Below, in pieces: positions 1 to 64,000 of a stretch of 64,000 nt of DNA. This stretch comes from Gaiellales bacterium (GTDB lineage Bacteria > Actinomycetota > Thermoleophilia > Gaiellales > Gaiellaceae). Each line of letters starts with the position of its first letter. The stretch's first letter is position 1. The translations under genes were made by a program, and so were the position numbers. Below the pieces are notes generated by a model that saw only the letters and a program-made list of their open reading frames with translations, made no database searches and had not been told where the DNA came from. The stretch covers positions 44,718-108,717 of the forward strand of contig JAXLSV010000007.1 in NCBI GenBank assembly GCA_046330385.1, in the 5' to 3' direction.

Positions 1-1350
1 GCCGTCGTCCGTCAGCCGCCGGAGGAGCGCATAGAGATCCTCCTTCGTGTTCGCGTCGACTCCACGCAGGGGGTCGTTGAGAACGAGCACGCTCGGCTCC
101 GTCGGCAGCCACCGCCCCAGGAGGATCTTCTGCTGGTTGCCACCGCTGAGGACACCGACCGGGTCCCGCTCGTGGCGGTACGTGAGATTGAGGAGGTCGG
201 CATGCTCGAGGAAGCGCCGTCTGATGCGCTTCCAGTTGACGAACCCGAGGCGGCTAGCCGAGCGGAGCATCGGCACGGCGAAGTTGTCGAGCGTCGAGAG
301 CGAGAAGAAGAGGCCCTCGCGCTTGCGCTCCCGGGGGACATAGGCGATCCCGTGCGCCGTCGCCTGCCGGAAGCTCTTGACGACCGTGCCGCCTCGGTCC
401 GTGCGCAGCGTAATCGAACCGCTGTCCGGGGAGACGAGGCCACAGAGCGCCTCGGCGAACTCCACCTGCCCTTGCCCTTCGAGGCCGGCCAACCCGAGGA
501 TCTCGCCGCGCCGAACGCCGAGCGAGATGGGTGGCGTCCCGACCCGGAGACGGACGTCGCTCACCTCGAGCACCGGCTCGCCCGGGGGGCTCGCGGCGCG
601 CCCGCCCTCCTCGGCCGCGAGCGCTCGCTCGGCGGCCGGCTCACCGGCCATGTGCACGAGGATCTCCTTCGGGGTCGTCTCGGCCATCGCCAGCTCCGCA
701 ACCGTGGCTCCCGCGCGCAAGACCGACACCCGATCCGCGATCTGCACGAGCTCGTCCATCCGATGCGAGGTGAAGAGCACGGAATGGCCCTCACCGCGAG
801 CTGTCCGCAGGAAGCGGAACAGGCGCTCGCGCTGCTGTTCGTCGAGCGCCGAGGTGCCTTCGTCGAGCACCAGCAGCTTCCACGGACGGACGATCGCCCG
901 CGCGATGGTGACGAGCTGCCGCTCAGCGAGAGACAGCGCCCAGACGGGGCGGTCGAGCGCGATGTCGGGAGCGCCAACGGCGGCGAGCGCCTCGCCCGCG
1001 ATGCGACTCTCCTCGCGGCGGGACCGCCCGAAGCGAAACAGCCCGTCGGTGCCGATGAACACGTTCTCGCGGACGGAGAGCTCAGGAACGACGTAGGTCT
1101 CCTGGAACACCGTGGCGATCCCGGCGCGTTGCGCGGCGGCGGGCCCCGACGCCCCGAGCTCCGTCCCCTGCCAGCGCACCTCGCCCGCATCAGGCGGCAG
1201 CACACCGCTCAGGATCTTGATCATCGTGCTCTTGCCCGACCCGTTCTCGCCGGCCAGCGCGTGAATCTCGCCCGGGCCGACGGTGAGATCCGCGCCCTGA
1301 AGCGCCCTTGTCTCGCCAAACGACCGCCTGAGCCCTGTGATCTCGAGCAC
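1..1350 (-). CDS. Sugar ABC transporter ATP-binding protein (RbsA/MglA type, two ATPase domains), truncated by the window edge
   Basis: Hand translation from GTG at 1350: VLEITGLRRSFG...GENGSGKST (Walker A), DEGTSALD, and a second domain LSGGNQQKILLGRWL...VLNDPLRGVD. Not in the ORF track because it runs off the window. Confidence 0.9.
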   Translation of the reverse strand, partial: MLEITGLRRSFGETRALQGADLTVGPGEIHALAGENGSGKSTMIKILSGVLPPDAGEVRWQGTELGASGPAAAQRAGIATVFQETYVVPELSVRENVFIGTDGLFRFGRSRREESRIAGEALAAVGAPDIALDRPVWALSLAERQLVTIARAIVRPWKLLVLDEGTSALDEQQRERLFRFLRTARGEGHSVLFTSHRMDELVQIADRVSVLRAGATVAELAMAETTPKEILVHMAGEPAAERALAAEEGGRAASPPGEPVLEVSDVRLRVGTPPISLGVRRGEILGLAGLEGQGQVEFAEALCGLVSPDSGSITLRTDRGGTVVKSFRQATAHGIAYVPRERKREGLFFSLSTLDNFAVPMLRSASRLGFVNWKRIRRRFLEHADLLNLTYRHERDPVGVLSGGNQQKILLGRWLPTEPSVLVLNDPLRGVDANTKEDLYALLRRLTDDG

Positions 1351-1357
1351 GGCGCGC

Positions 1358-2347
1358 CTAGACCGTCGTCGAGACGCGCGGCTCGCGCCCGTAGAGGATG
1401 ACGAGAAGGATGATCAGCACGCCGAGGAACGACTGCTGGATCGAGCTGCCGTAGCCGAAGCCGATCAACAGGGTGGTCATCTGCGAGATGATCAGCGCGC
1501 CGGCGATCGTGCGCCCGTAGCCACCGCTGCCGCCGAGCAGCGACGTGCCGCCGACCACGACGGCGGTGATGGTGAGGAAGAAGTACGGCTGCCCCACCGC
1601 GATGTCGGCGGTCGGCGTGTAGCCCGCATAGAAGATCCCGACCATCGCGGCGAAGAGCGCGGAGATCACGAACGCAACGACGAGGGCAACGGTCGAGCGA
1701 ATCCCCGCGAGGCGAGCGGCGACCGGGTTCGCGCCGCGGGCGTAGATCTCGCGGCCGATTCGGGTCCAGCGCTGGAACACGATGACCGCGACCGCGACGA
1801 CGAGCCAGACGACGACAACGCCGGGGAGCGGGATCGGCCCGGTGTGCTTGATCACCGACATGCTCGTCTGCAACCAGCCCGGGACAGCGCCGGTGTAGGC
1901 GAGCGACGTCCAGCTGAGCACGCCGCCGGTGACGATCAGACCGACGCCGAGCGAGACGAGAAGCGGGTGCACGCGGAGCAGCACGGAGGCGACCGCGTTG
2001 ACGGCACCCACGAGAATCGCGAACCCGGCGATCACGAGCGCGCACACCCAGAAAGGCCAGCCTCGCCCGTAGAACTGCGTGAACATGACGTTGCCCATCC
2101 CGATCACGGCCGGGATCGAGAGGTCGATTCCGCCTCCGATCACGGCAAGCGTCTGGCCGACCGAGGCCAGCCCCAGCAGGCTGGAGAGAACGAGGAGCGA
2201 GACCACGCTCGAGCGTGTGCCGTACCCGTCGATCTTGACGACCCCGACGAGGAACAGCGCGGGGACGAGGAGGTACGGGACGAGCGAGACGAGCAGCGGT
2301 CGGTAGACACCGAGCCTTCGTGAAAGTGAGCTAGCGGCTGTGGGCAC
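1358..2347 (-). CDS. Sugar ABC transporter permease (RbsC type)
   Basis: Hydrophobic protein with GQTLAVIGGGIDLS, GREIYARGANPVAARLAGI and ITAVVVGGTSLLGGSG motifs. Start moved to GTG 2347. Confidence 0.9.
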   Translation of the reverse strand: MPTAASSLSRRLGVYRPLLVSLVPYLLVPALFLVGVVKIDGYGTRSSVVSLLVLSSLLGLASVGQTLAVIGGGIDLSIPAVIGMGNVMFTQFYGRGWPFWVCALVIAGFAILVGAVNAVASVLLRVHPLLVSLGVGLIVTGGVLSWTSLAYTGAVPGWLQTSMSVIKHTGPIPLPGVVVVWLVVAVAVIVFQRWTRIGREIYARGANPVAARLAGIRSTVALVVAFVISALFAAMVGIFYAGYTPTADIAVGQPYFFLTITAVVVGGTSLLGGSGGYGRTIAGALIISQMTTLLIGFGYGSSIQQSFLGVLIILLVILYGREPRVSTTV

Positions 2348-2467
2348 GTCGAATCGGATTGTGGGTCGCCGGCCAGGACGGCATGCGGCAGGCTCGACTG
2401 GTCTGCAGGTGGTGGAGGGGTGGGGTGCCCGGAAGCCCGGCCGCCCCACCCCTCGAGTCGTGCGTCG

Positions 2468-3697
2468 TCAGGGCTTGATCGGCTTGATCGGCTGGCCGCC
2501 CTTGAAGAACACGTCGAAGTACGAATCCGGCACCGCGCGGGTACCCGGAGCCTTTGCGAAGCAATCAGCGCTCCGCGTCATGAACGGCTTGAACCACTGG
2601 TTCAGGTTCGACGGCGTGATCTTCGGGATCGGGAAGATGATGTTGTTCACGATCGGCTTCCCACCCTTGAGCATCCGTGCGGCGACGTAGAACGTGTGGT
2701 ACGCGCCTGCGATCGGGTCGAGGCTCGTTGCCACGGTTGCCACCTCAGGATGCTCCTTCCAGAGCGCCATCGCAGAGCACTCGGCGGTCGGCGAGTTGAC
2801 CTTTGCGTAGGGACGGCCGGCCTGCTCGAGCGCGTTGGTCAGGCCGACACCCATCGCTCCGAAGTCGACGAGACCGTCGATCTTCTGCGGGTGCGTCGTG
2901 AGGAACTTCGCCATCTCGGTCTGGGCGATCGACGGCGTCCACTTGCCCTCGAATTCACCGAGCACGTCGATGTCGGGGTACTTCTTCTTCGCATCCGCGA
3001 CCGCGATCTCCAACGTGTTCTGCGTCGGTGTGCCCTTGATGCCTGTCGAGTAGACGACGTTGCCCTTCCCGTTCAGCGCCTTGAAGACACCCTCGGCGCC
3101 GATCTTCATCTCCTTGTACGAGTTGAAGCCGACGTTGATGACGTCAGGGCAGTCGACCTGGCTGTGATCGGTCATCACGAGCACGCCCTTGGCGCGGGCC
3201 TTGGCGAACGCCGGGCACAGTGCCGTCGGCGACGCCGGGAAGCTGACGATCACGTTGCAGCCCTGGCTGACGAGGCTGTTGAACTGCGTGATCTGCACCG
3301 TCGGGTTGCCGTTCGAGTTCGTGACGACGAGATCGCCCTTCGCGAGCTTCGCCTTGCGGTACTGGCCGACGAGCTTCTGGAACTCGTTCATCGTCAGCTG
3401 ACGCCAGGAGTTGGCAAGGAACGACTCGTTGAGGCAGAACTTCCACGGCGCCTTCGGCGGTGTCCACTTGGCGTACGGGTTCGTCTGCACCTTCGCCACG
3501 TACTGAACGCCCTCGTAGTACTGCTGCACTGACTTGGGCAGCTTGCTCACGGGCACTTCAGCGCTCGTCGCCCTGACCGTGCTCACGGCGGCGAGCGCCG
3601 AGCCGGCGACGGCGACGACCGCGAACGCCGTGATCGCAAGTACCGCGGCGCGGTGCTGCCGCCGACGTCCCGCGCTCCTTCTAAGTACGTCCAACAC
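2468..3697 (-). CDS. Sugar ABC transporter substrate-binding protein (RbsB-like)
   Basis: Arg-rich N-terminus plus hydrophobic signal peptide, periplasmic-binding-protein pattern, next to permease and ATPase. GGAGG RBS precedes GTG 3697. Confidence 0.85.
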   Translation of the reverse strand: MLDVLRRSAGRRRQHRAAVLAITAFAVVAVAGSALAAVSTVRATSAEVPVSKLPKSVQQYYEGVQYVAKVQTNPYAKWTPPKAPWKFCLNESFLANSWRQLTMNEFQKLVGQYRKAKLAKGDLVVTNSNGNPTVQITQFNSLVSQGCNVIVSFPASPTALCPAFAKARAKGVLVMTDHSQVDCPDVINVGFNSYKEMKIGAEGVFKALNGKGNVVYSTGIKGTPTQNTLEIAVADAKKKYPDIDVLGEFEGKWTPSIAQTEMAKFLTTHPQKIDGLVDFGAMGVGLTNALEQAGRPYAKVNSPTAECSAMALWKEHPEVATVATSLDPIAGAYHTFYVAARMLKGGKPIVNNIIFPIPKITPSNLNQWFKPFMTRSADCFAKAPGTRAVPDSYFDVFFKGGQPIKPIKP

Positions 3698-3727
3698 TCT
3701 CCCTCCTGTCCGAATGAAGGATCTACC

Positions 3728-3759
3728 TGTATGATGGCTGTCCGTACGTTGTATGATGG
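3728..3759 (-). promoter_or_regulatory. Candidate operator, copy A: CCATCATACA direct repeats 22 bp apart
   Basis: Minus strand CCATCATACAACGTACGGACAGCCATCATACA; 28/32 identical to 6299-6330; upstream of the substrate-binding gene. Confidence 0.65.
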
Positions 3760-3787
3760 GTGACAATACGACCTCGGCGGTCAGGAG

Positions 3788-4201
3788 TCAACCCGTAGGA
3801 AGGACGACGGTGGCGGACCCGTCGATGATCCGGTCGCCGTCGTCGCGGTCGAGCCAGATCATGAGCGTTGCGGTGACGCGACCCTCGATCGCCTCGACCG
3901 ACGTGACCTCCCCACCGGCAACGGCGACGTCCCCGGCAAGCAACGTCCGCCTGAACCGGCAGCGGAAGGCGACGAGGGACGCCGGGTCGCCGAGCCATTC
4001 CAGCACCGCCGAGATCGGATACCCCATCGTGATCGTGCCTTGATTCACCGGACGATCACCGAGCCCCAGCGAGCGGACGAACTCGGGGTCGTAGTGCACG
4101 GGATTGGGGTCGCGCATGAGCACGCTGAAGACCTTCATCCCCTCAGCGGAGACGAGATAGCGACGCTCGGGAAGCTGTTCTCCGACCGCGACCGTGGGCA
4201 T
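3788..4201 (-). CDS. MaoC-family (hotdog-fold) dehydratase
   Basis: DPNPVHYD hydratase-like motif, RFRRTLLAGD; 137 aa. Confidence 0.8.
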   Translation of the reverse strand: MPTVAVGEQLPERRYLVSAEGMKVFSVLMRDPNPVHYDPEFVRSLGLGDRPVNQGTITMGYPISAVLEWLGDPASLVAFRCRFRRTLLAGDVAVAGGEVTSVEAIEGRVTATLMIWLDRDDGDRIIDGSATVVLPTG

Positions 4202-4653
4202 CAGCTTCCCCGATCGCGGAAGAAGATGAACGACTGCCGCGAGACCGCTGCGGGAGCGCCGCCCGCTTCGTCGATCCGGAGCTCGACGACGAGCACGTCG
4301 AAGACGCCGCCCTGCTTCCCCGCGCGTCTCGTGACGCTCTTGACGCCGCCCGAGACCCTGTACGTGACGCCCGTGCGGAGCGGTGCGTGCTGCTCGTAGT
4401 CGGTCTCGCCGAAGACAACCCCATCGTCCGGGCTCGAGCCGCCAAGCTCGATCAGCTCGTCGAGCGTGACTCCCATGCCCCGGAGCGCCCCGAGCAGGAT
4501 CCAGACCGGGTGGAGGACGCCCTCGGGCAGCGGTGCGGCCTGCATCGCGTCGTGCGAGAGCCAGCGCTCGTAGTCCTCGACAACGAACTCGCCACCTGGG
4601 AAGACATGGCCCTCGAGCGATCGCTTCAGCTCGGCGATGCCGGGTGACGTCAT
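4201..4653 (-). CDS. Hotdog-fold protein (MaoC N-terminal/FAS1 dehydratase-like), probable partner subunit
   Basis: ATG 4653 overlaps the DUF35 stop (ATGA). FGETDYEQHAPLRTG...VKSVTRRAGKQG pattern; coupled to the MaoC gene. Confidence 0.65.
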   Translation of the reverse strand: MTSPGIAELKRSLEGHVFPGGEFVVEDYERWLSHDAMQAAPLPEGVLHPVWILLGALRGMGVTLDELIELGGSSPDDGVVFGETDYEQHAPLRTGVTYRVSGGVKSVTRRAGKQGGVFDVLVVELRIDEAGGAPAAVSRQSFIFFRDRGS

Positions 4654-5072
4654 CGCTCGGGGCGGAAGACGGGCAGCGTGATCTCCTCGTTGACGTCCTC
4701 GTAGTCGACGGTCACGCGCTGCCCGATCGCAAGCTGGGAATCCTCGTAGTCGATGAGGTTCGACATCATCACCGGGCCTTCGTCGAGGGTGACGAGGATG
4801 ATCGCGATGGGAGTTTCGTTCTCGAACGGGTTGCCCTTGGCGCGGTGCAGCACGGTGAAGGTGTGGATCTCGCCCTTGCCGCTGACGGGAAGCCACTGAT
4901 AGGAGAGTGACCCGCAGTTGTGGCACGCCTCGCTCGGGTAGTAGCGGAACTCCGAGCACGCGTCGCAGCGCTGGAGCTTCATGGCGTGCTCGCGGGTGGA
5001 CTTCCAGAACTCGGCGGAGTCGAGAGTGACCCGCGGAAGCGGCCGCCATGATGCTGAGGTTCCCATCGTCAT
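4650..5072 (-). CDS. DUF35 Zn-ribbon/OB-fold protein
   Basis: LQRCDAC...CHNCGS Zn ribbon, GEIHTFTV, VTLDEGPVMMSNL; follows a thiolase as is typical. Confidence 0.9.
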   Translation of the reverse strand: MTMGTSASWRPLPRVTLDSAEFWKSTREHAMKLQRCDACSEFRYYPSEACHNCGSLSYQWLPVSGKGEIHTFTVLHRAKGNPFENETPIAIILVTLDEGPVMMSNLIDYEDSQLAIGQRVTVDYEDVNEEITLPVFRPER

Positions 5073-6253
5073 CCTTTCTCGACGTTTGCTGCCTGGGTGA
5101 GAATCGAGACGGAGAAGTTGGAGGCGACGGCGCTCGCCGTGCTGACGAGCGCGGTCTCGGCACCCCCGACCTGGCTCGCACCGGCTTCGCCACGCAACTG
5201 CCTGATGATCTCGATGTAGTGGAGCATGCCGCTGCAGGCGCCCGGGTGGGCATAGCTCAGCAGGCCGCCGTGGGTGTTGACCGGCATCGAGCCGCCGAGA
5301 TCCATGTTGCCGGCGGCGATCCAGTCCCCCGCCTCGCCGCGCCCGCAGAAACCAAGATCTTCCAGCTGCACGATCGTGGTGATCGTGAAGCTGTCGTAGA
5401 TGCCGGCGACGTCGATCTCGTCGCGGCGTAAGCCCGCCTGCTCGAACGCTCTGTTGCCTGCAATGTCAACTACGGTGCGCACGAGATCGTGCGTGGCGTC
5501 ACCTCGCACGAGCCCGCCCATGTAGTAGTAGGACTGCGCCTGGCCGGTGCCGAGGAAGCCGATCTCCCGGGACGGGTCCTTGCTCGTCCCCTTCCGGCTC
5601 ACCACGTAGGCGGCGCCTCCGTCGCTGACGAGCGAGCAGTCGAGGCGGTGCAACGGGGTCGAGATCATCGGCGAGTCGAAGACGTCGTCGATCGTGATCG
5701 GGTCGCGGTAGGTGGCGTTCGGGTTGCGGCTCGCGTGCCTGCGCGTGGCGACCGCCACCTGCGCGAGCACATCGGGCTCGCGGTTGTACTCGTGGAGGTA
5801 GCGCTGCGCGAGCATCCCGTAGTACGCGGGAATCGTGGCTGCGAACGGGTACTCGTAGTCGAGGTTGTGCGCGCCGACCGACGCCATCATCGCCGAGCCG
5901 CTGAGATGGGCAGTGCGGAGCTTCTCGCCCGCGGTGATCAGCACGTTCTTGCAGAGGCCGCTCTCCACCGCCCACTTCGCGAGATGGAGCGCGACGCCGT
6001 ATGAGGCGCCGCCCATCATCGTCGAGTCGCACAGGGTCTTGGCGTAGATGCCGAGGGACTCTGCAACGAGGATGTGATAACGCGGGACCGCGTGGAACGG
6101 AGGCTGGACCAGCAGGCCGTCGATCTCGCGCATCGAGAGCCCGGCGTCTTCGACGGCGGCAGCCGCCGCGTGCACGCACATTCCGATGTCGGAGAGCTCC
6201 GGGACCGTCCCGATCCTCGTCTCCCCGATCCCTGCGATCACCGCCTGGCTCAA
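5069..6253 (-). CDS. SCP2/Ltp2-type thiolase-family protein
   Basis: IAGIGET, DCSLVSDGGAAYVV, YDSFT, NTHGGLLS motifs; TTG start. Confidence 0.85.
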   Translation of the reverse strand: MSQAVIAGIGETRIGTVPELSDIGMCVHAAAAAVEDAGLSMREIDGLLVQPPFHAVPRYHILVAESLGIYAKTLCDSTMMGGASYGVALHLAKWAVESGLCKNVLITAGEKLRTAHLSGSAMMASVGAHNLDYEYPFAATIPAYYGMLAQRYLHEYNREPDVLAQVAVATRRHASRNPNATYRDPITIDDVFDSPMISTPLHRLDCSLVSDGGAAYVVSRKGTSKDPSREIGFLGTGQAQSYYYMGGLVRGDATHDLVRTVVDIAGNRAFEQAGLRRDEIDVAGIYDSFTITTIVQLEDLGFCGRGEAGDWIAAGNMDLGGSMPVNTHGGLLSYAHPGACSGMLHYIEIIRQLRGEAGASQVGGAETALVSTASAVASNFSVSILTQAANVEKG

Positions 6254-6298
6254 CAGGACCCCCCTTTCTCCACCGGTGGCGCACGCCCGGTGCAGATG

Positions 6299-6330
6299 CC
6301 ATCATACAACGTACGGTCTTCCATCACACA
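6299..6330 (+). promoter_or_regulatory. Candidate operator, copy B
   Basis: CCATCATACAACGTACGGTCTTCCATCACACA in the divergent thiolase/MetE-like intergenic region, directly before the AAGGAG RBS. Confidence 0.65.
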
Positions 6331-6340
6331 AGGAGCAGGG

Positions 6341-7375
6341 TTGTCGCACCTACCTCTCTTGCCGACCACCGTCGTCGGCAGCTACCCGCAGCCGGACACG
6401 CTCATCGATCGGGCGCGACTGGCGAAGGCCGTGCCCCGGGTCCGTGAACAGACCCTCTGGCGACACTCGGGCGACGCGCTCGGCGAGGCGCAGGACGCCG
6501 CCGCCAGACAGGCGATCGCCGACATGGAGAACGCCGGGATCGACATCGTCACCGACGGCGAGGTGCGACGCGAGAGCTACTCGAACTACTTCGTCGGGTG
6601 CCTCGACGGCATCGACCTCGACGACCCAGGGACGATTGTCGACCATCGCGGAACAGTGACCCTCGTGCCGCGGGTCGTCGGGGGGATCGCGCGGCGCACG
6701 TCCGCATCTCTCGACGATCTGACGTTCCTCGCGGCGCACACGACGCGGGTGACGAAGATCACCGTGCCCGGCCCCTTCACGATGAGCCAGCAGTGCGTCG
6801 ACGAGCACTACGGTGACCGCGAGGCGTTGGCAATGGCATTCGCGGCCGCCGTCAACGAGGAGCTGCTCGAGCTGCAGGCGGCCGGGGCAGGCGTCGTGCA
6901 GATCGACGAGCCGTGGCTCCGCAACGACCCGGACGCAGCGCGAGCGTTCGCCGTCGGCGTGATCGACCGCGCGCTCGCGGGAGTCTCGATCCCGACCGTG
7001 CTGCACCTCTGCTTCGGGTACGCGGCGATGGTCGCGGGAGGGAAGCCGACCGCCTATTCGTTCCTCCCGGAGCTCACGGCCACCAGCGTCGCACAGATCT
7101 CCATCGAGGCCGCGCAGCCGAACCTCGACCTCGGGGTTCTCGACGAGCTCACCGACAAGACCATCGTCCTCGGCGTCCTCGACCTCGCCGACCCCGACGT
7201 CGAGACCCCTGAGGTCGTCGCCGCCCGGCTGCGCCGCGCGCTCGAGCACGTCCCGGCAGGGCGCCTCGTCGCAGCGCCCGACTGCGGGATGAAGTTCCTG
7301 CCGCGCGCGCGGGCGCGCGAGAAGCTGGTGTCACTCGCGGCGGGCGCCGCAATCGTCCGAGCCGAGCAGTCCTGA
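6341..7375 (+). CDS. Cobalamin-independent methionine synthase catalytic-domain-only protein (MetE/UROD-like barrel)
   Basis: TTVVGSYPQP, TDGEVRRESY, QIDEP, HLCFGY and PDCGMK Zn-ligand motifs. AAGGAG RBS precedes TTG 6341. Confidence 0.85.
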   Translation: MSHLPLLPTTVVGSYPQPDTLIDRARLAKAVPRVREQTLWRHSGDALGEAQDAAARQAIADMENAGIDIVTDGEVRRESYSNYFVGCLDGIDLDDPGTIVDHRGTVTLVPRVVGGIARRTSASLDDLTFLAAHTTRVTKITVPGPFTMSQQCVDEHYGDREALAMAFAAAVNEELLELQAAGAGVVQIDEPWLRNDPDAARAFAVGVIDRALAGVSIPTVLHLCFGYAAMVAGGKPTAYSFLPELTATSVAQISIEAAQPNLDLGVLDELTDKTIVLGVLDLADPDVETPEVVAARLRRALEHVPAGRLVAAPDCGMKFLPRARAREKLVSLAAGAAIVRAEQS

Positions 7376-8574
7376 TGAGCCGGTCGGCGGTGCTCGCACA
7401 CACCATCGACCAGGCCCTCCTCGCGGCCGTCGAGTCGGGAGACATGCCGGGTGTCGCCGTCGTCGTCGCCGACCGGGAGGGCGTCGTCTACGAGGGTGTC
7501 GCCGGGCTCCGAAATACGGATGGCGGCGCCTCGATGACCGCGGATACGGTCTTCCTCGTCGCGTCGATGACGAAGCTGGCGACCGTCGTCGCTGCGCTGC
7601 AGCTCGTCGCGCAGGGACGCCTCGATCTGGACGCGCCGGTCGCAGACCTCGTCCCCGAGTTCGCCTCGCTCCAGGTGCTCGTCTCCGTGGAGAACGACAC
7701 GCCTGTGCTCCGGCCGCCCGTTTCGGCGGCGACTGTACGCCAGCTCCTCACGCACACGTCGGGCCTCGGCTATGCGGCCTGGCATCCGACGCTTCAGCGC
7801 TACCACGAGCTGACCGGCGCCCGTGAGCTCGCGTGCGGGGAGCGTGCCGCCTTCACCGAGGCGCCACTCGTGGCCGATCCCGGGGTCGAGTTCAACTACT
7901 CGAGCTCGATCGACTGGGTCGGCCTCGTGATCGAGTCCGTCTCGGGGCATCGCCTCGAGGAGTACTGGGGGCGACACGTGTTCGAGCCTCTCGGCCTCGC
8001 CGACACCTGTGTGCTGCTCGACGACGCCAGACGGGCTCGCGCAGCCGCCGTTCACGTCCGCTCACCTGACGGCGCCTGGACCGCGACTGACCTCGACTAC
8101 TACAGGCCGGGCTCGCCTCCGCCGGAGTTCTTCGCCGGTGGTCACTGCCTCTATTCCACCCCGCACGACTACCTCCGGCTTCAGCGCGCGCTGCTCGCCG
8201 GCGGCACGCTCGAGGGAGCCGAGCTCCTGGACGGCAGGCTCGTCCCCGAGCTGTTCGCGAACCACCTCGGGGGCATCGCGATCAAGCCGTTCCCGGTCGG
8301 CCAGCCGTTCGCGACCGCGCCCGTCGACCTCGGCAAAGGGGTCAGCTGGGGGCTCGGCCAGATGGTGACGACCGCCGGCGAGCCGGGGATGCGAGCAACG
8401 GGAAGCGGCGGCTGGCTCGGTCTCTTCAACACCCAGTACTGGATCGACCCCGCGGCGGGGATCACCGCCGGGATCTACACCTCGACGCTCCCGTTCTTCG
8501 AGCCGCGGGTCATCGCGGCGGCGAGAAGGATCGAGCACGCGTGCTACCGGGCGCTCGCGGGCGCCGACCGGTAG
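7375..8574 (+). CDS. Serine hydrolase (beta-lactamase/class C esterase family)
   Basis: ASMTK (SxxK), LLTHTSG, FNYSS; start overlaps the upstream stop (TGATG). Confidence 0.85.
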   Translation: MSRSAVLAHTIDQALLAAVESGDMPGVAVVVADREGVVYEGVAGLRNTDGGASMTADTVFLVASMTKLATVVAALQLVAQGRLDLDAPVADLVPEFASLQVLVSVENDTPVLRPPVSAATVRQLLTHTSGLGYAAWHPTLQRYHELTGARELACGERAAFTEAPLVADPGVEFNYSSSIDWVGLVIESVSGHRLEEYWGRHVFEPLGLADTCVLLDDARRARAAAVHVRSPDGAWTATDLDYYRPGSPPPEFFAGGHCLYSTPHDYLRLQRALLAGGTLEGAELLDGRLVPELFANHLGGIAIKPFPVGQPFATAPVDLGKGVSWGLGQMVTTAGEPGMRATGSGGWLGLFNTQYWIDPAAGITAGIYTSTLPFFEPRVIAAARRIEHACYRALAGADR

Positions 8575-8599
8575 GGCCGCCAACCCTCGGGCCGATCGC

Positions 8600-9988
8600 C
8601 TACCGGGGCAGCCGGAGGCCGAGCCGGCGCGGCAGCCCCGCCACGAACGCACTGACCGGGTCGGGCGAGCGGCCGTCGTCGATCGCGCGATCTCGACGCA
8701 CGATTGCGCCGCGAATCAACGAGCCGCCGAGGTAGCGAAGCGGCTCGGGCGGCATCAGCTTTCGCGTGGGCTCGACGACCGCGAGGCTCGTCGTCTCGTC
8801 GCGACGGTCGAGCGCGAGGCGCGCGAGGATCTCGCCACCGAGGTAGCTCGGCCCGACGCCGTTGCCGGTGAACCCGAAGCCGTGGTGCACGGCGTCGCGC
8901 GAGCCGAAGATCGGCAGGTGCGTGGGCGAGACGTCGATGGGGCCACCCCACGCGTGCGTGATCGCGCGGTCGCGAAGCGCCGGGAAGAACCGCCGGAGCG
9001 CCCCCGCGGCACGCCGGGCTGCGTCGGCGTCGACCTCGAGGATCGGGCGCCGCCGGCCGCCGATCCCCATGCGCCCCCCGCCCCAGCCGAGAGCGATCCG
9101 CCCGTCCTTCGTGGTGCGGAAGTAGTGGAGCAGCGTCCGGCAGTCGTGGATGTTCTCGCCGCCGTTCCAGCCGATCTCCTCGATCACGTCCGGCACCGGC
9201 TCTGTGATCACCATGTGGCTCGACGCGACCGCGTGGGCGAGTCGGTAGCCGGGGAAGCCGCAGGTCGCGCTGTTGACGGCGAGGATCGCAGCGCCGGCGC
9301 GGATCGAGCCCTCCGGTGTGAGCGCGGTGACGTTCCCGGCCAACCGCTTGACCGGGCTGTCCTCGTAGAGGCGCACCCCGATCTCGAGGAGCTTTGCGCG
9401 AAGGCCGAGCGACAGGCGCGCCGGCTGCACGTTGGCTGCGACCGGGAGGTACATCCCGTCGAGGAACGCGTCCGACTGGCAGTGCTTGCCCAGCTCCGAG
9501 GCCGAGAGTGGGATCGTCGCGTCGTCGGCCCCGACCTCCCGACAGGCCTCGACGACCTCATCCCAGTCACCGACCTGCGCCTCGCTCGTTGCGACCTGGA
9601 TCGTGCCGCCGAAGCGATACCACGCATCGACACCCTGTCTCTCGCAGAAGGTTCCGATTCCCCGCACCGCCCGCTCCGAGGCGCGGCACACCTCGACCGC
9701 CTGCGCATCGCCGACGCCTTCTCGCAGCAGCGGAAGGTCGTCCCAGAGAGTCGAGACGAACCCGCCGTTGCGCCCGCTCGGCCCGTGCCCGGCGAGCCCC
9801 GCCTCGAGGATCGCGACATCGCAGTCGGGCTCGAGCTGCTTCAGCTGCCACGCGCTCCACATCCCGAGATAGCCACCGCCGACGACGACGACGTCGGCGC
9901 TCGTCTCGTCCGTCAGCCGAGCGGTCCGCTCGACGGGCCCAGCCTCCTCGAGCCAGTAACCGAAGCGCGTGTGGCGAGGCGCATCCAC
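8600..9988 (-). CDS. FAD-dependent oxidoreductase (DAO/PuuB-like amine oxidase family)
   Basis: VVVVGGGYLG, GPSGRNGG, HAWGGPID, GFTGNGVG. Confidence 0.85.
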   Translation of the reverse strand: MDAPRHTRFGYWLEEAGPVERTARLTDETSADVVVVGGGYLGMWSAWQLKQLEPDCDVAILEAGLAGHGPSGRNGGFVSTLWDDLPLLREGVGDAQAVEVCRASERAVRGIGTFCERQGVDAWYRFGGTIQVATSEAQVGDWDEVVEACREVGADDATIPLSASELGKHCQSDAFLDGMYLPVAANVQPARLSLGLRAKLLEIGVRLYEDSPVKRLAGNVTALTPEGSIRAGAAILAVNSATCGFPGYRLAHAVASSHMVITEPVPDVIEEIGWNGGENIHDCRTLLHYFRTTKDGRIALGWGGGRMGIGGRRRPILEVDADAARRAAGALRRFFPALRDRAITHAWGGPIDVSPTHLPIFGSRDAVHHGFGFTGNGVGPSYLGGEILARLALDRRDETTSLAVVEPTRKLMPPEPLRYLGGSLIRGAIVRRDRAIDDGRSPDPVSAFVAGLPRRLGLRLPR

Positions 9989-10033
9989 GCAGGCGAGCCT
10001 ACCGTCGACGACACCCCGCGGCGCGCGGAGCCG

Positions 10034-10468
10034 TCAGCCTGCCGCGCGCTTGACGAGCTCGGTGATCCGCTTCTCGTCGGCCTTCGTCAGCTTCGCGAGC
10101 GCGAAGGCGACCGGCCACATCGCCCCGTCGTCGAGGCTCGCCGAGTCGGAGAACCCGAGAGTCGCGTAGCGGGTCTTGAACTTGCCGGACGCCTGGAAGA
10201 AGCACACGACCTTGTCGTCTCGTGCGTAAGCAGGCATCCCGTACCAGGTGCGCGGCGCGAGCTCAGGCGCGGCGGCGCTCACGAGCTCGTGGATCCGCTC
10301 GGCGAGCGCGCGGTCGGACGCGCCCATCTCCGCCACCTTGGCGAGTAGGTCCCGCTCGCCGTCGGCCCGGCGGCCAGCCGCCTTGAGCTCGCGGGCCCTG
10401 TCCTTCATCGCGGCGCGCTCCTCCGCGGTGAACGTCGCGCCTGGCCCCTTCTTCCTCGTCCCCGCCAT
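10034..10468 (-). CDS. DUF1801/YdhG-like protein
   Basis: [26 protein letters not shown]...[13 protein letters not shown]; start 10468 or 10477. Confidence 0.75.
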
Positions 10469-10498
10469 CGGTCGCAAACCTCCTCGTGATGCCTCGCC

Positions 10499-11017
10499 TC
10501 AGACGAGCCAGCGCCCGTCGCGCATCAGCTCGCGGTCGGCGAGCTCGTTCACCTCGCGCCACGCCTGGATGCGGGTCGGCGTGAGCCGGAACCAGCTGTA
10601 CGCGAGGGTCGACGCGCGCGGATCGAAGCCGGTTCGCGCCGCGAATCCCTCGGCCCGCTCGGCGGGAAGCGCGTGGAGCCCGATCACCTCGACGTCGCAG
10701 TCGAGCATCGAGACGTCGCGCGTCGGACCGAGCCCGATCCGCGCCGCGCCGCCGGCGGCAAGGTTGCGTCCCGTACGGCTCGCCGTCGGCGTCGCGACGA
10801 GCAGCGCCTCGCCGTCCCAGTCGAACGAGAGCGGGACGAGATACGGCTGCCCCTCGCGCGAGGCGCTCGCGACCCAGACATCGACGTCGCCGCCGCCGAG
10901 GCGCCCCTCGGTGTCGAGCCGCCGCTGCGCGGGCGAGCGGGCCGGGTCGCTCACGGGCCCGCGGTCGGTCGAATCGGCTCTGTCGATGCTGCGCGGGAGG
11001 CGACCATGAGGCGACAT
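10499..11017 (-). CDS. Pyridoxamine 5'-phosphate oxidase-like (split-barrel flavin/F420-binding) protein
   Basis: VWVASASREGQPYLVPLSFDWDG, RIQAWRE; true start may be near 10950. Confidence 0.7.
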   Translation of the reverse strand: MSPHGRLPRSIDRADSTDRGPVSDPARSPAQRRLDTEGRLGGGDVDVWVASASREGQPYLVPLSFDWDGEALLVATPTASRTGRNLAAGGAARIGLGPTRDVSMLDCDVEVIGLHALPAERAEGFAARTGFDPRASTLAYSWFRLTPTRIQAWREVNELADRELMRDGRWLV

Positions 11018-11054
11018 CCTAGAGCGGTCTGCGCGCTCGTGTCGGCCAGGCTGC

Positions 11055-11348
11055 TCAGAGCCACTCCGTCTCGAACACCGGGCTCAGGTGGATGTCGACC
11101 TGGCGGAGGGCGCGATCGCCGGTGTTGCGGAACGCGTGCGGCACGCCCGCGGGAGCGAGCAACGTCTCACCGGCGGTGACACGGCGCTGGAGGCCGCCGA
11201 CCGTGAAGGTCGCCTCACCCTCGATCACGACGAAGAGCTCCGCGTAAGGGTGCCGGTGAAGCGCGGGGCCGTCGCCCGGCTCCGCCTCGACGACGATCAC
11301 CGAGACGTCGGTCCCGAGCGAGTCTCCCTGCACCTCGAACCCAGCCAT
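11055..11348 (-). CDS. Cupin domain protein
   Basis: GPALHRHPYAELFVVIEG...APAGVPHAFRN; ATG 11348. Confidence 0.8.
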   Translation of the reverse strand: MAGFEVQGDSLGTDVSVIVVEAEPGDGPALHRHPYAELFVVIEGEATFTVGGLQRRVTAGETLLAPAGVPHAFRNTGDRALRQVDIHLSPVFETEWL

Positions 11349-11355
11349 CGTCGGC

Positions 11356-11943
11356 TCACGTCGCGGGGCGGTAGGTGCACAGCAGCACCCCCGTGCTCGC
11401 GGTCGCGACACCGACGAGCGCCAGCGGCCGGGCGACACCATCGTCGGGAAACACGGCCTTTCCACCACCGAGGAGAATCGGCTCGACCATCACGTTGAGC
11501 TCGTCGACGAGGCTTTCGCGCAGCAATGCCTGCACGAGCTGTGCGCTGCCGTAGCAGTGGAGGTCACCCCCGTCTCGCGCTCGCAGCCGCCCGATCTCCT
11601 CGAGCGCGTCGCCGCCCGGGATCAGCGTGGTGTTCCACCGCATCTCGTCGGCGGCGAGCGTGCTCGAGACGACGTACTTGGGAATCTCGTTCATCAGGTC
11701 GGCGAACGGGTCGCCTCCCCGAGCCGGCCACGCCGCCGCGGAGACCTCCCACGTATGGCGGCCGAAGAGCAGCGCCTCGGAGCGCTGGATCGACTCGAAG
11801 TACGCGCCACCCATCACGTCCGCGTCGAAGTACGGCATCGACCACCCGCCGTGGGCGAAGCCGCCGCTCGTGTCCTCGTCGGGGCCCCCGGGCGCCTGGA
11901 CGACTCCGTCCAAGCTCATGAACTCCGTCACGACCAGCCTCAT
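11356..11943 (-). CDS. Dihydrofolate reductase-like (RibD C-terminal) family protein
   Basis: MRLVVTEFMSLDGVVQAPGG, LLFGRHT, PILLGGGK; ATG 11943. Confidence 0.85.
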   Translation of the reverse strand: MRLVVTEFMSLDGVVQAPGGPDEDTSGGFAHGGWSMPYFDADVMGGAYFESIQRSEALLFGRHTWEVSAAAWPARGGDPFADLMNEIPKYVVSSTLAADEMRWNTTLIPGGDALEEIGRLRARDGGDLHCYGSAQLVQALLRESLVDELNVMVEPILLGGGKAVFPDDGVARPLALVGVATASTGVLLCTYRPAT

Positions 11944-12076
11944 CGCCTCACCCCGGATGTCGTCGTTGGTCGCGCGTACGACGCACGGTGTTCCGCAGGC
12001 GCGTCGGCGCGGCCGGCTCACACCGGCGCGCCGAGCTTGTCAGTGGGAAAGGGCTGTGTCAACGTTCCAATTCACG

Positions 12077-13507
12077 ATGGTTTCTCATACCAATCCGGAT
12101 CAGGAGGGCTTCCCCGCCGATCTGCTCCTCGAGCCCGGACGGCCCGGTGGACGGGTGCGCGCCCGCGTCGAACAGGGAATCCGACGGGCGATCCAGGAAG
12201 GCAGGCTCCCCGGCGGGGCAACGCTGCCACCGACCCGGGTGCTCGCGGCCGAGCTCGGGATCTCGCGAAGCGCCGTCGTTGCCGCGTACGGGAACCTCGT
12301 CGACGCGGGGTACCTCGAGGCGCGCCAGGGGTCGGGGACACGCGTTCGCACGGAGGCGGCGGGGACGCCGTCGTCGCCCGTCCCGGAGGGCTCAATCCCT
12401 GCCGAGCCGGTGCGCGTCGTGATCGATCTCAACGGTGGCCAGCCGGCACCTGACCTCTTTCCGAGGATGCAGTGGCTGCGCCACTACCGAGCGGCCCTGG
12501 CCGAAACACCTGACCGCGAGCTCGACTACCCCGCGCTCGGCGGTGCCGCGAGGCTGAGGCGCGCGCTGCACGGATACCTCGGCCGCGTGCGCGGTGTGGC
12601 GACGACGCCCGAGCGGCTCGTCGTCGTCTCCGGGGTCACGCAAGGAGTGACGCTCGCGTGTCGCGCGCTCCGCAGGGCCGGCGCTCGTCGGGTCGCCGTC
12701 GAGGACCCGTGCTTCGCAGCCCACCGCATCGCGATCGGAATCGCAGGTCTCGAGGCCGTGCCGGTCGCCGTCGACGGGGGAGGGCCCTCGCTCGCTGAGC
12801 TCGAGCGCGCGGGTGCCGACGCCTTGCTCGTCGCCCCGGCGCACTCCTACCCGCTCGGCGCGGTCGTCGGCGACGAGCGCCGGCGGGCGCTGATCACCTG
12901 GGCGCGACGGCACGGCACCGTGATCCTCGAGGACGACTACGACGCCGAGTTCCGCTACGACCGGGTCCCGGTCGGGGCGCTGCAAGGACTTGCTCCCGAC
13001 TCGGTCGTCTACCTCGGCTCGGCCAGCAAGACCGTGAATCCAGCCCTCAGGCTCGGCTGGCTGGCGGCGCCGCCAGAGCTGGCGAACGTGATTGCGCTCG
13101 AGAAGAAGTACGACGACATGGGCCAGTCCCTCCTCGACCAGCACGCGTTCGCACGATTCGTCGAATCGGGCGACTTCACCCGCTACCTGCGCCGGGTGAG
13201 GCCGATCTACCGGGCGAAGCGAGCAGCGGCGATCGCCGCGGCTCGCCGGCACCTGCCGCACTGCTCGATCCAGGGCGCCGATGCCGGCCTCCACTTCCAC
13301 CTCACCCTGCCACCAGCCATCGACGAGGAGGGGCTCGTCAACCGACTCGCCGACCGGGGCGTTCGGCTCGACCCCGCCGCCCGGCACTGGGCCGACCCGG
13401 CGGACGCGCCCCCGTCGATCATCCTCGGCTTCGGCGCGTCGAGCGAGCAGCAAACGCGGCGCGGGATCGAGCTCCTCGCCGAGGAGGTCGCGCGGCCTGG
13501 ATCCTAG
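12077..13507 (+). CDS. MocR/GabR-family regulator (GntR wHTH plus PLP aminotransferase-like domain)
   Basis: LPPTRVLAAELGISR HTH, VEDPC, EDDYDAEFRY, SASKTVNPALRLGW (PLP Lys); ATG 12077. Confidence 0.9.
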   Translation: MVSHTNPDQEGFPADLLLEPGRPGGRVRARVEQGIRRAIQEGRLPGGATLPPTRVLAAELGISRSAVVAAYGNLVDAGYLEARQGSGTRVRTEAAGTPSSPVPEGSIPAEPVRVVIDLNGGQPAPDLFPRMQWLRHYRAALAETPDRELDYPALGGAARLRRALHGYLGRVRGVATTPERLVVVSGVTQGVTLACRALRRAGARRVAVEDPCFAAHRIAIGIAGLEAVPVAVDGGGPSLAELERAGADALLVAPAHSYPLGAVVGDERRRALITWARRHGTVILEDDYDAEFRYDRVPVGALQGLAPDSVVYLGSASKTVNPALRLGWLAAPPELANVIALEKKYDDMGQSLLDQHAFARFVESGDFTRYLRRVRPIYRAKRAAAIAAARRHLPHCSIQGADAGLHFHLTLPPAIDEEGLVNRLADRGVRLDPAARHWADPADAPPSIILGFGASSEQQTRRGIELLAEEVARPGS

Positions 13508-14820
13508 CCGCACCAGCTTGCGACGAACTGGGCGTACACCTGCGCTGCGAGCCGTAGCTGCTCGGTCTCCAGGTACTCGTTCGCGACGTGGCACTGCGCG
13601 AGCGCGCCGGGGCCGCAGATGATCCCCGGCAGCTTTCGCTCGCCGTACCAGGCAAGGTCGGTTGCCGCGCCGAAGCCCTGAGGCGTCGCATCGATACCCA
13701 CCGTCTCGAGACACGAGGAGAGGATCTGGACTGCCGGGTGGTCGAGCGGCACGTCGAGGGGCGGGAAGTAGATGTTCCCGAGCTTCCACGTGAACCGGGG
13801 TGGATGCTCACGGAGCCACGGGTCGACCGCTGCGACCGCGGCGACGACGTCCTCGACCTCCTGCTTGACGGTCTCGAACGTCTCGTCCGGGTAGAACCAG
13901 AGGTTGTACTCGACCGAGCAGTAGTTCGGGGCGGTGCCGGCGTTCGAGAAGAGGTTGAGACGGCCATCGGCGCCGCCTCCCGGGCCACCGACGATGATCG
14001 CCGGGGAGAGCGTGTTGAAGCCCGCCGGGAGGATCGGGTGAGCCTTGGCGTTCGCCCACGTGCGCTCGAGCTCCTGCAGGGCGACGATCAGCTTCACCAC
14101 CTTCTCGACCGCGTTGACCCCTCCCCCGCCCTTCCCGCCGGCGTGAATCGAGAGGTAGCGCGTCGACGCGTGCGCCTCGGAGCCCTCGACCTCGATCCGG
14201 AAATGGACGAGACCACCCTCGGCCGCACAGAGCCGTAGCTCCGTCGGCTCGAGGGACAGCGTGACGTCACACGGGTGGGAGCGCTCCACGATCTCCCGCG
14301 TGCCATTGCCCACCACCTCTTCGTCGCTGACGACGTGGAACACGATGTCGCCGCGCGGTACGAAGCCCGCGCCAAGCGCCGTCTTCACTGCCCACATCGC
14401 GGCCGCGAGCCCGCCCTTCATGTCGGTCGCGCCGCGCCCGTAAAGGCGCCCGTCGACGACCTCGCCCGCGAACGGGTCGTGGCTCCACGCCCCCCGATCA
14501 CCGACCGGGACGACGTCGACGTGCGCGTTGAACGCGACCGACCGACCACCACCCGTCCCACGCCGGCGCGCCACGATCACCGGGTGCGCGGGGAACGTCA
14601 TCGACGGCCCCACGTCCCACTGCTCGATCTCGAACCCGAGCGGCTCGAGGAAGCCGACGACGTGGTCGATGCACCTCCTCGCCTCGTCGGGGAAATGCGT
14701 GGCCTCCCTCGCCTGGCTCTCAGTCCGGAAGGCGACCAGCGTCCGCAGGAGCTCCTCGAGCCCTTCCTGCGTGCGCCCGACCGCATCGACGAGCGCTCCG
14801 TGATCGGCGGACGAGGTCAT
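13504..14820 (-). CDS. M20/ArgE-DapE family deacylase
   Basis: NAHVDVV, GRGATDMKGG, SDEE, CHVANE metal-binding motifs. Confidence 0.9.
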   Translation of the reverse strand: MTSSADHGALVDAVGRTQEGLEELLRTLVAFRTESQAREATHFPDEARRCIDHVVGFLEPLGFEIEQWDVGPSMTFPAHPVIVARRRGTGGGRSVAFNAHVDVVPVGDRGAWSHDPFAGEVVDGRLYGRGATDMKGGLAAAMWAVKTALGAGFVPRGDIVFHVVSDEEVVGNGTREIVERSHPCDVTLSLEPTELRLCAAEGGLVHFRIEVEGSEAHASTRYLSIHAGGKGGGGVNAVEKVVKLIVALQELERTWANAKAHPILPAGFNTLSPAIIVGGPGGGADGRLNLFSNAGTAPNYCSVEYNLWFYPDETFETVKQEVEDVVAAVAAVDPWLREHPPRFTWKLGNIYFPPLDVPLDHPAVQILSSCLETVGIDATPQGFGAATDLAWYGERKLPGIICGPGALAQCHVANEYLETEQLRLAAQVYAQFVASWCG

Positions 14821-15968
14821 TCGATGTCAGCCGGAACAGCCGGCGGCGCGGTCGCGGCGGCGGGAACGTCACGGCGGACGTTCCGGCCGTTGGAGCCGAA
14901 GAGATGCACGCGCGACGAGTCGAACCGGAGAGTGACGTTGTCGCCGGCGGCGACAGCAGTCTCGGGATCCGTCCGCACCTGCACCGTGGTTCCCCCCGCC
15001 TCGACGGTGAGGTACAGGTCCGACCCGACCGGTTCGAGGAACTCGACGCGCCCCGGGATCCCGCCCGGCTCGCCCGGAGCGGCGAGGCGGAAGTGCTCGG
15101 GTCGCAGCCCGAACGACACCTCGCCGTGGATCTCCGCCTCGTGCTCGAGCGCTGCCGGGTCGAGCACGTCCGCGGAGAGGTTGACGTCGACGCCGTTCCC
15201 GTGGAACCGCCAGCCACCGTCGACCTGCTCGAGCGCGCCGACGATCAGGTTCATCGGCGGCGCACCGAGGAACGTCGCGACGAAGACGTTCGCCGGCCGG
15301 CGATACACCTCGTTCGGTGTCCCGACCTGCTGGAGCACGCCGTGGTTCATCACCGCGATCCGGCTTCCCATCGTCATCGCCTCGACCTGGTCGTGAGTGA
15401 CGTACATCGTCGTGATCCCCAGTCGCTGATGCAGCTCGATCAGCTCGAGTCGGGTCTGCAGGCGGAGCTGGGCGTCGAGGTTGGAAAGCGGCTCGTCCAT
15501 CAGAAACGCATGCGGCTCGCGCACGATCGCCCTCGCGAGCGCGACCCGCTGCCGCTGACCGCCCGAGAGCTGTCCGGGCAGGCGCTGCAGCAGCTCCTCG
15601 AGCCCGAGGATCGCCGCGGCTCGCCGAATCGCCTCGTCGATCTCCGCTTTCGACTTCTTCGCGATCTGCAATGGGAAGGCGACGTTCTTGTACACCGTCA
15701 TGTGCGGATACAGCGCGTAGTTCTGGAACACCATCGCGACGTTCCGCTTCACGGGGTCGACGAAGTTCACGAGTCGACCGCCGATCACGATCTCGCCGGC
15801 GTCGGCGTCTTCGAGCCCGGCGACGACGCGGAGGATCGTGCTCTTGCCGCACCCGGACGGACCGAGCAGCACGAGGAACTCACCGTCCGCCACGCTGAGC
15901 GAGACGTTGCTGACGGCCTCGACCTTGCCGAACCGCTTGACCAGCTGCTTCACGACGATCTCAGCCAA
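14817..15968 (-). CDS. Carbohydrate ABC ATP-binding protein (MalK/MsmK type)
   Basis: GPSGCGKST, LSGGQRQRVALARA, MDEPLSNLDA, YVTHDQ. Confidence 0.95.
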   Translation of the reverse strand: MAEIVVKQLVKRFGKVEAVSNVSLSVADGEFLVLLGPSGCGKSTILRVVAGLEDADAGEIVIGGRLVNFVDPVKRNVAMVFQNYALYPHMTVYKNVAFPLQIAKKSKAEIDEAIRRAAAILGLEELLQRLPGQLSGGQRQRVALARAIVREPHAFLMDEPLSNLDAQLRLQTRLELIELHQRLGITTMYVTHDQVEAMTMGSRIAVMNHGVLQQVGTPNEVYRRPANVFVATFLGAPPMNLIVGALEQVDGGWRFHGNGVDVNLSADVLDPAALEHEAEIHGEVSFGLRPEHFRLAAPGEPGGIPGRVEFLEPVGSDLYLTVEAGGTTVQVRTDPETAVAAGDNVTLRFDSSRVHLFGSNGRNVRRDVPAAATAPPAVPADIE

Positions 15969-16001
15969 CGCGTCTCCTTCGGGTCGACCACGACATCCGG
16001 G

Positions 16002-16919
16002 TCACTGCTTCAGCGCCCCTGCCATCGACGCCTGGACGAACCACTTCTGGAAGACCAGGAAGATGAGGATGACCGGCACCATCGTCATCACCGCCGCCGC
16101 GGAGATCACGCCCCAGTTGGTCACGAACTGACCCTGCAGCGACGCGATGCCCACGGTGAGCGTCTTCATGTCGTCGGAGGTCGTGATCACGAGCGGCCAG
16201 AGGAAGTTCACCCATTGGAACATGAACGTGAAGATCCCGAGCACGACGATCGCCGGCTTCATGAGGGGCAGGACGATCCGACGGAAGATCAGCCACTCGC
16301 CGGCCCCATCGAGCCGAGCCGCCTCGACGAGCCCCTCGGGAAGCGTCCCGATGAACTGGCGCATCATGAAGACCCCGAGCGGGCTCACGACCATCGGCAG
16401 GATCATCGCCGGGTACGTGTTGATGCCGCTGTGGGTCCAACCCGGCAGGTGCGCGATCATGATGTAGAGGGGCGCGATCAGCACGGCGGTCGGGATCATC
16501 AGCGTCGAGAGGACGAGCGCGAAGAGCAGCGTTCGCCCCGGGAAGCGCAGGCGCGCGAACGCATACCCCGCCATCGCGTCGATCACGAGCGTGATCAGCG
16601 TCACGGTCGTTGCGAACACGAGCGTGTTGAGCGCCCAGCGCAGGTAGCTCGTCTCGTGGAGGATCGTGCTGAAGTTGCCCCAGAAGAGCGAGTTCGGAAT
16701 CCAGTCGGGCGGGTAGCTGAAGAGCTCGTAGCTCTCGCGAAAGGACGGCGAGAGGAGATAAAGGAACGGGCCGACCGCGATCACCGCGAAGACCGCGAGG
16801 ATCACGTATGCGATCACCGCCTTGGCGATGTGCACGACCCGATGCCGCCGCGCCGCGGCCGCGTACTCGGCGTGGGCCGGCGTGCCGCCGTCGAACGTGT
16901 CGGAGCCCGGGGTCGACAT
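16002..16919 (-). CDS. Carbohydrate ABC permease (MalG-like)
   Basis: AGYAFARLRFPGR, EAARLDGA motif. Confidence 0.9.
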   Translation of the reverse strand: MSTPGSDTFDGGTPAHAEYAAAARRHRVVHIAKAVIAYVILAVFAVIAVGPFLYLLSPSFRESYELFSYPPDWIPNSLFWGNFSTILHETSYLRWALNTLVFATTVTLITLVIDAMAGYAFARLRFPGRTLLFALVLSTLMIPTAVLIAPLYIMIAHLPGWTHSGINTYPAMILPMVVSPLGVFMMRQFIGTLPEGLVEAARLDGAGEWLIFRRIVLPLMKPAIVVLGIFTFMFQWVNFLWPLVITTSDDMKTLTVGIASLQGQFVTNWGVISAAAVMTMVPVILIFLVFQKWFVQASMAGALKQ

Positions 16920-17876
16920 CTACGACGCCCTCTCGCGGCGTCGGTCGGACAGCACCCAGAAGGACACCGCCGTGAGCGCGAGGATGATCAGAAGAAGCAA
17001 CACCGCCGCGGCATAGCCCTGGCCCGTCTCCTGGAACTGGAAGAGTCGCCTCCAGATGAACCACACGAGCGTCGAGGTCGACTCGTTCGGGCCGCCCTGG
17101 GTCAGGACGTACACGGTGTCGAACACCTGGAAGTTGGCGATGATCGCGATCACGACCGCGAACAGGAGCATCGGCTTCAGCAGCGGCAGGGTCACGCGCC
17201 GGAAGCGGTAGAGCCCGCGCGCACCGTCGACGCGTGCCGCGTCGTTCAGCTCGTCCGGGATGCTCTGGAGGCTGGCGAGGAAGTAGAGGGTCCAGAAGCC
17301 GAGCCCACGCCAGACCTCGGCAAGGACGATCGTCAGCAGCGCGAGCGTGCCGCTGCCGAGGATGTTGAGCCGGTCGAGACCGACGGCGTCGAATGTGAGG
17401 TTGATCAGACCGAAGTCGAAGTTGGTGAGGAACTGCCAGATCAGCCCGACGAGGACGGCCGGCGCGAGGAGCGGCACGTAGAGGGCGAGCTTGAAGACGT
17501 TGCTCCCCTTCCGGTACCGGTTGAGGAGGAGGGCGAGGAACAGCCCGAGGATGAAGACGAGGAAGATCGCCTGGACGACGTACAGCACCGTGTTCCGGAT
17601 CGACGCCGTCAGCTCGGAGTCGTCGGCGATCGTCCGCCAGTTGTCGAGACCGACGTACCGCGCCTCGTCGAGGATGCCCCCCTGGTTGAAGCTGAGCCAG
17701 ATCGACCAGATCGTGGGGGCGAGCAGGAAGACGAGGAAGGGGATGAAGTACGGCAGGAGGAAGAGGTAGCCCTTGACGCTGCGCCGGAGCCGGTACCGTG
17801 AGCGCGCTCGCCGGTACTCCGCTTCGCTCAGTGTCAGCTGATCCCAGGTCTCCCTCGAAGCTCCTGTCGCCTCCAT
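16920..17876 (-). CDS. Carbohydrate ABC permease (MalF-like)
   Basis: YVGLDNW, QSIPDELNDAARVDGA, QGGPNEST. Confidence 0.9.
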   Translation of the reverse strand: MEATGASRETWDQLTLSEAEYRRARSRYRLRRSVKGYLFLLPYFIPFLVFLLAPTIWSIWLSFNQGGILDEARYVGLDNWRTIADDSELTASIRNTVLYVVQAIFLVFILGLFLALLLNRYRKGSNVFKLALYVPLLAPAVLVGLIWQFLTNFDFGLINLTFDAVGLDRLNILGSGTLALLTIVLAEVWRGLGFWTLYFLASLQSIPDELNDAARVDGARGLYRFRRVTLPLLKPMLLFAVVIAIIANFQVFDTVYVLTQGGPNESTSTLVWFIWRRLFQFQETGQGYAAAVLLLLIILALTAVSFWVLSDRRRERAS

Positions 17877-17903
17877 CCCCTTCGCTCGTCCAGTCCCGTC
17901 GTC

Positions 17904-19274
17904 CTAGCTCTTCAGGATCCGGGTGCCTTCGGCCTGCGCCTTCGCCATCGCGGCCCTCACCGTGCTCTTGCCGCTGGCCGCCGCCTCGATCGCCTTTCCG
18001 TAGACGCTCGTCAGCTGGGCCATCTTCGGGTGGGTCGGAAGCCCGTCCCAACCCTTCAGGACGTAGCTGTTGACGCGTGCGACCTGAGCGTCACCCTTCG
18101 AGGTGTTGACGTCCTTACGCACCGGCGCCCACCCGTAGTGCGCACCGAACTCGTTCGCGAACGCCGGGGACGAGAGGAACTTGACGAGCTCCCACGCCGC
18201 ATCCTTGTTCTTGCTCTTCGAGGCCATCACCCAGTGGCCGGTGGTCGAGAAGATCGTCCGCTTGCTGCCGAGCCCGACCGGGTTGACGAAGTTCCACTTG
18301 AACGGGAGCTTCTCCTGACGGAACACGCTGAGCCGGAGCGGCTCGTCCTGGAGGAACGCCAGGCGCCCGCCCTTGAACAGCGCGACGCCGCCTTCGCGGT
18401 CGTACTGCCCGACGGGCGGCTGCACCTTGTGCTTGAGGATCAGGTCGACGACGGCCTGCGTCCCCGCGATCACGCCCGGGTTCGTGAACGTCACACGCTT
18501 GCCGTCCTTCGAGATGATGTCCGAGCCCAGGTTGTGGATGTAGCAGTAGTTGAAGTACCAGGTGAAGTCCTTGTCGGTCATCGGGGTGTTGAAGCCCCAG
18601 ACGTTCGGGGGATCCGCGACCTTCAGGCACGCCTGCGCCAGCTCGGCCATCGTCGTCGGGATCTTGGTGACCCCAGCCTTCTTGAGCAGGTCCTCGTTGT
18701 AGTACATGACCGTGCCGCCGATGATGCACGGCAGGCCCCAGAGCTTGCCCTGATACGTGCTCTTCCTGAACGTGTTCGGGATGAACTTGGCGGCGGTTGC
18801 CTTGTACGCCGGCGAGTCGAGCCACTTCTTCGTGTTCAGGACCTCGAGCACGCCCTTCGTCCCGAGGTTCGTGAGATCCGTGCTCGTCTGGTAGCTGACG
18901 TCATACGGGTTCGGCCCCGCGTAGTTCGACGCGTACGACGCCTGCTCGACGTTCCACGGCACGATCGTGTGCTTGACGTTGATGCCGGTCTTCGACGTGA
19001 ACGACTTGAGGAGCTTGCCGATCACATCCTTCTCATCTGTCCCGAACGGCGCCTTGGCAAAGGAGAGCTCCACTCCTTCGAACGGGCCACGCGCACGGTC
19101 GCGGATGCTGATCCGCGTCCCCGCTGCGGAGGCCTCGCCGATCAGCACCCCTGCGCTCGGCAGCGCAAGCCCGACGGCCGCCGCCTTCTTGAGGAACTGG
19201 CGTCGGCTCTCGCCACCAGTCCCCTCGGTCACGGGTGCGTCGCCCCCGTGGCTGGAGTCGTCCATTGCGCGCAA
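17904..19274 (-). CDS. Carbohydrate ABC substrate-binding protein with Tat signal
   Basis: SRRQFLKK twin-arginine motif; MYYNEDLLKKAG family 1 binding-protein signature. Confidence 0.9.
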   Translation of the reverse strand: MRAMDDSSHGGDAPVTEGTGGESRRQFLKKAAAVGLALPSAGVLIGEASAAGTRISIRDRARGPFEGVELSFAKAPFGTDEKDVIGKLLKSFTSKTGINVKHTIVPWNVEQASYASNYAGPNPYDVSYQTSTDLTNLGTKGVLEVLNTKKWLDSPAYKATAAKFIPNTFRKSTYQGKLWGLPCIIGGTVMYYNEDLLKKAGVTKIPTTMAELAQACLKVADPPNVWGFNTPMTDKDFTWYFNYCYIHNLGSDIISKDGKRVTFTNPGVIAGTQAVVDLILKHKVQPPVGQYDREGGVALFKGGRLAFLQDEPLRLSVFRQEKLPFKWNFVNPVGLGSKRTIFSTTGHWVMASKSKNKDAAWELVKFLSSPAFANEFGAHYGWAPVRKDVNTSKGDAQVARVNSYVLKGWDGLPTHPKMAQLTSVYGKAIEAAASGKSTVRAAMAKAQAEGTRILKS

Positions 19275-19419
19275 AACCTCCTCCTTCGTGTGCGGAGTAG
19301 ACGGGCCCGCATGTGCGAATCGCCCGTTGAGACGTCATCCTATTCACAGATATGCAGAGATTTCAAGCAAGCTCCTGTGGCGGGAAACCTCCTTAACGGA
19401 GAGCTGAGCGTCTTGGTCG

Positions 19420-19432
19420 CTATAGCCTATAT
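19420..19432 (-). promoter_or_regulatory. Palindromic site CTATAGCCTATAT over a putative -10 (TAGGCT)
   Basis: One mismatch to CTATA-N3-TATAG, upstream of the sugar ABC operon. Confidence 0.55.
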
Positions 19433-19515
19433 GCCTGGCGGTCGCGCGGCCAGCGCGCGTGACGGCCTCGGCCATCCGGCCAATCGGCGGCGGGCGCGCA
19501 GATGCGGCCGCGGTG

Positions 19516-19848
19516 TCAGGCCCGGCGGTACGGGTGCGGATCGCCAAAGACGTCGATCCCCACCGTCCCCGGATACATATGGGCGCTGTGAGGCACGCCC
19601 GGCTCGATCGCGTACGTGTCGCCCGGCCGGAACGTCGTCGTCTCCCCGCCGATCGTGAAGTCGACCTGCCCGGCGAGCACGACTCCCCACTGGGCCCCGT
19701 GGACGTGCTCCGGGAGATCCGCCCCGTCGGGGAGCTCGTAGAACATCGCGACCGCTTCGGGCCCGTGCAGCAGCCACCCGTTGAGCGGGACGACCGGGTT
19801 CTCCACCTGCGGGAACGAGCGGATCAGCGGCGAGAACGGCTCGCTCAC
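19516..19848 (-). CDS. Cupin domain protein
   Basis: PEHVHGAQWGVVLAG...GVPHSA; GTG 19848 overlaps the SDR stop. Confidence 0.8.
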   Translation of the reverse strand: MSEPFSPLIRSFPQVENPVVPLNGWLLHGPEAVAMFYELPDGADLPEHVHGAQWGVVLAGQVDFTIGGETTTFRPGDTYAIEPGVPHSAHMYPGTVGIDVFGDPHPYRRA

Positions 19849-20684
19849 GCCGTCAAGAGGCCGCCGTCGACGACGATCTGGGCGCCGCTGACGTACGCGC
19901 CGAGATCGGACGCGAGGAAGAGCACCGCCCGCCCGACGTCGTCGGGGCTCGCGAGCCGCCGCAGCGGGATCCGCGCCTCGTAGGCCGCCCACTGGGCATC
20001 GACGTCGATCCCCTCGGGCGCCCCCGCCTCGACGAACTCGACCGCACCCTCGGTGAGCGAGGGGCCCGGAGCGACTGCGTTCACGCGAATCTGGTCAGGG
20101 CCGAGCTCGAGCGCCATCGTCTTCGTCAACCCCCAGATCGCGTGCTTCGACGTCCCGTAGTGGGCGAGGCCCGAGCCGCTCGGGTGGATCGCGTCGATCG
20201 AGCTGATGTTGACGATCGAGCCGCCACCGCCCCGCTCCCGCATCCGCGCGGCCGCGGCCCTGATGCAGAGGTACGCACCGCCGACGTTGACCCCGAGGAT
20301 CCGGTGAAACTCCGCCGGCTCGAGGTGCTCGAGGAGGTAGTTCGAGAACACACCTGCGTTGTTGACGAGGATGTCGAGCCCGCCGAGCTCCCTGATCGCC
20401 GTGTCCATCAGCGCCTCGACGTCCTCCTCGCGCGAGACGTCGCCTGTGCGCCCGGCAACCGAGTGCCCGGCGCTCCGCAGCGCGTCGATCGCAACGCTCA
20501 GCCTGTCCTCGCGCCGATCACCGAGCACGACCGACGCCCCCGCGCTCGCCAACCGGCGAGCGCAGGCGAACCCGAAGCCCTGAGCGGCTCCGGTGACGAC
20601 CGCGACCTTTCCGTCGAGGTCGAGGAGCTGCTCGACGGTCTGGAAGTCGCTGCTCGGTTGGCGCCCAGGGCTCAGTGCGGGCAC
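19845..20684 (-). CDS. Short-chain dehydrogenase/reductase
   Basis: TGAAQGFG, NNAG, YGTSK. Confidence 0.9.
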   Translation of the reverse strand: MPALSPGRQPSSDFQTVEQLLDLDGKVAVVTGAAQGFGFACARRLASAGASVVLGDRREDRLSVAIDALRSAGHSVAGRTGDVSREEDVEALMDTAIRELGGLDILVNNAGVFSNYLLEHLEPAEFHRILGVNVGGAYLCIRAAAARMRERGGGGSIVNISSIDAIHPSGSGLAHYGTSKHAIWGLTKTMALELGPDQIRVNAVAPGPSLTEGAVEFVEAGAPEGIDVDAQWAAYEARIPLRRLASPDDVGRAVLFLASDLGAYVSGAQIVVDGGLLTA

Positions 20685-20712
20685 CTCGTGACGAGCTGTT
20701 CGCGTCGCGCGA

Positions 20713-20741
20713 TTGAGATCACGGCACGAATGTTATAAGGT
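20713..20741 (+). promoter_or_regulatory. Sigma70-type promoter for the deacetylase gene
   Basis: TTGAGA-N17-TAAGGT in an AT-richer divergent intergenic region. Confidence 0.55.
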
Positions 20742-20783
20742 CATCAGAGTCGACGACAAGCACCGAGGGGACGGAGGCTTCCC

Positions 20784-21656
20784 ATGGCGACACTCCTCAT
20801 CGGCTACGACACCGAGTCAGCCGCGGTGGGTGAAGGGCTCGCGCGGTTCATCGGCCCGGACGTCCCGCAGTACCTCTGCGCCCTCGACCCCGAGACGACG
20901 CGCCGCGGGGTCTCGCTGCTCCGCAAGCTGCACGAGGAGCTCGAGGCGCCGTGCACGTTCTTCCTCTGCGGACGGACGCTGCTCCACGCGCTCGACGCGA
21001 TCGAGCCGCTCGCCGCCTCGGAGCTGTTCGATCTCCAGCAGCACACCTACAGCCACGTCGTGTTCCGGGAGGTGCACTATCAGCCGCTCGGCTCCGACGC
21101 GCCGGAGGCGGTGCTCGCCGAAACGCCGCCGGTCGCGCTCCGGGAGGAGCTCGCCGTCACGGCAGAGCTGATCCGCAAGTACCTCGGGCGCGAGTGCATC
21201 GGGCTGCGAACACCGTTCGGCTACTACCGCGGTCTGCGAGGCCGCCCCGACCTCCTCGGGATCATCCAGGAGACCGGGCACCGCTTCGTGACCTCCTGGG
21301 GCCGCAACGAGGAGAACGGCAACCCGACCCCGTGGGTGCAGCCGTTCACCTACGACGAGGAGGGCTTCCCGGGGCTGCTCGAGATCCCGTTCCAGTTCTG
21401 GCTCGACGGGATCTGGTTCGACGCCCACGGGTACGACCAGGGTGCCGGCTTCCGCGCCGCGCTCGAGGGCGCGATCGACGAGATCGCCGACACCGATACC
21501 GTCTTCGCGACGGCGTTCCACGAGTGGTGCGCGGTCGAGGCGAACGAGGAGGGCACCGGCTGGATCCGCGGGCTGATCGAGCACGCGCGACGCCGCGACG
21601 TCACGGTGATGAGCTACGCCGACTACTGGAGGAGCGTCACGGCCGGCGTCGCGTGA
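20784..21656 (+). CDS. Polysaccharide deacetylase (NodB/CE4-like) family amidohydrolase
   Basis: GYDTE, QQHTYSH, GLRTPFG, LLEIP motifs. Confidence 0.75.
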   Translation: MATLLIGYDTESAAVGEGLARFIGPDVPQYLCALDPETTRRGVSLLRKLHEELEAPCTFFLCGRTLLHALDAIEPLAASELFDLQQHTYSHVVFREVHYQPLGSDAPEAVLAETPPVALREELAVTAELIRKYLGRECIGLRTPFGYYRGLRGRPDLLGIIQETGHRFVTSWGRNEENGNPTPWVQPFTYDEEGFPGLLEIPFQFWLDGIWFDAHGYDQGAGFRAALEGAIDEIADTDTVFATAFHEWCAVEANEEGTGWIRGLIEHARRRDVTVMSYADYWRSVTAGVA

Positions 21657-21677
21657 CGCTCCTCGCCCCCCGCGCCT

Positions 21678-22751
21678 CTAGCCAGCCACGGCAGCCTCTG
21701 CCGGGCGCATCGCGTCGACCACGATCTCACCGGCGACGATCACCGGCTCGTCGTCGAGGAACAGGTCGCAGTTGCGCATCGGGATGTCGAGGTGGCAGCT
21801 CGTGTGGTTCGGCCCGCCGACCAGGTCGTTCGGGCCGGTCGAGAACAACACGTTCCCGGAGAACGCCCTCGGCTCCATGCCGTGACCGCGGCTGTCCGTG
21901 CCGAGCGACGCCCACTTGGCACGCTCGTCGAGGCCCCAGCCGATGTGCGAGAGCCCGAACGCGTCGGGGTCGTCGAAGTCGGTCAGATACCCGCGCATGA
22001 GCTCCGCCTGGAACCCGTCGCCCCCGATGTGGACGATCCGACCTGCCTCGATGACGAGCTCGATCGGGTCCTGGACGTACTGCTTGAAGGGGAGCAGGAT
22101 GTCGCCGCGGTCGACCACGACCCGGCCGTCGATGCCGTCGTCGGCCCCGCAGGTGAGCACCATCCCTCCGGAAGGCCAGTGGTCCCACTGGCCGGGCTTG
22201 TCGACGTACCCGTACTGCCCCTTGGTCGGGTACATGCCGATCTTGTAGGTCACGTCGCTGCCGGCCCGGTTGGTGAACCGGAGCGTCCGTGCCGCCGCGA
22301 GTGTCTCGACCGCCACGTCCGTGCGCCGCGCAAGCTCCTCGGTGGGGAACATCCGGGCGAGCAGGTCGACGGGCTCGATGCAGGTGAGGATGCGCGTCCC
22401 GGCGGACTGGATCTCGGTCAGCTCGTCGCTGAAGAGGAGGAAGAGCGTCTCCACGACCATGTCGGCGTTCTTGAGCGCATCGATTGCGACACGGTTGCCC
22501 GCGAGCGGGGTCTTGCCTACCGTCCACACCCCGACCTCCCCGCTCGTCGCCGACGAGGAGTACGGCAGGCGCACATGCATGACGGTGGCGCCGATCCGTT
22601 GCCCGGCCGCCAGGAACGCGTCGACGTACTCGGCGCGCTCCTCTCCCTGGGACAGCAACACGAGGCTCTCGGAGGGCTCGAGCGCACAGCGGCGCAACAT
22701 GCGCTCACAGAGATCGGTGAACATCGACTGGCTAAACGAGGTGCTCGACAT
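21678..22751 (-). CDS. nicX: 2,5-dihydroxypyridine 5,6-dioxygenase-like protein (NicX family)
   Basis: Collinear with NicX as recalled: GTRILTCIEP, QYGYVDKPGQWDHWPSG, GDILLPFK, SHIGWGL, RAFSGNVLFSTGPN, CHLDIPMRNCD. The His/His/Asp Fe-ligand motifs are present. Confidence 0.85.
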   Translation of the reverse strand: MSSTSFSQSMFTDLCERMLRRCALEPSESLVLLSQGEERAEYVDAFLAAGQRIGATVMHVRLPYSSSATSGEVGVWTVGKTPLAGNRVAIDALKNADMVVETLFLLFSDELTEIQSAGTRILTCIEPVDLLARMFPTEELARRTDVAVETLAAARTLRFTNRAGSDVTYKIGMYPTKGQYGYVDKPGQWDHWPSGGMVLTCGADDGIDGRVVVDRGDILLPFKQYVQDPIELVIEAGRIVHIGGDGFQAELMRGYLTDFDDPDAFGLSHIGWGLDERAKWASLGTDSRGHGMEPRAFSGNVLFSTGPNDLVGGPNHTSCHLDIPMRNCDLFLDDEPVIVAGEIVVDAMRPAEAAVAG

Positions 22752-22813
22752 CTCGGCCTCTCTTTCGGTGTGGGCTGATGGCGTGCGCAGGGCGACCCGC
22801 CCTGACGAGGGCG

Positions 22814-23815
22814 CTACGCGGAGACATGGGCGAACGGTTGGACGTGGCAGGCCGCGGCGTGCCCATCGGGGCCGACGACGTCGAGGGTCGGGTCGATCGC
22901 GCTGCAGACGTCGGTCGCGAACGCGCAGCGCGTCCTGAAACGACAGCCGGACGGGATCGCGAGCGGCGAGGGCAGCTCCCCGACGATCGCAGGCCGATCG
23001 CGTCGCCGCGCGGGGTCGGGTGACGGGTTGGCGTCGAGCAACCCCCGCGTGTACGGATGCTGGGGTTGCGCGAACACCCGGGCCGTCGGCCCGATCTCGA
23101 CGATCCGTCCGAGGTACATCACCGCCACCGTGTCCGAGATGTGCGCGATGACGGAGAGCTGATGGGAGATGAACAGCATCGAGAGCCCGAGCCGGGCCCG
23201 GAGCGTCTCGAAGAGGTTGAGGATTTGCGCCTGCACCGACACGTCGAGGCTCGAGACGGCCTCGTCGGCGATCAGCAAGTCAGGGCCGACCGCGAGGGCC
23301 CGCGCGATCGCGACGCGCTGCCGCTGCCCTCCGGAGAGCTCGCGCGGACGGCGTTCAGCCAGCCGTCCCGGCAGCCCCACGGTCTCGAGGAGCTCACTGA
23401 CGAAGGTCTGCTCGGCGCCCCGGCCCACGCGGCCGTGGACGCGACCTGCCTCGAGAACGGTGCTCCCCACCGAGAAGCGCGGGTTGAGCGAGGTGTATGG
23501 ATCCTGGAAGACCATCTGCATCCGCTGCCGGAGCCGCGTCAGCTCCGCACCCTCGGCCGATCCGACGTCGACCCCGTCGAAGGTGACGGCGCCCTCGTCC
23601 AGCTCCTGGAGCCGGATCACGCAGCGGGCGAGCGTGCTCTTGCCGCTGCCCGACTCGCCCACGATCCCGAGGGTCTCGCGCGGGGCCAGTCGGAGCGAGA
23701 CGGCATCGACGGCGGTGACGTACTGCCCCGGCCGCCTGCGGATACGGTCGCCAAGCGTTCGCCTGGCCGGGAACCGCCTCGTGACACCAGCCACCTCGAG
23801 CAGCGGCTCGGTCAT
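22814..23815 (-). CDS. Peptide/nickel-type ABC ATP-binding protein (OppF-like)
   Basis: GESGSGKST, LSGGQRQRVAIARAL, ADEAVSSLD, C-terminal Cys cluster; ATG 23815. Confidence 0.9.
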   Translation of the reverse strand: MTEPLLEVAGVTRRFPARRTLGDRIRRRPGQYVTAVDAVSLRLAPRETLGIVGESGSGKSTLARCVIRLQELDEGAVTFDGVDVGSAEGAELTRLRQRMQMVFQDPYTSLNPRFSVGSTVLEAGRVHGRVGRGAEQTFVSELLETVGLPGRLAERRPRELSGGQRQRVAIARALAVGPDLLIADEAVSSLDVSVQAQILNLFETLRARLGLSMLFISHQLSVIAHISDTVAVMYLGRIVEIGPTARVFAQPQHPYTRGLLDANPSPDPARRRDRPAIVGELPSPLAIPSGCRFRTRCAFATDVCSAIDPTLDVVGPDGHAAACHVQPFAHVSA

Positions 23816-24855
23816 GCGTGCTCCCGGTCGAGCGCGGTGTCGCGTCCGACGGCGTCGGCGGAGAACGGGCACGCCGTAGTTCGCCCCGGGCCGGCCGACT
23901 CGAGCGTCATCGGCACGTCGGCGCAGGCCTCTTGCACGAAGCGGCAGCGCGCCTGGAACGGGCACCCGCCGCCGAGGTCGCGCACGTCGGGTGGTTGGCC
24001 GGGAATCGTGTCGAGCTCGCCGCGGCGCCGCTGGTCGTCGATCCGCGGGATCGCCTCGAGCAGCGCTTTCGCATACGGGTGCCGCGGGTCGGCGAACAGC
24101 TCGCGCGCCGGCGCAACCTCGACGATCCGCCCGGCGTACATCACGGCGACGCGATCGCAGGTCTGCGCGATCACGCCCATGTCGTGCGAGACGAGCACGA
24201 TCGCCATTCCCGTCTGGTCGCGGATCTCGCGAAGCAGCAGCAGGATCTGGTCCTGGATCGTCACGTCCAGAGCCGTCGTCGCCTCGTCCGCGAGCAGCAG
24301 CCTCGGCTCGCCGGCGAGCGCGAGGGCGATCATCACCCGTTGCCGCATCCCCCCGGAGAGCTCGTGCGGGTACGAGCGCATCCGCCGCTCAGGAGCCGGG
24401 ATCCCGACCCGGTCGAGAAGCTCGATCCCTCGGCTCCGGGCCTCCCGCGCGGCAAGCCCCGTGCGCTGCGTCAGCGTCTCGGTGAGCTGTCGACCGATCG
24501 TCAGGACCGGGTTCAGGGAGCTCATCGGGTCCTGGAAGACCATCGCCAGCCCGCCGCCGCGAACCGCCCGCAGCTCTCGGGCATCGAGCGCGAGCAGGTC
24601 GCGACCTTCGAAGACGACCTCGCCCGCCATCACCGCTCCCGGCTCAGGGACGAGGCCGAGCAGCGCCCGGCAGGTGACGCTCTTGCCGGATCCGGACTCA
24701 CCGACGAGGCCCACGATCTCGCCCTCTGCAACCTGCAGCGAGACGTCGTCGACAACCCGGGCGACCCCGCGCATCGTCGGGAACCCGACCGTCAGCCCGC
24801 GGACGTCGAGGAGCGGCGCGGGGGTGACGGGGCTCGATGACGGCAGGGAGCTCAC
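23812..24855 (-). CDS. Peptide/nickel-type ABC ATP-binding protein (OppD-like)
   Basis: GESGSGKS, YPHELSGGMRQR, ADEATTALD; GTG 24855. Confidence 0.9.
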   Translation of the reverse strand: MSSLPSSSPVTPAPLLDVRGLTVGFPTMRGVARVVDDVSLQVAEGEIVGLVGESGSGKSVTCRALLGLVPEPGAVMAGEVVFEGRDLLALDARELRAVRGGGLAMVFQDPMSSLNPVLTIGRQLTETLTQRTGLAAREARSRGIELLDRVGIPAPERRMRSYPHELSGGMRQRVMIALALAGEPRLLLADEATTALDVTIQDQILLLLREIRDQTGMAIVLVSHDMGVIAQTCDRVAVMYAGRIVEVAPARELFADPRHPYAKALLEAIPRIDDQRRRGELDTIPGQPPDVRDLGGGCPFQARCRFVQEACADVPMTLESAGPGRTTACPFSADAVGRDTALDREHA

Positions 24856-25733
24856 AGCGTCAGGCGCAGCTGGCGGCCGAGGCGATCGGCGAGCCCGTCG
24901 CCGACCATGCTGAACGCGACCCCGAGCGCGACGATGACGAGACCGGGGATCGTCGCCACCCACCATGCCGTGCGCAGCACGCTCTGCCCCTCGGCGACCA
25001 TCGCGCCAAGCTCGGCGGTGGGCGGCTGCACGCCGAGCCCGAGGTACGAGAGGCTGGCAAGGAGGAGCAGGTTGAGAACGAGGTCGGCCGCGGAGAACAC
25101 GACGTTCGAGCGAAGCAAGTTGGGCATCGCGTGCCGGAAGACGAGTCGCGTCTGCGAGTAGCCGAGCGCGCGACCGGCGAGCATGAAGTCCTGCTCGCGG
25201 AGCACGAGCATCTCGCCGCGGGTGAGCCTCGCGTAGAGCGCCCAGCCTACCGCGAGCACGCCGATGTAGACGCCCTCGAGCCCGGCGCCGACGATCGCGA
25301 CGATCGCGATCATCAACACAAGGAACGGAAACGCGATCACGCCGTCGACGACGCGCATCGCGATCGCGTCCGCCCAGCCACCCCGGTACCCGGCGTAGGC
25401 GCCGATCACCATCCCCACGACGAGCGGCAGATACGTGATCACGAGGATCACCTGCAGGTCGAGGCCGAGTGCGTACAGCACGCGGGTCGCGATGTCACGG
25501 CCAAAGGTGTCCGTGCCGAAGGGGTGCGAGAGCGACGGCGCCTGCAGCCGCTGGAGGAGGTCGACCTCGTTGGGATCGTACGGCGACGCGAGCCGCCCGA
25601 CGACGGCGACGACGACCGCGAGCCCGACGAGCCCGGCGCCGAGATAGAAAGTCGTGTTCGACCAGCGCCGCTCGCGAAGCGCGAGGCGACGGAGCGCGGA
25701 CTCGTCCGGGAACCGATCGAGCGCGGTGCTCAC
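24852..25733 (-). CDS. Peptide ABC permease (OppC-like)
   Basis: HPFGTDTFGRD, RHAMPN, LSYLGLGVQPP; GTG 25733. Confidence 0.9.
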   Translation of the reverse strand: MSTALDRFPDESALRRLALRERRWSNTTFYLGAGLVGLAVVVAVVGRLASPYDPNEVDLLQRLQAPSLSHPFGTDTFGRDIATRVLYALGLDLQVILVITYLPLVVGMVIGAYAGYRGGWADAIAMRVVDGVIAFPFLVLMIAIVAIVGAGLEGVYIGVLAVGWALYARLTRGEMLVLREQDFMLAGRALGYSQTRLVFRHAMPNLLRSNVVFSAADLVLNLLLLASLSYLGLGVQPPTAELGAMVAEGQSVLRTAWWVATIPGLVIVALGVAFSMVGDGLADRLGRQLRLTL

Positions 25734-26671
25734 GACGCGCCCAGCCTCACCCGCGGGTCGAGGAGCGAGTACGTGACGTCGGCGAGCAGGTTGATCGCGA
25801 TCACCATCAGCCCAAACACGAACACGAGGCCCTGGATCACCGGGTAGTCGCGGCTCAGGACCGACTGGACGAGCAGCGAGCCGAGGCCCGGGATCTGGAA
25901 GACGTTCTCGACGACGACCGTGCCGCTGATCAGGAACCCGACGTTGATCGAGAGCACCGTGATCAGCGGGATGAGCGAGGGTCGCAGCGCGTGGATGCCG
26001 ATGACCCGCCGGGGGCCGAGCCCACGGGCGTGGGCCGCCTCGACGTACTCGGAGCCCATCGTGTCGATCATGGTCGTCCGCAACGTGCGAAGGAGCATCG
26101 GCGCGAGATAGAGCCCGAGCGTGACCCACGGGAGGATCAGGTACTCGATCGCTCCGAACAGCCCGTCGCCGTAGCCCGAGACGGGCAGCAGGTCGAGCTC
26201 GAGCCCGAAGAGGAGCGCGAGCATCAGCCCGAGCCAGAACGTGGGCATCGCGAAGGCGACCATGCTCACCAGCCGAACCACGTGGTCGACAGGCTGGTTG
26301 CGGCGAACGGCGGAAAGCACGCCGAGCGGGACGGCAAGCATCACGGCGACAAGCACCGCGCCCACGATCAGGTAGAGGCTCGGGGCGATCCGGTCGAGGA
26401 TGAGCTCGCGCACCGAGGTCCGCCGGATGATCGAGTCGCCGAAGTCGAGACTGACCGCTCCGGTGGCGAACGAGACGAGCTGCTGCCCGAGCGACTGGTC
26501 GAGCCCGAGGTTCTCCTCGACCTGGGCGACCGCCTCGGGGGTGGCGTTGATCCCGAGCATGAGCTTCACCGGGTCGCCCGGGATCAACCGAATCACGAGG
26601 AAGGACACGGTCAGCACCCCGATCATCACCGGGATGCTGAGCAGGATCCGCTTGCCGATGTACTCGAGCAC
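25730..26671 (-). CDS. Peptide ABC permease (OppB-like)
   Basis: LIPGDP, YVEAAHARG, VENVFQIPGLG, RDYPVIQG. Confidence 0.9.
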   Translation of the reverse strand: MLEYIGKRILLSIPVMIGVLTVSFLVIRLIPGDPVKLMLGINATPEAVAQVEENLGLDQSLGQQLVSFATGAVSLDFGDSIIRRTSVRELILDRIAPSLYLIVGAVLVAVMLAVPLGVLSAVRRNQPVDHVVRLVSMVAFAMPTFWLGLMLALLFGLELDLLPVSGYGDGLFGAIEYLILPWVTLGLYLAPMLLRTLRTTMIDTMGSEYVEAAHARGLGPRRVIGIHALRPSLIPLITVLSINVGFLISGTVVVENVFQIPGLGSLLVQSVLSRDYPVIQGLVFVFGLMVIAINLLADVTYSLLDPRVRLGAS

Positions 26672-26735
26672 GCTCAGGAGAGGCTACGGGTGGGGCAGCA
26701 TCGTCGCTGCCCCACCCGCGGTCCTTGTGACCGGT

Positions 26736-28355
26736 CTATTTGTCGAGCCAGACATCCTCGAGGTCCCACCAGCCGCTCGGCAGGACCTTGAATCCCTTCA
26801 CGTAGTCCTGGACGCCGTGGATCGAGGGCAGGAAGAAGAGCGTCACCCACGGAGCCTCGTCCATCGCCGCCTGCTGCACCTGCGGCCACAGCTCCTTGCG
26901 CTCCTCCTCGGTGCCCTGCGCGGCCTTCTCGGTCAGCTCGAACAGGCTGTCCGGAGGCTGCCAGCCCGTGAAGAAGCCCTTGAGGGCGTTCGATTCCGCC
27001 GTGTCGTAGAAGAGCAGCGCGACCTCGTCCTCGACTGTCACGTCGGAGGTGAACTTGACGAGCGGCACCGCCACGTCGTAGTCGTAGGCGGCGTAGCGGT
27101 CGAACAGAGCGCCACCGTCGACCTCTTCGATCTTCAGGTCGACGCCGACGTCCTTCCACTGCGCCTGGAGCACGGTCGCGAGCTCCCGCAGATGGCTTGC
27201 TCCTGCAGGGATCAGCATCGTCGAAGTGATCCCGTCCGGTGCGGCCTCGGCCATCAGCTCCTTGGCCTTGTCCACGTCGTACTCGTACGGGGCGACCTCG
27301 TCGGGCCCGGCGGTGTACTTGCCCTCCGGGATCATGCTGTTCGCGACCTTCCCGACACCGCCGTACACGGCGGTCCGGATCGCTTCCTTGTCGGTGGCGT
27401 AGTTCAGCGCCTGCCTGACCCTGACGTCGTCGAACGGCTTGCGCTTGTGGTTGAGGAAGACACCCTCCCAGCGGACGATGTCGTCGACCCGCACCTCGAA
27501 GTCGCCCGCGTCGGTGAGCTCCTTGATCTGGGTGAACGGAACGCCCTCGAGCAGGTCGGCCTCGCCGTCCTGCATCTTGAGGACGCGCGCGTTGTCGTCG
27601 GCGATGAAGTCGAACCGGACACCGTCGAGGTACGGCTTGCCGTCCTCCCAGTAGTTCTCGTTCTTCTCGAGCTCGATGAACGAGCCGGGCACCCACTCCT
27701 TCAGCTTGAAGGGGCCTGTGCCCACGGGATTCTTCCAGTGGTCGTTCCCCTCGGCCTCGACGAGCTTCTTGGAGACGATCGACGCCGGGAAGACGCTCAG
27801 GTTTTCGAGGAGGGCGCCGACCGGGTGCTTGAGATTCACCGCAACGGTCTTGTCGTCGACGATCTCGATGTCCTTGATCCCGTATGCAAGGGTCGGGATG
27901 TTGACGTTGATCTTCGGATCGATGAACCGATCGAGCGAGAACTTCACGTCCTCGGCGGTGACCGGGTCGCCGTTCGAGAACTTCGCGTCGCGGAGGGTGA
28001 ACGTCCAGCGCAACCCGTCGTCGGAGCTCTCCCACGACTCGGCGAGACCCGGGCCGACGTCGGGAAGCGTGTCGGGATCGGCCTCGACGAGGGTGTTGAA
28101 GATCTGCACCCGGACGAAGATCGAGCCGTTATCGGCCGGCCCCATGGGGTCGAGCGACTGCGTCTCGAAGTTCCGGGCGAACCGGAGAATGCCACCCGGC
28201 TTCGGCGTGCCCTCGTCAGCGGCGTTGGTGTCCCCCTCGGAGGACTTCTCGTCCCCGCTCGTGCACCCGGCGGCAACCACGGCCAGGACAAGAGCGAGCA
28301 GCGCCAGCAGCGTCAACACCCGTCGGCGCGGCCCGCGTGCACCCTTCGCAACCAC
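26736..28355 (-). CDS. ABC substrate-binding lipoprotein (OppA/DppA family 5)
   Basis: Lipobox VAAGC, LAESWE, PVGTGPF, VRQALNYA. Confidence 0.9.
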   Translation of the reverse strand: MVAKGARGPRRRVLTLLALLALVLAVVAAGCTSGDEKSSEGDTNAADEGTPKPGGILRFARNFETQSLDPMGPADNGSIFVRVQIFNTLVEADPDTLPDVGPGLAESWESSDDGLRWTFTLRDAKFSNGDPVTAEDVKFSLDRFIDPKINVNIPTLAYGIKDIEIVDDKTVAVNLKHPVGALLENLSVFPASIVSKKLVEAEGNDHWKNPVGTGPFKLKEWVPGSFIELEKNENYWEDGKPYLDGVRFDFIADDNARVLKMQDGEADLLEGVPFTQIKELTDAGDFEVRVDDIVRWEGVFLNHKRKPFDDVRVRQALNYATDKEAIRTAVYGGVGKVANSMIPEGKYTAGPDEVAPYEYDVDKAKELMAEAAPDGITSTMLIPAGASHLRELATVLQAQWKDVGVDLKIEEVDGGALFDRYAAYDYDVAVPLVKFTSDVTVEDEVALLFYDTAESNALKGFFTGWQPPDSLFELTEKAAQGTEEERKELWPQVQQAAMDEAPWVTLFFLPSIHGVQDYVKGFKVLPSGWWDLEDVWLDK

Positions 28356-28380
28356 CTTCTACCTCCTCGCGATCGGTTGG

Positions 28381-28413
28381 CTATAACCTATAGTCGTCGT
28401 TGTCAAGGGTCAA
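28381..28413 (-). promoter_or_regulatory. Promoter TTGACC-N17-TAGGTT with palindrome CTATAACCTATAG, embedded in the 3' end of the upstream hydantoinase A gene
   Basis: -35 at 28413-28408, -10 at 28390-28385, palindrome at 28381-28393; GAGGAGG RBS precedes the OppA-like gene. Confidence 0.6.
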
Positions 28414-30435
28414 TGCGAAGTTCCCCTCGGCGTCGAGGAGAGCGCGCCAGCCGGTCGGAACCCACACCGTGGCGTCGAGCCCTTCGACGATCGCAGGCCC
28501 GACGGCTGCGTATCCGGCCGGCATCGCCTCCCAGACGAGGAGCGCGGCGTCGACCAGCTGCCCGGCCCGGTCGTCGTACGCGACCCGAGTCCCGACCTCG
28601 CCGCGATACCCGTCTGCGGCCGGGGCGCGTCGAGGCACGAGCTCCTCGATCCCGGGGGTGCGCCCGACAGCGCTCGCCCGGACCGCGAGCACCTCATGCT
28701 GGTGCCCGGCCAGCGCGAACCCGTAGAGCCGCTCGTGCTCGGCGTCGAACGCGCCGGCGACCGCCTCGACGGTCAGGGGCAACGGCGGCGCGGGAACCCG
28801 GATGTCCCAGTTCTGGCCGACGTACTTCATGTCGAAGGAGAGCTCGGTCTCGGGCTCACCGTCGTACCCCTCGTTCCGGAGCTCGCGCACGACCTCGGCC
28901 AGCATCTCTCCGGCGACCACGCCAAGCCCGCCCGCCCCCATCCGCTCGAGCCGAATCGGATACGACCGGACACGATCGACCCGCAGATCGGAGAGGATGA
29001 GCCCGCCCGCCGAGAGCAGCCCGGGATGCGCAGGGACGATCACCTCGGCGATCTCGAACTCCTCGGCGAGCAGCGCGGCGTGCAGCGGGCCTGCGCCGCC
29101 GCCCGCGAGCAGTGAGTAGTCGCGCGGGTTGACCCCTCGCTCCGCAGTCAGCGCGCGGATCTCTTTCGCCATGTTCGAGACGCAGATCCTGATCACCCCT
29201 GCCGCCGCCTGGAACAGATCGAGCCCGAGCGGAGCGCACACGTCCCGCTCGAGCGCGACGCGGGCCAGATCGGGATCGATCTCGAGCGCCCCGCCGAGCA
29301 GCGACCGAGCACCGATCCGCCCGAGCACGACGTTCGCATCGGTCACCGTCGGGTGGAGCCCGCCCTGCCCGTAGCACGCAGGCCCCGGGCTCGCGCCGGC
29401 GCTCTGCGGGCCGACCTTCAGTCCGCCCCCGGCGTCGACCCAGGCGATGCTCCCGCCGCCCGCACCGATCGTCCTGATGTCGAGCATCGGCAGGTTGAGG
29501 GGCGTCGTCGCGTCGAGCCACCCCTGGGTCGTGATCCCAGGCGCCCCGCCCGTGACGAGCGCGACGTCAGAGCTCGTCCCGCCGACGTCGATCGAGATCA
29601 CGTCTGGCCTGCCCATCCGAACGCCGTGGACGCTCGCCGCGACCACGCCGCCCGCAGGGCCCGAGAGAAACGTGTCGACCGGGCGGGCGCGCGCCGTGCT
29701 CGCGGTCATCACCCCACCGTTCGAGCGCATGATCAGCGGCTCACCGACGACACCGCCCGCCGCGAGCGAATCGGCGAGATGTCCGAGGTATCCCGCCATC
29801 ACCGGCTTCACGTACGCGTCTGCGATCGTGGTCGAGGCGCGCTCGTACTCGCGCCACTGGGGCAGGACGTCGCTCGACAGCGAGAGCCACAGCCCGGGAT
29901 GCCGCGCGCGAGCGACCTCCGCAGCGGCGAGCTCGTGCGCGGGATCGAGATAGGAGAACAGGAAGCAGATCGCGAGGCTCTCCGCGCCCTGCGCCACCAG
30001 GTGGTCGACCGCCGCCTCGACCTCGTCGAGCGCGAGCGGCTCGACCTCCGCGCCGTAGGCGTCGAGCCGGCCGGCGACGTCGCACCGGAGATGGCGCGGG
30101 ACGAGCGGCTCGGGCTCGTCCCAGAGCAGGTTGAAGACCTCGCTCTCCGGCTTGTTGCCCCGCCGGATCTCAGGGATGTCACGGTGTCCCTCGGTGGTGA
30201 GGAATCCCGTCGTCGCGCCGCGCCGCTCGATGATCGCGTTCGTCGCAACAGTCGTCCCGTGGACGAGCCGGGCGATCCTGGTTGGATCGAGCCCGAGCTC
30301 CGACAGCCCCTGGACGACCGCGCGCGAGGGATCTTCGGGTGTCGAGCGCAGCTTGTGGAAGCGTTGGCTCGCCCGGCCGGGATCGACCGCGACGATGTCC
30401 GTGAACGTGCCACCGACGTCGACGCCGACGATCAC
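28381..30435 (-). CDS. Hydantoinase/oxoprolinase A subunit (ATP-binding), copy 1
   Basis: GVDVGGTFTD, HGTTVATNA, LSGPAGG, DVGGTSSD, IGAGGGS, TVTDA; GTG 30435. Confidence 0.9.
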   Translation of the reverse strand: MIVGVDVGGTFTDIVAVDPGRASQRFHKLRSTPEDPSRAVVQGLSELGLDPTRIARLVHGTTVATNAIIERRGATTGFLTTEGHRDIPEIRRGNKPESEVFNLLWDEPEPLVPRHLRCDVAGRLDAYGAEVEPLALDEVEAAVDHLVAQGAESLAICFLFSYLDPAHELAAAEVARARHPGLWLSLSSDVLPQWREYERASTTIADAYVKPVMAGYLGHLADSLAAGGVVGEPLIMRSNGGVMTASTARARPVDTFLSGPAGGVVAASVHGVRMGRPDVISIDVGGTSSDVALVTGGAPGITTQGWLDATTPLNLPMLDIRTIGAGGGSIAWVDAGGGLKVGPQSAGASPGPACYGQGGLHPTVTDANVVLGRIGARSLLGGALEIDPDLARVALERDVCAPLGLDLFQAAAGVIRICVSNMAKEIRALTAERGVNPRDYSLLAGGGAGPLHAALLAEEFEIAEVIVPAHPGLLSAGGLILSDLRVDRVRSYPIRLERMGAGGLGVVAGEMLAEVVRELRNEGYDGEPETELSFDMKYVGQNWDIRVPAPPLPLTVEAVAGAFDAEHERLYGFALAGHQHEVLAVRASAVGRTPGIEELVPRRAPAADGYRGEVGTRVAYDDRAGQLVDAALLVWEAMPAGYAAVGPAIVEGLDATVWVPTGWRALLDAEGNFALTLDNDDYRL

Positions 30436-32444
30436 TGGGCTCCCCTCGGCCGCGCGGCGCGCACCGCGGCGCGAACCCGCTCCCAGCTGTGGCGCTCGAC
30501 GATCTGCTCCGCGTCGTCGGGGTCGAGCCCGTAGACGTCCACTGCGACCGCCGGCGAGATCAGCTCGTCGCGCAGGTCGCGGACGACGCTCTCCCGCGGG
30601 CGCTCTCGCGGGTCGCCCCAACCGCCGCCGCCAGGCAGCCTGACGACGATGCGCTCACCGGCGTGAACAGCGAGCGACGAGAACTTCGTGGGCGAGACCG
30701 CCGACGATCGCTCGGTCGCGAGCTGCTCGACGCCGTCGCGCGTGACGAGCCGAATCTCCATCGGCGCGCCGTCGCGCCCGCCGTCGACACCGCGCGCGGG
30801 GAAGCGATGGTAGTGGGAGATCGAGTTGAGCGAGACGTCGTCCGCGAGCACCTCGTATGTCCGCGTGACGCCGACACCGCCGCGCGTCCGCCCGGCGCCG
30901 CCCGAGTCGCGCCGCAGCTGGTACTCGTGCACGCGCCAGGGTTGGGCGGTCTCGACGACCTCGGGGGGAAACAGCCGCGCCTGCGGCGCCACCCAGGTCG
31001 TCACCGAGTAGCCGTCGGCCTCGAGCCGGGCGCCGTACCCGGTCGGCTCCCAGATGACGAACGCGTAGAACTCGTCGAGCACCGGGTGATGCCCGCCGCC
31101 GGTGATCAGACCGGTCGTCGCCCCGGTCGGCGCCGCCGCAGCCTGCGGCACCGCGTGTCGCAGCGCAGCGATCACCACCTCGGCGACGAGGTTGTGGCTC
31201 TCGGTGTTGCCAGCCGAGAGCGGGGCAGGGTAGTCGCAGTTGACGATTGTCCCGGGAGGCGCGATCAGATGGAGTGGGCGGAACGCCCCTTCGTTGTGCG
31301 GGATCGTGTGGTCGACGAGGTTGAAGATCGCGTTTGCACATCCAGCAACGGTGACGACGTAGGGGCAGTTGATCGGACCGGCCGCCTGCGGCGCGCTCCC
31401 ACGGAAGTCGAGCACGACGTCCTCGTCGAGCACCGCCACCGCGAGCTCGATCGGGTACGAGCCCGGCCGGACGCCGTCGTCGTCGGCCTCGATCCGCGCG
31501 TGGTAGATCCCGTTCGGGATCTCACGGATGCACGCGCGCATGCGCCGCTCGGCGTACCGCTGCAGCTCCGCCATCGTCGCGACGAGCGTCTCGCGGCCGT
31601 AGCGCGCGAGCAGCTCGTCGATGCGGCGCTCGCCGATCACGAGCGAGCCGACCATCGCCATGAAGTCGCCGTAGCTCGAGCGGGCGGTGCGGGTGTTCGA
31701 GAGCAGGATTCGCCAGATCTCGTAGTCCGGCTCGCCGGCGCGGTAGAGCTTGACCGGTGGGATGACGACGCCTTCCTGGTGGATGTCCGTCGAGTCGCCG
31801 GGCATTCCCCCGGCCGCCTTGCCGCCGACGTCCGCATGGTGCGCGATCGTCGCGAGCACGGCGAGCGGCTCGCCGTCACGGATCACGGGGCGCACCATGC
31901 AGAACTCGGGCAGGTGCGGAGTGCCGAGCATCGAGCTGTTGTGGACGAGCACGTCGCCCGGCTCGAGTCCCTCCCAGCCGAACTGCGTGATCGCCGCCCT
32001 CACCGCCGGGCGCATCGCACCCATCTGCGCAACGAACCCCTCGCGCGTCGCGACCCGCTCGAGCGCGGGGTCGAAGATTCCGACAGTGAAGTCCTCCCCT
32101 TCGAAGAACACCGGCGAGTACGCCGTCCGCGTCATCGTCAGCTGCATCTCCATCCAGATCGAGGTGAGGGCGCCGTGCACCACCTCGAGCGAGATCGGGT
32201 CGATCGCACTCTCGGGTGCCGCTGGCGAGCGCCCGAGCCAGGGCTCGAGGAGCGGCAGGCATTCCTCGAGCGGAGCGTCGAGCGACGCGAGCTCGCGGGC
32301 GACCTCGTCGCAATAGCGAGCGCCTCCGGCTCCCTCGACGACCGGGTCGCCGGGGAACAGCAACCGCCCGGTGAACGCGCACTTGGGAGCCGTGACCCTG
32401 AGCGGGTCCCGGGCGAGCGTGGTCGTCTCGAATCCGGCCAACAC
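30432..32444 (-). CDS. Hydantoinase B/oxoprolinase subunit, copy 1, with an ~80-aa N-terminal extension
   Basis: DPISLEVV, RTAYSP, GGMPGDSTDIHQEG, DSGGAG..RGG, PGGGGWGDP..R; start uncertain. Confidence 0.85.
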   Translation of the reverse strand: MLAGFETTTLARDPLRVTAPKCAFTGRLLFPGDPVVEGAGGARYCDEVARELASLDAPLEECLPLLEPWLGRSPAAPESAIDPISLEVVHGALTSIWMEMQLTMTRTAYSPVFFEGEDFTVGIFDPALERVATREGFVAQMGAMRPAVRAAITQFGWEGLEPGDVLVHNSSMLGTPHLPEFCMVRPVIRDGEPLAVLATIAHHADVGGKAAGGMPGDSTDIHQEGVVIPPVKLYRAGEPDYEIWRILLSNTRTARSSYGDFMAMVGSLVIGERRIDELLARYGRETLVATMAELQRYAERRMRACIREIPNGIYHARIEADDDGVRPGSYPIELAVAVLDEDVVLDFRGSAPQAAGPINCPYVVTVAGCANAIFNLVDHTIPHNEGAFRPLHLIAPPGTIVNCDYPAPLSAGNTESHNLVAEVVIAALRHAVPQAAAAPTGATTGLITGGGHHPVLDEFYAFVIWEPTGYGARLEADGYSVTTWVAPQARLFPPEVVETAQPWRVHEYQLRRDSGGAGRTRGGVGVTRTYEVLADDVSLNSISHYHRFPARGVDGGRDGAPMEIRLVTRDGVEQLATERSSAVSPTKFSSLAVHAGERIVVRLPGGGGWGDPRERPRESVVRDLRDELISPAVAVDVYGLDPDDAEQIVERHSWERVRAAVRAARPRGAQ

Positions 32445-32445
32445 T

Positions 32446-33129
32446 GTGTATGGTGTTCAGATCACCACAGCTGATGTCAAGCCTACCGAGCACGTCGAGC
32501 GGCTCCGCGCCCTGGGGGTCGCCGCGGTCGCCGACGCCCTCGACCGCCTGGGGGCTCGTGACCAGGTCATGCACCACTCGATTCGCCCGCTGATCGGCGG
32601 CGACCGCGTCGCCGGGCGTGCGTTTACGATCGCGTCCGAGCCAAACGACGCGCTGCTCGACGATCCCTATACCCACGAGATCGCCGCGGTCGACGCGGTG
32701 CCCGCGGGCGCGTTTGTCGTGATCGCGACGCAGGGCTCATGCGAGGCCGCCGTCTGGGGCGAGCTGCTCGGCACGGTCGCTTCACGCCGTGGAGCGATCG
32801 CGGCCGTGTCCGACGGCGCGGTGCGCGACCTCGCGGGGCTCCGCCAGCTCGCGCTCCCGACCTACGCGGCCGCGGTGAGCGCGCGCGACTCGGCCGGGCG
32901 CCTGCAGGTCACGGGGCACGGCGGAGAGGTCGTCTGCGGCGGGGTGAGCGTCGCCTCCGGCGACCTCGTCCTCGCGGACGAGGATGGGGTTGTGGTCGTG
33001 CCGAGCGCGCTCGCCGAGGAGGCGATCGCGGCAGCGGAGCGCAAGCTCTCGATCGAGGGCGTCGCGCTGAGCTCGCTCCAGGAGGGCACCTCCTTGCAGT
33101 CGATGTACGACGAGCACCGCGTGCTCTAA
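32446..33129 (+). CDS. RraA-family protein (HMG/CHA aldolase-like)
   Basis: VADALD, AGRAFT, AVWGELL, DGAVRD, GDLVLADEDGVVVVP; start uncertain (GTG 32446 used). Confidence 0.85.
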   Translation: MYGVQITTADVKPTEHVERLRALGVAAVADALDRLGARDQVMHHSIRPLIGGDRVAGRAFTIASEPNDALLDDPYTHEIAAVDAVPAGAFVVIATQGSCEAAVWGELLGTVASRRGAIAAVSDGAVRDLAGLRQLALPTYAAAVSARDSAGRLQVTGHGGEVVCGGVSVASGDLVLADEDGVVVVPSALAEEAIAAAERKLSIEGVALSSLQEGTSLQSMYDEHRVL

Positions 33130-33138
33130 CGCCGCCCG

Positions 33139-36100
33139 TTGACGCTCCACGTGGGGATCGACACCGGTGGGACGTTCACCGACCTCGTCGCGCTCGACGA
33201 CGAGACCGGCGTCACCGTGATCGGGAAGCGACCGTCGACCCCGGAGGCGCCGGCGCTGGCGATCTTCGAGGCATTCGCCGCCGCCGGCGTCGACCCGAGC
33301 ACGGCTGCGACGGTCACGGTCGGGACGACTGTCGGAACGAATGCGCTCCTCGAGCGGCGCGGCGCTCGCGTCGTCCTCCTCACGACTGCGGGCTTCGAGG
33401 ATGTGCCCGTGATCGGGCGGATCGACAAGCCCGACCCGTACGACCTACGCTGGCCGAAACCACGCCCCGTCGTCGAGCGCCGCAACTGCGTCGGCGTCGC
33501 CGAGCGCATCGCCCACGATGGCCGCACCGTGGTCGCGCTCACGGAGGAAGAGCTCGAGCGGGTCGGCCGCGAGGTCGCCGCCCGCCTCGCCGACAGCGAC
33601 GGCAACGACGACGCGGCGATCGCGGTCGCCCTGCTCTTCTCGTTTGCCAACCCGACGCACGAGGACCGTCTCGCCCACTTCCTCGAAGCCCGCTTCCCGG
33701 ACGTTCCCCTCTCGATCTCGTCTCGGACGGCCCCGGTCTGGCGCGAGCACGAGCGGACGTCCACCACCGTGATCGACGCCTATCTTGCGCCTTCGGTCGC
33801 CCGGCTCGCACGGGAGCTCGAGGAGGGTCTCGCGTCGCGGGGCTTCCGCGGGCCGGTGTCGGTCATGAAGTCGAACGGCGGCCGAATGCTCGCCGCGGTA
33901 GCGGGCGCCCAGGCCGCCGAGACCGTGCTTTCGGGGCTGTCGGGCGGGATCGTCGCGGGTCGGCACTTTGGGCTCGCGGCCGGTGCGCGCGACGTCGTCA
34001 CGCTCGACATGGGCGGGACGAGCGCGGATATCGGCCTCGTTCGCGACGGCGAGATTCAGCACGTCCCTGACTTCGAGCTCGAGTTCGGTGTGCCGGTCGC
34101 CGCGCCGGCGATCGACCTCGTCACGATCGGGGCGGGCGGCGGCTCGATCGCGTGGATCGACGACGGCGGGATGCTGAGGGTGGGGCCGCGCAGCGCGGGC
34201 GCGAGGCCCGGGCCTGCCTGCTACGCGCTCGGTGGCACCGAGCCGACCGTCACCGACGCGAACCTCGTCCTCGGTCGCATCGACCCCGCGTACTTCCTGG
34301 GCGGCAGCGTCGGGCTCGACGCCGAGCTCGCACATGCGGCCCTCGAGCGCATCGGTGCCCAGATCGGGCTGGACGTCGCGGCCACCGCCGCGGCCGTGAT
34401 CGAGATCGCGAACGAGGCGATGGCGACCACGATCCGCCGCGTCGCGGTCGAGCGAGGCGTCGACCCCCGCGACTTCGAGCTCGTCGCCTTCGGCGGCGCC
34501 GGGCCGCTGCACGCCGCCGCGATCGCGGAGTCGATCGGGATGCGCGGCGTCATCGTGCCCCCGCACCCGGGCCTCGCGTCCGCTTTCGGGACGCTCCTCG
34601 CCGATCGTCGCGTCGATCGCCGCTGGACGCACTACTCGCGCTCCGACACCGTCGACATCGACGCTCTTACCGCCAGGCTCGAGACGATGGAGCGCGAGGC
34701 ACGGGCTGAGCTCGCGGTCGAGGGGTTCTCCGGCGAGCCACGCATCTCCCGCTCGTTGAGCCTTCGCTATGCGGGCCAGAACTACGAGCGGGACGTCGCG
34801 GTCGCCCCGGGCCCGATCACCGCCGCCGGGCTCGCGGAGATCCTCGCGGCATTCCACGAGGAGCATCGACGAACATACGGGTACAGCTTCCCGGGCGAGA
34901 CGGTCGAGATCATCCACGCGAACGTCGTCGCGCTCGGATCGGGGGCAGTCGCGACCCCGCGGCAGCTGCCACAGGCGCCGCTTCCAGAGCCGACCTCGGT
35001 GCGTGCGGTCCGGTTTGGCGACGAGGTGATGCCGACTCCGCGGTACCGGCGGGACGCGCTCCCGCGCGGCGCGGTGCTCGCGGGCCCGTGCATCGTCGAG
35101 GAGGTCGATTCCACGACGCTCGTCCCTCCCGACCACCAGGTGACCGTGTTCGCCGACGGCCTCCTGCGCATCGCGCCGGCGCCCGGCAGCCGCCCGCCCC
35201 GCAGGGCCCGTGGCGTGGACGCGGTGACGATGAGCATCGTCGGCGAGCAGCTCGTCGGGATTGCCCAGGAGATGGGAACGCACATGATGCGCGCCGCCTA
35301 CTCCCCCATCTTCAGCGAGTCACGCGACTTCTCGTGCGCGCTCTTCGATCCGCAGGGCCGCATGGTCGCGCAGGGCCGCTTCAACCCGGCTCACCTGGGC
35401 GCGATCGGCGAGACGGTGCGCTGCGTGATCGACGAGCTCGGCCTCAACGCCATCGAGGAGGGCGACGTCCTCATCCACAATGACCCGTTCCGCGGCGGCT
35501 GCCACATGCCGGAGCACATGCTGCTCGCCCCCGTGTTCCACCGCGGGCGGCGTGCCTTCCTCGCGGCGACGATCGGGCACATGGCGGAGATCGGCGCGGT
35601 CACCGTCGGCTCGTTCGCCAGCACGGCGACCGAGGTCTACCAGGAAGGGCTACGCCTGCCGCCCGTGAAGCTCGTTCAGGGTGGATCGCTCGTCTCCGAC
35701 GTCTGGAAGATCATCCTCTCGAACCACCGCACGCCCCGGGCGAGCTGGGGTGACCTACACGCGATGATCGGCTCGCTCCGCCTCGCGGACCAGCGGCTCG
35801 GCCTCCTGCTCGAGCGGTACGGCGCCGAGGCGATGGCGGAGATCTGCGACGGGCTGCTCGCACACGGGGCCCGGCTGATGCGCCGGCGCCTCGAGGAGAT
35901 CCCGGACGGGGACTACTCCTTCCACGACCTGATGGAGGGCGACGGTCACTCGGCCGACCCGATCACGATGCGAGTTCGGGTCACGATCTCCGGGGACGAG
36001 GCGACCGTCGACTACGCCGGCTCCGACCCGCAGGCGCGCGGCCCTGTGAATGCCACATACGGCGTCACGGTGTCGGCGACCTGCAACGCCTTCCTCCAGG

Positions 36101-36984
36101 TGAGTGGGCAGGAGATCCCGCGCAACGCGGGAGCGTACGGCTGCCTGACGACGCTCGCGCCGCTCGGGTCGGTCGTGAACGTCAAGTTCCCCGGCCCCTC
36201 CGTCGGCGGCAACACCGAGACTCAGCCAAAGCTCGTCGGGATGCTGCTCGGCGCGTTCGCGGAAGCGATGCCGGACCGCGTGATGGCGGCCGAGGGCGTG
36301 ACCTCGTGCAACTTCCTCTTCGGCGGCACCCACCCGGACACCGGCGAGCCGTACGCCCACTACCACTTCGAGGCGAGCGGCTGGGGCGCCCGCGACGACG
36401 CCGACGGGAACAGCGCTCAGAACCACATCCACGGCAACTGCCGGAACACGCCGATCGAGGTGTTCGAGGCGCGGTTCCCGTTTCGCACGCTTGCGTACGG
36501 GCTCGTTCCGGACTCGGGCGGGCCCGGCCGCCACCGCGGTGGGCTCGCGATCCGCCGCGACCTCGAGGTGCTTGCCCCGGAGGTCACGGTGAGCGTGTTC
36601 ATGGACCGGGTCGAGCAGGGTGCGTGGGGGCTCTTCGGTGGCGGCGCAGGCCGGTGTGCGGCGCTGCTCGTGCGCCGAGCGGGGGACGAGCGGTTCCGCA
36701 CCTTCGTCGACGCGTTCGGAACCCGGAGCCCGTCGAAGCTCTCCGGCGTGGTGCTGCGCGCAGGCGACGTCGTCCGCATCGAGAGCGCCGGTGGCGGCGG
36801 CTTCGGCGACCCGCGCGAGCGTGACCCGCGACAGGTGCTCGAAGACGTCCGTGCGGGACTAGTGACGCCCGCCGCAGCCGAGCGCGATTACGGGGTCGCC
36901 TCGGCGGGCACGCCGCCCACGCTCGACGCGGCCCGCACGGCGGAACTGCGCGAGGCCGCTGGCTCGCGCCCGCAGAAGTCGTAG
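33139..36984 (+). CDS. Fused hydantoinase A-B (5-oxoprolinase-like architecture), 1281 aa
   Basis: N-half GIDTGGTFTD and DMGGTSAD; C-half RAAYSP, HNDPF, DSGGPG..RGG, AGGGGFGDP; one continuous frame. Confidence 0.9.
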   Translation: MTLHVGIDTGGTFTDLVALDDETGVTVIGKRPSTPEAPALAIFEAFAAAGVDPSTAATVTVGTTVGTNALLERRGARVVLLTTAGFEDVPVIGRIDKPDPYDLRWPKPRPVVERRNCVGVAERIAHDGRTVVALTEEELERVGREVAARLADSDGNDDAAIAVALLFSFANPTHEDRLAHFLEARFPDVPLSISSRTAPVWREHERTSTTVIDAYLAPSVARLARELEEGLASRGFRGPVSVMKSNGGRMLAAVAGAQAAETVLSGLSGGIVAGRHFGLAAGARDVVTLDMGGTSADIGLVRDGEIQHVPDFELEFGVPVAAPAIDLVTIGAGGGSIAWIDDGGMLRVGPRSAGARPGPACYALGGTEPTVTDANLVLGRIDPAYFLGGSVGLDAELAHAALERIGAQIGLDVAATAAAVIEIANEAMATTIRRVAVERGVDPRDFELVAFGGAGPLHAAAIAESIGMRGVIVPPHPGLASAFGTLLADRRVDRRWTHYSRSDTVDIDALTARLETMEREARAELAVEGFSGEPRISRSLSLRYAGQNYERDVAVAPGPITAAGLAEILAAFHEEHRRTYGYSFPGETVEIIHANVVALGSGAVATPRQLPQAPLPEPTSVRAVRFGDEVMPTPRYRRDALPRGAVLAGPCIVEEVDSTTLVPPDHQVTVFADGLLRIAPAPGSRPPRRARGVDAVTMSIVGEQLVGIAQEMGTHMMRAAYSPIFSESRDFSCALFDPQGRMVAQGRFNPAHLGAIGETVRCVIDELGLNAIEEGDVLIHNDPFRGGCHMPEHMLLAPVFHRGRRAFLAATIGHMAEIGAVTVGSFASTATEVYQEGLRLPPVKLVQGGSLVSDVWKIILSNHRTPRASWGDLHAMIGSLRLADQRLGLLLERYGAEAMAEICDGLLAHGARLMRRRLEEIPDGDYSFHDLMEGDGHSADPITMRVRVTISGDEATVDYAGSDPQARGPVNATYGVTVSATCNAFLQVSGQEIPRNAGAYGCLTTLAPLGSVVNVKFPGPSVGGNTETQPKLVGMLLGAFAEAMPDRVMAAEGVTSCNFLFGGTHPDTGEPYAHYHFEASGWGARDDADGNSAQNHIHGNCRNTPIEVFEARFPFRTLAYGLVPDSGGPGRHRGGLAIRRDLEVLAPEVTVSVFMDRVEQGAWGLFGGGAGRCAALLVRRAGDERFRTFVDAFGTRSPSKLSGVVLRAGDVVRIESAGGGGFGDPRERDPRQVLEDVRAGLVTPAAAERDYGVASAGTPPTLDAARTAELREAAGSRPQKS

Positions 36985-36992
36985 CTTGCCGT

Positions 36993-37454
36993 TCAGGCGA
37001 TCTCGAAGATCCCCTCGATCTCGACCGGGATCGCGAACGGCAGCGCGCCCATCCCGATCGCCGAGCGCGCGTGGCGACCGCGTTCCTCACCGAACACCGA
37101 GACCAGGAGATCGCTCGCACCGTTGGCGACCGTCGGCTGCTCGCCGAACTCCGGATCCGAGTTGACGAGGACGAGCAGCTTGACCACGCGCCTCACGCGA
37201 TCGAGCTCCCCGATCTCGGCCTTCAGGCTCGCAAGCAGATTGACGGTCGTGAGCTGGGCCGCCTCCTGCCCGGTCGCGACGTCGACCTCACGCCCGAGCT
37301 TGCCCTTGTAGACGAACTCCCCGTCCCGGTACGGCCCATGCCCGGAGACGAACACGATGTTGCCGACCGTGACGGCGCCGACGTAGTTCCCGACCGCGGG
37401 GTTGACGGGTGGAAGCTCGATGCCGAGCTCCGCGAGACGCTGTTCTGGGGTCAT
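36993..37454 (-). CDS. RidA-superfamily protein (long, YjgH/Rid4-7-like)
   Basis: GNYV, VFVSGHGP, ANGASDLL, HARSAIG, VEIE. Confidence 0.85.
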   Translation of the reverse strand: MTPEQRLAELGIELPPVNPAVGNYVGAVTVGNIVFVSGHGPYRDGEFVYKGKLGREVDVATGQEAAQLTTVNLLASLKAEIGELDRVRRVVKLLVLVNSDPEFGEQPTVANGASDLLVSVFGEERGRHARSAIGMGALPFAIPVEIEGIFEIA

Positions 37455-37508
37455 GTGGGCCTCCGTTCGACGCAGTGGACTCAGGCTGCTCGGGCGGTCG
37501 GCGAGCGG

Positions 37509-38567
37509 CTACCGCAGCCTCCCGCGCGCGGCGACGGGCCAGGTGCCGACGACGCGACCGCCACGGTGAACGACGACCTCGTCGTGCAGGTTCGTGCAGC
37601 CGCAGGCGTGGTTGGGAACGATCGTGACGACCTCCCCCACCACCGGCCGGGTGCTGCACGCCTCGAAGTCGACGTGACCGTGCTCCTCCGACAGCGTCTG
37701 GATGCGCGCCTCCGGGTACTCGACGATCAGGCCGTAGTCGTCGCGACCCGCACCTTCGGCCGGGTCGTTCGTGAGGGTCTTCGACCCGCAGTCGAGGATC
37801 CCCCGCTCCGCCGTCGGCCGGCTCACAACCGTTGCCCGTATACGCAACGCACAGTCGGCGAGCGGGACGCTCCCGTTGGCGATGCACGAGCGGTCGCCGT
37901 AGACGTACGTTCCCGCGCGGACCTCGGTGACCTCCGGGGTCTCGTGGCTCGCGAAGAACCCCGGGGTGCCGCCACCGCTGACGATCGTCGCCTCGAGGCC
38001 CCGCTGCCCGAGCTCGGCGATCGCCTCGCGTACCCACGCGCCCGTTCCCGGGAGCGTCGGGTAGGTCATCAGGCCGTCGAAGCGAAGGCCCGGCAGCTCG
38101 CTCACGAGCTGCGCGAGCTCCGCCGCGGCGACCGGGGTCTGGACACCCGTCCGGGCGAAACCGGTGTCGCACTCGACGAGAAACCCCGCCTCGGCGCCGA
38201 ACGCGTCGAGCGCGGCCGAGAGGCCACGTACCACCACCTCGGAGTCGCCGACGCCACGGAGCGTCCCCTCGCTCGCGAGCGTCGCGAACCGCTCCGCCTT
38301 CTGCGGCCCGACGAGCGGGAACGTGATGAGGATGTCGTCGATTCCCGCTGCGCGCATCACCTCGGCCTCACCGAGCTTCTGGCACGCGATCCCGACCGCC
38401 CCGGCGGCGAGCTGGAGGTGGGCGAGCGCCGGCAGCTTGTGCGTCTTGATGTGCGGGCGAAACGCGAGCCCGTGAGCGTCGCAATACGCCTGCATCCGCG
38501 CGATGTTACGACCGACCGCGTCGAGATCGACGGTGGCGACCGGCGTGTCGAGGGTCGCCAGGAGCAT
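37509..38567 (-). CDS. Alanine-racemase-fold PLP enzyme (D-threonine aldolase/D-serine dehydratase-like)
   Basis: TPVATVDL, FRPHIKTHK (PLP Lys), ECDTG..RTG, SGGGTP, SEEHG, VPNHAC; ATG 38567. Confidence 0.85.
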   Translation of the reverse strand: MLLATLDTPVATVDLDAVGRNIARMQAYCDAHGLAFRPHIKTHKLPALAHLQLAAGAVGIACQKLGEAEVMRAAGIDDILITFPLVGPQKAERFATLASEGTLRGVGDSEVVVRGLSAALDAFGAEAGFLVECDTGFARTGVQTPVAAAELAQLVSELPGLRFDGLMTYPTLPGTGAWVREAIAELGQRGLEATIVSGGGTPGFFASHETPEVTEVRAGTYVYGDRSCIANGSVPLADCALRIRATVVSRPTAERGILDCGSKTLTNDPAEGAGRDDYGLIVEYPEARIQTLSEEHGHVDFEACSTRPVVGEVVTIVPNHACGCTNLHDEVVVHRGGRVVGTWPVAARGRLR

Positions 38568-38568
38568 C

Positions 38569-38946
38569 TCAGTCGCCGAGCCAGACCACCGCGTCCCCCT
38601 CGACGTCGAAGCCGACGAGGTCGGACTGGATGGTTGTGCGCGCCGGCATCGGGTCGGAGAAGAAGCTGCGGTACTCGGCGTCCATCTCGTCGAAATGGGC
38701 CATGTCGCTGATGTACATCCCCACACGCACCGCGTTCCGCAAGGACCCGCCCGCGGCGCGCGCGACGGCGTCGAGGTTGGTGAGCACCTGCCTGACCTGC
38801 TCGGCGATCGTCGACCCGACGCGAGCTCCGGCTGCGTCGTACGGCCCCTGGCCGGCGAGGTAGAGGAAGCCACCTGCGACGATGCCCTGCGAGTAACCCC
38901 CGGAGGGAGCGGGCGCGTCACCAGAGAGAACGGGAGCGCGTGACAC
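38569..38946 (-). CDS. RidA-family enamine/imine deaminase
   Basis: YSQG, LYLAGQGP, PARTTI (catalytic Arg), VEGD; AAGGAGG RBS precedes GTG 38946. Confidence 0.85.
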   Translation of the reverse strand: MSRAPVLSGDAPAPSGGYSQGIVAGGFLYLAGQGPYDAAGARVGSTIAEQVRQVLTNLDAVARAAGGSLRNAVRVGMYISDMAHFDEMDAEYRSFFSDPMPARTTIQSDLVGFDVEGDAVVWLGD

Positions 38947-38947
38947 T

Positions 38948-39145
38948 TCAGCCTTCCTCCTTTGCCCCGTAGCGCGGGAGCCAGTAGTCGAGATAGAGAC
39001 GCTCGTGGTCGGGTGAGCAGAACATCCGGTCGTGACCGTTGACCTCGGCTCCCCAGTATCGCGCCGCGATCGGGTGGCCGCACAGGTCGCAGCATTCGCG
39101 GTTCGCCCGCAGGTAGGAGATCTCGTTCGGCTTCCACCCGCCCAT
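38948..39145 (-). CDS. Small Cys/His-rich protein (TRASH/zinc-finger-like), 65 aa
   Basis: CCDLCGHPI...FCSPDH. It exactly fills the gap between flanking genes with 1-bp spacers, has a GGAG upstream, and is not Arg/Ala-rich like shadow ORFs. Confidence 0.7.
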   Translation of the reverse strand: MGGWKPNEISYLRANRECCDLCGHPIAARYWGAEVNGHDRMFCSPDHERLYLDYWLPRYGAKEEG

Positions 39146-39146
39146 C

Positions 39147-40865
39147 TCAGCCGAGCTCCCCCGTCAGCCCGTAGACGGCGCGGGCGGCCCCCTCGCTGAC
39201 GAAGCCCTCGCCGACGTCGCGCCGCACGAGCTCGCGATCTCGCGCGAGCGGGTCGCCGTAGCCGCCGCCGCCGGGCATCAGGATCTTCACCTGGTCGCCC
39301 GCATGGAGGGTCACGCCGGAGAACTTCGACGGTGACATCGTCCCGAACTCCTCGACGAACGTCCGCCACTCACCGGCGCCCGACCGCCGCACCCAGAGGC
39401 CGCCGACGGCGCCCTCGCCGCCGCCGAGCACACCCCAGGGCTCGGTCTTCATCCGGTTGAGCAGCGCGCTGACGGTGACCTCGGGAACGGTGACAGTGAA
39501 GATGCGCTCGCCGCCGAGCCCACCCCGGAACTCGCCCGGCCCGCCCGAGTCGGTGACGAGCCGGTACGACTCGATCCGGAACGCCGGGTAGCGCGTCTCG
39601 AACACCTCGACCGGAGTGTTGCGGCAGTTGCCGTTGATCGTGACGACCATGTTGTTGCCGTCGAGCCCACGCCGACCGCCCCAGCCGACGCCCTCGAAGT
39701 GGAAGTGGGCGTACGGCTCGTCGGTGCGAGGATCGATCCCGCCGAAGAGGAACGGCGACGAGGTCCCGCCGCACGAGGCTGCGACGCGATCGGGGATCGC
39801 CTCCTGGAGCGCACCGAAGATCATGTCGGTGATGCGCGGGCTCGTCTCGGTGTTGCCACCGGCGACCGGAGCCGGGAACGCGCAGTTCACGATCGTCCCC
39901 GGCGGGGCGATGATCGTGAACGGTCGGTAGCAGCCCTCGTTGCGCGGGATCGTCGGGTCGGTCAGGTGCAGGAACGCGTTGTACACCGCCGACGCGGTGA
40001 CGGCGTAGATGGCGTTCACCGGCCCGACCGCCTGCGGCGCCGAGCCGGTGAAGTCGGCGATCACCGAGCCCTGGTCGATCGTCAGGGTGAGCACCATCGG
40101 GTAGCTGCCCTCGGAGATCCCGTCGTCCTCGATCGCGTCGGTGAAGGTGTACGTCCCGTCCGGGATCGACTCGATCTCGGCCCGCATGCGCCGTTCGGCG
40201 ATCGCCATCAGCTCGGCCGACGCGGCCCGGAAGAACTCGAGGCCGTAGTCGGCGACGAGCGTGTGGATGCGCCGCTCGGCGAGGTCGAGCGAGCCCATCA
40301 TCGCGCGGAAGTCGCCGAGCGTCACGCGCGGGGTGCGGTGATTCGAGAGGATGATGCGCCAGACGTCATCGACGTCCTCGCCGCGCCGCTTGATCTTCAC
40401 CGGCGGCAACAGCAGCCCCTCCTGGTAGATCTCGGTGGCGTCGCCCGAGAGCCCCCCGGGGGTCTTCGCGCCCACCTCGGACATGTGCGCGACGTTGGCG
40501 ACGAACGCGATCAGCTCGCCCTCCCAGAACACGGGCTTCAGGAGCATGTGCTCCGGTACGTGCCCCGAGCCCCGGTACGGGTCGTTGTGAAGCACGACGT
40601 CGCCCTCTTCGAAGGCGTCGAGCCCGAGCTCCTCGATCGTCCAGTCGACCGTGAACTTGATCGTGCCGATCTGGGACGGACAGAATTCCGCCTGCGCGAG
40701 GAGATCGCCGGACGGACCGAAGATCACGCACGAGAAGTCGAGCGACTCGTTGAAGATCGGCGAGTAGGCGGTGGTCATCATCGTCACGCCCATGTCGCGA
40801 CAGCAGCTCGTCAGGTAGTTGTCGACGACAGTCAGGGCGACTTGGTCGAGGCGCGGGCCACTCAT
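39147..40865 (-). CDS. Hydantoinase B/oxoprolinase subunit, copy 3
   Basis: TAYSPIFNESLDFSC, HNDPYRG, EIYQEG, DSGGPGEFRGG, PGGGGYGDP. Confidence 0.9.
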   Translation of the reverse strand: MSGPRLDQVALTVVDNYLTSCCRDMGVTMMTTAYSPIFNESLDFSCVIFGPSGDLLAQAEFCPSQIGTIKFTVDWTIEELGLDAFEEGDVVLHNDPYRGSGHVPEHMLLKPVFWEGELIAFVANVAHMSEVGAKTPGGLSGDATEIYQEGLLLPPVKIKRRGEDVDDVWRIILSNHRTPRVTLGDFRAMMGSLDLAERRIHTLVADYGLEFFRAASAELMAIAERRMRAEIESIPDGTYTFTDAIEDDGISEGSYPMVLTLTIDQGSVIADFTGSAPQAVGPVNAIYAVTASAVYNAFLHLTDPTIPRNEGCYRPFTIIAPPGTIVNCAFPAPVAGGNTETSPRITDMIFGALQEAIPDRVAASCGGTSSPFLFGGIDPRTDEPYAHFHFEGVGWGGRRGLDGNNMVVTINGNCRNTPVEVFETRYPAFRIESYRLVTDSGGPGEFRGGLGGERIFTVTVPEVTVSALLNRMKTEPWGVLGGGEGAVGGLWVRRSGAGEWRTFVEEFGTMSPSKFSGVTLHAGDQVKILMPGGGGYGDPLARDRELVRRDVGEGFVSEGAARAVYGLTGELG

Positions 40866-42898
40866 GCCGACGCCCCCGTCTCGATCACGAGCGCACCCTG
40901 CTCGTGCAGCTCCACCGTCATCCCCGGCTCGACGAGGGTCGTCGAGCCCGCCTCCTCGACGAGCGCCGGGCCTGCGATCGTCTCGCCGATCGCGAGCGAG
41001 CTGCGGTGGACGACTGTGGCGTCCATGAACCCCGTCCCCCGGAAGTAGACGGGTCGCGTCACCGGCGGCGAGCCGGCAGGCTCGTCCCGGTACGCGAGGT
41101 CGAGGGCCGGACGCCGGCCGATCGCGGTGACCTTGAACGACACCAGCTCGACCACCTCGCCTTCGATCGCGTAGCCGTAACGCTCGGCATGGAGGGCGTC
41201 GAACCGGCGCAGCGCGTCGGCGAGCCCGTCGTCGTCGAGCACGCCGCCCGCGATCTCGACCTCATGCTCGTAGTTCTGGCCGAAGTACCGCATGTTGATC
41301 GCCCGCCGGATCTCCGGCTCACCCTGGTACCCCTCCTGCCGCAGCTCGTCGATCGCGCGCTCCGTGATCCGGTCGAACTGCCGGTTGACAAGGGCGGCGT
41401 CGACATCATTGGAGCGAAACGCCTGCGTCCACACTTTGTCGACGCGGATGTCTGCGAGCAGGAGCCCGAGCGCCGAGAACACCCCAGGGAAGCGCGGCAC
41501 GATCACGCGCGGGATCCCGAGCACGCGCGCGACCGACGCGGCATGGAGCGGCCCGGCACCGCCAAAGGCGAGCAGCGAGAAGCGCCTGGGGTCGTGGCCG
41601 CGCTCGAGCGACACCATCTTGATCGCGCTCGCCATGTTCTCGTTCGCAATCTCGAGCACCGAGGCCGCGAGCTCGACAGGCTCCATCGAGACCCGCCCGG
41701 CGAGGCGTGCGAACGGCTCATCGAGCAGCGTGCTCTGCAGCTGCATCCGCCCCGCGAGGAAGTACCCGGGGTCGAGCCGTCCGAGCAGCAGGTTCGCGTC
41801 GGTCACGGTCACCTCGGTCCCGCCGCGGCCGTAACAGATTGGCCCGGGCTCGGCCCCGGCGCTGCGCGGCCCGACGCGGAGGAAGCCGCCGGCGTCCACC
41901 CACGCGACCGAGCCGCCACCTGCCCCGATCGACTTGATGTCGATGAGCGGCACCGCCGCCGGCAGCCCCCACTCGATCTCGTACTCGGTCGTGTGGCGCT
42001 GGCGGCCGTCGACGAGGATCCCGACGTCGGCGCTCGTCCCGCCCATGTCGAGCGTCAGGACGTTGGGCTCCCCGAGCGCCCGAGCGACGTGCTCGGTCGC
42101 GGTCATCCCTCCGGCCGGACCGGACATGACCGTCTGGACCGGTGACTCGCTCGCAGCCGACGCGAGCATTGCGCCACCGTTCGACTTCATGATCGTCCAC
42201 TCGCGAAGCATCCCCACGTCCCTGAGCGCCTGCGAGAGACTCGTGACGTAGCGCCCGAGCAGGGGCCGGAGGTAGGCGTCGGCGATCGTCGTCGACGCGC
42301 GCTCGTACTCACGCCAGATCGGCGCGACCTCGTGAGAGACCGAGACCGGGAGCTCGGGCAGCTCCTCGGCGAGGATCGACTTGACCAGCTCCTCGTGCTC
42401 GGTGCTGACGTAGGAGAAGAGCAGGCAGACCGCGACCGCCTCCACGCCGGCCTGACGCAACTCGCGGCAGAGCGCCCGCACCTCGTCGGCGTCGACCGGC
42501 CGCAGCTCCTCGCCGTCCGCGCCCATGCGCTCGTCGATCCCCAGGCAGAGCCTCCGGCTCGAGACGAGCGGCGCCGGCTTCTGCCAGCGCAGGTCGTAGA
42601 GCACCTTGCGATTGATCCGCTGGATGAACGGCGTGTCCTCGAACCCACGCGTGGTGAGGAACGCGACCTTGCAGCCGGTGCGCTCGATCAGCGCGTTCGT
42701 ACCCACCGTGGTGCCGTGGGTGAACGTCGCGATCTCTCCGCCGGCGATCCCACCCTCCGAGAGCGCGTTGACGATCGCCTGCCCGGGGTTGCTCGGCATC
42801 GAGGAGGTCTTGAGCGAATCGATTCGGCCGGTCGCAGGGTCGAACGCAACCAAGTCCGTGAACGTGCCGCCGGTGTCGATGCCAATCACGAGCCCCAT
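40862..42898 (-). CDS. Hydantoinase/oxoprolinase A subunit, copy 3
   Basis: GIDTGGTFTD, HGTTVGTNA, MSGPAGG, DMGGTSAD; ATG 42898. Confidence 0.9.
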   Translation of the reverse strand: MGLVIGIDTGGTFTDLVAFDPATGRIDSLKTSSMPSNPGQAIVNALSEGGIAGGEIATFTHGTTVGTNALIERTGCKVAFLTTRGFEDTPFIQRINRKVLYDLRWQKPAPLVSSRRLCLGIDERMGADGEELRPVDADEVRALCRELRQAGVEAVAVCLLFSYVSTEHEELVKSILAEELPELPVSVSHEVAPIWREYERASTTIADAYLRPLLGRYVTSLSQALRDVGMLREWTIMKSNGGAMLASAASESPVQTVMSGPAGGMTATEHVARALGEPNVLTLDMGGTSADVGILVDGRQRHTTEYEIEWGLPAAVPLIDIKSIGAGGGSVAWVDAGGFLRVGPRSAGAEPGPICYGRGGTEVTVTDANLLLGRLDPGYFLAGRMQLQSTLLDEPFARLAGRVSMEPVELAASVLEIANENMASAIKMVSLERGHDPRRFSLLAFGGAGPLHAASVARVLGIPRVIVPRFPGVFSALGLLLADIRVDKVWTQAFRSNDVDAALVNRQFDRITERAIDELRQEGYQGEPEIRRAINMRYFGQNYEHEVEIAGGVLDDDGLADALRRFDALHAERYGYAIEGEVVELVSFKVTAIGRRPALDLAYRDEPAGSPPVTRPVYFRGTGFMDATVVHRSSLAIGETIAGPALVEEAGSTTLVEPGMTVELHEQGALVIETGASA

Positions 42899-42917
42899 TT
42901 CTCGACCTTCTCCTCGT

Positions 42918-43670
42918 TCAGCCGCCGGCGCCCGCGCCCGAGTCACGGAGATCGTGAAGGTCGGCCTGCGACGCCCACGCGAGGTGCTCGCGCATCGCCT
43001 CGGCAGCCGCCTCACCGTCGCGCTTGCCGATCGCGTCGGCGAGCTTGCGATGCTGCCGGGCGACGTCCTTGAGCTCGGCGGGCCCCAGCTTCGAGTACCC
43101 CCACAGCGTGCCGAGGATCTCACGAATGTCGCGGCTGACCGCGAGGACGACCCGGTTGCCGCCCGCTCTCGCGACGAGATTGTGAAACTCGCGATCGGCC
43201 ACGAGCACGCTCCGCGTCGCGCCGTCGCTGGCGGCGATCTCCTCCATCTCCGTCGCGAGCCTGCTGAGCTCGGCGACCTCCGCGTCGGTCGCGTTGCGGG
43301 CCATCAGCGATGCGGCATGGGGCTCGATCAGCATCCGGAACTCGTAGAGGTCGTGCAGGAGCGGCTCCGCGCGCCCCTCGCGCCGAAGCGCCTCCTGGAC
43401 GGTCGAGCTGAGGATGTCCCACTCCTCCGGCGGCAGGATCTCGGTTCGCTTGCCGTGCTGGACGGAGACGAGGCCGAGCATCGCGAGCCCCTGCACGGTT
43501 TCGCGGGCAACGGTGCGGCTTACCGCGAACCGCGTCACGATCGCCTCGGTCGAGGGGAACTTCGAGCCGGGCTCGAGGCGCCCGGACACGATCTCGGCCG
43601 CGAGCAGCGTCGTCAGCTGCTGCGAGAGCCGTTGCGGCTCCTTGAGGCCGTCCGCAACGTCGTCAAGCAC
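42918..43670 (-). CDS. GntR/FadR-family regulator (wHTH plus FCD)
   Basis: FPSTEAIVTRFAVSRTVARE HTH, ADREFH, HRKLADAI...MREHL; GTG 43670. Confidence 0.85.
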   Translation of the reverse strand: MLDDVADGLKEPQRLSQQLTTLLAAEIVSGRLEPGSKFPSTEAIVTRFAVSRTVARETVQGLAMLGLVSVQHGKRTEILPPEEWDILSSTVQEALRREGRAEPLLHDLYEFRMLIEPHAASLMARNATDAEVAELSRLATEMEEIAASDGATRSVLVADREFHNLVARAGGNRVVLAVSRDIREILGTLWGYSKLGPAELKDVARQHRKLADAIGKRDGEAAAEAMREHLAWASQADLHDLRDSGAGAGG

Positions 43671-44586
43671 TGGTGATCGGCTCCTCCGCCGGGAACCCGA
43701 GGGCGAGCAGATGACGCTCGAGCAGCCCGCGCGACGCCTCGGGCAGCGGTGTCGCCGGGGCTCGGAGCAGGGTGTGCTCGAGCACCCCGCGGCGGCGCAG
43801 CACGAGCTTGGCGCAGGCGTTGTAGTGCTCGACGGAGTGCTGCATCTCGAAGACGAGCATCGGCAGGAGGTCGGCGAAGAGCGAGTTCGCCTGGGCGCTG
43901 TCCGCTGCCGCCTCGGCCTCGTAGACCGCGACCAGGCGATCGACGAGGTCGGCGCCCGGGATGATCCCGGTCGCACCGGTCCGGATGCAGTCGAGCAGGT
44001 AGACGCCGCCGTCACCGCCCCAGATCGCGAGGTCGGCGCCGAGCCTGTCGAGCCACCCGCTCATCTCAGCTGGGCCGGCCTCGAGCTTGACGTGCCGGAC
44101 GTTGCCGGCGCGCTCCGCGACCCTGGCGACGAGGTCAGGCCCGAGACCGACGCCGAGGTACGCCGGGGCATCCTGGATCATCACCGGCGTCGAGACAGCG
44201 GCGGCGACGCGAACGAAGTAGTCGACGAGAGCATCCTGCGAGAGCCCTGGGCTGACGGGCGCCGGCAGGACGATGCAGTCGGCGCCTGCGCGCTCGGCGT
44301 GCTGCGCGAGGACGATCGAGGCGGAGACGCTCGGTGCCCCGGCGCCGACGAAGACCGGGGCGGCGCCGGCGGTCTCGTCGATGATCACGTTGGTGAGCTC
44401 GCGCCGCTCGTCCGCCGTCAGCCTCAACACCTCGCCGGCGAGGCCGAACGCAACGATCCCATGCGCGCCGCCGTCGAGCACGAACCGCACCACCCGCCGT
44501 TGCGCCTCATAATCCACCGCGTCGTCCGGCGTGAACGGCGTGCAGATCGCGGGGAAGATTCCCCGCCAGGTGTCAGCCCGCGGCAT
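43663..44586 (-). CDS. DapA/N-acetylneuraminate lyase-family class I aldolase
   Basis: AICTPF, GLAGE, VMIQD, HVKLE (Schiff-base Lys). Confidence 0.85.
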   Translation of the reverse strand: MPRADTWRGIFPAICTPFTPDDAVDYEAQRRVVRFVLDGGAHGIVAFGLAGEVLRLTADERRELTNVIIDETAGAAPVFVGAGAPSVSASIVLAQHAERAGADCIVLPAPVSPGLSQDALVDYFVRVAAAVSTPVMIQDAPAYLGVGLGPDLVARVAERAGNVRHVKLEAGPAEMSGWLDRLGADLAIWGGDGGVYLLDCIRTGATGIIPGADLVDRLVAVYEAEAAADSAQANSLFADLLPMLVFEMQHSVEHYNACAKLVLRRRGVLEHTLLRAPATPLPEASRGLLERHLLALGFPAEEPITSA

Positions 44587-44600
44587 TGGTCAATCGCTCC

Positions 44601-44629
44601 TTGAGCGTCGTTACTCAATAACATATCAT
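44601..44629 (+). promoter_or_regulatory. Divergent promoter region: TTGAGC-N17-TATCAT with inverted repeat TTGAG-N8-CTCAA
   Basis: AT-rich 55-bp gap between the DapA-like gene and the SDR. Confidence 0.5.
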
Positions 44630-44641
44630 CCGAGATTACAA

Positions 44642-45406
44642 GTGGACCGACTCACTGACAGGGTCGCGATCGTGACGGGGGGAGCGCGCGGGATCGGGCG
44701 CGCCATTGTCGAGCGCCTCGCGGCCGAGGGCGCCGCGGTCGTGTTCTCGCAGCGCGCGACCGGCGAGGGTGAGGCGTTCGCGGAGTCGCTTGTCGCCTCG
44801 GGTCACCGGGCGGTGTTCGTGCAGGCCGACGTCCGGCGCGAGGACGATGCGGAGCGGCTCGTCGCCGAGGCGCACGCCCGCTTCGGCCGCGTCGACATCC
44901 TCTGCAACAACGCCGGTGTCGGGCTGCTCAAGGCGGTGACGGAGACCGAGCGCGACGAGTACGACACGGTGATGGACACCAACGTGTGGGGCATCTTCAC
45001 GTGCTCCCGCCATGCGCTTCCCCGGATGATCGCCTCGGGGGGCGGCTCGATCGTCAACGTCGGCTCGGTCGCAGCATCGGTCGGGTTCGCGACCGACGCC
45101 GCCTACTGCGCCTCGAAGGGCGCGGTGCATGCGCTGACCCGCCAGATGGCCCTCGACTACGCCACTCACGGCGTCCGCGTGAACTGCGTCGCACCGGGCT
45201 TCATCGAGACCGAGCAGGTGCGCGTGTACCTCGAGAGCCACGCCGACCCTGTCGCCGCCCGGGAGGAGGTCGTCGCCGCGCATCCGCTGGGGCGGCTCGG
45301 CCGCCCCGACGAAGTCGCCGGCGTGGTCGCGTTCCTCGCGTCCGACGACGCGTCGTTCGTGACCGGTGCGTCGTACGTCGTCGATGGCGGGCTGCTCGCG
45401 TGGTAG
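44642..45406 (+). CDS. Short-chain dehydrogenase/reductase
   Basis: TGGARGIG, NNAG, YCASK; GTG 44642. Confidence 0.9.
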   Translation: MDRLTDRVAIVTGGARGIGRAIVERLAAEGAAVVFSQRATGEGEAFAESLVASGHRAVFVQADVRREDDAERLVAEAHARFGRVDILCNNAGVGLLKAVTETERDEYDTVMDTNVWGIFTCSRHALPRMIASGGGSIVNVGSVAASVGFATDAAYCASKGAVHALTRQMALDYATHGVRVNCVAPGFIETEQVRVYLESHADPVAAREEVVAAHPLGRLGRPDEVAGVVAFLASDDASFVTGASYVVDGGLLAW

Positions 45407-45561
45407 CTGCCAGGTGACCCTGACGGACGGAGGACTGGAGTCGCAGTCGGAGCGATCCTGATCGCCTACTCGCCCGTGCCCGAGATCGTCGCGACGATCT
45501 CCGCGTCACCACCGGTTGCTCTGCGCGAGGAGCTCGCGCTCACCTCCCGCCTGCTGGTGTG

Positions 45562-45605
45562 CCCGGCTCCCGAACCCCCAGGAGGGATGGGGATCGGGAG
45601 CCGGG
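45562..45605. terminator. GC-rich hairpin between convergent SDR and PhyH genes
   Basis: CCCGGCTCCCGA...TCGGGAGCCGGG, a perfect 12-bp outer stem with further inner pairing. Confidence 0.6.
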
Positions 45606-45660
45606 AACGCGAGACGACCGTCGGCCCCGGCCCTGGCCGGAGCGCGGTCGCGATCCGTGG

Positions 45661-46557
45661 TCAGAAGGCCGTGTCGATCTGCGGGAAGTGCGGCCCGTGG
45701 ATCGGCTCACCAGGCGCGCACTCGAGCTCCTCGTCGGTGTAGTTGTACGGGAACTTCAGCTCGCCGAGCCAGATCGTCCCGCCGGCGACATAGCGCGGGA
45801 TGAACCCGCGACGTGGGCTCTGGCTCGTGTTCGGGCCGGACGCATGCCAGATCAGGGCGTGGTGGAACCCGCACTCTCCGGCCTTGAGCGTGTACCCGGC
45901 GGACTCGAGGCCAGCCTGCTCCGGCGTCTGCACCTCGCCGAGGCCCGGCCTCTCTCCGTGCAGGAACGAGGAGCCGTCGCCGAACTCGACGGGGAGCTTC
46001 TCGCCGAGGAGATGCGACCCGACCGCGACCTGCATCCCACCGTTCTCAGCGCCGACGTCGTCGAGCGCGATCCAGCACGTGACCGCACCCGGCGTGAGCA
46101 GCGGCCAGTACGCGTAGTCCTGGTGCCAGGCGAGCGGCCCGCCGACCACCGGGTTCTTGACCACCGCTCCGTCTTCCATTAGGACAACGGTCTCGGAGCC
46201 GAGGAGCTGGCGCGCCATCCCCGCGATCACGGGGTTGGAGACGATCTTCCAAAACCGCTCGTCGCGCTCCCAGAGGTTGTAGAGAAACGGCACGGAGTGC
46301 GGCTTCTTCTCGACCTCCTGCTTCACTTCGAGCGCAACGCCCGACCCGACCGTCGCGGTCGAGTGGCTCGAGTCGATGATCGGATCGGTCAGCTCGTAGG
46401 TCTTCGACGTGTGCTGCCCCTCGAGGTGCTCGTCGAGCGCGGCGCGGGCCTCCTCCACCTGCGCGTCGTCGAGGACCCGGATCGGGAACAGGAAGCCGTT
46501 CGTGTGGTACGCCTCGATCTCCTCGGGCGTCAGTGGGTCCGTACGGACCTCGCTCAT
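45661..46557 (-). CDS. Phytanoyl-CoA dioxygenase-family Fe(II)/2-oxoglutarate oxygenase
   Basis: WHQD (HxD), TCWIALDD...NGGM..AVGSH, WHASGPN...RR; ATG 46557 overlaps the upstream stop. Confidence 0.85.
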   Translation of the reverse strand: MSEVRTDPLTPEEIEAYHTNGFLFPIRVLDDAQVEEARAALDEHLEGQHTSKTYELTDPIIDSSHSTATVGSGVALEVKQEVEKKPHSVPFLYNLWERDERFWKIVSNPVIAGMARQLLGSETVVLMEDGAVVKNPVVGGPLAWHQDYAYWPLLTPGAVTCWIALDDVGAENGGMQVAVGSHLLGEKLPVEFGDGSSFLHGERPGLGEVQTPEQAGLESAGYTLKAGECGFHHALIWHASGPNTSQSPRRGFIPRYVAGGTIWLGELKFPYNYTDEELECAPGEPIHGPHFPQIDTAF

Positions 46558-47777
46558 GGAACCTCCTCCGTGTCGTCGGGCAGCGGGACGTAGCCCGCTT
46601 CCTCCATACCGGCCGCACCGCCGAAGGCCCAGAGGATCACGAGGGGCTCGCTCTCGGAGGTGCCCGTGATCCGGTGCGGCGTCTTTCGCGGGATGAAGCA
46701 GATGTCGCCGGGGCCGACATCGAGGGCGTTGCGGCCCACGATCTGGGTGCCCCGGCCACTCACCACCATCACGACCTCCTCGGCGTTCGGGTGGTGGTGG
46801 TTCTCGTGCGTGGCTCCGAACGGATAGGTCGACTGCCCGAACGAGATGAGCGTCGCGCCGGTGTTGGGGCCGACGACCCAGCGCACGTCGAGATGCCCGA
46901 ACGGGCCCTCGGTCGGGTTGCGGGGCGTGGTGTCGCTGCGAAGCACCCGAGCGCCGCCTCCCGCCTCGGCGGCGCGGGCTGCGAGAGCGTCGACGAACGC
47001 CGACACCGCCCGGGCAGTCTCCGCGGGCGCCTCGAGCGGGATCGAGTGGCCGGCCTCGGGGAGCTCGACGAGCTCGGCTCCCGGGATCGCCTGCGCCATC
47101 GCCCGCCCGTGCTCCGGCAACGTCCGGTCGTCGCGACCACCGACGATCACCAGCGTCGGCACGGCGACCTCGGCCACCCGGGCCCCGAGCGGCTCGGCGG
47201 AGGCGATCGCGTGGCACTGGCGCACGTAGTCGACCGGGTCGTTGGCAAGGAGCAGGTCGCGGTACTCGTCGAGCATCGACGAGTCGCGTGCAAGCGACGA
47301 CTCGGCGAATGGCGGCGCCTTCGACCAGAACTCCTCGACCCACGCCTGCATCCCCATCGCCTCGATCCGCTCGGCGGAAAGGCTCATCCGGGGCCCGAGG
47401 TTGCCGAGATCGGCTTCGGCACCGATCAGCACCAGGCCGCCCACCGCCTCGGGGTGCTCGAGCGCGAGCTTGAGGGCGATGACGGCACCAAGGGAGTGCC
47501 CCACCACGATCGGCCGGACGAGCCCGAGCTTTCCGAAGAGCACCCGCAGATCCTCCGCCCAGCGCTCGAGCGAAAGGGGCTCCTGCACCTCCTCCCGCGA
47601 GGCGCCGGCGCTGCGGAGGTCGACCGCAACGAGGAGGTGGCTCCCGTCGAGCTCCGCCCGCATGCGGTTCCAGAGCGCTCCGCTGAGCCCGAGACCGTGC
47701 ACCAGGACGACTGGCGTCCCGCCCCCGCTGATCTCGACGTTGATCTCCGCCGACCCGACGACGACCTTCTCACCCAC
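46554..47777 (-). CDS. Alpha/beta hydrolase fused to a C-terminal cupin
   Basis: VHGLG, GHSLG (nucleophile), AGHS, then HENHHHPNAEE...TPHRI cupin motif in the same frame. Confidence 0.8.
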   Translation of the reverse strand: MGEKVVVGSAEINVEISGGGTPVVLVHGLGLSGALWNRMRAELDGSHLLVAVDLRSAGASREEVQEPLSLERWAEDLRVLFGKLGLVRPIVVGHSLGAVIALKLALEHPEAVGGLVLIGAEADLGNLGPRMSLSAERIEAMGMQAWVEEFWSKAPPFAESSLARDSSMLDEYRDLLLANDPVDYVRQCHAIASAEPLGARVAEVAVPTLVIVGGRDDRTLPEHGRAMAQAIPGAELVELPEAGHSIPLEAPAETARAVSAFVDALAARAAEAGGGARVLRSDTTPRNPTEGPFGHLDVRWVVGPNTGATLISFGQSTYPFGATHENHHHPNAEEVVMVVSGRGTQIVGRNALDVGPGDICFIPRKTPHRITGTSESEPLVILWAFGGAAGMEEAGYVPLPDDTEEVP

Positions 47778-47822
47778 CGCCGACCTCCTTTGGGAATGCC
47801 GCGAGCTGTCGAAAGCCGCAGG

Positions 47823-48833
47823 TCATCGCAGGCTCTTCACGGCCGCGACGATCGCCTCCGCGGATGGGGCGTACGCCTGCTCCAGAGTCGGGCTGAACGG
47901 CACCGGCGAATGCGGCGCCGTCAGGCGCAGAACCGGGCCGTCGAGATGGTCGAAGGCCTGCTCCTGCACGACGGCGGCGATCTCCGAGGCGACGCTGCAC
48001 TGCGGTGGGCTCTCGTCGACGACTACCAGCAGGCCGGTTTTTGCAACCGACTCGACGATCGTGCGGGTGTCGAGGGGCGAGAGCGTCCTCGGGTCGATCA
48101 CCTCGGCCTCGATTCCCGAGGAGGAGAGCGTTTCCGCCGCGGCGAGCGCGCGGTCGACCATCGCCGCGATCGCGACGATCGTGACGTCGCCCCCCTCGCG
48201 TCGCACGTCCGCGACCCCGAGGGGGATTCGGTAGGGCTCCTCGGGAACCGGCCCCTTGGCGACGTACAGCTTCAGGTGCTCGAAGAACAGCACCGGGCCG
48301 TCGTCGGCGATCGCCTCGAGCAGGAGCCCTTTTGCGTCGTGCGGCGTCGAGGGAACGACGACCTTCAGCCCCGGCAGGTGTGTGTAGATCGAGTAGAGCG
48401 TCCCGGAGTGCTGGGCGGCGGCGCTGAGCCCACTCCCCATCGCGATACGGATCGTGAGCGGCAGCCGCACCTGGCCGCCGAACATGTAGGACATCTTCGC
48501 GGCCTGGTTGTAGATCTGATCGAACGCGAGCCCGGTGAAGTCTGCCCACATCGCATCGACCACGGGCCGCAGCCCGGCGGCGGCGGCACCCACCCCCGCG
48601 CCCACGAACCCTGCCTCGGAGATCGGCGTGTCGCGGACGCGGTCGGGCCCGAAGAGCGGGAAGAGGCTCTTCGTCGCGCCGAACGACCCGCCCATCGAGT
48701 TCTCCTTGTCACCGCCGAGCCCGGCGCCCCCGACGACGTCCTCACCCATCACGATCACCGTCGGGTCAGCCTCCATCGCCTGCCGCATCGCCTCTCCGAC
48801 GGCGTGGACGTACGAGAGCGTGCGCGCGGCCAC
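47823..48833 (-). CDS. acoB: 2-oxoacid (acetoin-type) dehydrogenase E1 beta subunit
   Basis: MGEDV, DTPISEAG, AAQHS, EVIDPRTLSPLD. The symbol reflects the family only; substrate is not established. Confidence 0.85.
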   Translation of the reverse strand: MAARTLSYVHAVGEAMRQAMEADPTVIVMGEDVVGGAGLGGDKENSMGGSFGATKSLFPLFGPDRVRDTPISEAGFVGAGVGAAAAGLRPVVDAMWADFTGLAFDQIYNQAAKMSYMFGGQVRLPLTIRIAMGSGLSAAAQHSGTLYSIYTHLPGLKVVVPSTPHDAKGLLLEAIADDGPVLFFEHLKLYVAKGPVPEEPYRIPLGVADVRREGGDVTIVAIAAMVDRALAAAETLSSSGIEAEVIDPRTLSPLDTRTIVESVAKTGLLVVVDESPPQCSVASEIAAVVQEQAFDHLDGPVLRLTAPHSPVPFSPTLEQAYAPSAEAIVAAVKSLR

Positions 48834-49847
48834 TCAGGCCTCCCCGGTGACGAGCGGCTCGGGATAGGTGTATCGCGTGATCTCCGCGGGATCGGGGAAC
48901 GGACTTGCCTTCGCGTGCTCCACCGCCCGCCCGATCGCCGCCAGGATCTCGGCCTGGATCGCCTCGAGCTCGGCCGCGGCTGCGTCGCCGCCTTCGCTGG
49001 CGAGGCGGCTTCGAAGCGCCTCGAGCGCGTCGCGCGTGCGAGTCGAAGTGCGGTCGCCGTCGTCGCGGTACTGCTCGGGGTCGCCCTCGAAGTGCCCCAT
49101 GAAGCGGTAGGTCTTGACCTCGAGCAGCGTCGGCCCTTCGCCGGCCCGCGCCCGCGCGACCGCGGTGCGGGCCTTGTCGTACACATCGAGGACGTCGCTG
49201 CCGTCCGCGACGACACCGGGGATCCCGTACCCGGCCGCGCGCGACGCGATGTCGCGGACGCTCGTGGCGTACGCAACCGGCGTCGACTCGGCGAAGCCGT
49301 TGTTCTCGCAGACGAAGACAACCGGAAGCCGCCAGATCGCCGCCAGGTTGAGGCTCTCGTGGAGGACACCCTGGTTGGCGGCGCCGTCGCCGAAGAACGC
49401 TGCCGCGACGTGCCCGCTGCGCCGCACGCTCGCCGCGAGGGCGGCACCGGTGGCGAGCGCGATTCCGCCTCCGACGATCGCGTTCGCTCCGAGCATCCCG
49501 CGCGAGAAGTCCGCGATGTGCATCGACCCCCCGCGGCCGCGACAGAGCCCGCCCTCGCGACCATAGATCTCGGCCATCATCCCGTCGAGGTCGCAGCCCT
49601 TGGCGATGCAGTGCCCGTGCCCACGATGGGTGCTCGTGATGAAGTCGGCGTCGTCGAGGTGAGCGCACACGCCGGCGGCGACCGCTTCTTCCCCCACGTA
49701 CATGTGAACGAACCCAGGGATCTCTCCCGTCCGGAACTCGCGTGCGACACGCTCCTCGAAGAGCCGGATCGTGAGCATCGTGCGGTACAGGCCGAGCAGG
49801 GTCTCGGGCGAGACGACCACCTCTCGGCTCCCGTTGACGTCGGTCAT
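48834..49847 (-). CDS. acoA: 2-oxoacid (acetoin-type) dehydrogenase E1 alpha subunit
   Basis: PGFVHMYVGEEA, STHRGHGH, GDGAANQG...ENN TPP motif, TYRFMGHFEGD; ATG 49847. Confidence 0.85.
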   Translation of the reverse strand: MTDVNGSREVVVSPETLLGLYRTMLTIRLFEERVAREFRTGEIPGFVHMYVGEEAVAAGVCAHLDDADFITSTHRGHGHCIAKGCDLDGMMAEIYGREGGLCRGRGGSMHIADFSRGMLGANAIVGGGIALATGAALAASVRRSGHVAAAFFGDGAANQGVLHESLNLAAIWRLPVVFVCENNGFAESTPVAYATSVRDIASRAAGYGIPGVVADGSDVLDVYDKARTAVARARAGEGPTLLEVKTYRFMGHFEGDPEQYRDDGDRTSTRTRDALEALRSRLASEGGDAAAAELEAIQAEILAAIGRAVEHAKASPFPDPAEITRYTYPEPLVTGEA

Positions 49848-51085
49848 GCGCGATCCGCCAGCCCGGCGATCCGCCGCTCGAGCGTCGTGAGAAACGCGGC
49901 AGCGGGGCCTCCGTCGATTGCCCGGTGATCGAACGTCAGGCACGCCTGGAGCGTCGGGCGAATCGCGATCCCGTCGCCGACGACGACGGGGCGCTGCCGG
50001 ATCCTGCCAATCCAGAGGATCGCGACCTGCGGTGGATTCAGGATCGCGGTCGTGATGTCGACGTTGTGGATCCCGCCGTTCGAGAGGGTGAACGTCCCGC
50101 CCTTGACGTCCTCGAGGGTCAGCGTCCCGGCCCGCCCGCGTTCCGCGACGTCGGCGACCCGCGCGTGGATCTCCGTGAGCGACAGCGTGTCGGCGCGATG
50201 AACGACCGGGACGAGCAGCCCGTCGGGGGTGTCGACGGCGACACCGATGTTGAGGTCAGCGAGAACCTCGATCTCGTCGCCCGCGACACGTGCGTTCAGC
50301 AGCGGGTGCTCGCGCAGTGCGCCGGCGATGAGCTCGACGACGATTGCCGTGACCCCCACGCGCTGCGGCTCGGCGGCGGCGGCAAGGCGCTCACGGAGAT
50401 CGACGATCGGCTTCGTGTCGATTTCGAGCACCGACGTCAGCTGCGCAGCCGTCTGCAGGCTCGAGACCATCCGCTGCGCGATCGTGCGCCGCCGCCCGCG
50501 CAGCGGGATGCGCTCGGCGATCTCGGGCTCGCCTGGCGTGGTCGCGGGCACGGGCGGCGCGGCGGCCGGCCGAGCGGCAGGCGTCGCCGCGATGACGTCG
50601 CGCTCGAGGATGCGCCCGCCCGGGCCCGAGCCCTCGATCTGCGAGACGACCTCGGGTGGAAGCCCGAGCCTGCGGAGCGCGCTTCGCGCCCGCGGCGACA
50701 CGGGCGGCCCGGCGCGACGGCCCGAGACGCTCAGACCGACCGCAGCGGACAAGGGTGAGGTTGGCATCACGGCCGGCTCGTCGCCGTCCTGGACTTCCTC
50801 TGAGCTGCCACCGGCATCGCTCGACGCAAGCGCCTCGTACTCCTCGCGGGTGGTTGCGATCTTCCCCACAACCGCTCCGATCGGAACCGACGCACCCTCC
50901 GTGACGAGCTGGTGTAGCCAGCCGGAGCTCTCGGCCTCGACCTCGGCGGTGGTCTTGTCGGTCTCCATCTCGAGGACGACCGTGCCCTCCGCCACCTCAG
51001 CGCCTTCGGGGGCGCACCACGTGCTCAGCACGACGTCTTCCGTGTAGACGCCGAGCTTGGGCATGATCACGTTTTCAACCGGCAT
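49844..51085 (-). CDS. Dihydrolipoamide acyltransferase (E2)
   Basis: Lipoyl motif ETDKT, E3-binding GSGPGGRI, catalytic DHRAIDG. Confidence 0.9.
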   Translation of the reverse strand: MPVENVIMPKLGVYTEDVVLSTWCAPEGAEVAEGTVVLEMETDKTTAEVEAESSGWLHQLVTEGASVPIGAVVGKIATTREEYEALASSDAGGSSEEVQDGDEPAVMPTSPLSAAVGLSVSGRRAGPPVSPRARSALRRLGLPPEVVSQIEGSGPGGRILERDVIAATPAARPAAAPPVPATTPGEPEIAERIPLRGRRRTIAQRMVSSLQTAAQLTSVLEIDTKPIVDLRERLAAAAEPQRVGVTAIVVELIAGALREHPLLNARVAGDEIEVLADLNIGVAVDTPDGLLVPVVHRADTLSLTEIHARVADVAERGRAGTLTLEDVKGGTFTLSNGGIHNVDITTAILNPPQVAILWIGRIRQRPVVVGDGIAIRPTLQACLTFDHRAIDGGPAAAFLTTLERRIAGLADRA

Positions 51086-51105
51086 GGGCTGGATTCGCAG
51101 AACGG

Positions 51106-51138
51106 CTATAATCTATAGCGAGCGTTCCGCTCCGTCCA
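51106..51138 (-). promoter_or_regulatory. Promoter TGGACG-N17-TAGATT with palindrome CTATAATCTATAG
   Basis: Palindrome at 51106-51118, 20 bp upstream of the E2 start. Confidence 0.6.
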
Positions 51139-51161
51139 GGCCTCAACCGATCCGCCAGGAA

Positions 51162-52130
51162 TCACGGCACGAGGACGAGCTTCGCCGAGCCACCCTGACG
51201 CTGTCGCTCCCACGCGCCGGCAACGTCGGCGAGCGGTACCTGCTCGACGTCGAGGCGAATCCGACCCGCGGCGGCATGCCCGACGACTGCCGTGTAGCCC
51301 TCGGCGACTGCCGCCTGGGGAACCGCGAAGTTCGAGTACCCGATGATCTGAAGCTGCTTGCCCCGCACGAGGCCCGAGAGCATCGTTGCCGCCGGCCCGG
51401 CCGACTGTCCGAGATGAACGATCTTCGCTCCTGGCGCCGCGACCCCGAGCGCGGCCTCGAGCGGCGCGCCCCAGAGAGCGTCGACGACGATCGCCGGTGG
51501 CGGCGTTCCGTCGAACGCGGCGACGAGCCCGTCGCGGAGCTCGTCACCCAGGGGAACCACAGCGTCGGCGCCCAGCCCCTGCAGCCTTTCGAGTCGCCCC
51601 GGGTCACGGCCGACACCGACGACCCGCCCGGCGCCGAGCAGCTTCGCCGCCTGCACCGCGACCGTGCCGACGGCTCCGGTCGCCCCGAGCACGAGCACCG
51701 AGTCTCCGGGATTGACGGGAGCAGCCCACGCGAGCGGCATCCAGCCGGCGACGCCGGCGACGCCGAACGCTGCGGCGAGCGCGTCGTCTGCAGCTTCGGG
51801 AACCTCGACGAGCGCATCGTCGGCGGCGGCGAACCGGTCGGCGAACGTCCCGTCCGTCGCGATCCCGAGCCCGCGGCCCGACGCCCACACGCGCGTGCCC
51901 GCAGCGAAGCGCCCGGACGAGACGACGATGCCGACGCCCTCGATCCCGGGCACGTACGGCAGCGACGGGCTGCCCGCCGGGAACGACCCCGACGCGACAG
52001 CGAGGTCGGCCGGGTTGAGCGCGGCCGCGGAAAGCTCGACAACCGCGCGGCCATCCGCCGGCTCCGGTGGCTGTCGCTCATCGAGGCGAGGAGCCTCCTG
52101 ATAGGCGGTGATAACGGCGGCGCGCATCAT
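51162..52130 (-). CDS. MDR-family NAD(P)H:quinone oxidoreductase-like protein
   Basis: ALNPAD, PGIEGVG, LGATGAVG; no catalytic Zn Cys/His seen. Confidence 0.8.
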   Translation of the reverse strand: MMRAAVITAYQEAPRLDERQPPEPADGRAVVELSAAALNPADLAVASGSFPAGSPSLPYVPGIEGVGIVVSSGRFAAGTRVWASGRGLGIATDGTFADRFAAADDALVEVPEAADDALAAAFGVAGVAGWMPLAWAAPVNPGDSVLVLGATGAVGTVAVQAAKLLGAGRVVGVGRDPGRLERLQGLGADAVVPLGDELRDGLVAAFDGTPPPAIVVDALWGAPLEAALGVAAPGAKIVHLGQSAGPAATMLSGLVRGKQLQIIGYSNFAVPQAAVAEGYTAVVGHAAAGRIRLDVEQVPLADVAGAWERQRQGGSAKLVLVP

Positions 52131-52822
52131 CCCTCCTCTTCCGCGTTGGCCGGATCGCCGACGAATGCCTCACGGACGGCATTCTCGGTTCGGTCGAGGT
52201 GACGCTCGAGGACGGCGGCGGCCCGAGGCCCGTCCCGCTCGACGCAGCACTCGAACAGCTCGTGGTGGTCGCGCATCGCCTCTTCGACGGTCCGCGAGAC
52301 GAAGAGCCTGACGTAACGCTGCGAGGCAACCCACAGCAGCTCGAGAACCCGCTGGATCCAGGCGGAGGCGCCAGGCTCGACCAACGCCCAGTGGAACGCC
52401 GCGTGTAGGTCCCAGAACGCCGGCGAGTCGTGGTTGTCCGACGCGCCGTCGAGTCGGGCGAGCGCGTCACGAACCTGCTCGATCTGCTCGTCGGTCATCG
52501 ACGCCACCGACCGCTCGATCACCGAGCACTCGATGATGCGCCGCAGGTCGTACACGCCGGCGAGATCCTCGAGGTCGACGCCGGCGGCGACGGCCGCGCG
52601 CTGGGGCTGGGCGATGATGAGACCCTCGGTCTCGAGCCGCCTGACCGCCTCCCGGATCGGGATGTGGCTGACCCCGAAGGACTTCTCGAGCGCGGCGACC
52701 TTGATCAGGTCACCAGGCTTGATCTCGCCGCCGAGCAATGCGTTGCGCAAGCGCTCTGTCACCGTGTCGACGACGCTCACCCGCTGGATGACCCCGTCCG
52801 AGATGCCCGATGGTTCGCTCAC
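52127..52822 (-). CDS. GntR-family regulator (FCD)
   Basis: LEKSFGVSHIPIREA HTH, HAAFHWAL, DHHELF...ERHL; start 52822 or 52867. Confidence 0.85.
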   Translation of the reverse strand: MSEPSGISDGVIQRVSVVDTVTERLRNALLGGEIKPGDLIKVAALEKSFGVSHIPIREAVRRLETEGLIIAQPQRAAVAAGVDLEDLAGVYDLRRIIECSVIERSVASMTDEQIEQVRDALARLDGASDNHDSPAFWDLHAAFHWALVEPGASAWIQRVLELLWVASQRYVRLFVSRTVEEAMRDHHELFECCVERDGPRAAAVLERHLDRTENAVREAFVGDPANAEEEG

Positions 52823-52896
52823 GACGCGATAGAGAGTATCGAGTATAGGGTCGACAGAGTCGACCACCTACACGCCGGTGGGAACGTCGCACACGG

Positions 52897-52922
52897 GGAG
52901 CCCCACGAGATCGTGGGGCTCC
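52897..52922 (-). terminator. Hairpin downstream of the glnT-like gene
   Basis: GGAGCCCCACGA-GA-TCGTGGGGCTCC perfect inverted repeat. Confidence 0.6.
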
Positions 52923-52991
52923 GCGCGCGTCGTCACGACTGGAAGAGACGTCCGCTAGACCCTATGGGTCTCGGCGGCTTCGATCTGGCTA

Positions 52992-54344
52992 CTAGAAGCG
53001 GGTCAGGTACTCCCTGATCTCCCACGGGGTGACCTGCTCGTGGTAGCGGAACCACTCCTGCTGCTTCACCCCGACGTAGTAGTCGACGTAGTCCTCGTCG
53101 CGGCCGCGGCCGAGGGCCTTGCGGAGCACCTCGTCCTGCTCGAGCTCGCGCGTCGCGTCGAGGAGGTTCGACGGCAGCGTCGTCAGCCCTCGCGCGGTCA
53201 GCTCCGCGTAGCTCTTCGTGTACAGGTTCTCGCCGTTCGGCTCGCCGGCGTCGAGACCACGCTCGATCCCGTCGAGACCGGAGGCGAGCACCACCGCCGC
53301 CGCCAGGTAGGGGTTGCACGAGCCGTCGATCGTCCGGTCCTCGATCCGACCCGGATTGATGCGGAGCATCTGGGTGCGGTTGTTGTAGCCGTACGAGATC
53401 CACACCGGCGACCAGGTCGCGCCACTCGTCGTCGAGCCGAGCTTGAGCCGCTTGTAGGAGTTGACGGTCGGGGCCGTCACCGCGCTGTAGGCACGTGCGT
53501 GCGCCTTGAGCCCACCGATGAAGTTGTAGGCGAGCGAGGAGAGGCCGAGCCCGCGCGGGTCGGCGTCGTCGGCGAAGAGGTTCGCGCCGTCGCGCCATAG
53601 CGACATGTGGAAGTGACCGCCGTTGCCGGTGAGGCTCGTGAACGGCTTCGGCATGAACGTCGCGACCATCCCGTGCCGCTCGGCGAGCGTGTGCACCATG
53701 TAGCGGAAGAAGATCGCGCGGTCGGCGGTCGTGAGCGCGTCGGCAAACTCGAAGTTCTGCTCGAACTGGCCGTTCGCGTCCTCGTGGTCGTTCGCGTAGT
53801 TGCCCCACCCGAGCTCGTTGCAGTACTTCGAGACAGTGGTGAGGAAGTCGTACTGCCGCGTGAGCCCGGCGATGTCGTAGCAGGGCTTCTCGAGCGTGTC
53901 CTGCTTGTCGGCGAGCTCGATCGAGCCGTCCTCGTTCTGGTGGACGAGGAAGTACTCGAGCTCCATCCCGAGCTTGAACTCGTACCCCTTCTCCTTCGCC
54001 GAGGTGAGCACGTTGCGGAGGATCGTGCGCGGGCAGTACGGCCACGGCTCGCCCTCGACCGTGATGTCGCACGCGAACCGCGCGAGGTTCGACTGCCACG
54101 GGACTGGAGTGAAGCTCGCGAGGTCGGGGATCGCGGCGATGTCGGGGTCGGCCGGGACCTGACCGATCTCGCCCGCGGCAAACCCGGCGAACCCGGCGCC
54201 GTCGCTGACGAGGTCGTCGAGGTTCTGGGCGGGGATCAGCTTTGCGCTCGGTCGCGCGTACATGTCGACGAACTGCGCGAAGAAGAACTCGATCCCTTTG
54301 CTCTCGACCTCCTTGCGAATCCCGTCGAGCGTGCCGTCAGCCAT
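52992..54344 (-). CDS. glnT: Type III glutamate--ammonia ligase (GlnT/GmaS-like gamma-glutamyl-amine synthetase)
   Basis: GAGFAGFA, MELEY, DHEDANGQFE, FMPKP...GNGGH.H, NNRTQMLR, IEDRTIDGSCNPYL; GAGGAGG RBS precedes ATG 54344. Confidence 0.8.
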   Translation of the reverse strand: MADGTLDGIRKEVESKGIEFFFAQFVDMYARPSAKLIPAQNLDDLVSDGAGFAGFAAGEIGQVPADPDIAAIPDLASFTPVPWQSNLARFACDITVEGEPWPYCPRTILRNVLTSAKEKGYEFKLGMELEYFLVHQNEDGSIELADKQDTLEKPCYDIAGLTRQYDFLTTVSKYCNELGWGNYANDHEDANGQFEQNFEFADALTTADRAIFFRYMVHTLAERHGMVATFMPKPFTSLTGNGGHFHMSLWRDGANLFADDADPRGLGLSSLAYNFIGGLKAHARAYSAVTAPTVNSYKRLKLGSTTSGATWSPVWISYGYNNRTQMLRINPGRIEDRTIDGSCNPYLAAAVVLASGLDGIERGLDAGEPNGENLYTKSYAELTARGLTTLPSNLLDATRELEQDEVLRKALGRGRDEDYVDYYVGVKQQEWFRYHEQVTPWEIREYLTRF

Positions 54345-54404
54345 CCCGTCTCCTCCTCGTGTCGCGGTGCGCCCTTCTATCACGATCCGGCCGGGCGACG
54401 CTAC

Positions 54405-54419
54405 GTGGAGGTGCTCCAC
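54405..54419. promoter_or_regulatory. Inverted repeat GTGGAG-N3-CTCCAC, candidate site for the adjacent PucR-type regulator
   Basis: Perfect 6-bp arms about 60 bp upstream of the glnT start. Confidence 0.4.
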
Positions 54420-54470
54420 ACCCGGGCCGCGCGATGTGGCGAACCGCACCGCGCGCGGCGGTCGGGCCGC

Positions 54471-54637
54471 GGGTCAGGCTTGAGCCTGACCCGCGCGCTC
54501 GACCTTCTGCCCCCCGCGCCGGGAGCGAACGCACGACCACCGCAAGCGCACGGGTCTGGCTCAAGCCAGACCCGAACCCACACCCCGACGCACCACCACC
54601 CCCCGGGTCAGGCTTGAGCCTGACCCGCGCGCTCGAC
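54471..54637. repeat. Three 22-bp palindromic REP-like units in alternating orientation
   Basis: GGGTCAGGCTTGAGCCTGACCC at 54471-54492 and 54605-54626 (33-nt identity including tail); inverted variant GGGTCTGGCTCAAGCCAGACCC at 54552-54573. Confidence 0.8.
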
Positions 54638-54670
54638 GTTCGCGCCACTCGACTTCGAACGCTCCGCAGG

Positions 54671-56296
54671 CTAGGTCTCGCGCAGCCTCACGAGCTTCAC
54701 CGCGATCTCGAGCATCAGCCAGTCGTCGCGCCGCAGGTCGATCCCGGCGACTTCGGCGATGCGGCGCAGCCGCTGCCGGAGCGTGTTCTGGTGCACGTAG
54801 AGCGCCTCGGCGGTCGCGGTGATGTTCCCGCGACGCTCGAGGAACGCCTCGAGCGTCGGCAGCAGCTGGGTCTGCCGCTCGGCGTCGTACTCGGCGAGCC
54901 GTCTGATCGCCTCGACCGTCGGATCGCGTGACCCCTGGTCCTCGGCAAGCCGCAGGAGATAGCGATAGGCACCGAGCCGGCCGTACTCGACGACAGTTGC
55001 CTGCCGGTCGACTACGCCGGCCCCGGCGAGCGCGTGGCGGGCCTCCTCGAACGCGCCCGGGTAGGCCGAGACGTCGGCGCACGCCCCCGAGAGGCCGATG
55101 CGAGCGGTGGCGCCGCCGAGCGAGCCGGCGATCGCCGCCGTAATCGCGTCCTCCCCGCCGCGACCGAGCGCGACGAGACCCCGGAGCCGGTCGTCGCGTC
55201 GGTCGAGCAGCGCGCCCGGCAACGCGCGGCGTATGGCCTCCTCGGCGCTGTCGTCGATCCCATGCCCGGCGACGACGAGGTGCGGTGCGGCGAGGTCGTA
55301 CCCGAGCCTGGCCGCGCGACCTTCGAGGAGCGCTGGGACACCGCCGCGACCGAGCTCGTCGAGGAAGTCCGACACGAGGTTCCGCTCGGTGAGACGCTCG
55401 ATCAGACGCACCTTCCTGATCCCGGCCGCTAGCTGCCCGGCCAGTGCCCGGGCGAGCTCTTCGCTCGTGCCGCCGACCGCAACCAGCAGCCCGACGAGCT
55501 CGTCCTCGGCGACCAGCGGCACGCTGAGGCGGCCGCGTCGCCGGCGAAGCTCGGAGCCGAGCCCCGCAAGGCCGAGCGTCGGGGGTGCCGTTGCGTTGCG
55601 CGGTGAGGTGACGTGCAGCTGGAGCTCCTCACCGCCGGGCTCGATCAGGTACAGGTGGCATTCGCCCGCGCCGAGCAGCCGGCGCGCGCCGTCGGCCGCC
55701 GCGGGGAGCAGGGCCTCGAGCGTGTCGGCTCCGGCGATCGTCTCGGCGAGCGCGGCGAGCGCTTCGAGCTCGTCGACCCGGCGCCGCGTGCCCTCGTAGA
55801 GCCGGGCGTTCTCGATCGCGCTCGCGACGAGTGATGCGGCCGAGACGAGGAAGTCGACCTCTTCGCGCGAGAACTCGCGCGGGGCGGCGCTGTGCGCCGA
55901 GATCACCCCGATCACGGCTCCGTCCTTCGCGACCAGCGGCACCGAGACCAGCGACTGGAATCGCTCCTCGTCGAGCTCGGGCACGTGCTTGCTGCGCGGA
56001 TCTGCGAGCAGGTTCTCTGCGACGAACGCCGGCTCGCGGTGCTCGACCGCCCAGCCCGCGAGCCCCTCCCCCTTCTCGAGCCTGACCGCGCCGACGATGT
56101 GCTCGAACGGCTCCGAGGCGGCGCGCAGCTGCAGGTGCTCGTCGTCGCCTTCGACCAGGTAGATGAAGCACGCGTGCGCGGCGCTCGCCTCGGTGAGCAG
56201 CCGAACGACAGAGCCGAGCACCTCGTCGAGCTCGAGCGACGACGCGACGGTCTCGATGATCGCCGAGAGGAATGCACCAGGCGTGCGGGTGGTCAC
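54671..56296 (-). CDS. GAF-domain PucR/CdaR-family transcriptional regulator
   Basis: N-terminal GAF (GEGLAGW, SLVSVPL), C-terminal TAEALYVHQNTLRQRLRRI HTH. Confidence 0.85.
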   Translation of the reverse strand: MTTRTPGAFLSAIIETVASSLELDEVLGSVVRLLTEASAAHACFIYLVEGDDEHLQLRAASEPFEHIVGAVRLEKGEGLAGWAVEHREPAFVAENLLADPRSKHVPELDEERFQSLVSVPLVAKDGAVIGVISAHSAAPREFSREEVDFLVSAASLVASAIENARLYEGTRRRVDELEALAALAETIAGADTLEALLPAAADGARRLLGAGECHLYLIEPGGEELQLHVTSPRNATAPPTLGLAGLGSELRRRRGRLSVPLVAEDELVGLLVAVGGTSEELARALAGQLAAGIRKVRLIERLTERNLVSDFLDELGRGGVPALLEGRAARLGYDLAAPHLVVAGHGIDDSAEEAIRRALPGALLDRRDDRLRGLVALGRGGEDAITAAIAGSLGGATARIGLSGACADVSAYPGAFEEARHALAGAGVVDRQATVVEYGRLGAYRYLLRLAEDQGSRDPTVEAIRRLAEYDAERQTQLLPTLEAFLERRGNITATAEALYVHQNTLRQRLRRIAEVAGIDLRRDDWLMLEIAVKLVRLRET

Positions 56297-57534
56297 GAGG
56301 CGGAGGGTACGGCGCGCATCGCGAGCCGTCTACCCAGCACCGCCGCGGCAACGGCGGCGATCGCGAGCGCAACGAGGTTGCAGCCGGCGACGCCGTACCA
56401 CCCGCTCCGCTCCCAGGCGATGCCGGGCAGGTAGGCACCGAACGCACCAACGATGTAGTAGACCGAGAAGAAGAACGCGCTCGCCGCCCCGCGGTTGGAG
56501 CTGGCGACGGCGCCGACACCGAGCATCGACGACGTGTAGCCGGTGAACATCGCGACCGTCACGCACGCGAGCCCGACAATCACGAGCGGGAGGACGTCGG
56601 CAACGGTCGCGGCGATCCCGGTCGCCGACAGCGTGATCCCGGCCACGAGCATGCGATGCCATCCGAGACGCTCTGCGAGCCGTCCGACCATCGGGCCGAT
56701 CGCACCCGTCAGCCAGAGGAAGAACACGAGGCTCGCCGTCTGCAGCCCGAGGTCGAACGGCGGCTCCTGCAACCGGTAGACGACGAACGTGAACGTCCCG
56801 ACGAACGCGAAGAACAGCGCGCTTCCGGTAAGCGTGACGGCGAGCAGCGGGCCGTCGACCAGCCGCCGGAGTGGCCGCTCGCTGCGTACGGGCGATGCTG
56901 CATCGATCAGCCCGGAGCCCATGCGGATCGCTCCAGCCAGCGGGAACAGCACCAGGGCGCCGGTCGCCGCTCTCCAGCCCACGACGCCCGTTGCGAGCGC
57001 GACGCCGACGCGCCCGACGAGCCCACCGAACACGAGTGCGCCGACGTACCAGCCCATCACGCGTTCGCCGAAGTGCGGCACGAGCGTCTCGACGACATAG
57101 GGCGCTCCGACGACGAGCAGCCCCGGCATGCACAGCCCTTGCAGCGCCCGGCAGGTCAGAAGCACGGGAAACGACGGTGCGAGCGCGACCCCTACCGTCG
57201 GCAGGACGAGCAGCCAGCTCGCGAGGCGGATCGCCCGTGGCCGGCCGATCCGGTCGGAGAGCGGTCCCCAGAACCACGCCGCAACGGCGACAGCCGCGAC
57301 GACCGCCGAGACCGTCAGCCCGGCGCGCGAGGGCGAGACGTCGAACTCGGCGGAGAGCTCGGGCAGGATGGCCTGCGTCGAGTACATCGTCGCGAACATC
57401 CCCGCCCCGCCAAGGAGAAACCCAGTGACGCTCGAGGGGGTGCCGCGCGGCTCTGGAGGGGAGGGGCTTGCCCCTCCCGGCCCGGTCTTCACGGCCGCCT
57501 TCGCCCCATCGCCGTCAATGGTGGGCGACGACAC
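56293..57534 (-). CDS. MFS transporter (YnfM-like)
   Basis: MFATMYSTQAILP, LSDRIGR motif A, RALQG, MGWYVG, GGLVGR. Confidence 0.85.
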   Translation of the reverse strand: MSSPTIDGDGAKAAVKTGPGGASPSPPEPRGTPSSVTGFLLGGAGMFATMYSTQAILPELSAEFDVSPSRAGLTVSAVVAAVAVAAWFWGPLSDRIGRPRAIRLASWLLVLPTVGVALAPSFPVLLTCRALQGLCMPGLLVVGAPYVVETLVPHFGERVMGWYVGALVFGGLVGRVGVALATGVVGWRAATGALVLFPLAGAIRMGSGLIDAASPVRSERPLRRLVDGPLLAVTLTGSALFFAFVGTFTFVVYRLQEPPFDLGLQTASLVFFLWLTGAIGPMVGRLAERLGWHRMLVAGITLSATGIAATVADVLPLVIVGLACVTVAMFTGYTSSMLGVGAVASSNRGAASAFFFSVYYIVGAFGAYLPGIAWERSGWYGVAGCNLVALAIAAVAAAVLGRRLAMRAVPSAS

Positions 57535-58672
57535 CGAGGTGCGCCAGGTGGGCGCCCGTCTCGACGATCTCGACGATCTGCGCGATCACGTGACGGAGCT
57601 CGTCGTCGCTCGTGAAGTAGTGCGGGCCCAGGCGAATGCCCGCATCAGGGCGGAAGTCGCAGAGGATCTCGCGCGCCGAGAGCTCCTTGTGGACGGCGGG
57701 GAAGTCGTCGACGTGGACCGTGACCGTGCCGCCACGCCGTGCCTCTTCGCGCGGGCTGCGGATCTCGAGCCCGGCCGCGTCGGCGAGGTCGATCAGCAGC
57801 TGTGTCTGGCGCAGCGAGTTCTCGCGGATCCGCTCGACCCCGATCTCCTCGATCTGGTCGTACCCGGCGGTCGCGGCGTAGTGCGCCGGCACGTTCGGGG
57901 TGCCGGTGAGGAAGCGCGCCGCGCCCGAGGCGTAGCGCATCTCCTCCTCGAACCCGAACGGCTGCTCGTGCGCCTGCCAGCCGGTGAAGGTCGGTGTGAG
58001 TCGCTCTGCGAGGTCGGGGCGGACGTAGAGCCACCCGTTCCCCGGCCCACCGCACAGCCACTTGACCGAGCCGCCGACCGCGAAGTCGACGCCGAGCGCG
58101 GTCACGTCGAAGGGGACGATCCCGGCCGACTGGTAGCAGTCGAGGATCACGTGCGCGCCCACCTCGTGGGCCCGCGCGATGATCGGCTCGATCTCCTGGA
58201 TCACCGCGGTCTTGAAGAGGACGTGGCTGATGGGGACGAGCAGCGTTCGCTCGTCGATCGCGTCGACGATCGCGCCCTCGTCCTCGCACACGACGACCTC
58301 GAGGTCGGGCTGCGACTGAAAGAGGTAGCGCACCGACGGGAAGTTCGCGCGCTCGTAGACGACCCGGTTTCGCCGCGAATCGATCGGGAAGAAGGACGAG
58401 AGCACGACCGCCTCGGCGACCGCGACGTTCTGGTGCATCACGGTCGACCCGGCCGGCGCACCGATGATGCGCCCGACCTGATCGCCCACGACCATCGGCG
58501 TCTCCCACCACCCCTCGCCCCACGAGCGGATCCCGCGCTCACTCCACATCCGCGCGTACTCCGCGAGCCGCTCGCCGGCCTTCCGCGGCATCGCCGCGAG
58601 CGAGTGGTTGATCAGGTACGTCGTGTGCTCGAGGATCGGGAACTCGGAGCGGTAATCCTGAAGGTCGCGCAT
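57515..58672 (-). CDS. Kynureninase-like class V PLP enzyme
   Basis: YLINHSL, RSWGEGWW, NFPS, LDCYQSAG, GGSVKWLCGGPG, GTPNV, RGGTV. Confidence 0.75.
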   Translation of the reverse strand: MRDLQDYRSEFPILEHTTYLINHSLAAMPRKAGERLAEYARMWSERGIRSWGEGWWETPMVVGDQVGRIIGAPAGSTVMHQNVAVAEAVVLSSFFPIDSRRNRVVYERANFPSVRYLFQSQPDLEVVVCEDEGAIVDAIDERTLLVPISHVLFKTAVIQEIEPIIARAHEVGAHVILDCYQSAGIVPFDVTALGVDFAVGGSVKWLCGGPGNGWLYVRPDLAERLTPTFTGWQAHEQPFGFEEEMRYASGAARFLTGTPNVPAHYAATAGYDQIEEIGVERIRENSLRQTQLLIDLADAAGLEIRSPREEARRGGTVTVHVDDFPAVHKELSAREILCDFRPDAGIRLGPHYFTSDDELRHVIAQIVEIVETGAHLAHLGVVAHH

Positions 58673-58677
58673 GCCCG

Positions 58678-59097
58678 TCAGTAGCCGAACCGTGCGTGCG
58701 GGTCGGTCGCCTCGGCCTCAAGCCACGCGCGCACCTCACTCGGCGTCACGCGAACCTGCACCGAGGCATCATCGCCTACACCCGACCACCCCGGCCCGTA
58801 CTTCGCATCGAACGTCGTCTCGTACCCCATAGGAAGCGCCTCCTCGTCGACCTCCGCGGCCGTGCCCGTGAGGATCACGACCTCGCCCGGCGTCTCCGTC
58901 GTCACCACCACCGACGGCTGCACCGCGATGTTGCTGATCTTCACACCGCGGTACGACGTGAACCAGAAGCGCTCGTCGAGCCAGACGCCCCAGATCGGTA
59001 CGAGATGCGGCCGCCCACTCGGCCTCGTCGTCGCGAGCCAGTAGTTGTGCGCGGAGCGAAGCCGCTCGTCAGCCCAGCTTCGGTCAGGCGGAGCCAC
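58678..59097 (-). CDS. Pyridoxamine 5'-phosphate oxidase-like protein
   Basis: NYWLATTRPSGRPHLVPIWGVW; GTG 59097 lies just after a TAAGGT -10, suggesting a leaderless transcript. Confidence 0.75.
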   Translation of the reverse strand: MAPPDRSWADERLRSAHNYWLATTRPSGRPHLVPIWGVWLDERFWFTSYRGVKISNIAVQPSVVVTTETPGEVVILTGTAAEVDEEALPMGYETTFDAKYGPGWSGVGDDASVQVRVTPSEVRAWLEAEATDPHARFGY

Positions 59098-59243
59098 GCG
59101 TCCAACCTTAGCGAGGCCGACTCGAATCCTGCGGGCCCGCCTGGAGAGACCTCTGGCCGCGCGAGACGGAGCGCGACACGGTGCTCGCCACTGCCAAGAA
59201 CGGCGACCTGACCACCGTAGGGCGCGTGAGCCTCGCGGCGCGC

Positions 59244-59273
59244 TACACTCCGAGTGGACTAACTTAGTCCACT
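59244..59273 (+). promoter_or_regulatory. TA operon promoter/operator: -10 TACACT and palindrome AGTGGACTAA-C-TTAGTCCACT
   Basis: Perfect 10-bp arms 6 bp upstream of the antitoxin ATG, the usual position of a type II TA autoregulatory operator. Confidence 0.75.
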
Positions 59274-59279
59274 TCGGAC

Positions 59280-59570
59280 ATGCCAACCCAGGTCAACATC
59301 CACGAGGCGAAGACGCACTTCTCGAAGCTCGTCGAGCGCGCGGCGGCGGGCGAGGAGATCGTGATCGCGAAGGCGGGCGAGCCGCGGGCGCGGCTCGTAC
59401 CGCTCGCGCCCGCACCGCCGCGCCGACGCAAGCCCGGATCGATGAAGGGCAAGATCTGGCTCGCCCCTGACTGGGACAGCCCGGAGGTCAACGAAGCGAT
59501 CGCCGATCTGTTCGAGAAGGGCGACGATCTCATCGGGCGCGAGAGCGTCGAGCCGCGGCGGACGGATTGA
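59280..59570 (+). CDS. Phd/YefM-family antitoxin
   Basis: VNIHEAKTHFSKLVERAAAGEEIVIAKAGEPRARLVP. Confidence 0.9.
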   Translation: MPTQVNIHEAKTHFSKLVERAAAGEEIVIAKAGEPRARLVPLAPAPPRRRKPGSMKGKIWLAPDWDSPEVNEAIADLFEKGDDLIGRESVEPRRTD

Positions 59571-59944
59571 GGCTGCTGCTCGACACGATGGTGTTTCTCT
59601 GGTGGGTCGAAGACTCCCCTCGCCTCGGCCGGAAGGCGCGCAGGGCGATCGGCTCGGGTGATGTGTACGTGAGCGCAGTCACCGGCTTCGAGATCTCGAC
59701 AAAACGTGGCATCGGGAGGCTTCAGTTCGACGACTCCATCGAGAGCCAGGTGGCCGCCAACAGCTTCCGCACACTCGACATAACCCTCGAGCACGCGGTC
59801 AACGCGGGCGACCTCCCTCGCCACCATCGCGACCCGTTCGACAGGCTTCTGATCGCCCAGGCTCAGATCGAAGGCATGGTGATCGCTACGAGCGACGCCG
59901 TCTTCGAGCGCTACGACGTCGAGCTCCTCGCGGCGCCGACGTGA
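59567..59944 (+). CDS. vapC: VapC PIN-domain toxin
   Basis: LLDT, FEI, HHRDPFDRLLIAQA, TSD acidic PIN residues; TTGA overlap with the antitoxin. Confidence 0.9.
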   Translation: MRLLLDTMVFLWWVEDSPRLGRKARRAIGSGDVYVSAVTGFEISTKRGIGRLQFDDSIESQVAANSFRTLDITLEHAVNAGDLPRHHRDPFDRLLIAQAQIEGMVIATSDAVFERYDVELLAAPT

Positions 59945-60393
59945 GCAGCCCACACGTCGACCAGAACGCCGAGGACAACGCCGGCGTCCTCGCGTTCCTG
60001 GCCGCGCGGAACGAGCGCGACCATCCACTCGTCGCGGCGCCAGAGACGTTCGCCAACCCGTACCTGACGCTCGGTAGCCACCCCGACGTCGTCGCACGAG
60101 TGTGGGACGAGCTGGGCGCGGCCTTTCCGCCGCAGGCGCGCTGCGCGGTGTACGGCGGACCGGCACTCGTCGATCCGCGGAACGGTGTCGTCGTTGCTCT
60201 GGCTCTCGGGACGAGCTATGCGCTCGCCGTGCCGCTGCACGAGCACGAGGCCGCACTCGCCGCAGGCCTGAGCGCCGCACACACCTACGGCGGCGGGTCG
60301 ACGATCGCCGTCGAGGCGCGGTTCGGGCCGAGATGGCTGTTCGGCGCCTGGATAGCACAGGAGCTCGAATGGGTCGCCAAAAACTTCGAGTGA
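59941..60393 (+). CDS. Hypothetical protein, 150 aa, coupled to vapC
   Basis: GTGA overlap with the vapC stop and globular-looking composition; no family recognised. Confidence 0.65.
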   Translation: MSSPHVDQNAEDNAGVLAFLAARNERDHPLVAAPETFANPYLTLGSHPDVVARVWDELGAAFPPQARCAVYGGPALVDPRNGVVVALALGTSYALAVPLHEHEAALAAGLSAAHTYGGGSTIAVEARFGPRWLFGAWIAQELEWVAKNFE

Positions 60394-60395
60394 AT

Positions 60396-60441
60396 AAACT
60401 CCATTGAGATAAAGTTTTCACGAATGGAGTTTTGCTAATCT
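60396..60441 (+). promoter_or_regulatory. Inverted repeat AAACTCCATT-N17-AATGGAGTTT and extended -10 TGCTAATCT (leaderless ATPase promoter)
   Basis: Strongly AT-rich 54-bp spacer; the -10 ends 6 nt before ATG 60448 and there is no RBS. Confidence 0.6.
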
Positions 60442-60447
60442 CCCGAG

Positions 60448-61863
60448 ATGACTGCATTCGTCGGCAGAGCGCGCGAGCTGGAGAAGCTCGAGGCCGCACT
60501 GAACGCCGTCCGGGAAACCGGCGGCGCGAGGTTCGTGTCGGTGCGCGGTCGCCGGCAGGTGGGGAAGTCACGGCTCGTCGAGGAGCTCATCGAGCGCAGC
60601 GGCGTCAAGGCCGTGTTCTACGTCGCGTCGCAGCTGCCGGCTGACGCCGAGCTCGAAGCGTTTCGCACGGCGATCGCGGCGTCTCCAACTGCGGCCGCAG
60701 AGGTCGCCGCCGCCGGCCCACTCGGATCGTGGCAAGCGGGGCTCACGCTCCTCGCCAACGAGGCCACCACTGCCGAGCCACTGATCGTCGTCATCGACGA
60801 GCTGCCGTACCTGACCGCCTCGACCCCGTCGATCGAGGGGATTCTCCAGACCGTCTGGGACAGAACGCTCGAGCGCAAGGCCGCGGTGCTGTTGATCACA
60901 ATCGGGTCCGATCTTGCAACGATGGAAGCGCTCGGCACGTACGGCCGACTGCTCTACAACCGAGCCGAGGAGCTCACCGTCGACCCGCTCTCCCCGGCCG
61001 AGACGAGCGAGATGCTGAGCCTCGAAGCCCACGACGCGCTCGACGCGCACCTCGTCCTCGGTGGCTTCCCCCGGCTCATGTCTCGCTGGCAGAAGCGCGA
61101 CACCCTGTGGAGGTTCCTGCGACGAGAGCTCGCCAACCCCGAGTCGCCGCTGCTGGTGATGGGCGAGCGAACGCTCGCTTCCGAGTTCCCCGCCGATCTC
61201 AAGGGCCAGAGCGTGATCCGGGCGATCGGCGCCGGCGAGCGGACGTTCTCCGGGATCCTGCAGCGAACCGACGTCAGCCAGAGCGGGCTCGCCGCGACGC
61301 TCGAGTCGATGAGCAGGGGCAAGCGCGTGGTCGACCGTGCGCTGCCGTACTCGGCGACCCCCCGCCCCAAGCTCGCCCGCTACCTTGTCAGTGACGCATA
61401 CCTGCGCTTCTGGCTCCGCTTCCTCGATCGCAACCTCCCCACCGTGCAACGTGGCCGAGGCGACGTCGTCGTCGTCGAGATCGAAGAACGCTGGCCGGCC
61501 TATCGCGGACAGGCAATCGAGCCCATCGTCCGGAGGGCAATCGAGAGGCTCCTCCCCGACGAGCGCTTCGGACGCGCGATGTTCGTCGGCGGATACTGGA
61601 ACCGCGACAGCAGTATCGAGGTCGACGTCGTTGGCGGACGCGAGGTCGAAGCAGCCACCGAGGTCGACTTCATCGGCTCGATCAAGTGGCGGGAGCGCAG
61701 CGCCTTCGACCGAGCCGATCTCGCCCATTTGAGCGCCCAGCGTGGTGACGTTCCCGGGGCGACCGGCCAGACGCGGCTCGTCGGCATTTCGCGAAGCGGC
61801 TTCGACACGACGGGACTCGACGTTCAGCTGACGCCCGAAGACATTCTCGCCGCCTGGCGCTGA
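60448..61863 (+). CDS. Archaeal-type ATPase (ATPase_2/AAA) with wHTH and C-terminal DUF234-like restriction-endonuclease-fold domain
   Basis: FVGRAREL, GRRQVGKS, VVIDELPY, LGGFP, YLVSDAYLRFW, EVDVVG...GSIKW. Confidence 0.8.
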   Translation: MTAFVGRARELEKLEAALNAVRETGGARFVSVRGRRQVGKSRLVEELIERSGVKAVFYVASQLPADAELEAFRTAIAASPTAAAEVAAAGPLGSWQAGLTLLANEATTAEPLIVVIDELPYLTASTPSIEGILQTVWDRTLERKAAVLLITIGSDLATMEALGTYGRLLYNRAEELTVDPLSPAETSEMLSLEAHDALDAHLVLGGFPRLMSRWQKRDTLWRFLRRELANPESPLLVMGERTLASEFPADLKGQSVIRAIGAGERTFSGILQRTDVSQSGLAATLESMSRGKRVVDRALPYSATPRPKLARYLVSDAYLRFWLRFLDRNLPTVQRGRGDVVVVEIEERWPAYRGQAIEPIVRRAIERLLPDERFGRAMFVGGYWNRDSSIEVDVVGGREVEAATEVDFIGSIKWRERSAFDRADLAHLSAQRGDVPGATGQTRLVGISRSGFDTTGLDVQLTPEDILAAWR

Positions 61864-61883
61864 ACCCTTCACGAGCGCACGTC

Positions 61884-61910
61884 TAGACGCGGGGCTTGCC
61901 CCGCGTCTAC
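61884..61910 (-). repeat. GTAG-type REP-like hairpin, possibly acting as a bidirectional terminator
   Basis: Minus strand GTAG-ACGCGGGGC-AA-GCCCCGCGT-CTA, between convergent genes. Confidence 0.55.
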
Positions 61911-62941
61911 GCGAAGCGCTTCAACAGCCCCAGCGCGCGCTGGTCCCACGGCACCCGGTGGGTGACCCCGGCGCCGCGCATCTCGTCGAGGTGGTCGAGG
62001 TACCAGTCGTAGGTCGAGCACAGCGTCTGCGCGTTCGAGAGCTTCGGCTCCCAGCCGAGCAGCCGGCGGGCGGCGTCGATCGAGACGAACGAGTCCTTGT
62101 GCGCGGTCTTGTAGTGCCACTCCGCGAGCGGTGAGAGGTGCGCGAGCTCGAGCGCGCGCAGCGCGAGCTCTGCCGGCTTCGCCGGCACGGGCCACAGCGT
62201 CGACTCCGAGCCGGCGTGGGCGATCAGCGCCTCGAGATCCTCGCGCACCGTCCCGAACTCGCCTGCGCCGACGTTCAGCGCGAGCCCGGCGACAGGTGCG
62301 TCGAAGCTCCGCACGACCGCGTCGACGAGATCCTCGACCGCGAGCAGCTGGTAGCGATTCGCCCCCGTGCCGAGGATCGGGATCCGCCGACCCTCGCGGA
62401 TCCAGTCGAAGAGGATCTCGAACACCCCGAGCCGCTCGGGCCCGACGAACGTCTTCGGGCGGATGATCACGCTCTGCAGGCCGCGGCGACCGAACTGGCC
62501 GCACAGCTTCTCGGCGTCGATCTTCGACTCGCCGTACCAGCCGACTCCGACGAGCGGGTCGCCCTCGTGGATCGGATGCTGCTCCGGGACGCCGTAGACC
62601 GCGGTCGACGAGATCAGCACCAGGCGGCGCACCCCGGCCTCGAGCGCAGCGCTCATCACGATCGCGGCGCCCTCGACGTTGATCGAGCGGATCGCCTGGC
62701 GCGAAGCCTGGATCGGCAGCGCCGCCGCCGCGTGGACGACGACGTCCGCGCCGGCGACCGCGCGGCGCGCGTCGGCCTCGTTGCGCACGTCGCCGTGGAC
62801 CTCCTCGACCACGGGCTCGAGCCCCGCGTCGTCGAGGGGGACGACGTCGAGCGTCCGTACCTCGTGACCGTCGGCGACGAGCCGCCTCGCGAGATGCAGG
62901 CCGAGAAACCCCGCGCCGCCGGTGATCGCGACCCGGCTCAA
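61907..62941 (-). CDS. NAD-dependent epimerase/dehydratase
   Basis: TGGAGFLG, HAAA, ISSTAVYG, YGESK; TTG 62941. Confidence 0.85.
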   Translation of the reverse strand: MSRVAITGGAGFLGLHLARRLVADGHEVRTLDVVPLDDAGLEPVVEEVHGDVRNEADARRAVAGADVVVHAAAALPIQASRQAIRSINVEGAAIVMSAALEAGVRRLVLISSTAVYGVPEQHPIHEGDPLVGVGWYGESKIDAEKLCGQFGRRGLQSVIIRPKTFVGPERLGVFEILFDWIREGRRIPILGTGANRYQLLAVEDLVDAVVRSFDAPVAGLALNVGAGEFGTVREDLEALIAHAGSESTLWPVPAKPAELALRALELAHLSPLAEWHYKTAHKDSFVSIDAARRLLGWEPKLSNAQTLCSTYDWYLDHLDEMRGAGVTHRVPWDQRALGLLKRFA

Positions 62942-64000
62942 CGCAGCTCTCCGGTCGGAGAGACCCGAACGGAACGCTTGCCGAAGTCGGCCTTCGAGAG
63001 CGTGCGCACGCTGCCGTGCGCCGCCTCGGTGGCATCGAGCGCGGGAATCCCGTTGGCGTCGAGCCTCGTCGCGACAAGCGTGCCGCTCTCGTAGGAGCCG
63101 TCGCCACGAAGCGTCACGCGCAGGATCCCGCTCACCGAAAGCGGCCCGCCGAGCGAGAACACCTTGAAGCCGCCGAAGTTGCCGAGCGAATAGGCGATCA
63201 GCCGATGCCGGTACCACTCCATCCCCCGCAGCACATGCGGACCATGGCCGACGACGAGGTCGGCGCCGGCGTCGACGACCGCATGGGCGAAGGCACGCAC
63301 GTTACCCCGGTTCTCCCCAAGGTAGGTCTCGGTGCGGCGCGGCACGTGCTGGTGGTCCGTGCCCTCGGCGCCCGCGTGCATCGTCACCACGACGAGGTCG
63401 GCCTTGGCAGCAGCCTTCCGCACCAGGCGCGCCGCCTTCGGGATGTCGGTGAGCGACGAGGCCCACGGGTAGGGGGCGAACCCGAGCAGAGCCACCCGCA
63501 CGTCGTCGACATCAACGTACGCGACCTCGTTCGGGCGCCCGGTGTGGAGAAGCCCGACGCGGTCGAGCGCAGCGATCGTCTCCGCCTGCCCCTCTGGCCC
63601 GAAGTCGTATGCGTGGTTGTTCGCAAGGTTCAGCACGTTGAAGCCCGCGCGCTTCAACCACTTCGCGTACGACGGAGGTGTCTGGAACGCGAAGCAGTTG
63701 GTGCTCGACGGGCCGCACTTGGAGCTGCCGCCCGTCGAGAGCGTGCCCTCGAGGTTGCCGAGGACGACATCGCCCGCGAGGTCGGCCTGCACGTCGGCGA
63801 AGAACCCGCGCCCACCGTCCGCAGGGAGGTTCGGCGAAGAGCCCATCACGATGTCGCCTGTCGCGGCGATCGTGACGATCCCCGACGGCGGCGGCTGCAC
63901 CGGCACCGGCGGCGGCGCTGGCGCTTTCGGGCCGGCGGGCGACGCGGCGTTCGCCGTCGCCGTCACGGGCGGGCCGGGGTGCGTGTCGACGACGAGCGAC
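62938..64000 (-). CDS. CapA/PGA_cap-family metallophosphatase-like protein, 5' end beyond the window
   Basis: ATGDIV, GNLEG, LANNHAYDFG, MHAG, GHGPHV, YSLGNF; frame stays open to position 64000. Confidence 0.85.
   Translation of the reverse strand, partial: SLVVDTHPGPPVTATANAASPAGPKAPAPPPVPVQPPPSGIVTIAATGDIVMGSSPNLPADGGRGFFADVQADLAGDVVLGNLEGTLSTGGSSKCGPSSTNCFAFQTPPSYAKWLKRAGFNVLNLANNHAYDFGPEGQAETIAALDRVGLLHTGRPNEVAYVDVDDVRVALLGFAPYPWASSLTDIPKAARLVRKAAAKADLVVVTMHAGAEGTDHQHVPRRTETYLGENRGNVRAFAHAVVDAGADLVVGHGPHVLRGMEWYRHRLIAYSLGNFGGFKVFSLGGPLSVSGILRVTLRGDGSYESGTLVATRLDANGIPALDATEAAHGSVRTLSKADFGKRSVRVSPTGELR

Follow-up and report, generated by a model that had tools for sequence, protein, structure and literature searches.

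The stretch of DNA analysed here (the window) comprises 64,000 nt from a Gaiellales bacterium (GCA_046330385.1 JAXLSV010000007.1:44718-108717), an uncultured soil/wastewater actinobacterium of the order Gaiellales. The sequencing runs found represent a wastewater metagenome, apparently DNA. Gene calling with codon log-odds scoring, followed by Pfam and NCBIfam profile searches, delineated an island of about 39 kb and about 35 genes at positions 13504-52867 (Table 1). All gene families named in a preliminary description of the locus were confirmed in this interval. Its left border (13504) holds, being the stop of the M20 gene, but the right one (52822) does not, as the GntR ORF can be extended to 52867. 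That gene list did not include the Zn-ADH/MDR reductase, the decayed CE4 gene, or the conserved 65-aa Cys/His protein. Inside the operons, most neighbouring genes have overlaps of 4-8 nt or are separated by at most 64 nt. The island encodes two GntR/FCD regulators (GntR1 and GntR2).

Table 1. Genes and sequence elements of the island, by position in the window.
Feature	Position	Strand	Assignment or remark
M20 metallohydrolase, ArgE/DapE deacylase family	13504-14820	-	Pfam Peptidase_M20, M20_dimer
CUT1/MalK-type (sugar-type) ABC importer	14817-19265	-	Pfam
MalK-type ATPase	14817-15968	-	Pfam ABC_tran, OB_MalK, TOBE_2
Two CUT1 permeases	16920-17876, 16002-16919	-	Pfam BPD_transp_1 (x2)
SBP1, binding protein with Tat signal	17904-19265	-	Pfam SBP_bac_1/8
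Operator-like palindrome GCTATAGCCTATATG	19419-19433	.	154 nt upstream of SBP1 start codon
Small cupin	19516-19848	-	Pfam Cupin_2; 4-nt overlap with SDR1
SDR1	19845-20684	-	Pfam adh_short_C2
PDA, CE4/NodB-like metallo-amidohydrolase	20784-21656	+	Divergent from SDR1; Pfam Polysacc_deac_1 26.7, cutoff 23.1
NicX-family non-haem Fe(II) ring-cleavage dioxygenase, 2,5-dihydroxypyridine 5,6-dioxygenase type	21678-22751	-	PDB 7cn3 match
Opp/Dpp-type ABC importer (SBP5, OppB, OppC, OppD, OppF)	22814-28319	-	Pfam SBP_bac_5, BPD_transp_1 x2, ABC_tran + oligo_HPY x2
SBP5	26736-28319	-	Head of SBP5-OppBCDF-NicX unit
Operator-like palindrome GCTATAACCTATAGT	28380-28394	.	61 nt upstream of SBP5 start codon
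HyuA1	28381-30435	-	Pfam Hydantoinase_A/B; ATP-dependent enzyme no. 1 with HyuB1; accessory insert
HyuB1	30432-32444	-	Pfam Hydantoinase_A/B; conserved 80-aa N-terminal extension
RraA-like, class II pyruvate aldolase/oxaloacetate decarboxylase type	32371-33129	+	Pfam RraA-like 109.6 bits
Fused HyuA-HyuB, 1281 aa	33139-36984	+	ATP-dependent hydantoinase/lactamase-type no. 2; PDB 7hk5
RidA1, Rid family, YjgF_endoribonc type	36993-37454	-	Pfam PF14588, 91 bits
Fold-type-III PLP enzyme (DTA-like)	37509-38567	-	Pfam Ala_racemase_N, D-ser_dehydrat
RidA2, RidA-type imine/enamine deaminase	38569-38946	-	Pfam Ribonuc_L-PSP 83.6 bits
65-aa protein (sm65), C-x2-C...C-x3-H, TRASH/treble-clef-like	38948-39145	-	1 nt from HyuB2, 1 nt from RidA2
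HyuB2	39147-40865	-	Pfam; partner of HyuA2, conserved core
HyuA2	40862-42898	-	Pfam; ATP-dependent hydantoinase/lactamase-type no. 3, conserved core
GntR1, GntR/FCD regulator	42918-43670	-	Pfam GntR, FCD
DapA/DHDPS-family lyase	43663-44586	-	Pfam DHDPS
SDR2	44642-45406	+	Pfam; divergent from DapA, conserved near-leaderless promoter
PDA2 remnant (second CE4 gene, pseudogene fragment)	45461-45604	+	144 nt; tblastn
PhyH-family Fe/2OG oxygenase	45661-46557	-	Pfam
Alpha/beta-hydrolase-cupin fusion	46554-47777	-	Pfam; GHSLG nucleophile elbow in hydrolase domain
E1 beta	47823-48833	-	Pfam; NCBIfam PDH E1-beta 328.8, above cutoff 321
E1 alpha	48834-49847	-	Pfam; NCBIfam 350.7, below cutoff 393.85
E2 of 2-oxoacid dehydrogenase complex	49844-51085	-	Pfam; NCBIfam scores below cutoffs
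Perfect operator-like palindrome GCTATAATCTATAGC	51105-51119	.	20 nt upstream of E2 start codon
Zn-ADH/MDR-family reductase	51162-52130	-	Pfam; 4-nt overlap with GntR2
GntR2, GntR/FCD regulator	52127-52867	-	Pfam

The gene previously called NicX-like, which follows the Opp importer in the same direction, encodes a true NicX homologue: the protein matches PDB 7cn3 over its full length (E=3.2e-92) and has all four Fe ligands (H265, S302, H318, D320) conserved. H189, R293, and L104 are likewise retained, and three reference residues are substituted (H105F, E177Q, E308L; residue roles according to PMC7910607). With second-shell residues changed (E177Q and E308L), the enzyme may have a substrate other than 2,5-dihydroxypyridine itself. 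The Pfam profile search gave no match for this protein, which is listed under PF26233 (NicX) in the precomputed family assignment. With the NicX of M. loti pML2037, part of a canonical nic cluster, it shares 53% identity, and homologues at 52-62% identity reside inside canonical nicotinate or hydroxypyridine clusters. As judged from the sequence, a pyridone-ring step via NicX is credible. None of the known types of enzymes that make 2,5-dihydroxypyridine (NicAB, NicC, HpaM, PicC) is encoded in the island, nor are NicA, B, C, E, or F.

A 15-bp palindrome, GCTATA-N3-TATAGC, has three matches in the 64 kb, where 0.03 would be expected, and none of 100 shuffles reached three. The sites head the SBP1 importer-M20 unit, the SBP5-OppBCDF-NicX unit, and the E2-E1a-E1b-hydrolase/cupin-PhyH unit; a sigma-70-like promoter match (19366-19337) lies near the first. 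In relatives (locus numbers prefixed L) the palindrome occurs upstream of NicX, E2, SBP1, SBP5, and GntR2. The copy upstream of SBP1 is also present in L007 and L076, the position at the SBP5 head is filled in L022, and that between MDR and E2 in L030 (0 mismatches), L155, and L157, while L002 and about 15 other loci have a palindrome 6-34 nt upstream of NicX. This recurrence suggests that the three units form one regulon, and the palindrome is probably bound by either GntR1 or GntR2, both of the FCD type. The Hyu2 operon contains no copy of the palindrome and has its own regulator, so that its link to NicX is one of position only.

The M20 gene is the final gene of the sugar-type importer operon and overlaps malK by 4 nt. 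M20 passes the TIGR01910 ArgE/DapE deacylase model (249.6, cutoff 217.6), and SBP1 passes the Tat signal model TIGR01409 (22.3, cutoff 16.7). M20 and MalK are co-conserved in L072 (64%) and on the P0086 contig, and the SDR1-cupin pair stays together with SBP1 in all Gaiellales-type loci (identities in L072, 51% and 52%). A conserved intergenic element, TTATAAGATCATCAGAG, separates SDR1 from PDA. No match to PDA was found among PDB sequences; its motifs GYDTE, QQHTxSH, RxPxG, WLD..WFD, and FHxW, the counterparts of five CE4 motifs, are retained in 26 homologues. At least 12 relatives harbour an intact second CE4 gene (PDA2) after SDR2, and residues 98-141 of the L156 protein align to the remnant in the window (tblastn, 52% identity, E=1.9e-6). 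In 18 loci the element CATATCATCCGAGATTACAAGTG directly adjoins the GTG start of SDR2; the window has a promoter-like match at 44601-44629. In the E2-headed unit, the hydrolase domain of the cupin fusion is 47-48% identical to the hydrolase whose gene immediately precedes NicX in L071 and L090, and 25% identical to M. loti NicD (E=8e-10); in L072 hydrolase and cupin are separate genes. E1a/E1b share 72%/77% identity with their L072 and 52%/48% with their L105 counterparts.

The core Hyu2-Rid-dehydratase operon opens with DapA and GntR1 and ends with RidA1 (78-90% conserved in relatives). HyuB2 is its most conserved product and that of the whole island, with 84-90% identity across relatives. 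Against PDB 7hk5, HyuA2/HyuB2 score 473/284 bits, and against the caprolactamase 6yra 394/258 bits; matches to carboxylases amount to 283 and 239 bits for HyuA2 and 115 and 72 bits for HyuB2. In all three Hyu systems the ATP and metal motifs are preserved, and the top scores are to N-methylhydantoinase and caprolactamase. With these motifs intact, the ATP-driven lactam opening envisaged in the preliminary description is credible. The 65-aa protein, which we propose to be a small subunit of HyuA2B2, is 60-78% conserved in relatives, falls into only 95 representative clusters among 1.84e9 proteins, and shows only sub-threshold TRASH-like matches in Pfam. Acetone/acetophenone-type carboxylases also carry an extra small subunit. 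The best PDB matches of DapA are L-2-keto-3-deoxyarabonate dehydratase and the KDGal aldolase YagE; RidA2 scores 92.6 against TIGR00004, below the cutoff of 106.

Between the two Rid genes lies the gene for the PLP enzyme, which had been taken for a D-threonine aldolase. Its nearest overall relatives are indeed D-threonine aldolases (170 bits). The metal motif, however, reads PNHACG. Its His-x-Cys pattern is that of D-Ser and D-threo-3-hydroxyaspartate dehydratases, aldolases having His-x-Asp instead (rule according to PMC4401734), and the segment bearing His193 in AxDTA is deleted. The protein is thus more likely, by prediction, a D-beta-hydroxy-alpha-amino-acid dehydratase than an aldolase.

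Comparison with relatives resolves what had been regarded as a single 39-kb unit into a compact conserved core (about 21-25 kb) and a 14.2-kb accessory block (22814-36984) between NicX and RidA1, which comprises Opp, HyuA1B1, RraA, and HyuAB. L076 and L078 have the compact form without the insert. Elsewhere the content of the insert differs: HyuAB/RraA alone, or a version with Opp or with HyuA1B1. The accessory Hyu/Opp modules always occupy the same internal site. The Opp importer in the form seen in the window is limited to L022 and L002; other relatives have a different Opp (50-60% identity) or none. HyuA1B1 contains the motifs DVGGTFTD, DVGGTS, and GASPGP and counterparts of the CapB metal residues D41, H99, D101, and H124, with Glu at the third; the N-terminal extension of HyuB1 is 67% conserved in L002 and L022. 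Fused HyuAB matches 7hk5, an 'N-methylhydantoinase', over its full length (753 bits) with intact motifs. The RraA-like protein is closest to 3noj in the PDB (CHA aldolase/OAA decarboxylase, 2e-19), and as the alignments of relatives start at residue 27, its true start is probably near 32449.

Rather than being scattered, as would be expected of unconnected genes, the same set is kept in about 25 loci of Gaiellales type, where it adopts five or more arrangements between different flanks. Wherever the sequence of a relative extends to an edge, it shows other flanking genes (M20 side, L076; amidase side, L155-157). More distant loci hold overlapping parts of the set, differently ordered and at 26-77% identity: L072 (E2, E1ab, CE4, amidase, PhyH, SDR-cupin, GntR, hydrolase, cupin, PLP enzyme, NicX, SDR, M20, MalK), L105 (RraA, SDR, E1ab, amidase, NicX, SBP5, HyuB, Opp), and the P0086 contig. 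From these comparisons, we regard the island as real and specific to the Gaiellales lineage, not as a chance row of operons. NicX homologues outside Gaiellales-like lineages (up to 60% identity) almost never share the island neighbours, so the deepest-reaching evidence comes from a few contigs. The window copy lacks several genes of its relatives: an amidase (PF01425), which precedes GntR2 there and was not found within the window, an intact PDA2, an extra SDR, and a small Cys4 protein, a paralogue of sm65, that is always encoded directly upstream of fused HyuAB in Gaiellales and Spirochaetia relatives. Because of these absences, the pathway may be incomplete or altered in this organism.

We lean, with somewhat better than even confidence, towards a conserved, NicX-centred catabolic island for N-heterocycles (a pyridone-type ring and stable lactams) with an embedded Hyu module. 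The three-unit backbone follows from the sequence comparisons, and the individual steps are deduced from enzyme families. An N-heterocyclic compound or conjugate would be imported and relieved of amide-linked groups by the M20 and CE4 enzymes. PhyH, the SDRs, and the cupin could hydroxylate or oxidise the ring to a 5-hydroxy-2-pyridone (2,5-dihydroxypyridine-type) intermediate, which NicX would cleave to an N-formyl-maleamate-type product. The NicD-like hydrolase domain would deformylate this product, and in relatives the amidase would then free ammonia. An SDR and the RraA-type decarboxylase/aldolase may convert the C4 skeleton into oxaloacetate or pyruvate, and the PDH-like E1/E2 may yield acetyl-CoA. 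In the second module (DapA-GntR1-HyuA2-HyuB2-sm65-RidA2-dehydratase-RidA1), ATP would be spent on opening a thermodynamically stable lactam or hydantoin-type ring to give a D-alpha-amino-beta-hydroxy acid; the His-x-Cys PLP dehydratase and the Rid deaminases would turn this into a 2-oxo acid, the presumed substrate of the DapA-type lyase. The accessory block, with a dipeptide-type importer and two more ATP-dependent ring-openers, probably broadens the substrate range. The earlier idea of a pyridine/pyridone or lactam funnel thus gains from the linkage, the palindrome, NicX, and the Hyu motifs, but is left without an enzyme making 2,5-dihydroxypyridine; the scores to specific NCBIfam equivalog models, all below cutoff, also count against it. 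Import as glycosides, also considered earlier, finds no glycosidase in the island.

The best-placed alternative, though an unlikely one, is degradation of an N-acylated amino-sugar acid or another D-alpha-amino-beta-hydroxy acid along the lines of the ong pathway, which acts on N-acetyl-glucosaminic acid. That pathway offers a precedent, shown experimentally for OngB, OngC, and OngD, in which RidA works with a deacylase and a fold-III D-amino-acid deaminase; the same precedent also lends support to the favoured reading. Sugar-type import, de-N-acylation by M20 and CE4, and the PLP dehydratase with RidA would here lead to a 2-keto-3-deoxy acid for a DapA-type aldolase/dehydratase, the SDR/cupin pair would resemble KduD/KduI, and NicX and Hyu would perform side reactions or act on a different ring substrate. 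The CUT1 importer, the two deacylases, the dehydratase-type fold-III enzyme between two Rid genes, and the nearest solved relatives of DapA, which act on 2-keto-3-deoxy-sugar acids, all fit this route. Yet this route does not account for NicX, which is conserved and operator-linked, or for the amidase, the NicD-like hydrolase, and the ATP-dependent ring-openers in the dehydratase operon. Moreover, Pfam revealed no sugar kinase, KDPG aldolase, or glycoside hydrolase in the island, and the OngB-type D-aminoacylase family is absent.

Somewhat less probable still is that the operons are functionally unrelated and have remained neighbours through inherited gene order among close Gaiellales genomes. 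The strongest synteny does fall within one order (60-90% amino acid identity), in other phyla NicX homologues do not have these genes around them, and there are two separate regulators, with the Hyu2 operon outside the palindrome set. But the set is conserved while its flanks are not, has stayed together through at least five internal rearrangements, and is rebuilt in overlapping form in L072, L105, and the P0086 contig. A common operator at three operon heads up to 35 kb apart, conserved in relatives, and the constant site of the accessory modules also speak against mere inheritance of order.

We give slightly less credence to amino-acid salvage from hydantoins, diketopiperazines, or pyroglutamyl-type lactams, in which Dpp-type import and ATP-dependent Hyu ring opening would be followed by M20 as carbamoylase or dipeptidase, with the dehydratase and Rid proteins clearing D-hydroxy amino acids. 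HyuAB plus an M20 enzyme mirrors hyuABC of Pseudomonas sp. NS671 (PMC8453981), the Opp/Dpp importer adjoins HyuA1B1, and the nearest solved Hyu relative is an N-methylhydantoinase. However, M20 is of the ArgE/DapE type, with no carbamoylase or hydantase model among its top NCBIfam matches; it is tied to the sugar-type importer, not to Hyu, and L072 retains it alongside NicX with no visible Hyu gene. A hydantoin racemase is missing, the Opp-HyuA1B1 module is an accessory found in only two relatives, and NicX, PhyH, and E1/E2 would remain unexplained. Finally, it is highly improbable that the Hyu proteins are ATP-dependent carboxylases of the acetone/acetophenone type, acting on an enolisable ketone or pyridone and using the 65-aa protein as gamma subunit. 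In favour are the close linkage of this Cys/His protein to Hyu genes, seen in two phyla, and the bicarbonate requirement of caprolactamase activity (PMC8453981). On the other side, Hyu scores far higher to hydantoinase/lactamase structures than to carboxylases, and no curated family, carboxylase gamma subunits included, shows detectable similarity to the 65-aa protein.

The literature search yielded no paper linking these families, in agreement with the preliminary description, which had recognised no described pathway in them; under the favoured reading of a NicX-centred island for N-heterocycles, the island would represent a combination of enzymes not previously described as a pathway.

Genes were called with a codon log-odds model and interval scheduling, and their products were annotated with Pfam and NCBIfam. 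All gene families listed in the preliminary description were found between 13504 and 52867. Its observation therefore stands, and its interpretation, a funnel for substituted pyridine/pyridone or lactam-type compounds, perhaps imported as glycosides or conjugates, is supported in part; nothing speaks for the import of glycosides beyond the sugar-type class of one importer. An MDR reductase, a 65-aa protein and a remnant of a second CE4 gene (PDA2) had been missed. Within the operons, neighbouring genes mostly overlap by 4-8 nt or leave gaps of at most 64 nt, and the G+C content is about 70% across the window. An Rfam scan of the whole window returned no riboswitch and no other match, and thus no clue to a ligand. 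Scans for sigma-70 promoters and terminators gave chance-level counts, except for two well-placed promoter-like matches. The nearest genomes come from MAGs that bear the labels Gaiellales or Gaiella, or in other cases the wider Thermoleophilia, Actinomycetes or Actinomycetota; the fused HyuAB shares at most 80% identity with theirs. The window sequence itself lies on a 140-kb contig and is present in wastewater metagenome runs from 2024, apparently of DNA.

Map order and positions of the features of the island and its flanks
Feature	Positions	Strand	Remarks
CUT2-type ABC importer (Peripla_BP_4, BPD_transp_2, double ABC ATPase), then MaoC-like, DUF, ChsH2-type OB/zinc-ribbon and thiolase-like genes	1-6253
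Left flank: MocR regulator, cupin, PNPOx-like protein, DAO-type oxidoreductase, others
Island	13504-52867
M20 deacylase; MalK ATPase, two permeases, binding protein SBP1 (CUT1 importer)			SBP1 with Tat signal
Palindrome site	19419		154 nt 5' of SBP1
Cupin, SDR1
Element TTATAAGATCATCAGAG	20741-20757		Between SDR1 and CE4 gene
CE4/NodB-like protein		+
NicX (g23)	21678-22751	-	357 aa, no match in local Pfam copy
Inserted block: OppF, D, C, B, binding protein SBP5, HyuA1, HyuB1, RraA, HyuAB	22814-36984		14.2 kb
Palindrome site	28380		61 nt 5' of SBP5, head of SBP5-Opp-NicX unit
HyuA1, HyuB1	28381-32444
N-terminal extension of HyuB1	32205-32444		80 aa
RraA-like protein		+
Fused HyuAB	33139-36984	+	1281 aa
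Rid protein (RidA1)
Fold-type-III PLP enzyme (g33)	37509-38567	-
RidA (RidA2)
65-aa protein	38948-39145
HyuB2, HyuA2 (Hyu2)	39147-42898
GntR/FCD regulator (GntR1)	42918-43670
DapA-like lyase
Element CATATCATCCGAGATTACAAGTG	44615-44644		Adjoins GTG start codon of SDR2
SDR2		+
PDA2 remnant	45461-45604		144 nt
PhyH; alpha/beta-hydrolase-cupin fusion; E1 beta, E1 alpha, E2
Palindrome site	51105		20 nt 5' of E2
Zn-ADH/MDR reductase
GntR/FCD regulator (GntR2)	52127-52867
Degenerate palindrome GCTAGACCCTATGGG	52956-52970		3 mismatches; ~90 nt 5' of GntR2
Right flank: type III glutamine synthetase, GAF-PucR regulator, MFS transporter, kynureninase-like class V PLP enzyme, PNPOx-like protein	52992-59097		Synthetase: TIGR03105, 613 bits (cutoff 469)
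Right flank: Phd/YefM antitoxin and PIN-domain toxin	59280-59944		4-nt overlap

The window proteins were compared by tblastn with 66 genome loci seeded with HyuAB, with 80 metagenome loci seeded with a NicX alignment, and with regions fetched around individual homologues. The same gene set occurs in about 25 Gaiellales-type loci in at least five arrangements, and orthologues of the island fall into hundreds of sequence clusters. The simplest arrangement, of 21 kb, is that of L076 and L078 (hydrolase-cupin, PhyH; SDR2; DapA, GntR1, HyuA2, HyuB2, 65-aa protein, RidA2, PLP enzyme, RidA1, NicX; CE4; SDR1, cupin, SBP1, permeases, MalK, M20). When read on the opposite strand, the window has exactly this order plus the 14.2-kb block between RidA1 and NicX. 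In other relatives the insertion site holds only RraA, a small protein and HyuAB, and in some of them a different Opp system (50-60% identity) lies nearby, across NicX from that site. The island edges are sharp. L076 diverges from the window beyond M20, and L155, L156 and L157, which all carry the run Amidase-GntR2-MDR-E2-E1a-E1b-hydrolase/cupin-PhyH-PDA2-SDR2-DapA, have entirely unlike flanks beyond the amidase (nitrate reductase, MFS with MocR, and FKBP with MacB, in one locus each). Overlapping gene sets are rebuilt in other orders in three more distant contigs: L072 (NicX 61%; E2, E1a, E1b; CE4, amidase; PhyH, SDR, cupin; GntR; hydrolase, separate cupin, PLP enzyme, NicX; SDR, M20, MalK), P0086 (NicX 64%; HyuA, Opp, MDR, two SDRs, NicX, aminotransferase, amidase, M20, MalK importer) and L105 (NicX 57%; RraA, SDR, E1a, E1b, then Amidohydro_2, amidase, NicX, and further on SBP5, HyuB, Opp). 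Next to the other NicX homologues, which share at most 60% identity and belong to other taxa, the island neighbours are absent, save for a hydrolase in some loci. By sequence evidence, the island is a discrete and conserved unit with a putative common operator.

The flanks of the window look unrelated to the island, and in no related locus did any of their genes reach 50% identity. On the right, the run from the glutamine synthetase, which stands where relatives have the amidase, to the PNPOx-like protein may be a separate nitrogen-compound module. On the far left, the genes that follow the CUT2 importer resemble acyl-CoA side-chain aldolase-lyase systems; in several proteobacterial loci (L146, L148), NicX has weak homologues of the CUT2 ABC genes (28-36% identity) in its vicinity.

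When the intergenic regions were read, an AT-rich palindrome was noticed. The pattern GCTATA-N3-TATAGC with at most two mismatches has three matches in the 64 kb, compared with 0.03 expected, and none of 100 shuffles reached three. Among relatives, about 15 loci have it 6-34 nt 5' of NicX; it also lies between MDR and E2 (L030, L155, L157), and 5' of SBP1 (L007, L076), SBP5 (L022) or GntR2 (L156). The putative operator therefore travels with NicX, whatever unit the gene belongs to. The notion that NicX closes the Hyu2 operon in compact loci is weakened, as NicX keeps its own operator there. As a predicted operator, the palindrome links NicX with the two importers as well as with the E2-E1-hydrolase/cupin-PhyH operon, and of all findings here it speaks most strongly for a single regulon. 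It is probably bound by one of the two GntR proteins of the FCD type. The DapA-Hyu2-Rid operon has its own regulator and lacks the palindrome; it is linked to the rest of the island by position only. The degenerate palindrome GCTAGACCCTATGGG may be an autoregulatory site of GntR2. A second candidate motif, TATMATCMGAGA, is not enriched (2 matches, 4.9 expected). The intergenic regions between the divergent pairs DapA/SDR2 and SDR1/CE4 each have their own strongly conserved AT-rich promoter- or operator-like element, and CATATCATCCGAGATTACAAGTG and TTATAAGATCATCAGAG have ATCATC[CA]GAG in common.

NicX is a 2,5-dihydroxypyridine 5,6-dioxygenase that yields N-formylmaleamate. The ring-cleavage dioxygenase g23 is a full-length match (residues 7-347, E=3.2e-92) to P. 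putida NicX (7cn3), falls into the precomputed family PF26233 and shares 53% identity with NicX of the canonical nic cluster of M. loti pML2037. Homologues with 52-54% identity occur in textbook nicAB-nicC-nicD-nicE-nicF-nicX clusters on rhizobial plasmids, and one with 62% in a Mo-hydroxylase/PEP-utilising hydroxypyridine-type cluster. The plasmid matches were rejected as analogues of the island because only canonical nic clusters were returned; they are useful as a reference. In NicX, Fe(II) is bound by His265, Ser302, His318 and Asp320, and the substrate is positioned by Leu104, His105, Glu177 and His189 (PMC7910607). All four ligands are kept in g23 and in every full-length Gaiellales-type homologue. 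L104, H189 and R293 are conserved as well; H105 is replaced by Phe, an exchange with which NicX has been reported to be still active (PMC7910607). E177 has become Gln not only in g23 and the Gaiellales-type sequences but also in many more distant homologues, both copies in L068 among them, and E308 is replaced by Leu only in the Gaiellales type. By sequence, g23 is a bona fide NicX-family dioxygenase. In L068 (600-11060), an actinobacterial-type contig, the two NicX paralogues cluster with a Mo-hydroxylase, a PEP-utiliser/PPDK_N pair, COXG, an alpha/beta-hydrolase and a maleate-isomerase-like gene, a set that resembles the 3-hydroxypyridine (3hpd) system. In the relative L067 (8367-11059), two ORFs make up the PLP enzyme, and NicX has lost the H318/D320 region at its C-terminus, owing to either assembly errors or pseudogenisation.

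Using M. loti NicA to NicF as tblastn queries against the 64-kb window, NicA, NicB, NicC, NicE and NicF remained unmatched, and NicD gave a weak match (25% identity, E=8e-10) to the hydrolase domain of the fusion protein. This domain shares 47-48% identity with hydrolases encoded directly 5' of NicX in L071 and L090. The closest known systems are the nic cluster of P. putida KT2440 and of the rhizobial plasmids and related hydroxypyridine clusters such as that of L068. Like the nic cluster, the island combines a NicX homologue with a related alpha/beta-hydrolase, and the amidase of its relatives could stand in for NicF. On the other hand, the island hydrolase forms a fusion with a cupin at a distance of 24 kb from NicX, NicX carries E177Q and E308L, and the ABC importers, M20, CE4, PhyH, the PDH-like complex and the ATP-dependent Hyu enzymes are foreign to any nic cluster. 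In the literature, we found no papers joining NicX or dihydroxypyridine dioxygenase with hydantoinase/oxoprolinase.

The PLP enzyme g33, which the preliminary description had taken for a D-threonine aldolase, is overall closest to these aldolases (170 bits, compared with about 111 bits for the dehydratases). D-threonine aldolases are marked by His-x-Asp metal ligands and a catalytic-base candidate, His193 in AxDTA (PMC4401734). In g33 the metal motif is His-x-Cys (PNHACG), whereas the aligned aldolases and BhcC have H-x-D, and a deletion is located at the segment containing AxDTA His193. PNHAC aligns with YHAC of 3anu and NHAC of 3wqc; His-x-Cys is what the alignment shows for chicken D-serine dehydratase and D-threo-3-hydroxyaspartate dehydratase. 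The PLP lysine motif RPHIKTHK is conserved, and the C-terminal D-ser_dehydrat domain PF14031 scores 73 bits. An aldolase was rejected on the metal motif, and a dehydratase role appears to fit better because the gene is flanked by those for two Rid proteins. The matches listed in the homologue search were all relatives with at least 71% identity, with no distant contexts among them.

Such a combination has an experimental precedent. In Pseudoalteromonas, the ong pathway for oxidised chitin (N-acetyl-glucosaminic acid) employs the deacetylase OngB, the fold-type-III PLP deaminase OngC, the RidA protein OngD and KdgK, so that a deacylase, a fold-III D-amino-acid deaminase and RidA act together (PMC9537276). 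An ong-like amino-sugar-acid pathway is one of the main rival explanations for the island, which likewise holds a de-N-acylase, a predicted fold-type-III D-amino-acid dehydratase, RidA and a 2-keto-3-deoxy-acid enzyme; here, the OngC-type and OngD-type assignments come from Pfam and NCBIfam labels, not from comparison with the Ong proteins. The island deacylases, however, are M20 and CE4 instead of a D-aminoacylase, its importers are of the ABC and not the SSS type, and its dehydratase shares an operon with an ATP-dependent ring-opening enzyme. A KDG kinase is missing, and Pfam and NCBIfam detected neither a D-aminoacylase nor a sugar kinase in the island, which lacks the full ong-type set.

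The CE4-like protein exceeds the gathering score of PF01522 (26.7 bits, gathering score 23.1). The His-His metal motif HTYSH and the counterparts of four further motifs are invariant in 26 homologues, the first motif being D-T-E and not D-D. A search against PDB sequences gave no match at E up to 1, and AlphaFold2 without an alignment returned an unusable model (pLDDT 38). Among solved structures, the closest relatives of DapA are 2-keto-3-deoxy-sugar-acid enzymes, and that of RraA is a CHA aldolase/oxaloacetate decarboxylase. The 2-oxoacid dehydrogenase has a complete domain set with a heterodimeric E1 alpha/beta and an E2 comprising lipoyl, E3-binding and catalytic domains; no E3 gene lies within the island. 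The score of E1 beta exceeds its PDH subfamily cutoff, that of E1 alpha falls just short of its own, and for E2 the best matches are SucB-type and likewise under the cutoff.

In all three Hyu systems, Hydantoinase_A (N and C domains) and Hydantoinase_B score 300-594 bits in Pfam. The family is marked by the ATP motifs DxGGTxxD, DxGGT and GxxPGP and by the CapB metal site D41, H99, D101 and H124 (PMC8453981). HyuA1, HyuA2 and the N half of HyuAB carry the ATP motifs, and HyuB1, HyuB2 and the C half of HyuAB have counterparts of the metal residues, the third being Glu, not Asp. The systems score best against N-methylhydantoinase 7hk5 (753 bits over the full length for HyuAB), then against caprolactamase; their scores for the caprolactamase equivalogs NF050156/NF050157 (301-520 bits) remain below the cutoff of 1000. 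Since the three share only 37-52% identity with each other, they are old paralogues, which presumably act on different substrates. They have the two-domain HyuA+HyuB architecture, split or fused, of the Hyu lactamases (N-methylhydantoinase 7hk5, caprolactamase CapAB 6yra, eukaryotic 5-oxoprolinase); P. putida OplBA and IaaCE, which acts on 2-oxoindoleacetate, belong to the same family. The surroundings of Rid proteins, dehydratase, DapA and NicX are unlike creatinine, caprolactam or indoleacetate clusters, and no counterparts of the 65-aa Cys/His partner and the 80-aa extension of HyuB1 are mentioned for the lactamases of PMC8453981. The extension is 67% conserved in L002 and L022 and does not occur in HyuB2, CapB or N-methylhydantoinase. 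Only a few bases separate the HyuB1 start codon from where the divergent RraA gene probably begins; this points to leaderless or overlapping divergent promoters.

The 65-aa protein has the motif C-x2-C...C-x3-H/C, and its family always adjoins HyuA/HyuB genes (in L009-L025 around 9770-9990). In relatives it accompanies two Hyu systems; a paralogue absent from the window lies directly 5' of the fused HyuAB in Gaiellales and Spirochaetia MAGs. A whole-library search shows how rare such proteins are, as it gave 95 representative clusters among 1.84e9 proteins. No curated family covers it, and Pfam gave only sub-threshold TRASH-like matches. We propose that it may be a small Hyu subunit; none of the 95 clusters contains a fusion to a Hyu protein, so the idea receives no Rosetta-stone support.

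A hydantoin or cyclic-dipeptide salvage system is another main rival. As in hyuABC(E) of Pseudomonas sp. NS671, HyuA/HyuB and an M20 hydrolase occur in one locus. Unlike that of NS671, the island M20 enzyme belongs to the ArgE/DapE family, on which ground an N-carbamoyl-amino-acid hydrolase was rejected, and is tied to a sugar-type importer; the island lacks a racemase and has many extra oxidative and lyase genes. The third main rival is carboxylase chemistry by the Hyu enzymes. An assignment as acetone or acetophenone carboxylase was rejected, as these structures score well below hydantoinase and lactamase and the 65-aa protein fits no curated family. Pure descent of unrelated operons is a weak explanation in view of the rearranged yet conserved neighbourhood and the shared operator. 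None of these four alternatives covers the whole conserved set.

In the island, a NicX cluster of non-canonical type is combined with ATP-dependent ring-opening enzymes. Going by sequence, it also holds a NicD-like hydrolase, intact ATP-dependent Hyu enzymes and, accompanied by Rid partners, a PLP enzyme of the dehydratase type. We infer that import would be followed by de-acylation, by ring oxidation through PhyH, SDRs and the cupin, and by NicX ring cleavage with subsequent deformylation and deamidation. The C4 product would then pass through oxaloacetate and pyruvate (SDR, RraA) to acetyl-CoA (E1/E2), a route that fits because the run RraA-SDR-E1a-E1b recurs in L008 and L105. In parallel, ATP-driven lactam opening would feed the dehydratase, the Rid proteins and DapA. 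A more far-reaching reading, which we put forward tentatively and consider rather doubtful as a whole, is an undescribed N-heterocycle route that couples cleavage by a NicX variant to ATP-driven lactam opening under one palindrome-binding FCD regulator. Its substrates would be N-heterocycles, either saturated or hydroxylated, in the form of lactams or of their conjugates with amino acids or sugars. These could be oxidatively aromatised to 5-hydroxy-2-pyridone and cleaved by the NicX variant (Q177/L308), with no need for the known molybdenum or flavin hydroxylases. Stable lactam rings, on the other hand, would be opened at the expense of ATP by a three-subunit HyuA/HyuB enzyme with the 65-aa TRASH-like zinc protein as a new third subunit, and the products would enter a D-beta-hydroxy-amino-acid dehydratase and Rid deaminases.

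In this organism, the pathway may be incomplete or modified, because the window lacks several genes of its relatives, namely the amidase, with the glutamine synthetase in its place, the extra SDR between SBP1 and the cupin, the small protein ahead of HyuAB, and a complete PDA2. As PDA2 is intact in relatives, its remnant reflects gene decay inside the island.

If the modules were unrelated, the finding would shrink to an ordinary annotation of known enzyme families. Otherwise, the Hyu systems are candidates for new ATP-dependent ring openers in biocatalysis (nylon monomers, hydantoins), possibly with a new small subunit, and the defined pair of operator and regulator is a possible handle for finding the inducer. 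The island is also a candidate source of 2,5-dihydroxypyridine independent of the known hydroxylases. Gaiellales and other Thermoleophilia are frequent in soil and wastewater metagenomes, and for this understudied lineage, in which the island is widespread, it offers concrete candidates for the turnover of stable lactams and pyridone-type rings in these habitats.

Follow-up and report, generated by a model that had tools for sequence, protein, structure and literature searches.

The NicX family and the closest described systems

The closest described relative of the enzyme considered here is NicX of Pseudomonas putida KT2440 (structures 7CN3, 7CNT and 7CUP), together with the Hpo, NdpE and PicD-type enzymes. 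No substrate beyond 2,5-dihydroxypyridine (2,5-DHP) is known for NicX, and the characterised homologues all lead into the maleamate pathway (PMC7910607). In the canonical clusters (nicXDFE, ndpEFGH, pic and 3hpd), the ring-opening enzyme is encoded together with an alpha/beta-hydrolase deformylase (NicD), an isochorismatase-type amidase (NicF) and a maleate isomerase (NicE). We found nothing relevant in the literature on NicX-like enzymes having other substrates or occurring in other contexts.

A second group of described systems opens lactams rather than pyridines. Here, the ATP-dependent lactamases of the caprolactamase CapAB/OplBA type are the closest match to the HyuA/HyuB pairs discussed below, and the agropinic-acid aga operon also uses hydantoinase-like lactamases. 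Neither the CapAB/OplBA-type nor the aga systems, however, are known to include a NicX-type enzyme.

The locus analysed here has homologues of both. It lies in a window of 64,000 nucleotides (the whole stretch of DNA that was analysed) from a Gaiellaceae soil actinobacterium whose assembly is 3.61 Mb long and 97% complete.

An intact NicX homologue

The gene in question (nicX, 21678..22751, minus strand) encodes a protein of 357 amino acids, P0001, predicted by homology to be a NicX-family Fe(II) ring-cleavage dioxygenase. The original prediction had called it a full-length NicX homologue, placed at the end of a peptide-type ABC operon and convergent with a NodB-like gene. All of this stands. 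A phmmer search of the PDB aligns residues 7-347 of P0001 with residues 4-345 of the 7cn3 chain (E 3.2e-92). The identity is ~50% to 7CN3 and 50% to NdpE, and the precomputed family annotation is PF26233 NicX. The P. putida enzyme, at 350 amino acids, lacks one residue that P0001 carries after WPSG.

The metal site is intact. The motifs SHIGWG (His265), FSTGPN (Ser302) and CHLDIP (His318 and Asp320) contain the four residues that serve in NicX as Fe(II) ligands, the Asp being positioned by Arg293 (PMC7910607). In our alignment, the four ligands and Arg293 are kept in P0001 and in nearly all members of its clade.

A five-gene Dpp/Opp-type ABC operon ends 62 nt upstream of nicX on the same strand, with no terminator-like site between the two; the ribosome-binding site of nicX is GAGAGG. 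The 3' ends of nicX and of the PF01522 gene, to which we return below, are 21 nt apart. Compared with its orthologues, nicX has a dN/dS of 0.14-0.28. This is well below 1, and thus indicates purifying selection.

A paralogue distinct from the canonical enzymes

In the NicX tree, the core island clade (support 100/100) stands apart from the canonical clades of actinobacteria and alphaproteobacteria, and a single change suffices to account for the distribution of island and canonical contexts. Canonical clusters do, of course, occur in the same order. In other Gaiellales (L036-L040 and L031), the deformylase, the amidase and the maleate isomerase surround a different NicX paralogue; such canonical-cluster homologues, one of them from the same genus, are 56-59% identical to P0001. 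The island-type gene, in contrast, never adjoins nicD, nicF, nicE or nicC. Because a separate NicX sits with NicD, NicF and NicE within the order, the island clade represents either a duplicate that diverged or a transfer.

A sister clade (60-66% identity) pairs its NicX instead with a class-III aminotransferase and an amidase-signature enzyme. The core clade itself is present in 2 of the 151 sampled Gaiellales genomes. As judged from sequence, the P0001 branch is best explained as a Thermoleophilia-specific paralogous branch that would have been recruited into a conserved catabolic island.

The missing genes of the maleamate pathway

The original prediction saw neither NicF nor a maleate isomerase in the window, and proposed that nicF and maiA be sought in the rest of the genome. 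Both are indeed lacking in the window, and nothing canonical-looking was found beyond it: the genome-wide search returned no maleate isomerase and only two distant isochorismatase genes in unrelated contexts.

For the maleate cis-trans isomerase (NicE/NdpH), four query proteins, one of them from the same genus, gave zero matches genome-wide. The PF17645 profile likewise had no match in the genome; since it gave no signal in control genomes either, the absence of the isomerase rests mainly on the four protein queries. Among five other island-bearing genomes, four gave no match to a maleate isomerase and the fifth only a weak one, 25% identical.

No NicF/NdpG linked to nicX was found. The only two PF00857 genes in the genome, both on contig C7, are 23-30% identical, and neither was retained as a remote nicF. 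The neighbours of the first are an E1 dehydrogenase, a glyoxalase fusion and an enolase; those of the second are a gluconolactonase, a Zn-ADH and a GT2. Four further genomes with the island have NicF-like paralogues (45-58% identity) at other places.

A NicD/NdpF orthologue is also absent genome-wide. The best match is an alpha/beta-hydrolase-cupin fusion 24 kb from nicX (46554..47777, minus strand), a weak one at 23% identity and the sole NicD-like match in the genome; the same-genus NicD query found nothing at E <= 0.01. Full-length orthologues of this fusion are confined to G000 and G017, where they lie on the contig that carries the island. Finally, a genome-wide tblastn search at E <= 1e-3 gave no match to the NicC/NdpD (HspB) flavin monooxygenase. 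Of the enzymes that form 2,5-DHP, this search covered the NicC/NdpD type; PicC, HpdABCDE and HpaM are other sources of the compound. Within the island, no DHP-forming or maleate-handling gene was recognised.

Positions that set the island clade apart

At the substrate-contact positions, the alignment shows that P0001 shares Leu104 and His189 with P. putida NicX, while His105 is replaced by Phe and Glu177 by Gln. The two replacements were considered as proof of a new substrate and rejected, for both residues occur in canonical or canonical-context homologues. Phe105 is found in the canonical NdpE and in Rhizobium NicX, and the H105F variant of NicX retains activity (PMC7910607). Gln177 is found in Gaiellales homologues from full canonical clusters, and in canonical actinobacterial homologues. 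Lys175 was also rejected as a carboxylate-binding residue. It covaries with residue 307 (Lys with Asp or Glu, Gln with Gln, hydrophobic residues with Thr, Asn or Gly), a pattern suggestive of a salt bridge linking these residues.

Five other positions do discriminate. Gln109, Arg/His186, Phe194, Phe196 and Glu308 are invariant in all canonical-context homologues, and P0001 replaces every one of them (Q109L, R186Q, F194M, F196L and E308L). The same positions are altered in the sister island clade. Along the sequence, they flank residues 104/105, 189 and 302, and they lie beside known substrate-binding elements. Residues 109, 186, 194 and 196 are not mentioned in the NicX paper or its supplements (PMC7910607). 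The changes suggest a substrate unlike plain 2,5-DHP, one that may, for example, carry a ring substituent.

Taken with the whole-genome absence of the canonical maleamate genes and the separateness of the paralogous clade, these five positions make a non-standard substrate or route plausible. To this extent the original prediction holds up. It had gone further, naming a substituted ring; nothing in the present analysis shows a substituent, and plain 2,5-DHP may still be the substrate.

Indeed, P0001 could be an ordinary 2,5-dihydroxypyridine 5,6-dioxygenase, an alternative that we consider unlikely yet worth serious attention. The 2,5-DHP would then be scavenged or made by unrecognised enzymes, the maleamate route would run through non-orthologous hydrolases, and maleate would be disposed of by a step other than isomerisation, hydration for example. 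The identity of ~50% to NicX is like the spread among canonical-context homologues, all of the catalytic and most of the binding residues are kept, the Gln177 and Phe105 of P0001 have canonical-context precedents, and the E308A variant of NicX keeps half of its activity (PMC7910607). Against this, the order already has a separate NicX paralogue sitting with NicD, NicF and NicE, P0001 departs from canonical-context proteins at five positions that are invariant among them, and the island offers no recognised gene for making 2,5-DHP or for handling maleate.

A conserved island of lactamases and amide hydrolases

Where the canonical clusters carry their deformylase, amidase and isomerase, none of which has a counterpart in a comparable context in the window genome, the core-clade island carries a CE4 hydrolase, SDRs, a cupin, a CUT1 ABC transporter with an M20 amidohydrolase, an RraA-like aldolase, RidA, a D-Ser-dehydratase-like (DSD-like) enzyme and three hydantoinase/lactamase systems. 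This island has been conserved across about 15 loci, and the core NicX clade is always inside it.

On one side of nicX, divergent from the NodB-like gene, an SDR oxidoreductase (19845..20684, minus strand; PF13561/PF00106) heads an SDR-cupin-CUT1 ABC-M20 operon; its orthologues (75-92%) are present in all core loci. There follow a small cupin (19516..19845, minus strand; 4e2g, E 9e-10), 55% identical to a Cupin_2 gene of locus L001, and a CUT1-type ABC transporter made of an SBP_bac_1 protein, two permeases and a MalK-type ATPase (14817..19274, minus strand), whose genes are syntenic in the core and sister clades. The PDB sequence matches of the SDR and the cupin are generic only, and were set aside as clues to the substrate. 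The last gene of the operon encodes the M20 (ArgE/DapE-like) amidohydrolase (13504..14820, minus strand; PF01546; 3pfo, E 1.5e-29). Its orthologue (75%) is found only in G017; elsewhere there are paralogues of 36-45%.

On the other side, directly upstream of nicX, is the Dpp/Opp-type transporter (22814..28355, minus strand), with an SBP_bac_5 protein, two permeases and two ATPases. The closest PDB relatives of its binding protein are 5u4o, AapF (7kz8) and AgaA (6hlx, E 2e-51). A first HyuA/HyuB pair (28381..32456, minus strand; PF01968/PF02538) heads the operon that ends in nicX, an order also found in L009. As in the described lactamase systems, HyuA/HyuB pairs are here beside a transporter of the Opp/Dpp type, with a binding protein similar to AgaA. 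Next come an RraA-like protein (HMG/CHA aldolase-type; 3noj, E 2.6e-19) and a fused HyuA-HyuB of 1284 amino acids (32317..36984, plus strand), which form an operon directly divergent from nicX in most relatives. A third operon encodes HyuA, HyuB, a Zn-finger miniprotein, RidA, the DSD-like enzyme and a second RidA (36993..43123, minus strand); in L003, L007 and L042, nicX is its last, co-directional gene. A DHDPS-family lyase (43663..44586, minus strand; PF00701) heads this operon in L003 and L042.

The original prediction had stressed the peptide-type ABC operon. Among relatives, however, its position and orientation with respect to nicX vary, and within 10 kb it is absent from 7 loci; we rejected a functional link on these grounds. 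The strongest context, which that prediction missed, is the set of hydantoinase/lactamase, RidA, D-Ser-dehydratase-like and RraA-like genes.

Conserved company need not, of course, mean a common pathway. The nicX gene might ride a mobile catabolic island as a passenger, with no role in the pathway of its neighbours and an association that reflects co-inheritance. The island is patchily distributed, with its NodB-like gene and the core NicX clade confined to 2 of the 151 sampled Gaiellales genomes, and all of its genes co-occur. We nevertheless judge this improbable, as NicX has kept its place beside Hyu, RidA or NodB modules despite three or more distinct rearrangements, is co-directional with those modules in two arrangements, and is under purifying selection.

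Least credible, to the point of being very improbable, is that P0001 is no oxygenase at all but a hydrolase of the M29 aminopeptidase-type fold, to which we take the NicX family to be related, with peptides, or amides derived from lactams, as substrates that the Dpp-type transporter would bring in: nicX does end such a transporter's operon both in the window and in L009, and many database records call its homologues "leucyl aminopeptidase," but the records so named belong to canonical nic clusters, linkage to the Dpp genes is not conserved, and the metal site is the His-Ser-His-Asp mononuclear set of NicX rather than that of a peptidase.

The convergent CE4/NodB-like neighbour

The gene convergent with nicX (20784..21656, plus strand) encodes a CE4/NodB-like metal amidohydrolase, P0121, a candidate hydrolase of N-acyl or N-formyl amides. 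Its PF01522 score is 26.7 bits against a cut-off of 23.1, and a sequence search of the PDB gave no match. In the family alignment, D9/E11, HTYSH, RTP, R142, H246 and FHEW are invariant; the metal motif, of the His-His-Asp type, appears intact, with the Asp ligand assigned provisionally from sequence.

The AF2 model (pLDDT 84) matches CE4 structures in Foldseek with probability 1.0. The best matches are HP0310, 3rxz and PuuE, with the ArnD deformylase at rank 12. Compared with the branch of CE4 that holds the PuuE allantoinase, HP0310 and ArnD, P0121 has a similar predicted fold (TM 0.62-0.68; ~290 amino acids in a single domain), whereas the sequence identity is just 14-16%. Within CE4, ArnD is an example of a deformylase, and PuuE of an enzyme able to act on small cyclic amides.

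No neighbour of nicX is more constant than the NodB-like gene. It lies within 7 kb in all 15 of the core-clade loci, and is directly convergent in 10. Among the 151 Gaiellales genomes, it is restricted to G000 and G017, the same two that have the core NicX clade. The original prediction had the NodB-like, M20 and hydrolase-cupin proteins replacing the deformylase and amidase steps. These are inherited together as a single island, so co-occurrence cannot tell which, if any, takes the place of NicD and NicF; the case for the NodB-like protein is thus one of adjacency.

A proposed route

On balance, we lean towards the view that P0001 is an active Fe(II) dioxygenase of the NicX family, opening a 5-hydroxy-2-pyridone-type ring that is possibly substituted, with amidohydrolases of the island acting downstream and no route through maleate. 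The His-Ser-His-Asp set would hold Fe(II) as in NicX, and Gln177 and His189 would grip the lactam N-H/C=O edge of the ring. Dioxygen would then cleave the C5-C6 bond to give an N-acyl cis-enedioic amide, or its N-formyl counterpart if C6 is unsubstituted.

Hydrolysis of this amide would fall to amidohydrolases of the island, in place of NicD and NicF. The first candidate is the convergent CE4/NodB-like protein, followed by the hydrolase-cupin fusion and the M20 enzyme. Because the genome is without a maleate isomerase, the carbon skeleton would presumably bypass the conversion of maleate to fumarate. The island as a whole would be catabolic, serving nitrogen-ring or lactam compounds. A separate branch that is always found amid lactam-opening enzymes and amide hydrolases, and never beside the enzymes that usually follow NicX, probably belongs to an undescribed route for the breakdown of nitrogen rings.

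A further reading, which we offer tentatively, is that the island NicX opens a non-standard 5-hydroxy-2-pyridone arising from a lactam network, the three ATP-dependent Hyu-type lactamases being part of it, and that the route ends in RidA, DSD-like and RraA-type aldolase chemistry. For example, a ring substituted at C6 would yield an N-acyl rather than an N-formyl amide; this, in turn, would account for the need for a CE4 deacylase.

Implications

Nature appears to have set up an experiment within a single order. One NicX paralogue has remained beside the deformylase, amidase and isomerase of the canonical pathway; the second has moved to a conserved island without the canonical genes and has changed five otherwise invariant positions close to elements that bind the substrate. 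A comparison of the two would show whether substrates have diversified on the NicX scaffold, and could also give a function to an abundant uncultured soil lineage, the Gaiellales, and to its unusual triple lactamase island. Should the substrate prove to be a non-standard pyridone from a lactam network, P0001 would be the first member of the NicX family to act on anything but 2,5-DHP, and the island would represent a new pathway of N-heterocycle degradation specific to soil Thermoleophilia.

The NicX-like gene and its surroundings

The original prediction placed a full-length NicX homolog, with its Fe-ligand motifs, at the end of a peptide-type ABC operon and convergent with a NodB-like gene, and this was borne out. 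The reading frame (21678-22751, minus strand) encodes 357 amino acids, of which residues 7-347 align with NicX, the 2,5-dihydroxypyridine 5,6-dioxygenase of P. putida whose structure has been solved (7cn3; E 3.2e-92). Within the alignment are SHIGWG (His265), FSTGPN (Ser302) and CHLDIP (His318, Asp320), which hold the four Fe(II) ligands of NicX (PMC7910607); Arg293, which positions Asp320, is also kept. The protein matched nothing in Pfam or NCBIfam because the profile sets searched did not contain PF26233 (NicX).

Preceding the NicX-like gene on its own strand are genes for two Opp/Dpp ATPases, two permeases, an SBP_bac_5 protein and a HyuA/HyuB pair. A GAGAGG ribosome-binding site lies in the 62 nt separating this ABC operon from the NicX-like gene, where nothing resembling a terminator was found. 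The nearest PDB relatives of the SBP_bac_5 protein (26736-28355, minus strand) are 5u4o, AapF (7kz8) and the agropinic-acid binder AgaA (6hlx, E 2e-51), rather than the classical DppA/OppA. By comparison with aga, this protein and the adjoining HyuA/HyuB pair presumably recall the uptake and ring opening of lactam opines.

The NodB-like gene (20784-21656, plus strand) matches PF01522 (polysaccharide deacetylase) with a score barely over the cut-off; its stop and that of the NicX-like gene are 21 nt apart. Its product shares D9, E11, HTYSH, R142-T-P and FHEW with relatives that are 54-87% identical, and its dN/dS is 0.16-0.21. The structures nearest to its AF2 model (pLDDT 84) are CE4 proteins (TM 0.62-0.68: HP0310, the mycobacterial CE4 protein 3rxz, PuuE allantoinase 3cl6, and 1z7a), with the CE4 deformylase ArnD at rank 12. 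Because the model falls near CE4 structures that include PuuE and ArnD, it is plausible that this protein hydrolyzes a small-molecule amide or formamide. It is one of three candidate hydrolases for a NicX-type product.

Canonical pathway genes in the source genome

The source assembly (3.61 Mb, 14 contigs) is 97% complete and 0.9% contaminated. It was searched by tblastn with NicC, NicD, NicE, NicF, NdpD, NdpF, NdpG and NdpH, all taken from plasmid clusters with existing annotation (Pseudomonas BYT-5, Sphingobium ndp, Rhizobium). Neither a maleate isomerase nor a NicC/NdpD-type monooxygenase was found in the whole genome, and a search of the contig gave no Mo-hydroxylase or NicC-type enzyme. 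The sole NdpG match is a 30%-identical isochorismatase on a different contig; the sole NicD match is a 23%-identical alpha/beta-hydrolase. The latter (46554-47777, minus strand, 407 aa) carries a fused C-terminal cupin and precedes a 2-oxoacid dehydrogenase E1alpha/E1beta/E2 set (47823-51112). Queries from a canonical cluster of the same genus (L036) likewise gave no match for maleate isomerase or NicD, and NicF matches at 23-26% identity only. Thus, the proposed search for nicF/maiA in the rest of the genome yielded no maleate isomerase, and NicF-type matches of only 23-30% identity.

The PF17645 profile had no match in this genome, and gave no signal in control genomes either. PF00857 found two genes, both on contig C7, which were rejected as pathway members, their surroundings being unrelated to pyridine catabolism. 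Elsewhere in the window (52127-58717, minus strand) are genes for a kynureninase-like protein (Aminotran_5 + KYNU_C), an MFS transporter, a PucR-type GAF regulator, a glutamine-synthetase-like protein and a GntR-FCD protein; these may form a separate catabolic unit for aromatic amines or tryptophan derivatives.

Two NicX paralogs in one order

Some NicX homolog is carried by 42 of 151 sampled Gaiellales genomes. (Counts from this sample for NicX, the NodB-like protein, the hydrolase-cupin and M20 include one unpublished genome, G060, on which no specific claim rests.) Five genomes, G002 (same genus), G051, G043, G056 and G081, have a homolog that is 56-59% identical. In four of these (L036, L038-L040), NicX adjoins genes for three canonical enzymes: maleate isomerase (50-61% identity), the NdpG-type amidase (48-54%) and the NdpF-type deformylase (41-45%). 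In the fifth (L037, G051) the amidase and deformylase genes are present, with no maleate isomerase found within the 18.5 kb examined. A metagenomic canonical locus, L031 (JGI 3300050314), also has a Mo-hydroxylase and PPDK-like genes, and carries NicX in two copies. Across L031 and L036-L040, NicX occurs with PPDK_N/PEP-utilizer proteins, a three-subunit Mo-hydroxylase, CoxG and maleate isomerase, and these clusters resemble those of the 3-hydroxypyridine (3hpd) type. Canonical genes were never found within 10 kb of the window's NicX-like gene or of those encoding its 73-86%-identical relatives.

NicX sequences labelled by context, 32 in all, were placed in a tree with IQ-TREE (LG+C20), in which support was 100/100 for the core island clade, 98/99 for a sister island clade (L015, L017, L023), 88/89 for the actinobacterial canonical clade and 99/97 for the alphaproteobacterial canonical clade. 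One change on this tree suffices to account for canonical versus island context.

In the sister clade (60-66% identity; His105, Gln177, Gln308), NicX precedes genes for a class-III aminotransferase and an amidase-signature enzyme (L015, L017, L023 and the JGI contig of homolog P0086). Upstream are two SDRs; the downstream genes are Amidohydro_2, a peptidase S15 and the M20-CUT1 ABC operon also seen in the core island. A third NicX-like clade (L026-L029; 36-40% identity) has Thr76, Ser177 and Asn308 with intact Fe ligands. It is common in Gaiellales (29/37 in family f2, 9/14 in f3) and occurs in Nanopelagicales and other actinobacterial MAGs, has no canonical or island genes nearby, and shows an in-frame stop in several tblastn matches.

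The conserved island

About 15 core-clade loci share one gene set, and those nearest to the window's locus come from soil MAGs of Gaiellaceae, Gaiella and Thermoleophilia. One flank of NicX carries the CE4/NodB-like gene with an SDR and a small cupin, frequently another SDR, and a CUT1 ABC transporter followed by M20 and one more SDR. The other flank carries genes for an RraA-like protein, a Zn-finger miniprotein and a fused HyuAB, and an operon DHDPS-GntR-HyuA-HyuB-Zn-finger-RidA-D-Ser-dehydratase-like-RidA. NicX itself comes last either in hyuB-hyuA-dpp (the window, L009) or in the Hyu-RidA-DSD-RidA operon (L003, L007, L042), or else it is divergent from RraA-HyuAB (L001, L002, L008, L010, L012, L016, L024). 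NicX and the NodB-like gene are immediate convergent neighbors in 10 loci; in 5 others, a Dpp operon lies between them. At the M20 end, the window (7213-10033 and 11055-13507) also encodes a class-C beta-lactamase-like protein, a DAO-type FAD oxidoreductase, a further small cupin and a MocR-type GntR-aminotransferase regulator.

Among the 151 genomes, the NodB-like gene, the full-length hydrolase-cupin fusion and the close M20 ortholog are each confined to G000 and G017, the two with a core-clade NicX. The island is thus inherited as one unit, which means, of course, that co-occurrence cannot pick out the partner of NicX.

Five other island-bearing genomes contained no NicD ortholog (0/5). Four had no maleate isomerase match, and one had only a weak, 25%-identical match. 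NicF-like paralogs (45-58% identity) lie elsewhere in four of the five, and are absent from G153, the window's closest relative, and from the window's own genome. They form arrays of 3-5 isochorismatase-family members, compared here with a Gaiellales NicF (G151:C6:145-188 kb, G155:C5:304-387 kb, G152:C22, G154:C5), in genomes that bear the island and lack maleate isomerase.

In two long-read MAG contigs (L002, L003), several island genes are in fragments, among them the NodB-like, Hyu and DSD-like genes and, in L003, the C-terminal part of NicX; frameshifts in the assembly are a likelier cause than decay. The NodB dN/dS of ~1 in L002 is spurious because the gene is split.

The active site

Leu104 and His189 (NicX numbering) are kept. 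Position 105 is His in NicX, and Phe in the NicX-like protein, NdpE and Rhizobium NicX; NicX carrying H105F still shows activity (PMC7910607). Position 177 is Glu in NicX, and Gln in the NicX-like protein and the canonical-context Gaiellales homologs. Since Phe105 and Gln177 both occur in canonical proteins, neither replacement is diagnostic. Lys175 and Asp/Glu307 covary and are probably paired.

Fourteen canonical-context sequences were compared with 13 from island contexts, retaining positions invariant in the former and replaced in both island clades. This gave Q109L, R/H186Q, F194M, F196L/Y and E308L/Q. Aligned with 7cn3, the NicX-like protein also has a one-residue insertion after WPSG. 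In NicX, Glu308 lines the wall between two channels and contacts His105 (PMC7910607). Positions 109, 186, 194 and 196 flank Leu104/His105 and His189 along the linear sequence. As read from the alignment, the replacements suggest, without proving, a remodelled, less polar pocket.

Possible functions

On balance, we favor, by a modest measure, an active dioxygenase that would cleave a ring of the 5-hydroxy-2-pyridone type, possibly substituted. Its amide product would pass to the island hydrolases, and the downstream route would skip maleate isomerization. The main rival, a tentative one, is plain 2,5-dihydroxypyridine cleavage followed by non-orthologous downstream steps. That the gene is a passenger of the island is unlikely; its dN/dS is 0.14-0.28. 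A hydrolase role for a protein with all four Fe ligands is very improbable.

As for what feeds the enzyme, its constant association with three lactamase-type Hyu systems, and the AgaA/AapF-like binding protein, offer imported lactam or opine-like compounds as a lead. A literature search turned up no description of a NicX-family enzyme acting outside the maleamate pathway, and according to the structural paper (PMC7910607) NicX has no other known substrate than 2,5-dihydroxypyridine. What distinguishes the present case is the presence of canonical and island NicX paralogs inside one order, the latter in a lactamase-rich island.

What the first reader, a model, noticed from the sequence alone, without database searches (positions are those of the whole stretch)
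28381..42898. Three hydantoinase/oxoprolinase systems in 14.5 kb, each with a different architecture
Seen: split B-then-A (minus strand), an A-B fusion of 1281 aa (plus strand) and split A-then-B (minus strand). All three B domains share a GNTE motif (AGNTES, GGNTET, GGNTET) and a C-terminal insert ending SP[S/T]K[F/L]S (TRSPSKLS, TMSPSKFS, AVSPTKFS). Known: this superfamily includes 5-oxoprolinase, N-methylhydantoinase, caprolactamase and acetone/acetophenone carboxylase, and most members are uncharacterised. Inference: one specific subfamily has expanded locally, acting on sequential intermediates or a range of related rings.
Basis: partly seen in the sequence, partly recalled or inferred. 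Interest (0 to 1): 0.65.

Follow-up and report, generated by a model that had tools for sequence, protein, structure and literature searches.

The report
Three paralogous ATP-dependent lactamase-type systems
Three differently built copies of an ATP-driven ring-opening enzyme sit side by side in a soil actinobacterium (order Gaiellales); all three belong to one uncharacterised branch of the hydantoinase/oxoprolinase family, which has an altered metal site and a polar substrate pocket and usually has its own small zinc-finger partner protein.

Summary
Pfam finds three HyuA/HyuB systems between 28381 and 42898: B-then-A (minus strand), a 1281-aa A-B fusion (plus), and A-then-B (minus).

The genome is a 3.6 Mb Gaiellales genome with 11 HyuB paralogs. 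Only the three window copies carry GNTE and the ~9-residue SP[ST]K[FL]S insert.

In an ML tree the three B domains form one clade (SH-aLRT 99.7). The clade also holds alphaproteobacterial plasmid genes and a haloarchaeal plasmid gene. It excludes vertebrate 5-oxoprolinase, the PDB N-methylhydantoinase, caprolactamase CapB and Ti-plasmid AgaG.

Three traits track the clade exactly:
- the CapB Asp102 metal ligand is replaced by Glu;
- N-T-E sits at CapB pocket positions 335-337;
- the insert is present.

A 50-70-aa TRASH-type zinc finger accompanies most clade members, as a free gene or fused to HyuB. The window has one copy, after B3. System 2 has lost its own copy.

"Local expansion" is only partly right. 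The paralogs are old (41-52% identity). Systems 2 and 3 are syntenic in about 12 Gaiellales species. System 1 is adjacent only in the two closest relatives.

Neighbouring genes (aminotransferases, gabT/SSADH, a D-threonine-aldolase-like PLP enzyme, RidA) point to lactam hydrolysis that releases amino acids. The substrates are unknown.

The parts
30432..32444 (-). B1: HyuB-type subunit of system 1 (670 aa). It has an ~80-aa N-terminal extension (about 32199-32444) and the clade hallmarks D118, H177, E180, H202, N413-T414-E415 and SPTKFS at 584.
   Evidence: Pfam PF02538, E 1.5e-158. Motifs. Residue mapping on CapB. The extension is conserved in L002 and L022. It aligns in register with the fused TRASH domain of A. 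vitis HyuB, but Cys2 and Cys4 are lost, and hhalign is not significant.
28381..30435 (-). A1: HyuA-type ATP-binding subunit of system 1. Its GTG start overlaps the B1 stop codon.
   Evidence: Pfam PF05378, PF01968 and PF19278. Start-codon analysis. In the A-subunit tree it lies outside the A2/A3 clade.
22814..28355 (-). Dpp/Opp-type ABC importer downstream of A1: a family-5 solute-binding protein (26736-28355), two permeases and two ATPases.
   Evidence: Pfam SBP_bac_5, BPD_transp_1, ABC_tran and oligo_HPY.
32446..33129 (+). RraA-like aldolase/decarboxylase family protein, ending 9 bp upstream of the A-B fusion.
   Evidence: Pfam PF03737, E 2e-31. Best PDB match is 3noj, a 4-carboxy-4-hydroxy-2-oxoadipate aldolase/oxaloacetate decarboxylase. 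Conserved upstream of the fusion in Gaiellales.
33139..36984 (+). AB2: A-B fusion of 1281 aa (system 2). Hallmarks are D730, H789, E792, H814, N1025-T1026-E1027 and SPSKLS at 1197. It has no TRASH gene of its own.
   Evidence: Pfam. Orthologs in Gaiellales and Spirochaetia. The TRASH gene is present upstream in relatives and absent here.
36993..37454 (-). RidA/YjgF-family protein, last gene of the system 3 operon.
   Evidence: Pfam PF14588 and PF01042. 66-91% identical in the Gaiellales loci.
37509..38567 (-). Fold-type-III PLP enzyme of the D-threonine aldolase / D-3-hydroxyaspartate aldolase / D-serine dehydratase family.
   Evidence: Pfam PF01168 and PF14031. PDB matches: 7dib and 4v15 D-threonine aldolase at E ~1e-49, and 6qkb D-3-hydroxyaspartate aldolase. 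NCBIfam BhcC scores 188 bits, below the cut-off of 690.
38569..38946 (-). Second RidA-family protein (Endoribonuclease L-PSP).
   Evidence: Pfam PF01042, E 1.4e-23.
38948..39145 (-). 65-aa TRASH-type zinc-finger protein (C19-x2-C22 ... C43-x3-H47), the putative third subunit.
   Evidence: ORF. Conserved next to clade members in Gaiellales, Spirochaetia, Rhizobiaceae, Roseobacteraceae and a haloarchaeon, and fused to HyuB in A. vitis. Profile hits to the MYM-type TRASH domain 2das (E 1e-4) and to eL24. Family members hit Pfam TRASH_HVO_1752_C below its cut-off. AF2 mean pLDDT 84.
39147..40865 (-). B3: HyuB-type subunit of system 3 (572 aa). Hallmarks are D43, H102, E105, H127, N338-T339-E340 and SPSKFS at 511-516.
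   Evidence: Pfam. Motif positions. Trees.
40862..42898 (-). A3: HyuA-type subunit of system 3 (ATG at 42898).
   Evidence: Pfam. Start codon. A-subunit tree.
42918..43658 (-). GntR/FadR-type regulator (GntR HTH plus FCD domain) just upstream of A3.
   Evidence: tblastx conservation in 13 Gaiellales loci. Pfam PF00392 and PF07729.
43663..44586 (-). DHDPS-family protein, closest to L-2-keto-3-deoxyarabonate dehydratase.
   Evidence: Pfam PF00701. PDB matches 7c0c and 3fkk at E ~4e-29. Conserved in the Gaiellales module.
44531..45406 (+). SDR-family oxidoreductase, divergent from the system 3 operon.
   Evidence: Pfam adh_short_C2. Conserved at this position in Gaiellales. SDRs also follow the fusion in Spirochaetia.

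Best explanation
The region holds three anciently diverged paralogs of one distinct, uncharacterised clade of ATP-dependent HyuA/HyuB cyclic-amide (lactam-type) hydrolases.

Shown:
- The clade is defined by three linked changes in the B subunit. The metal tetrad is Asp-His-Glu-His instead of Asp-His-Asp-His. Asn-Thr-Glu lies at substrate-pocket positions. There is a ~9-residue loop insert ending S-P-S/T-K-F/L.
- Most clade members are accompanied by a 50-70-aa TRASH-type zinc finger, either as a neighbouring gene or fused to the N-terminus of HyuB.

Inferred mechanism, by analogy with caprolactamase:
- The A part uses ATP (possibly with bicarbonate) to activate the amide carbonyl.
- The B part hydrolyses the activated ring at its metal site.
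- The zinc finger is a structural third subunit that docks on B.

Each system feeds its own route:
- System 1 is co-transcribed with a Dpp/Opp-type importer.
- System 2 is paired with an RraA-like aldolase/decarboxylase.
- System 3 has a GntR regulator, a 2-keto-3-deoxy-acid dehydratase-like enzyme, a D-threonine-aldolase-like PLP enzyme and two RidA proteins. These would deaminate or cleave a hydroxylated amino acid released by ring opening.

The polar pocket, and the differences between the three pockets, imply three different polar lactams (hydroxylated and/or carboxylated). The identities of these substrates are not established.
For: - Architecture and domains.
- Clade: ML tree with SH-aLRT 99.7 and FastTree 0.996. 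OPLAH (real sequences), NMH 7hk5, CapB 6yra and AgaG all fall outside.
- Synapomorphies: every clade member has H-x-P-E, [GA]GNTE and the insert; every outsider has H-x-x-D and neither of the other two.
- Residue mapping: my CapB transcript reproduces all published ligand and pocket residues. GNTE aligns to CapB 334-337, next to pocket residues T336 and M339, and Glu replaces ligand D102 (PMC8453981 sections 2.1 and 2.7).
- TRASH partner: found next to or fused with clade members across four phyla and in none of the non-clade loci. TRASH assignment.
- Hydrolase reading: amine-processing neighbours. gabT plus succinate-semialdehyde dehydrogenase in Shinella and Sulfitobacter. Aminotransferases in A. 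vitis and Methylobacterium. A D-Thr-aldolase-like PLP enzyme plus two RidA here.
- Conserved module: systems 2 and 3 with the RraA-like, RidA, PLP-enzyme, DHDPS-like and SDR genes occur in about 12 Gaiellales species.
- Different pockets: 10 of 23 mapped positions differ among B1, B2 and B3.
Against: - No member of the clade has been assayed, so hydrolase activity and substrate class rest on context and homology at 34-37% identity to characterised enzymes.
- The tree was rooted on acetophenone carboxylase beta by choice.
- Structure-based statements are sequence mapping on CapB, not measured distances.
- A1 does not group with A2/A3 in the A-subunit tree.
- System 2 here and Methylobacterium lack a detectable zinc-finger gene, so the partner may not be obligatory.
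- A small zinc subunit and adjacent SDRs also recall ketone carboxylases.
Confidence: 0.6

Rival explanations
1. The clade consists of ATP-dependent carboxylases (ketone or enol carboxylases like acetone/acetophenone carboxylase) rather than hydrolases. The small zinc protein would play the role of the carboxylase gamma subunit, and SDRs would supply or remove keto substrates.
For: Three-component make-up with a Cys-rich small protein. SDR genes directly follow the fusion in Spirochaetia and follow HyuB in R. leguminosarum. An SDR lies next to the Gaiellales module. Caprolactamase itself needs bicarbonate (PMC8453981), so the two chemistries are close.
Against: The small protein is TRASH/eL24-like. 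It gives no sequence or fold match to acetone carboxylase gamma or to the small acetophenone carboxylase subunit. The B domains are far closer to NMH (E 2e-83) and CapB (2e-75) than to Apc (2e-32) or Acx (3e-19). The recurrent neighbours are aminotransferases, gabT, a PLP enzyme and RidA, which need an amine product.
Confidence: 0.12
2. The three systems act in a single pathway on sequential intermediates or on one substrate with several amide bonds. Systems 2 and 3 would share the single zinc-finger protein.
For: The convergent arrangement of systems 2 and 3 is conserved in about 12 Gaiellales species. System 2 has lost its own zinc-finger gene in this genome while the system 3 copy remains. 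The accessory enzymes are split between the two operons.
Against: The fusion type occurs without system 3 in Spirochaetia and in other Thermoleophilia. System 1 joins only in the closest relatives. The pockets differ strongly. Opening one ring rarely yields another stable lactam.
Confidence: 0.2
3. The three systems are redundant isozymes or decaying duplicates with no distinct roles. The motifs are lineage markers without functional meaning.
For: The genus carries many HyuB paralogs, from 1 to 16 per genome. The B1 N-terminal extension looks like a zinc finger that has lost its ligands.
Against: All reading frames are intact with high GC3. Each paralog has orthologs at 66-91% identity. The motifs lie at the metal site and in the pocket and are invariant across Bacteria and Archaea.
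Confidence: 0.08

Closest known systems
Caprolactamase CapAB of Pseudomonas jessenii (PDB 6YRA) and OplBA of P. putida
   Same: Split A and B subunits, ATP-dependent lactam hydrolysis, full-length alignment (E 1.6e-75 for B3). Three of the four metal ligands are the same.
   Different: CapB has Asp102 where the window proteins have Glu. Its pocket is hydrophobic (C-T-T-T at 334-337, vicinal Cys410-Cys411) instead of G-N-T-E. It has no loop insert and no zinc-finger partner. NCBIfam CapA/CapB scores are 301-520 bits against a cut-off of 1000.
N-methylhydantoinase, fused 1288-aa form (PDB 7HK5-7HKA, 9H03)
   Same: Best PDB match (E 2.2e-83). A-B fusion like system 2. Shares a P-S-K at the position of the SPSK motif.
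   Different: It has H-S-P-D, FSRFSQ instead of GGNTET, and lacks the ~9-residue insert. It falls outside the clade.
Eukaryotic 5-oxoprolinase OPLAH
   Same: A-B fusion of about 1290 aa. Shares G-G-N at the start of the pocket motif (GGNVLT).
   Different: It has an Asp ligand (H-L-P-D), V-L instead of T-E, and no insert. It is distant in the tree.
Acetone carboxylase (AcxABC) and acetophenone carboxylase (Apc)
   Same: Same superfamily. Both have an additional small zinc-binding subunit.
   Different: Very low similarity of B (E 3e-19 and 2e-32). The small subunit here is a TRASH finger with no match to the carboxylase gamma subunits. Neighbouring genes indicate amine products.
AgaF/AgaG of the octopine Ti plasmid. 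Recalled from memory as the agropinic-acid lactam hydrolase; that assignment was not checked in a paper here.
   Same: Split HyuA/HyuB next to an opine-type ABC importer, as in system 1.
   Different: AgaG is 34% identical to B3. It has H-L-P-D, no GNTE, no insert and no TRASH partner, and falls outside the clade.

Membership tests
Hydantoinase/oxoprolinase superfamily (Pfam Hydant_A_N, Hydantoinase_A, Hydantoinase_B) | Full-length matches to the A and B domain models above the gathering score | tested here: met
   all three A parts and all three B parts match. B scores are 529-594 bits against a cut-off of 26.8.
Hydantoinase/oxoprolinase superfamily | ATP-binding motifs in A (DxGGTxTD, DxGGT, GxxPGP; PMC8453981) | tested here: met
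   Read directly from the translations. A1: VDVGGTFTD, DVGGTSSD, GASPGP. A2: IDTGGTFTD, DMGGTSAD, GARPGP. A3: IDTGGTFTD, DMGGTSAD, GAEPGP.
Hydantoinase/oxoprolinase superfamily | [quoted passage not shown] | tested here: not met
   positions 1, 2 and 4 are conserved. Position 3 is Glu in B1, B2, B3 and every clade member, and Asp in all others. This is a conservative but clade-wide change.
Caprolactamase (NCBIfam NF050156/NF050157 equivalogs) | Score above the equivalog cut-off (1000 bits) | tested here: not met
   495-520 bits for the A parts and 301-317 bits for the B parts.
Caprolactamase | Hydrophobic pocket with the vicinal disulfide Cys410-Cys411 | tested here: not met
   gaps at positions 410/411, and polar residues (N, T, E, H, Q/S) at several pocket positions.
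Canonical 5-oxoprolinase (OPLAH type) | Clustering with vertebrate OPLAH; GGNVLT pocket segment; H-L-P-D | tested here: not met
   OPLAH is in a different, distant clade. The motifs differ.
Acetone/acetophenone carboxylase | Equivalog scores; gamma subunit of the Acx/Apc type | tested here: not met
   Apc models score 89-293 bits against cut-offs of 1250-1500. The small protein has no Pfam, PDB-sequence or Foldseek match to Acx or Apc small subunits.
TRASH / MYM / eL24 zinc-finger fold (for the 65-aa protein) | C-x2-C-x19-22-C-x3-C pattern and profile similarity to TRASH domains | tested here: inconclusive
   The pattern is met in the family; the window copy has His as the fourth ligand. Profile hits: 2das MYM5 TRASH at E 1.1e-4 and eL24 at about 1e-3. 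Pfam TRASH_HVO_1752_C hits family members at 25 bits, below the cut-off of 27, and the window copy gives no Pfam hit. Foldseek gives only weak matches, with TM about 0.5 to eL24.
ATP-dependent lactam hydrolase activity | Substrate-dependent ATP hydrolysis with ring opening | not testable with these tools
   Needs enzyme assays.

The most novel reading that the evidence does not exclude
The GNTE clade is a previously undescribed three-component class of ATP-dependent lactamases: A, B and a TRASH zinc finger. It would have a modified Asp-His-Glu-His metal centre and be specialised for polar lactams that known CapAB/OplAB enzymes do not open. Candidate substrates are gamma-butyrolactam (2-pyrrolidone) in the gabT/SSADH-linked members, polyhydroxy-lactams in the Agrobacterium and Rhizobium plasmid members, and hydroxylated amino-acid lactams in the Gaiellales module. 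On this reading the window shows all three ways the complex can be wired, including a B subunit carrying a fossil zinc finger.
Probability: 0.4. Interest if true: 0.7.

Novelty: new variant of a known kind. Interest (0 to 1): 0.55.

Why it matters
Most of the hydantoinase/oxoprolinase superfamily is unassigned. Annotation pipelines call everything "5-oxoprolinase/N-methylhydantoinase".

This region gives a sequence signature for one large, cross-domain clade: H-x-P-E, GNTE, the SPSK insert, and in most members a TRASH partner. The signature separates the clade cleanly from every characterised enzyme I could compare, and it places the changes at the metal site and in the substrate pocket.

It also yields testable substrate leads from gene context. 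One is a candidate for enzymatic opening of gamma-butyrolactam. A 2023 paper (PMC11033972) states that no enzyme was known for this reaction, which is relevant to nylon-4 and nylon-5 recycling.

For Gaiellales, abundant but barely cultured soil bacteria, it suggests that catabolism of polar lactams is a recurrent trait, with 1-16 HyuB paralogs per genome.

Tried and rejected
1. **IQ-TREE with 1000 ultrafast bootstraps.** The call gave no answer and left only an intermediate tree. I replaced it with a fast ML search plus SH-aLRT and FastTree.
2. **B1 N-terminal extension as a TRASH domain.** hhalign against the family profile gave E 0.073 and probability 0.8%, so this is not established. A pairwise alignment anchored on the B domain runs in register through the A. 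vitis fused finger. I keep it only as a lead.
3. **AgaF/AgaG of the Ti plasmid as a characterised clade member.** Rejected: 34% identity, no hallmarks, outside the clade.
4. **Small protein as a homolog of the acetone carboxylase gamma subunit.** No support from Pfam, PDB profile search or Foldseek.
5. **Literature searches.** I searched for TRASH plus hydantoinase/oxoprolinase, for agaF/agaG, and for an N-methylhydantoinase structure paper. Nothing relevant turned up.
6. **A TRASH gene upstream of AB2 in the window.** Absent in all frames.
7. **Structure prediction of B3.** Not run, because the tools return no coordinates. Distances from the insert or GNTE to the metal site could not have been measured.

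Full report
**Observation**

The window comes from a 3.6 Mb, 70% GC genome. The closest public loci are labelled Gaiella, Gaiellales or Thermoleophilia MAGs.

Pfam confirms three hydantoinase/oxoprolinase systems at the stated coordinates:
- System 1: B1 at 30432-32444(-), followed by A1 at 28381-30435(-).
- System 2: an A-B fusion of 1281 aa at 33139-36984(+).
- System 3: A3 at 40862-42898(-), followed by B3 at 39147-40865(-).

The genome has 11 HyuB and 9 HyuA paralogs. In an alignment of the 11 B domains, only the three window copies carry GNTE and the ~9-residue insert ending SP[ST]K[FL]S. They are also each other's best intragenomic matches.

**Phylogeny with characterised members**

I assembled B domains from these sources:
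- the 11 paralogs of this genome;
- 66 related loci;
- metagenomic fusion proteins;
- plasmid homologs;
- PDB N-methylhydantoinase 7hk5, caprolactamase CapB 6yra and acetophenone carboxylase beta 5l9w, transcribed from the alignments and checked against published residue identities;
- Ti-plasmid AgaG;
- real vertebrate 5-oxoprolinases. I retrieved these by querying the database with a sequence recalled from memory, and used only the returned database sequences.

FastTree and an ML tree with SH-aLRT agree. B1, B2 and B3 lie in one clade (0.996 and 99.7). The clade also contains genes from plasmids of Rhizobium leguminosarum, Methylobacterium aquaticum, Allorhizobium ampelinum (A. vitis) S4, Shinella and Sulfitobacter, and from a plasmid of the haloarchaeon Halalkalicoccus jeotgali.

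OPLAH, NMH, CapB, AgaG and the other eight paralogs of this genome are all outside the clade.

**What defines the clade**

Three features correlate perfectly with the clade in the trees:
- the motif H-x-P-E where all other sequences have H-x-x-D;
- [GA]GNTE;
- the insert.

I mapped these on CapB. The caprolactamase paper (PMC8453981, sections 2.1 and 2.7) lists the metal ligands as D41, H99, D102 and H124, and lists the pocket residues. The Glu replaces ligand D102. N-T-E occupies CapB 335-337, next to pocket residues T336 and M339.

In window numbering:

| Subunit | Metal tetrad | Pocket motif |
|---|---|---|
| B1 | D118 / H177 / E180 / H202 | N413-E415 |
| AB2 | D730 / H789 / E792 / H814 | N1025-E1027 |
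| B3 | D43 / H102 / E105 / H127 | N338-E340 |

The pocket is polar, unlike the hydrophobic CapB pocket. Among B1, B2 and B3 it differs at 10 of the 23 mapped positions, which argues for related but different substrates.

**A third component**

A 65-aa Cys-rich ORF at 38948-39145(-) lies between B3 and a RidA gene. Another first-stage note on this genome had already flagged it.

Homologs of this ORF occur in these positions:
- after B3 in all Gaiellales loci;
- immediately upstream of the A-B fusion in most Gaiellales and all Spirochaetia loci;
- upstream of hyuA in Halalkalicoccus;
- after hyuB in Shinella and Sulfitobacter;
- between hyuA and hyuB in R. leguminosarum;
- fused to the N-terminus of HyuB in A. 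vitis pAtS4c.

No homolog was found in the roughly 40 non-clade loci.

The family has the pattern C-x2-C-G ... [FY]-C-x3-C/H. Its profile hits the MYM-type TRASH domain 2das (E 1e-4) and ribosomal protein eL24. Family members hit Pfam TRASH models just below cut-off. The AF2 model (pLDDT 84) gives only weak eL24/TRASH-like fold matches and no match to carboxylase gamma subunits.

The fusion in A. vitis is Rosetta-stone evidence that the finger binds B.

In this window, system 2 has cleanly lost the copy that its closest relatives L022 and L002 keep between the RraA-like gene and the fusion.

The ~80-aa N-terminal extension of B1 aligns in register with the A. vitis fused finger, but lacks two of the four ligands, and a profile test is not significant. 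A fossil finger is possible but unproven.

Earlier agents of this scan reached the same "third subunit" idea in other genomes. I treat those notes as leads only and re-derived the association here.

**Evolution**

The paralogs are 41-52% identical. Each has orthologs at 66-91% identity in other Gaiellales.

The following module recurs in about 12 species-level genomes:
- plus strand: RraA-like gene, (TRASH gene), A-B fusion;
- convergent on the minus strand: DHDPS-like, GntR, A3, B3, TRASH, RidA, PLP enzyme, RidA;
- a divergent SDR.

System 1, with its Dpp/Opp importer, is adjacent only in L002 and L022.

The fusion type occurs alone, with two SDRs, in Spirochaetia.

HyuB copy number in the genus ranges from 1 to 16.

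In the A-subunit tree, A2 and A3 group with the partners of the clade's B subunits (98.4), but A1 does not.

"Local expansion" is therefore better described as old paralogs of one clade held together. Systems 2 and 3 form a conserved pair.

**Function**

Nothing in the clade is characterised. NCBIfam gives only sub-threshold CapA/CapB and Apc hits.

Gene context repeatedly places amine-handling enzymes next to clade members:
- gabT plus succinate-semialdehyde dehydrogenase;
- aminotransferases;
- in this window, a D-threonine-aldolase / D-3-hydroxyaspartate-aldolase-like PLP enzyme flanked by two RidA proteins, a 2-keto-3-deoxyarabonate-dehydratase-like DHDPS-family protein, an RraA-like aldolase/decarboxylase and a GntR/FCD regulator.

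This fits ATP-driven opening of a cyclic amide to an amino acid, which is then deaminated or cleaved.

Specific substrate ideas are inference only. They are 2-pyrrolidone for the gabT-linked members, polyhydroxy-lactams for the sugar-transporter and gluconokinase-linked plasmid members, and hydroxylated oxoproline-type lactams here.

The main rival is a carboxylase function, suggested by the small zinc subunit and the SDR neighbours. It is disfavoured by the much higher similarity to hydrolases, by the unrelated fold of the small protein, and by the amine-processing neighbours.

**Verdict**

This is a new variant of a known enzyme kind. It is an uncharacterised clade, probably three-component, with a modified metal site and a polar pocket. 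The window shows it in three architectures.

Interest is moderate. It offers clear, testable enzymology and a useful annotation signature, but no established substrate.

Noticed in passing
Genome contig C9:248827-256009 (outside the window): One HyuA gene is followed by three tandem HyuB paralogs of a different, non-GNTE clade. Contig C10:145187-155463 holds two further A-B pairs within 10 kb.
   Followed up: no
window 33130-33138, compared with L022:9797-9988 and L002:~9847-9975: The TRASH zinc-finger gene that lies between the RraA-like gene and the A-B fusion in the closest relatives is cleanly missing here. Only 9 bp separate the RraA-like stop from the AB2 start.
   Followed up: yes
window 42918-43658 (-): A GntR/FadR-type (FCD) regulator lies between the DHDPS-like gene and A3, masked by a longer overlapping ORF. 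It is conserved in 13 Gaiellales loci. GntR genes also precede hyuA in the Shinella and Sulfitobacter clade members.
   Followed up: partly
L073 (Shinella, CP132317.1) and L074 (Sulfitobacter, NZ_CP085147.1), locus positions 5950-12900: The operon GntR - HyuA - HyuB(GNTE) - TRASH - gabT/aminotransferase - succinate-semialdehyde dehydrogenase, with a branched-chain-type ABC importer. It is a candidate 2-pyrrolidone-to-GABA route.
   Followed up: no
L067 (A. vitis pAtS4c, NC_011984.1), locus positions 1098-13214: HyuA, a TRASH-HyuB fusion and an aminotransferase sit next to a sugar ABC transporter, an SDR, a gluconokinase and a LacI regulator. This is compatible with catabolism of a polyhydroxy-lactam.
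   Followed up: no
window 21678-22751 (-) and 20739-21656 (+): The last ORF after the Dpp/Opp ATPases has no Pfam hit at E 1e-5. Another first-stage note calls it NicX-like. It is convergent with a polysaccharide-deacetylase-like gene.
   Followed up: no
window 46554-51112 (-): An alpha/beta-hydrolase-cupin fusion, a transketolase-like E1 beta subunit and a lipoyl E2 acyltransferase (2-oxoacid dehydrogenase complex genes) lie downstream of the module.
   Followed up: no
L024 (MFD01275 MAG), fusion gene: The A-B fusion ortholog is frame-disrupted: the B alignment shows out-of-frame segments, and A2 was not detected. This could be a long-read assembly error or a pseudogene.
   Followed up: no
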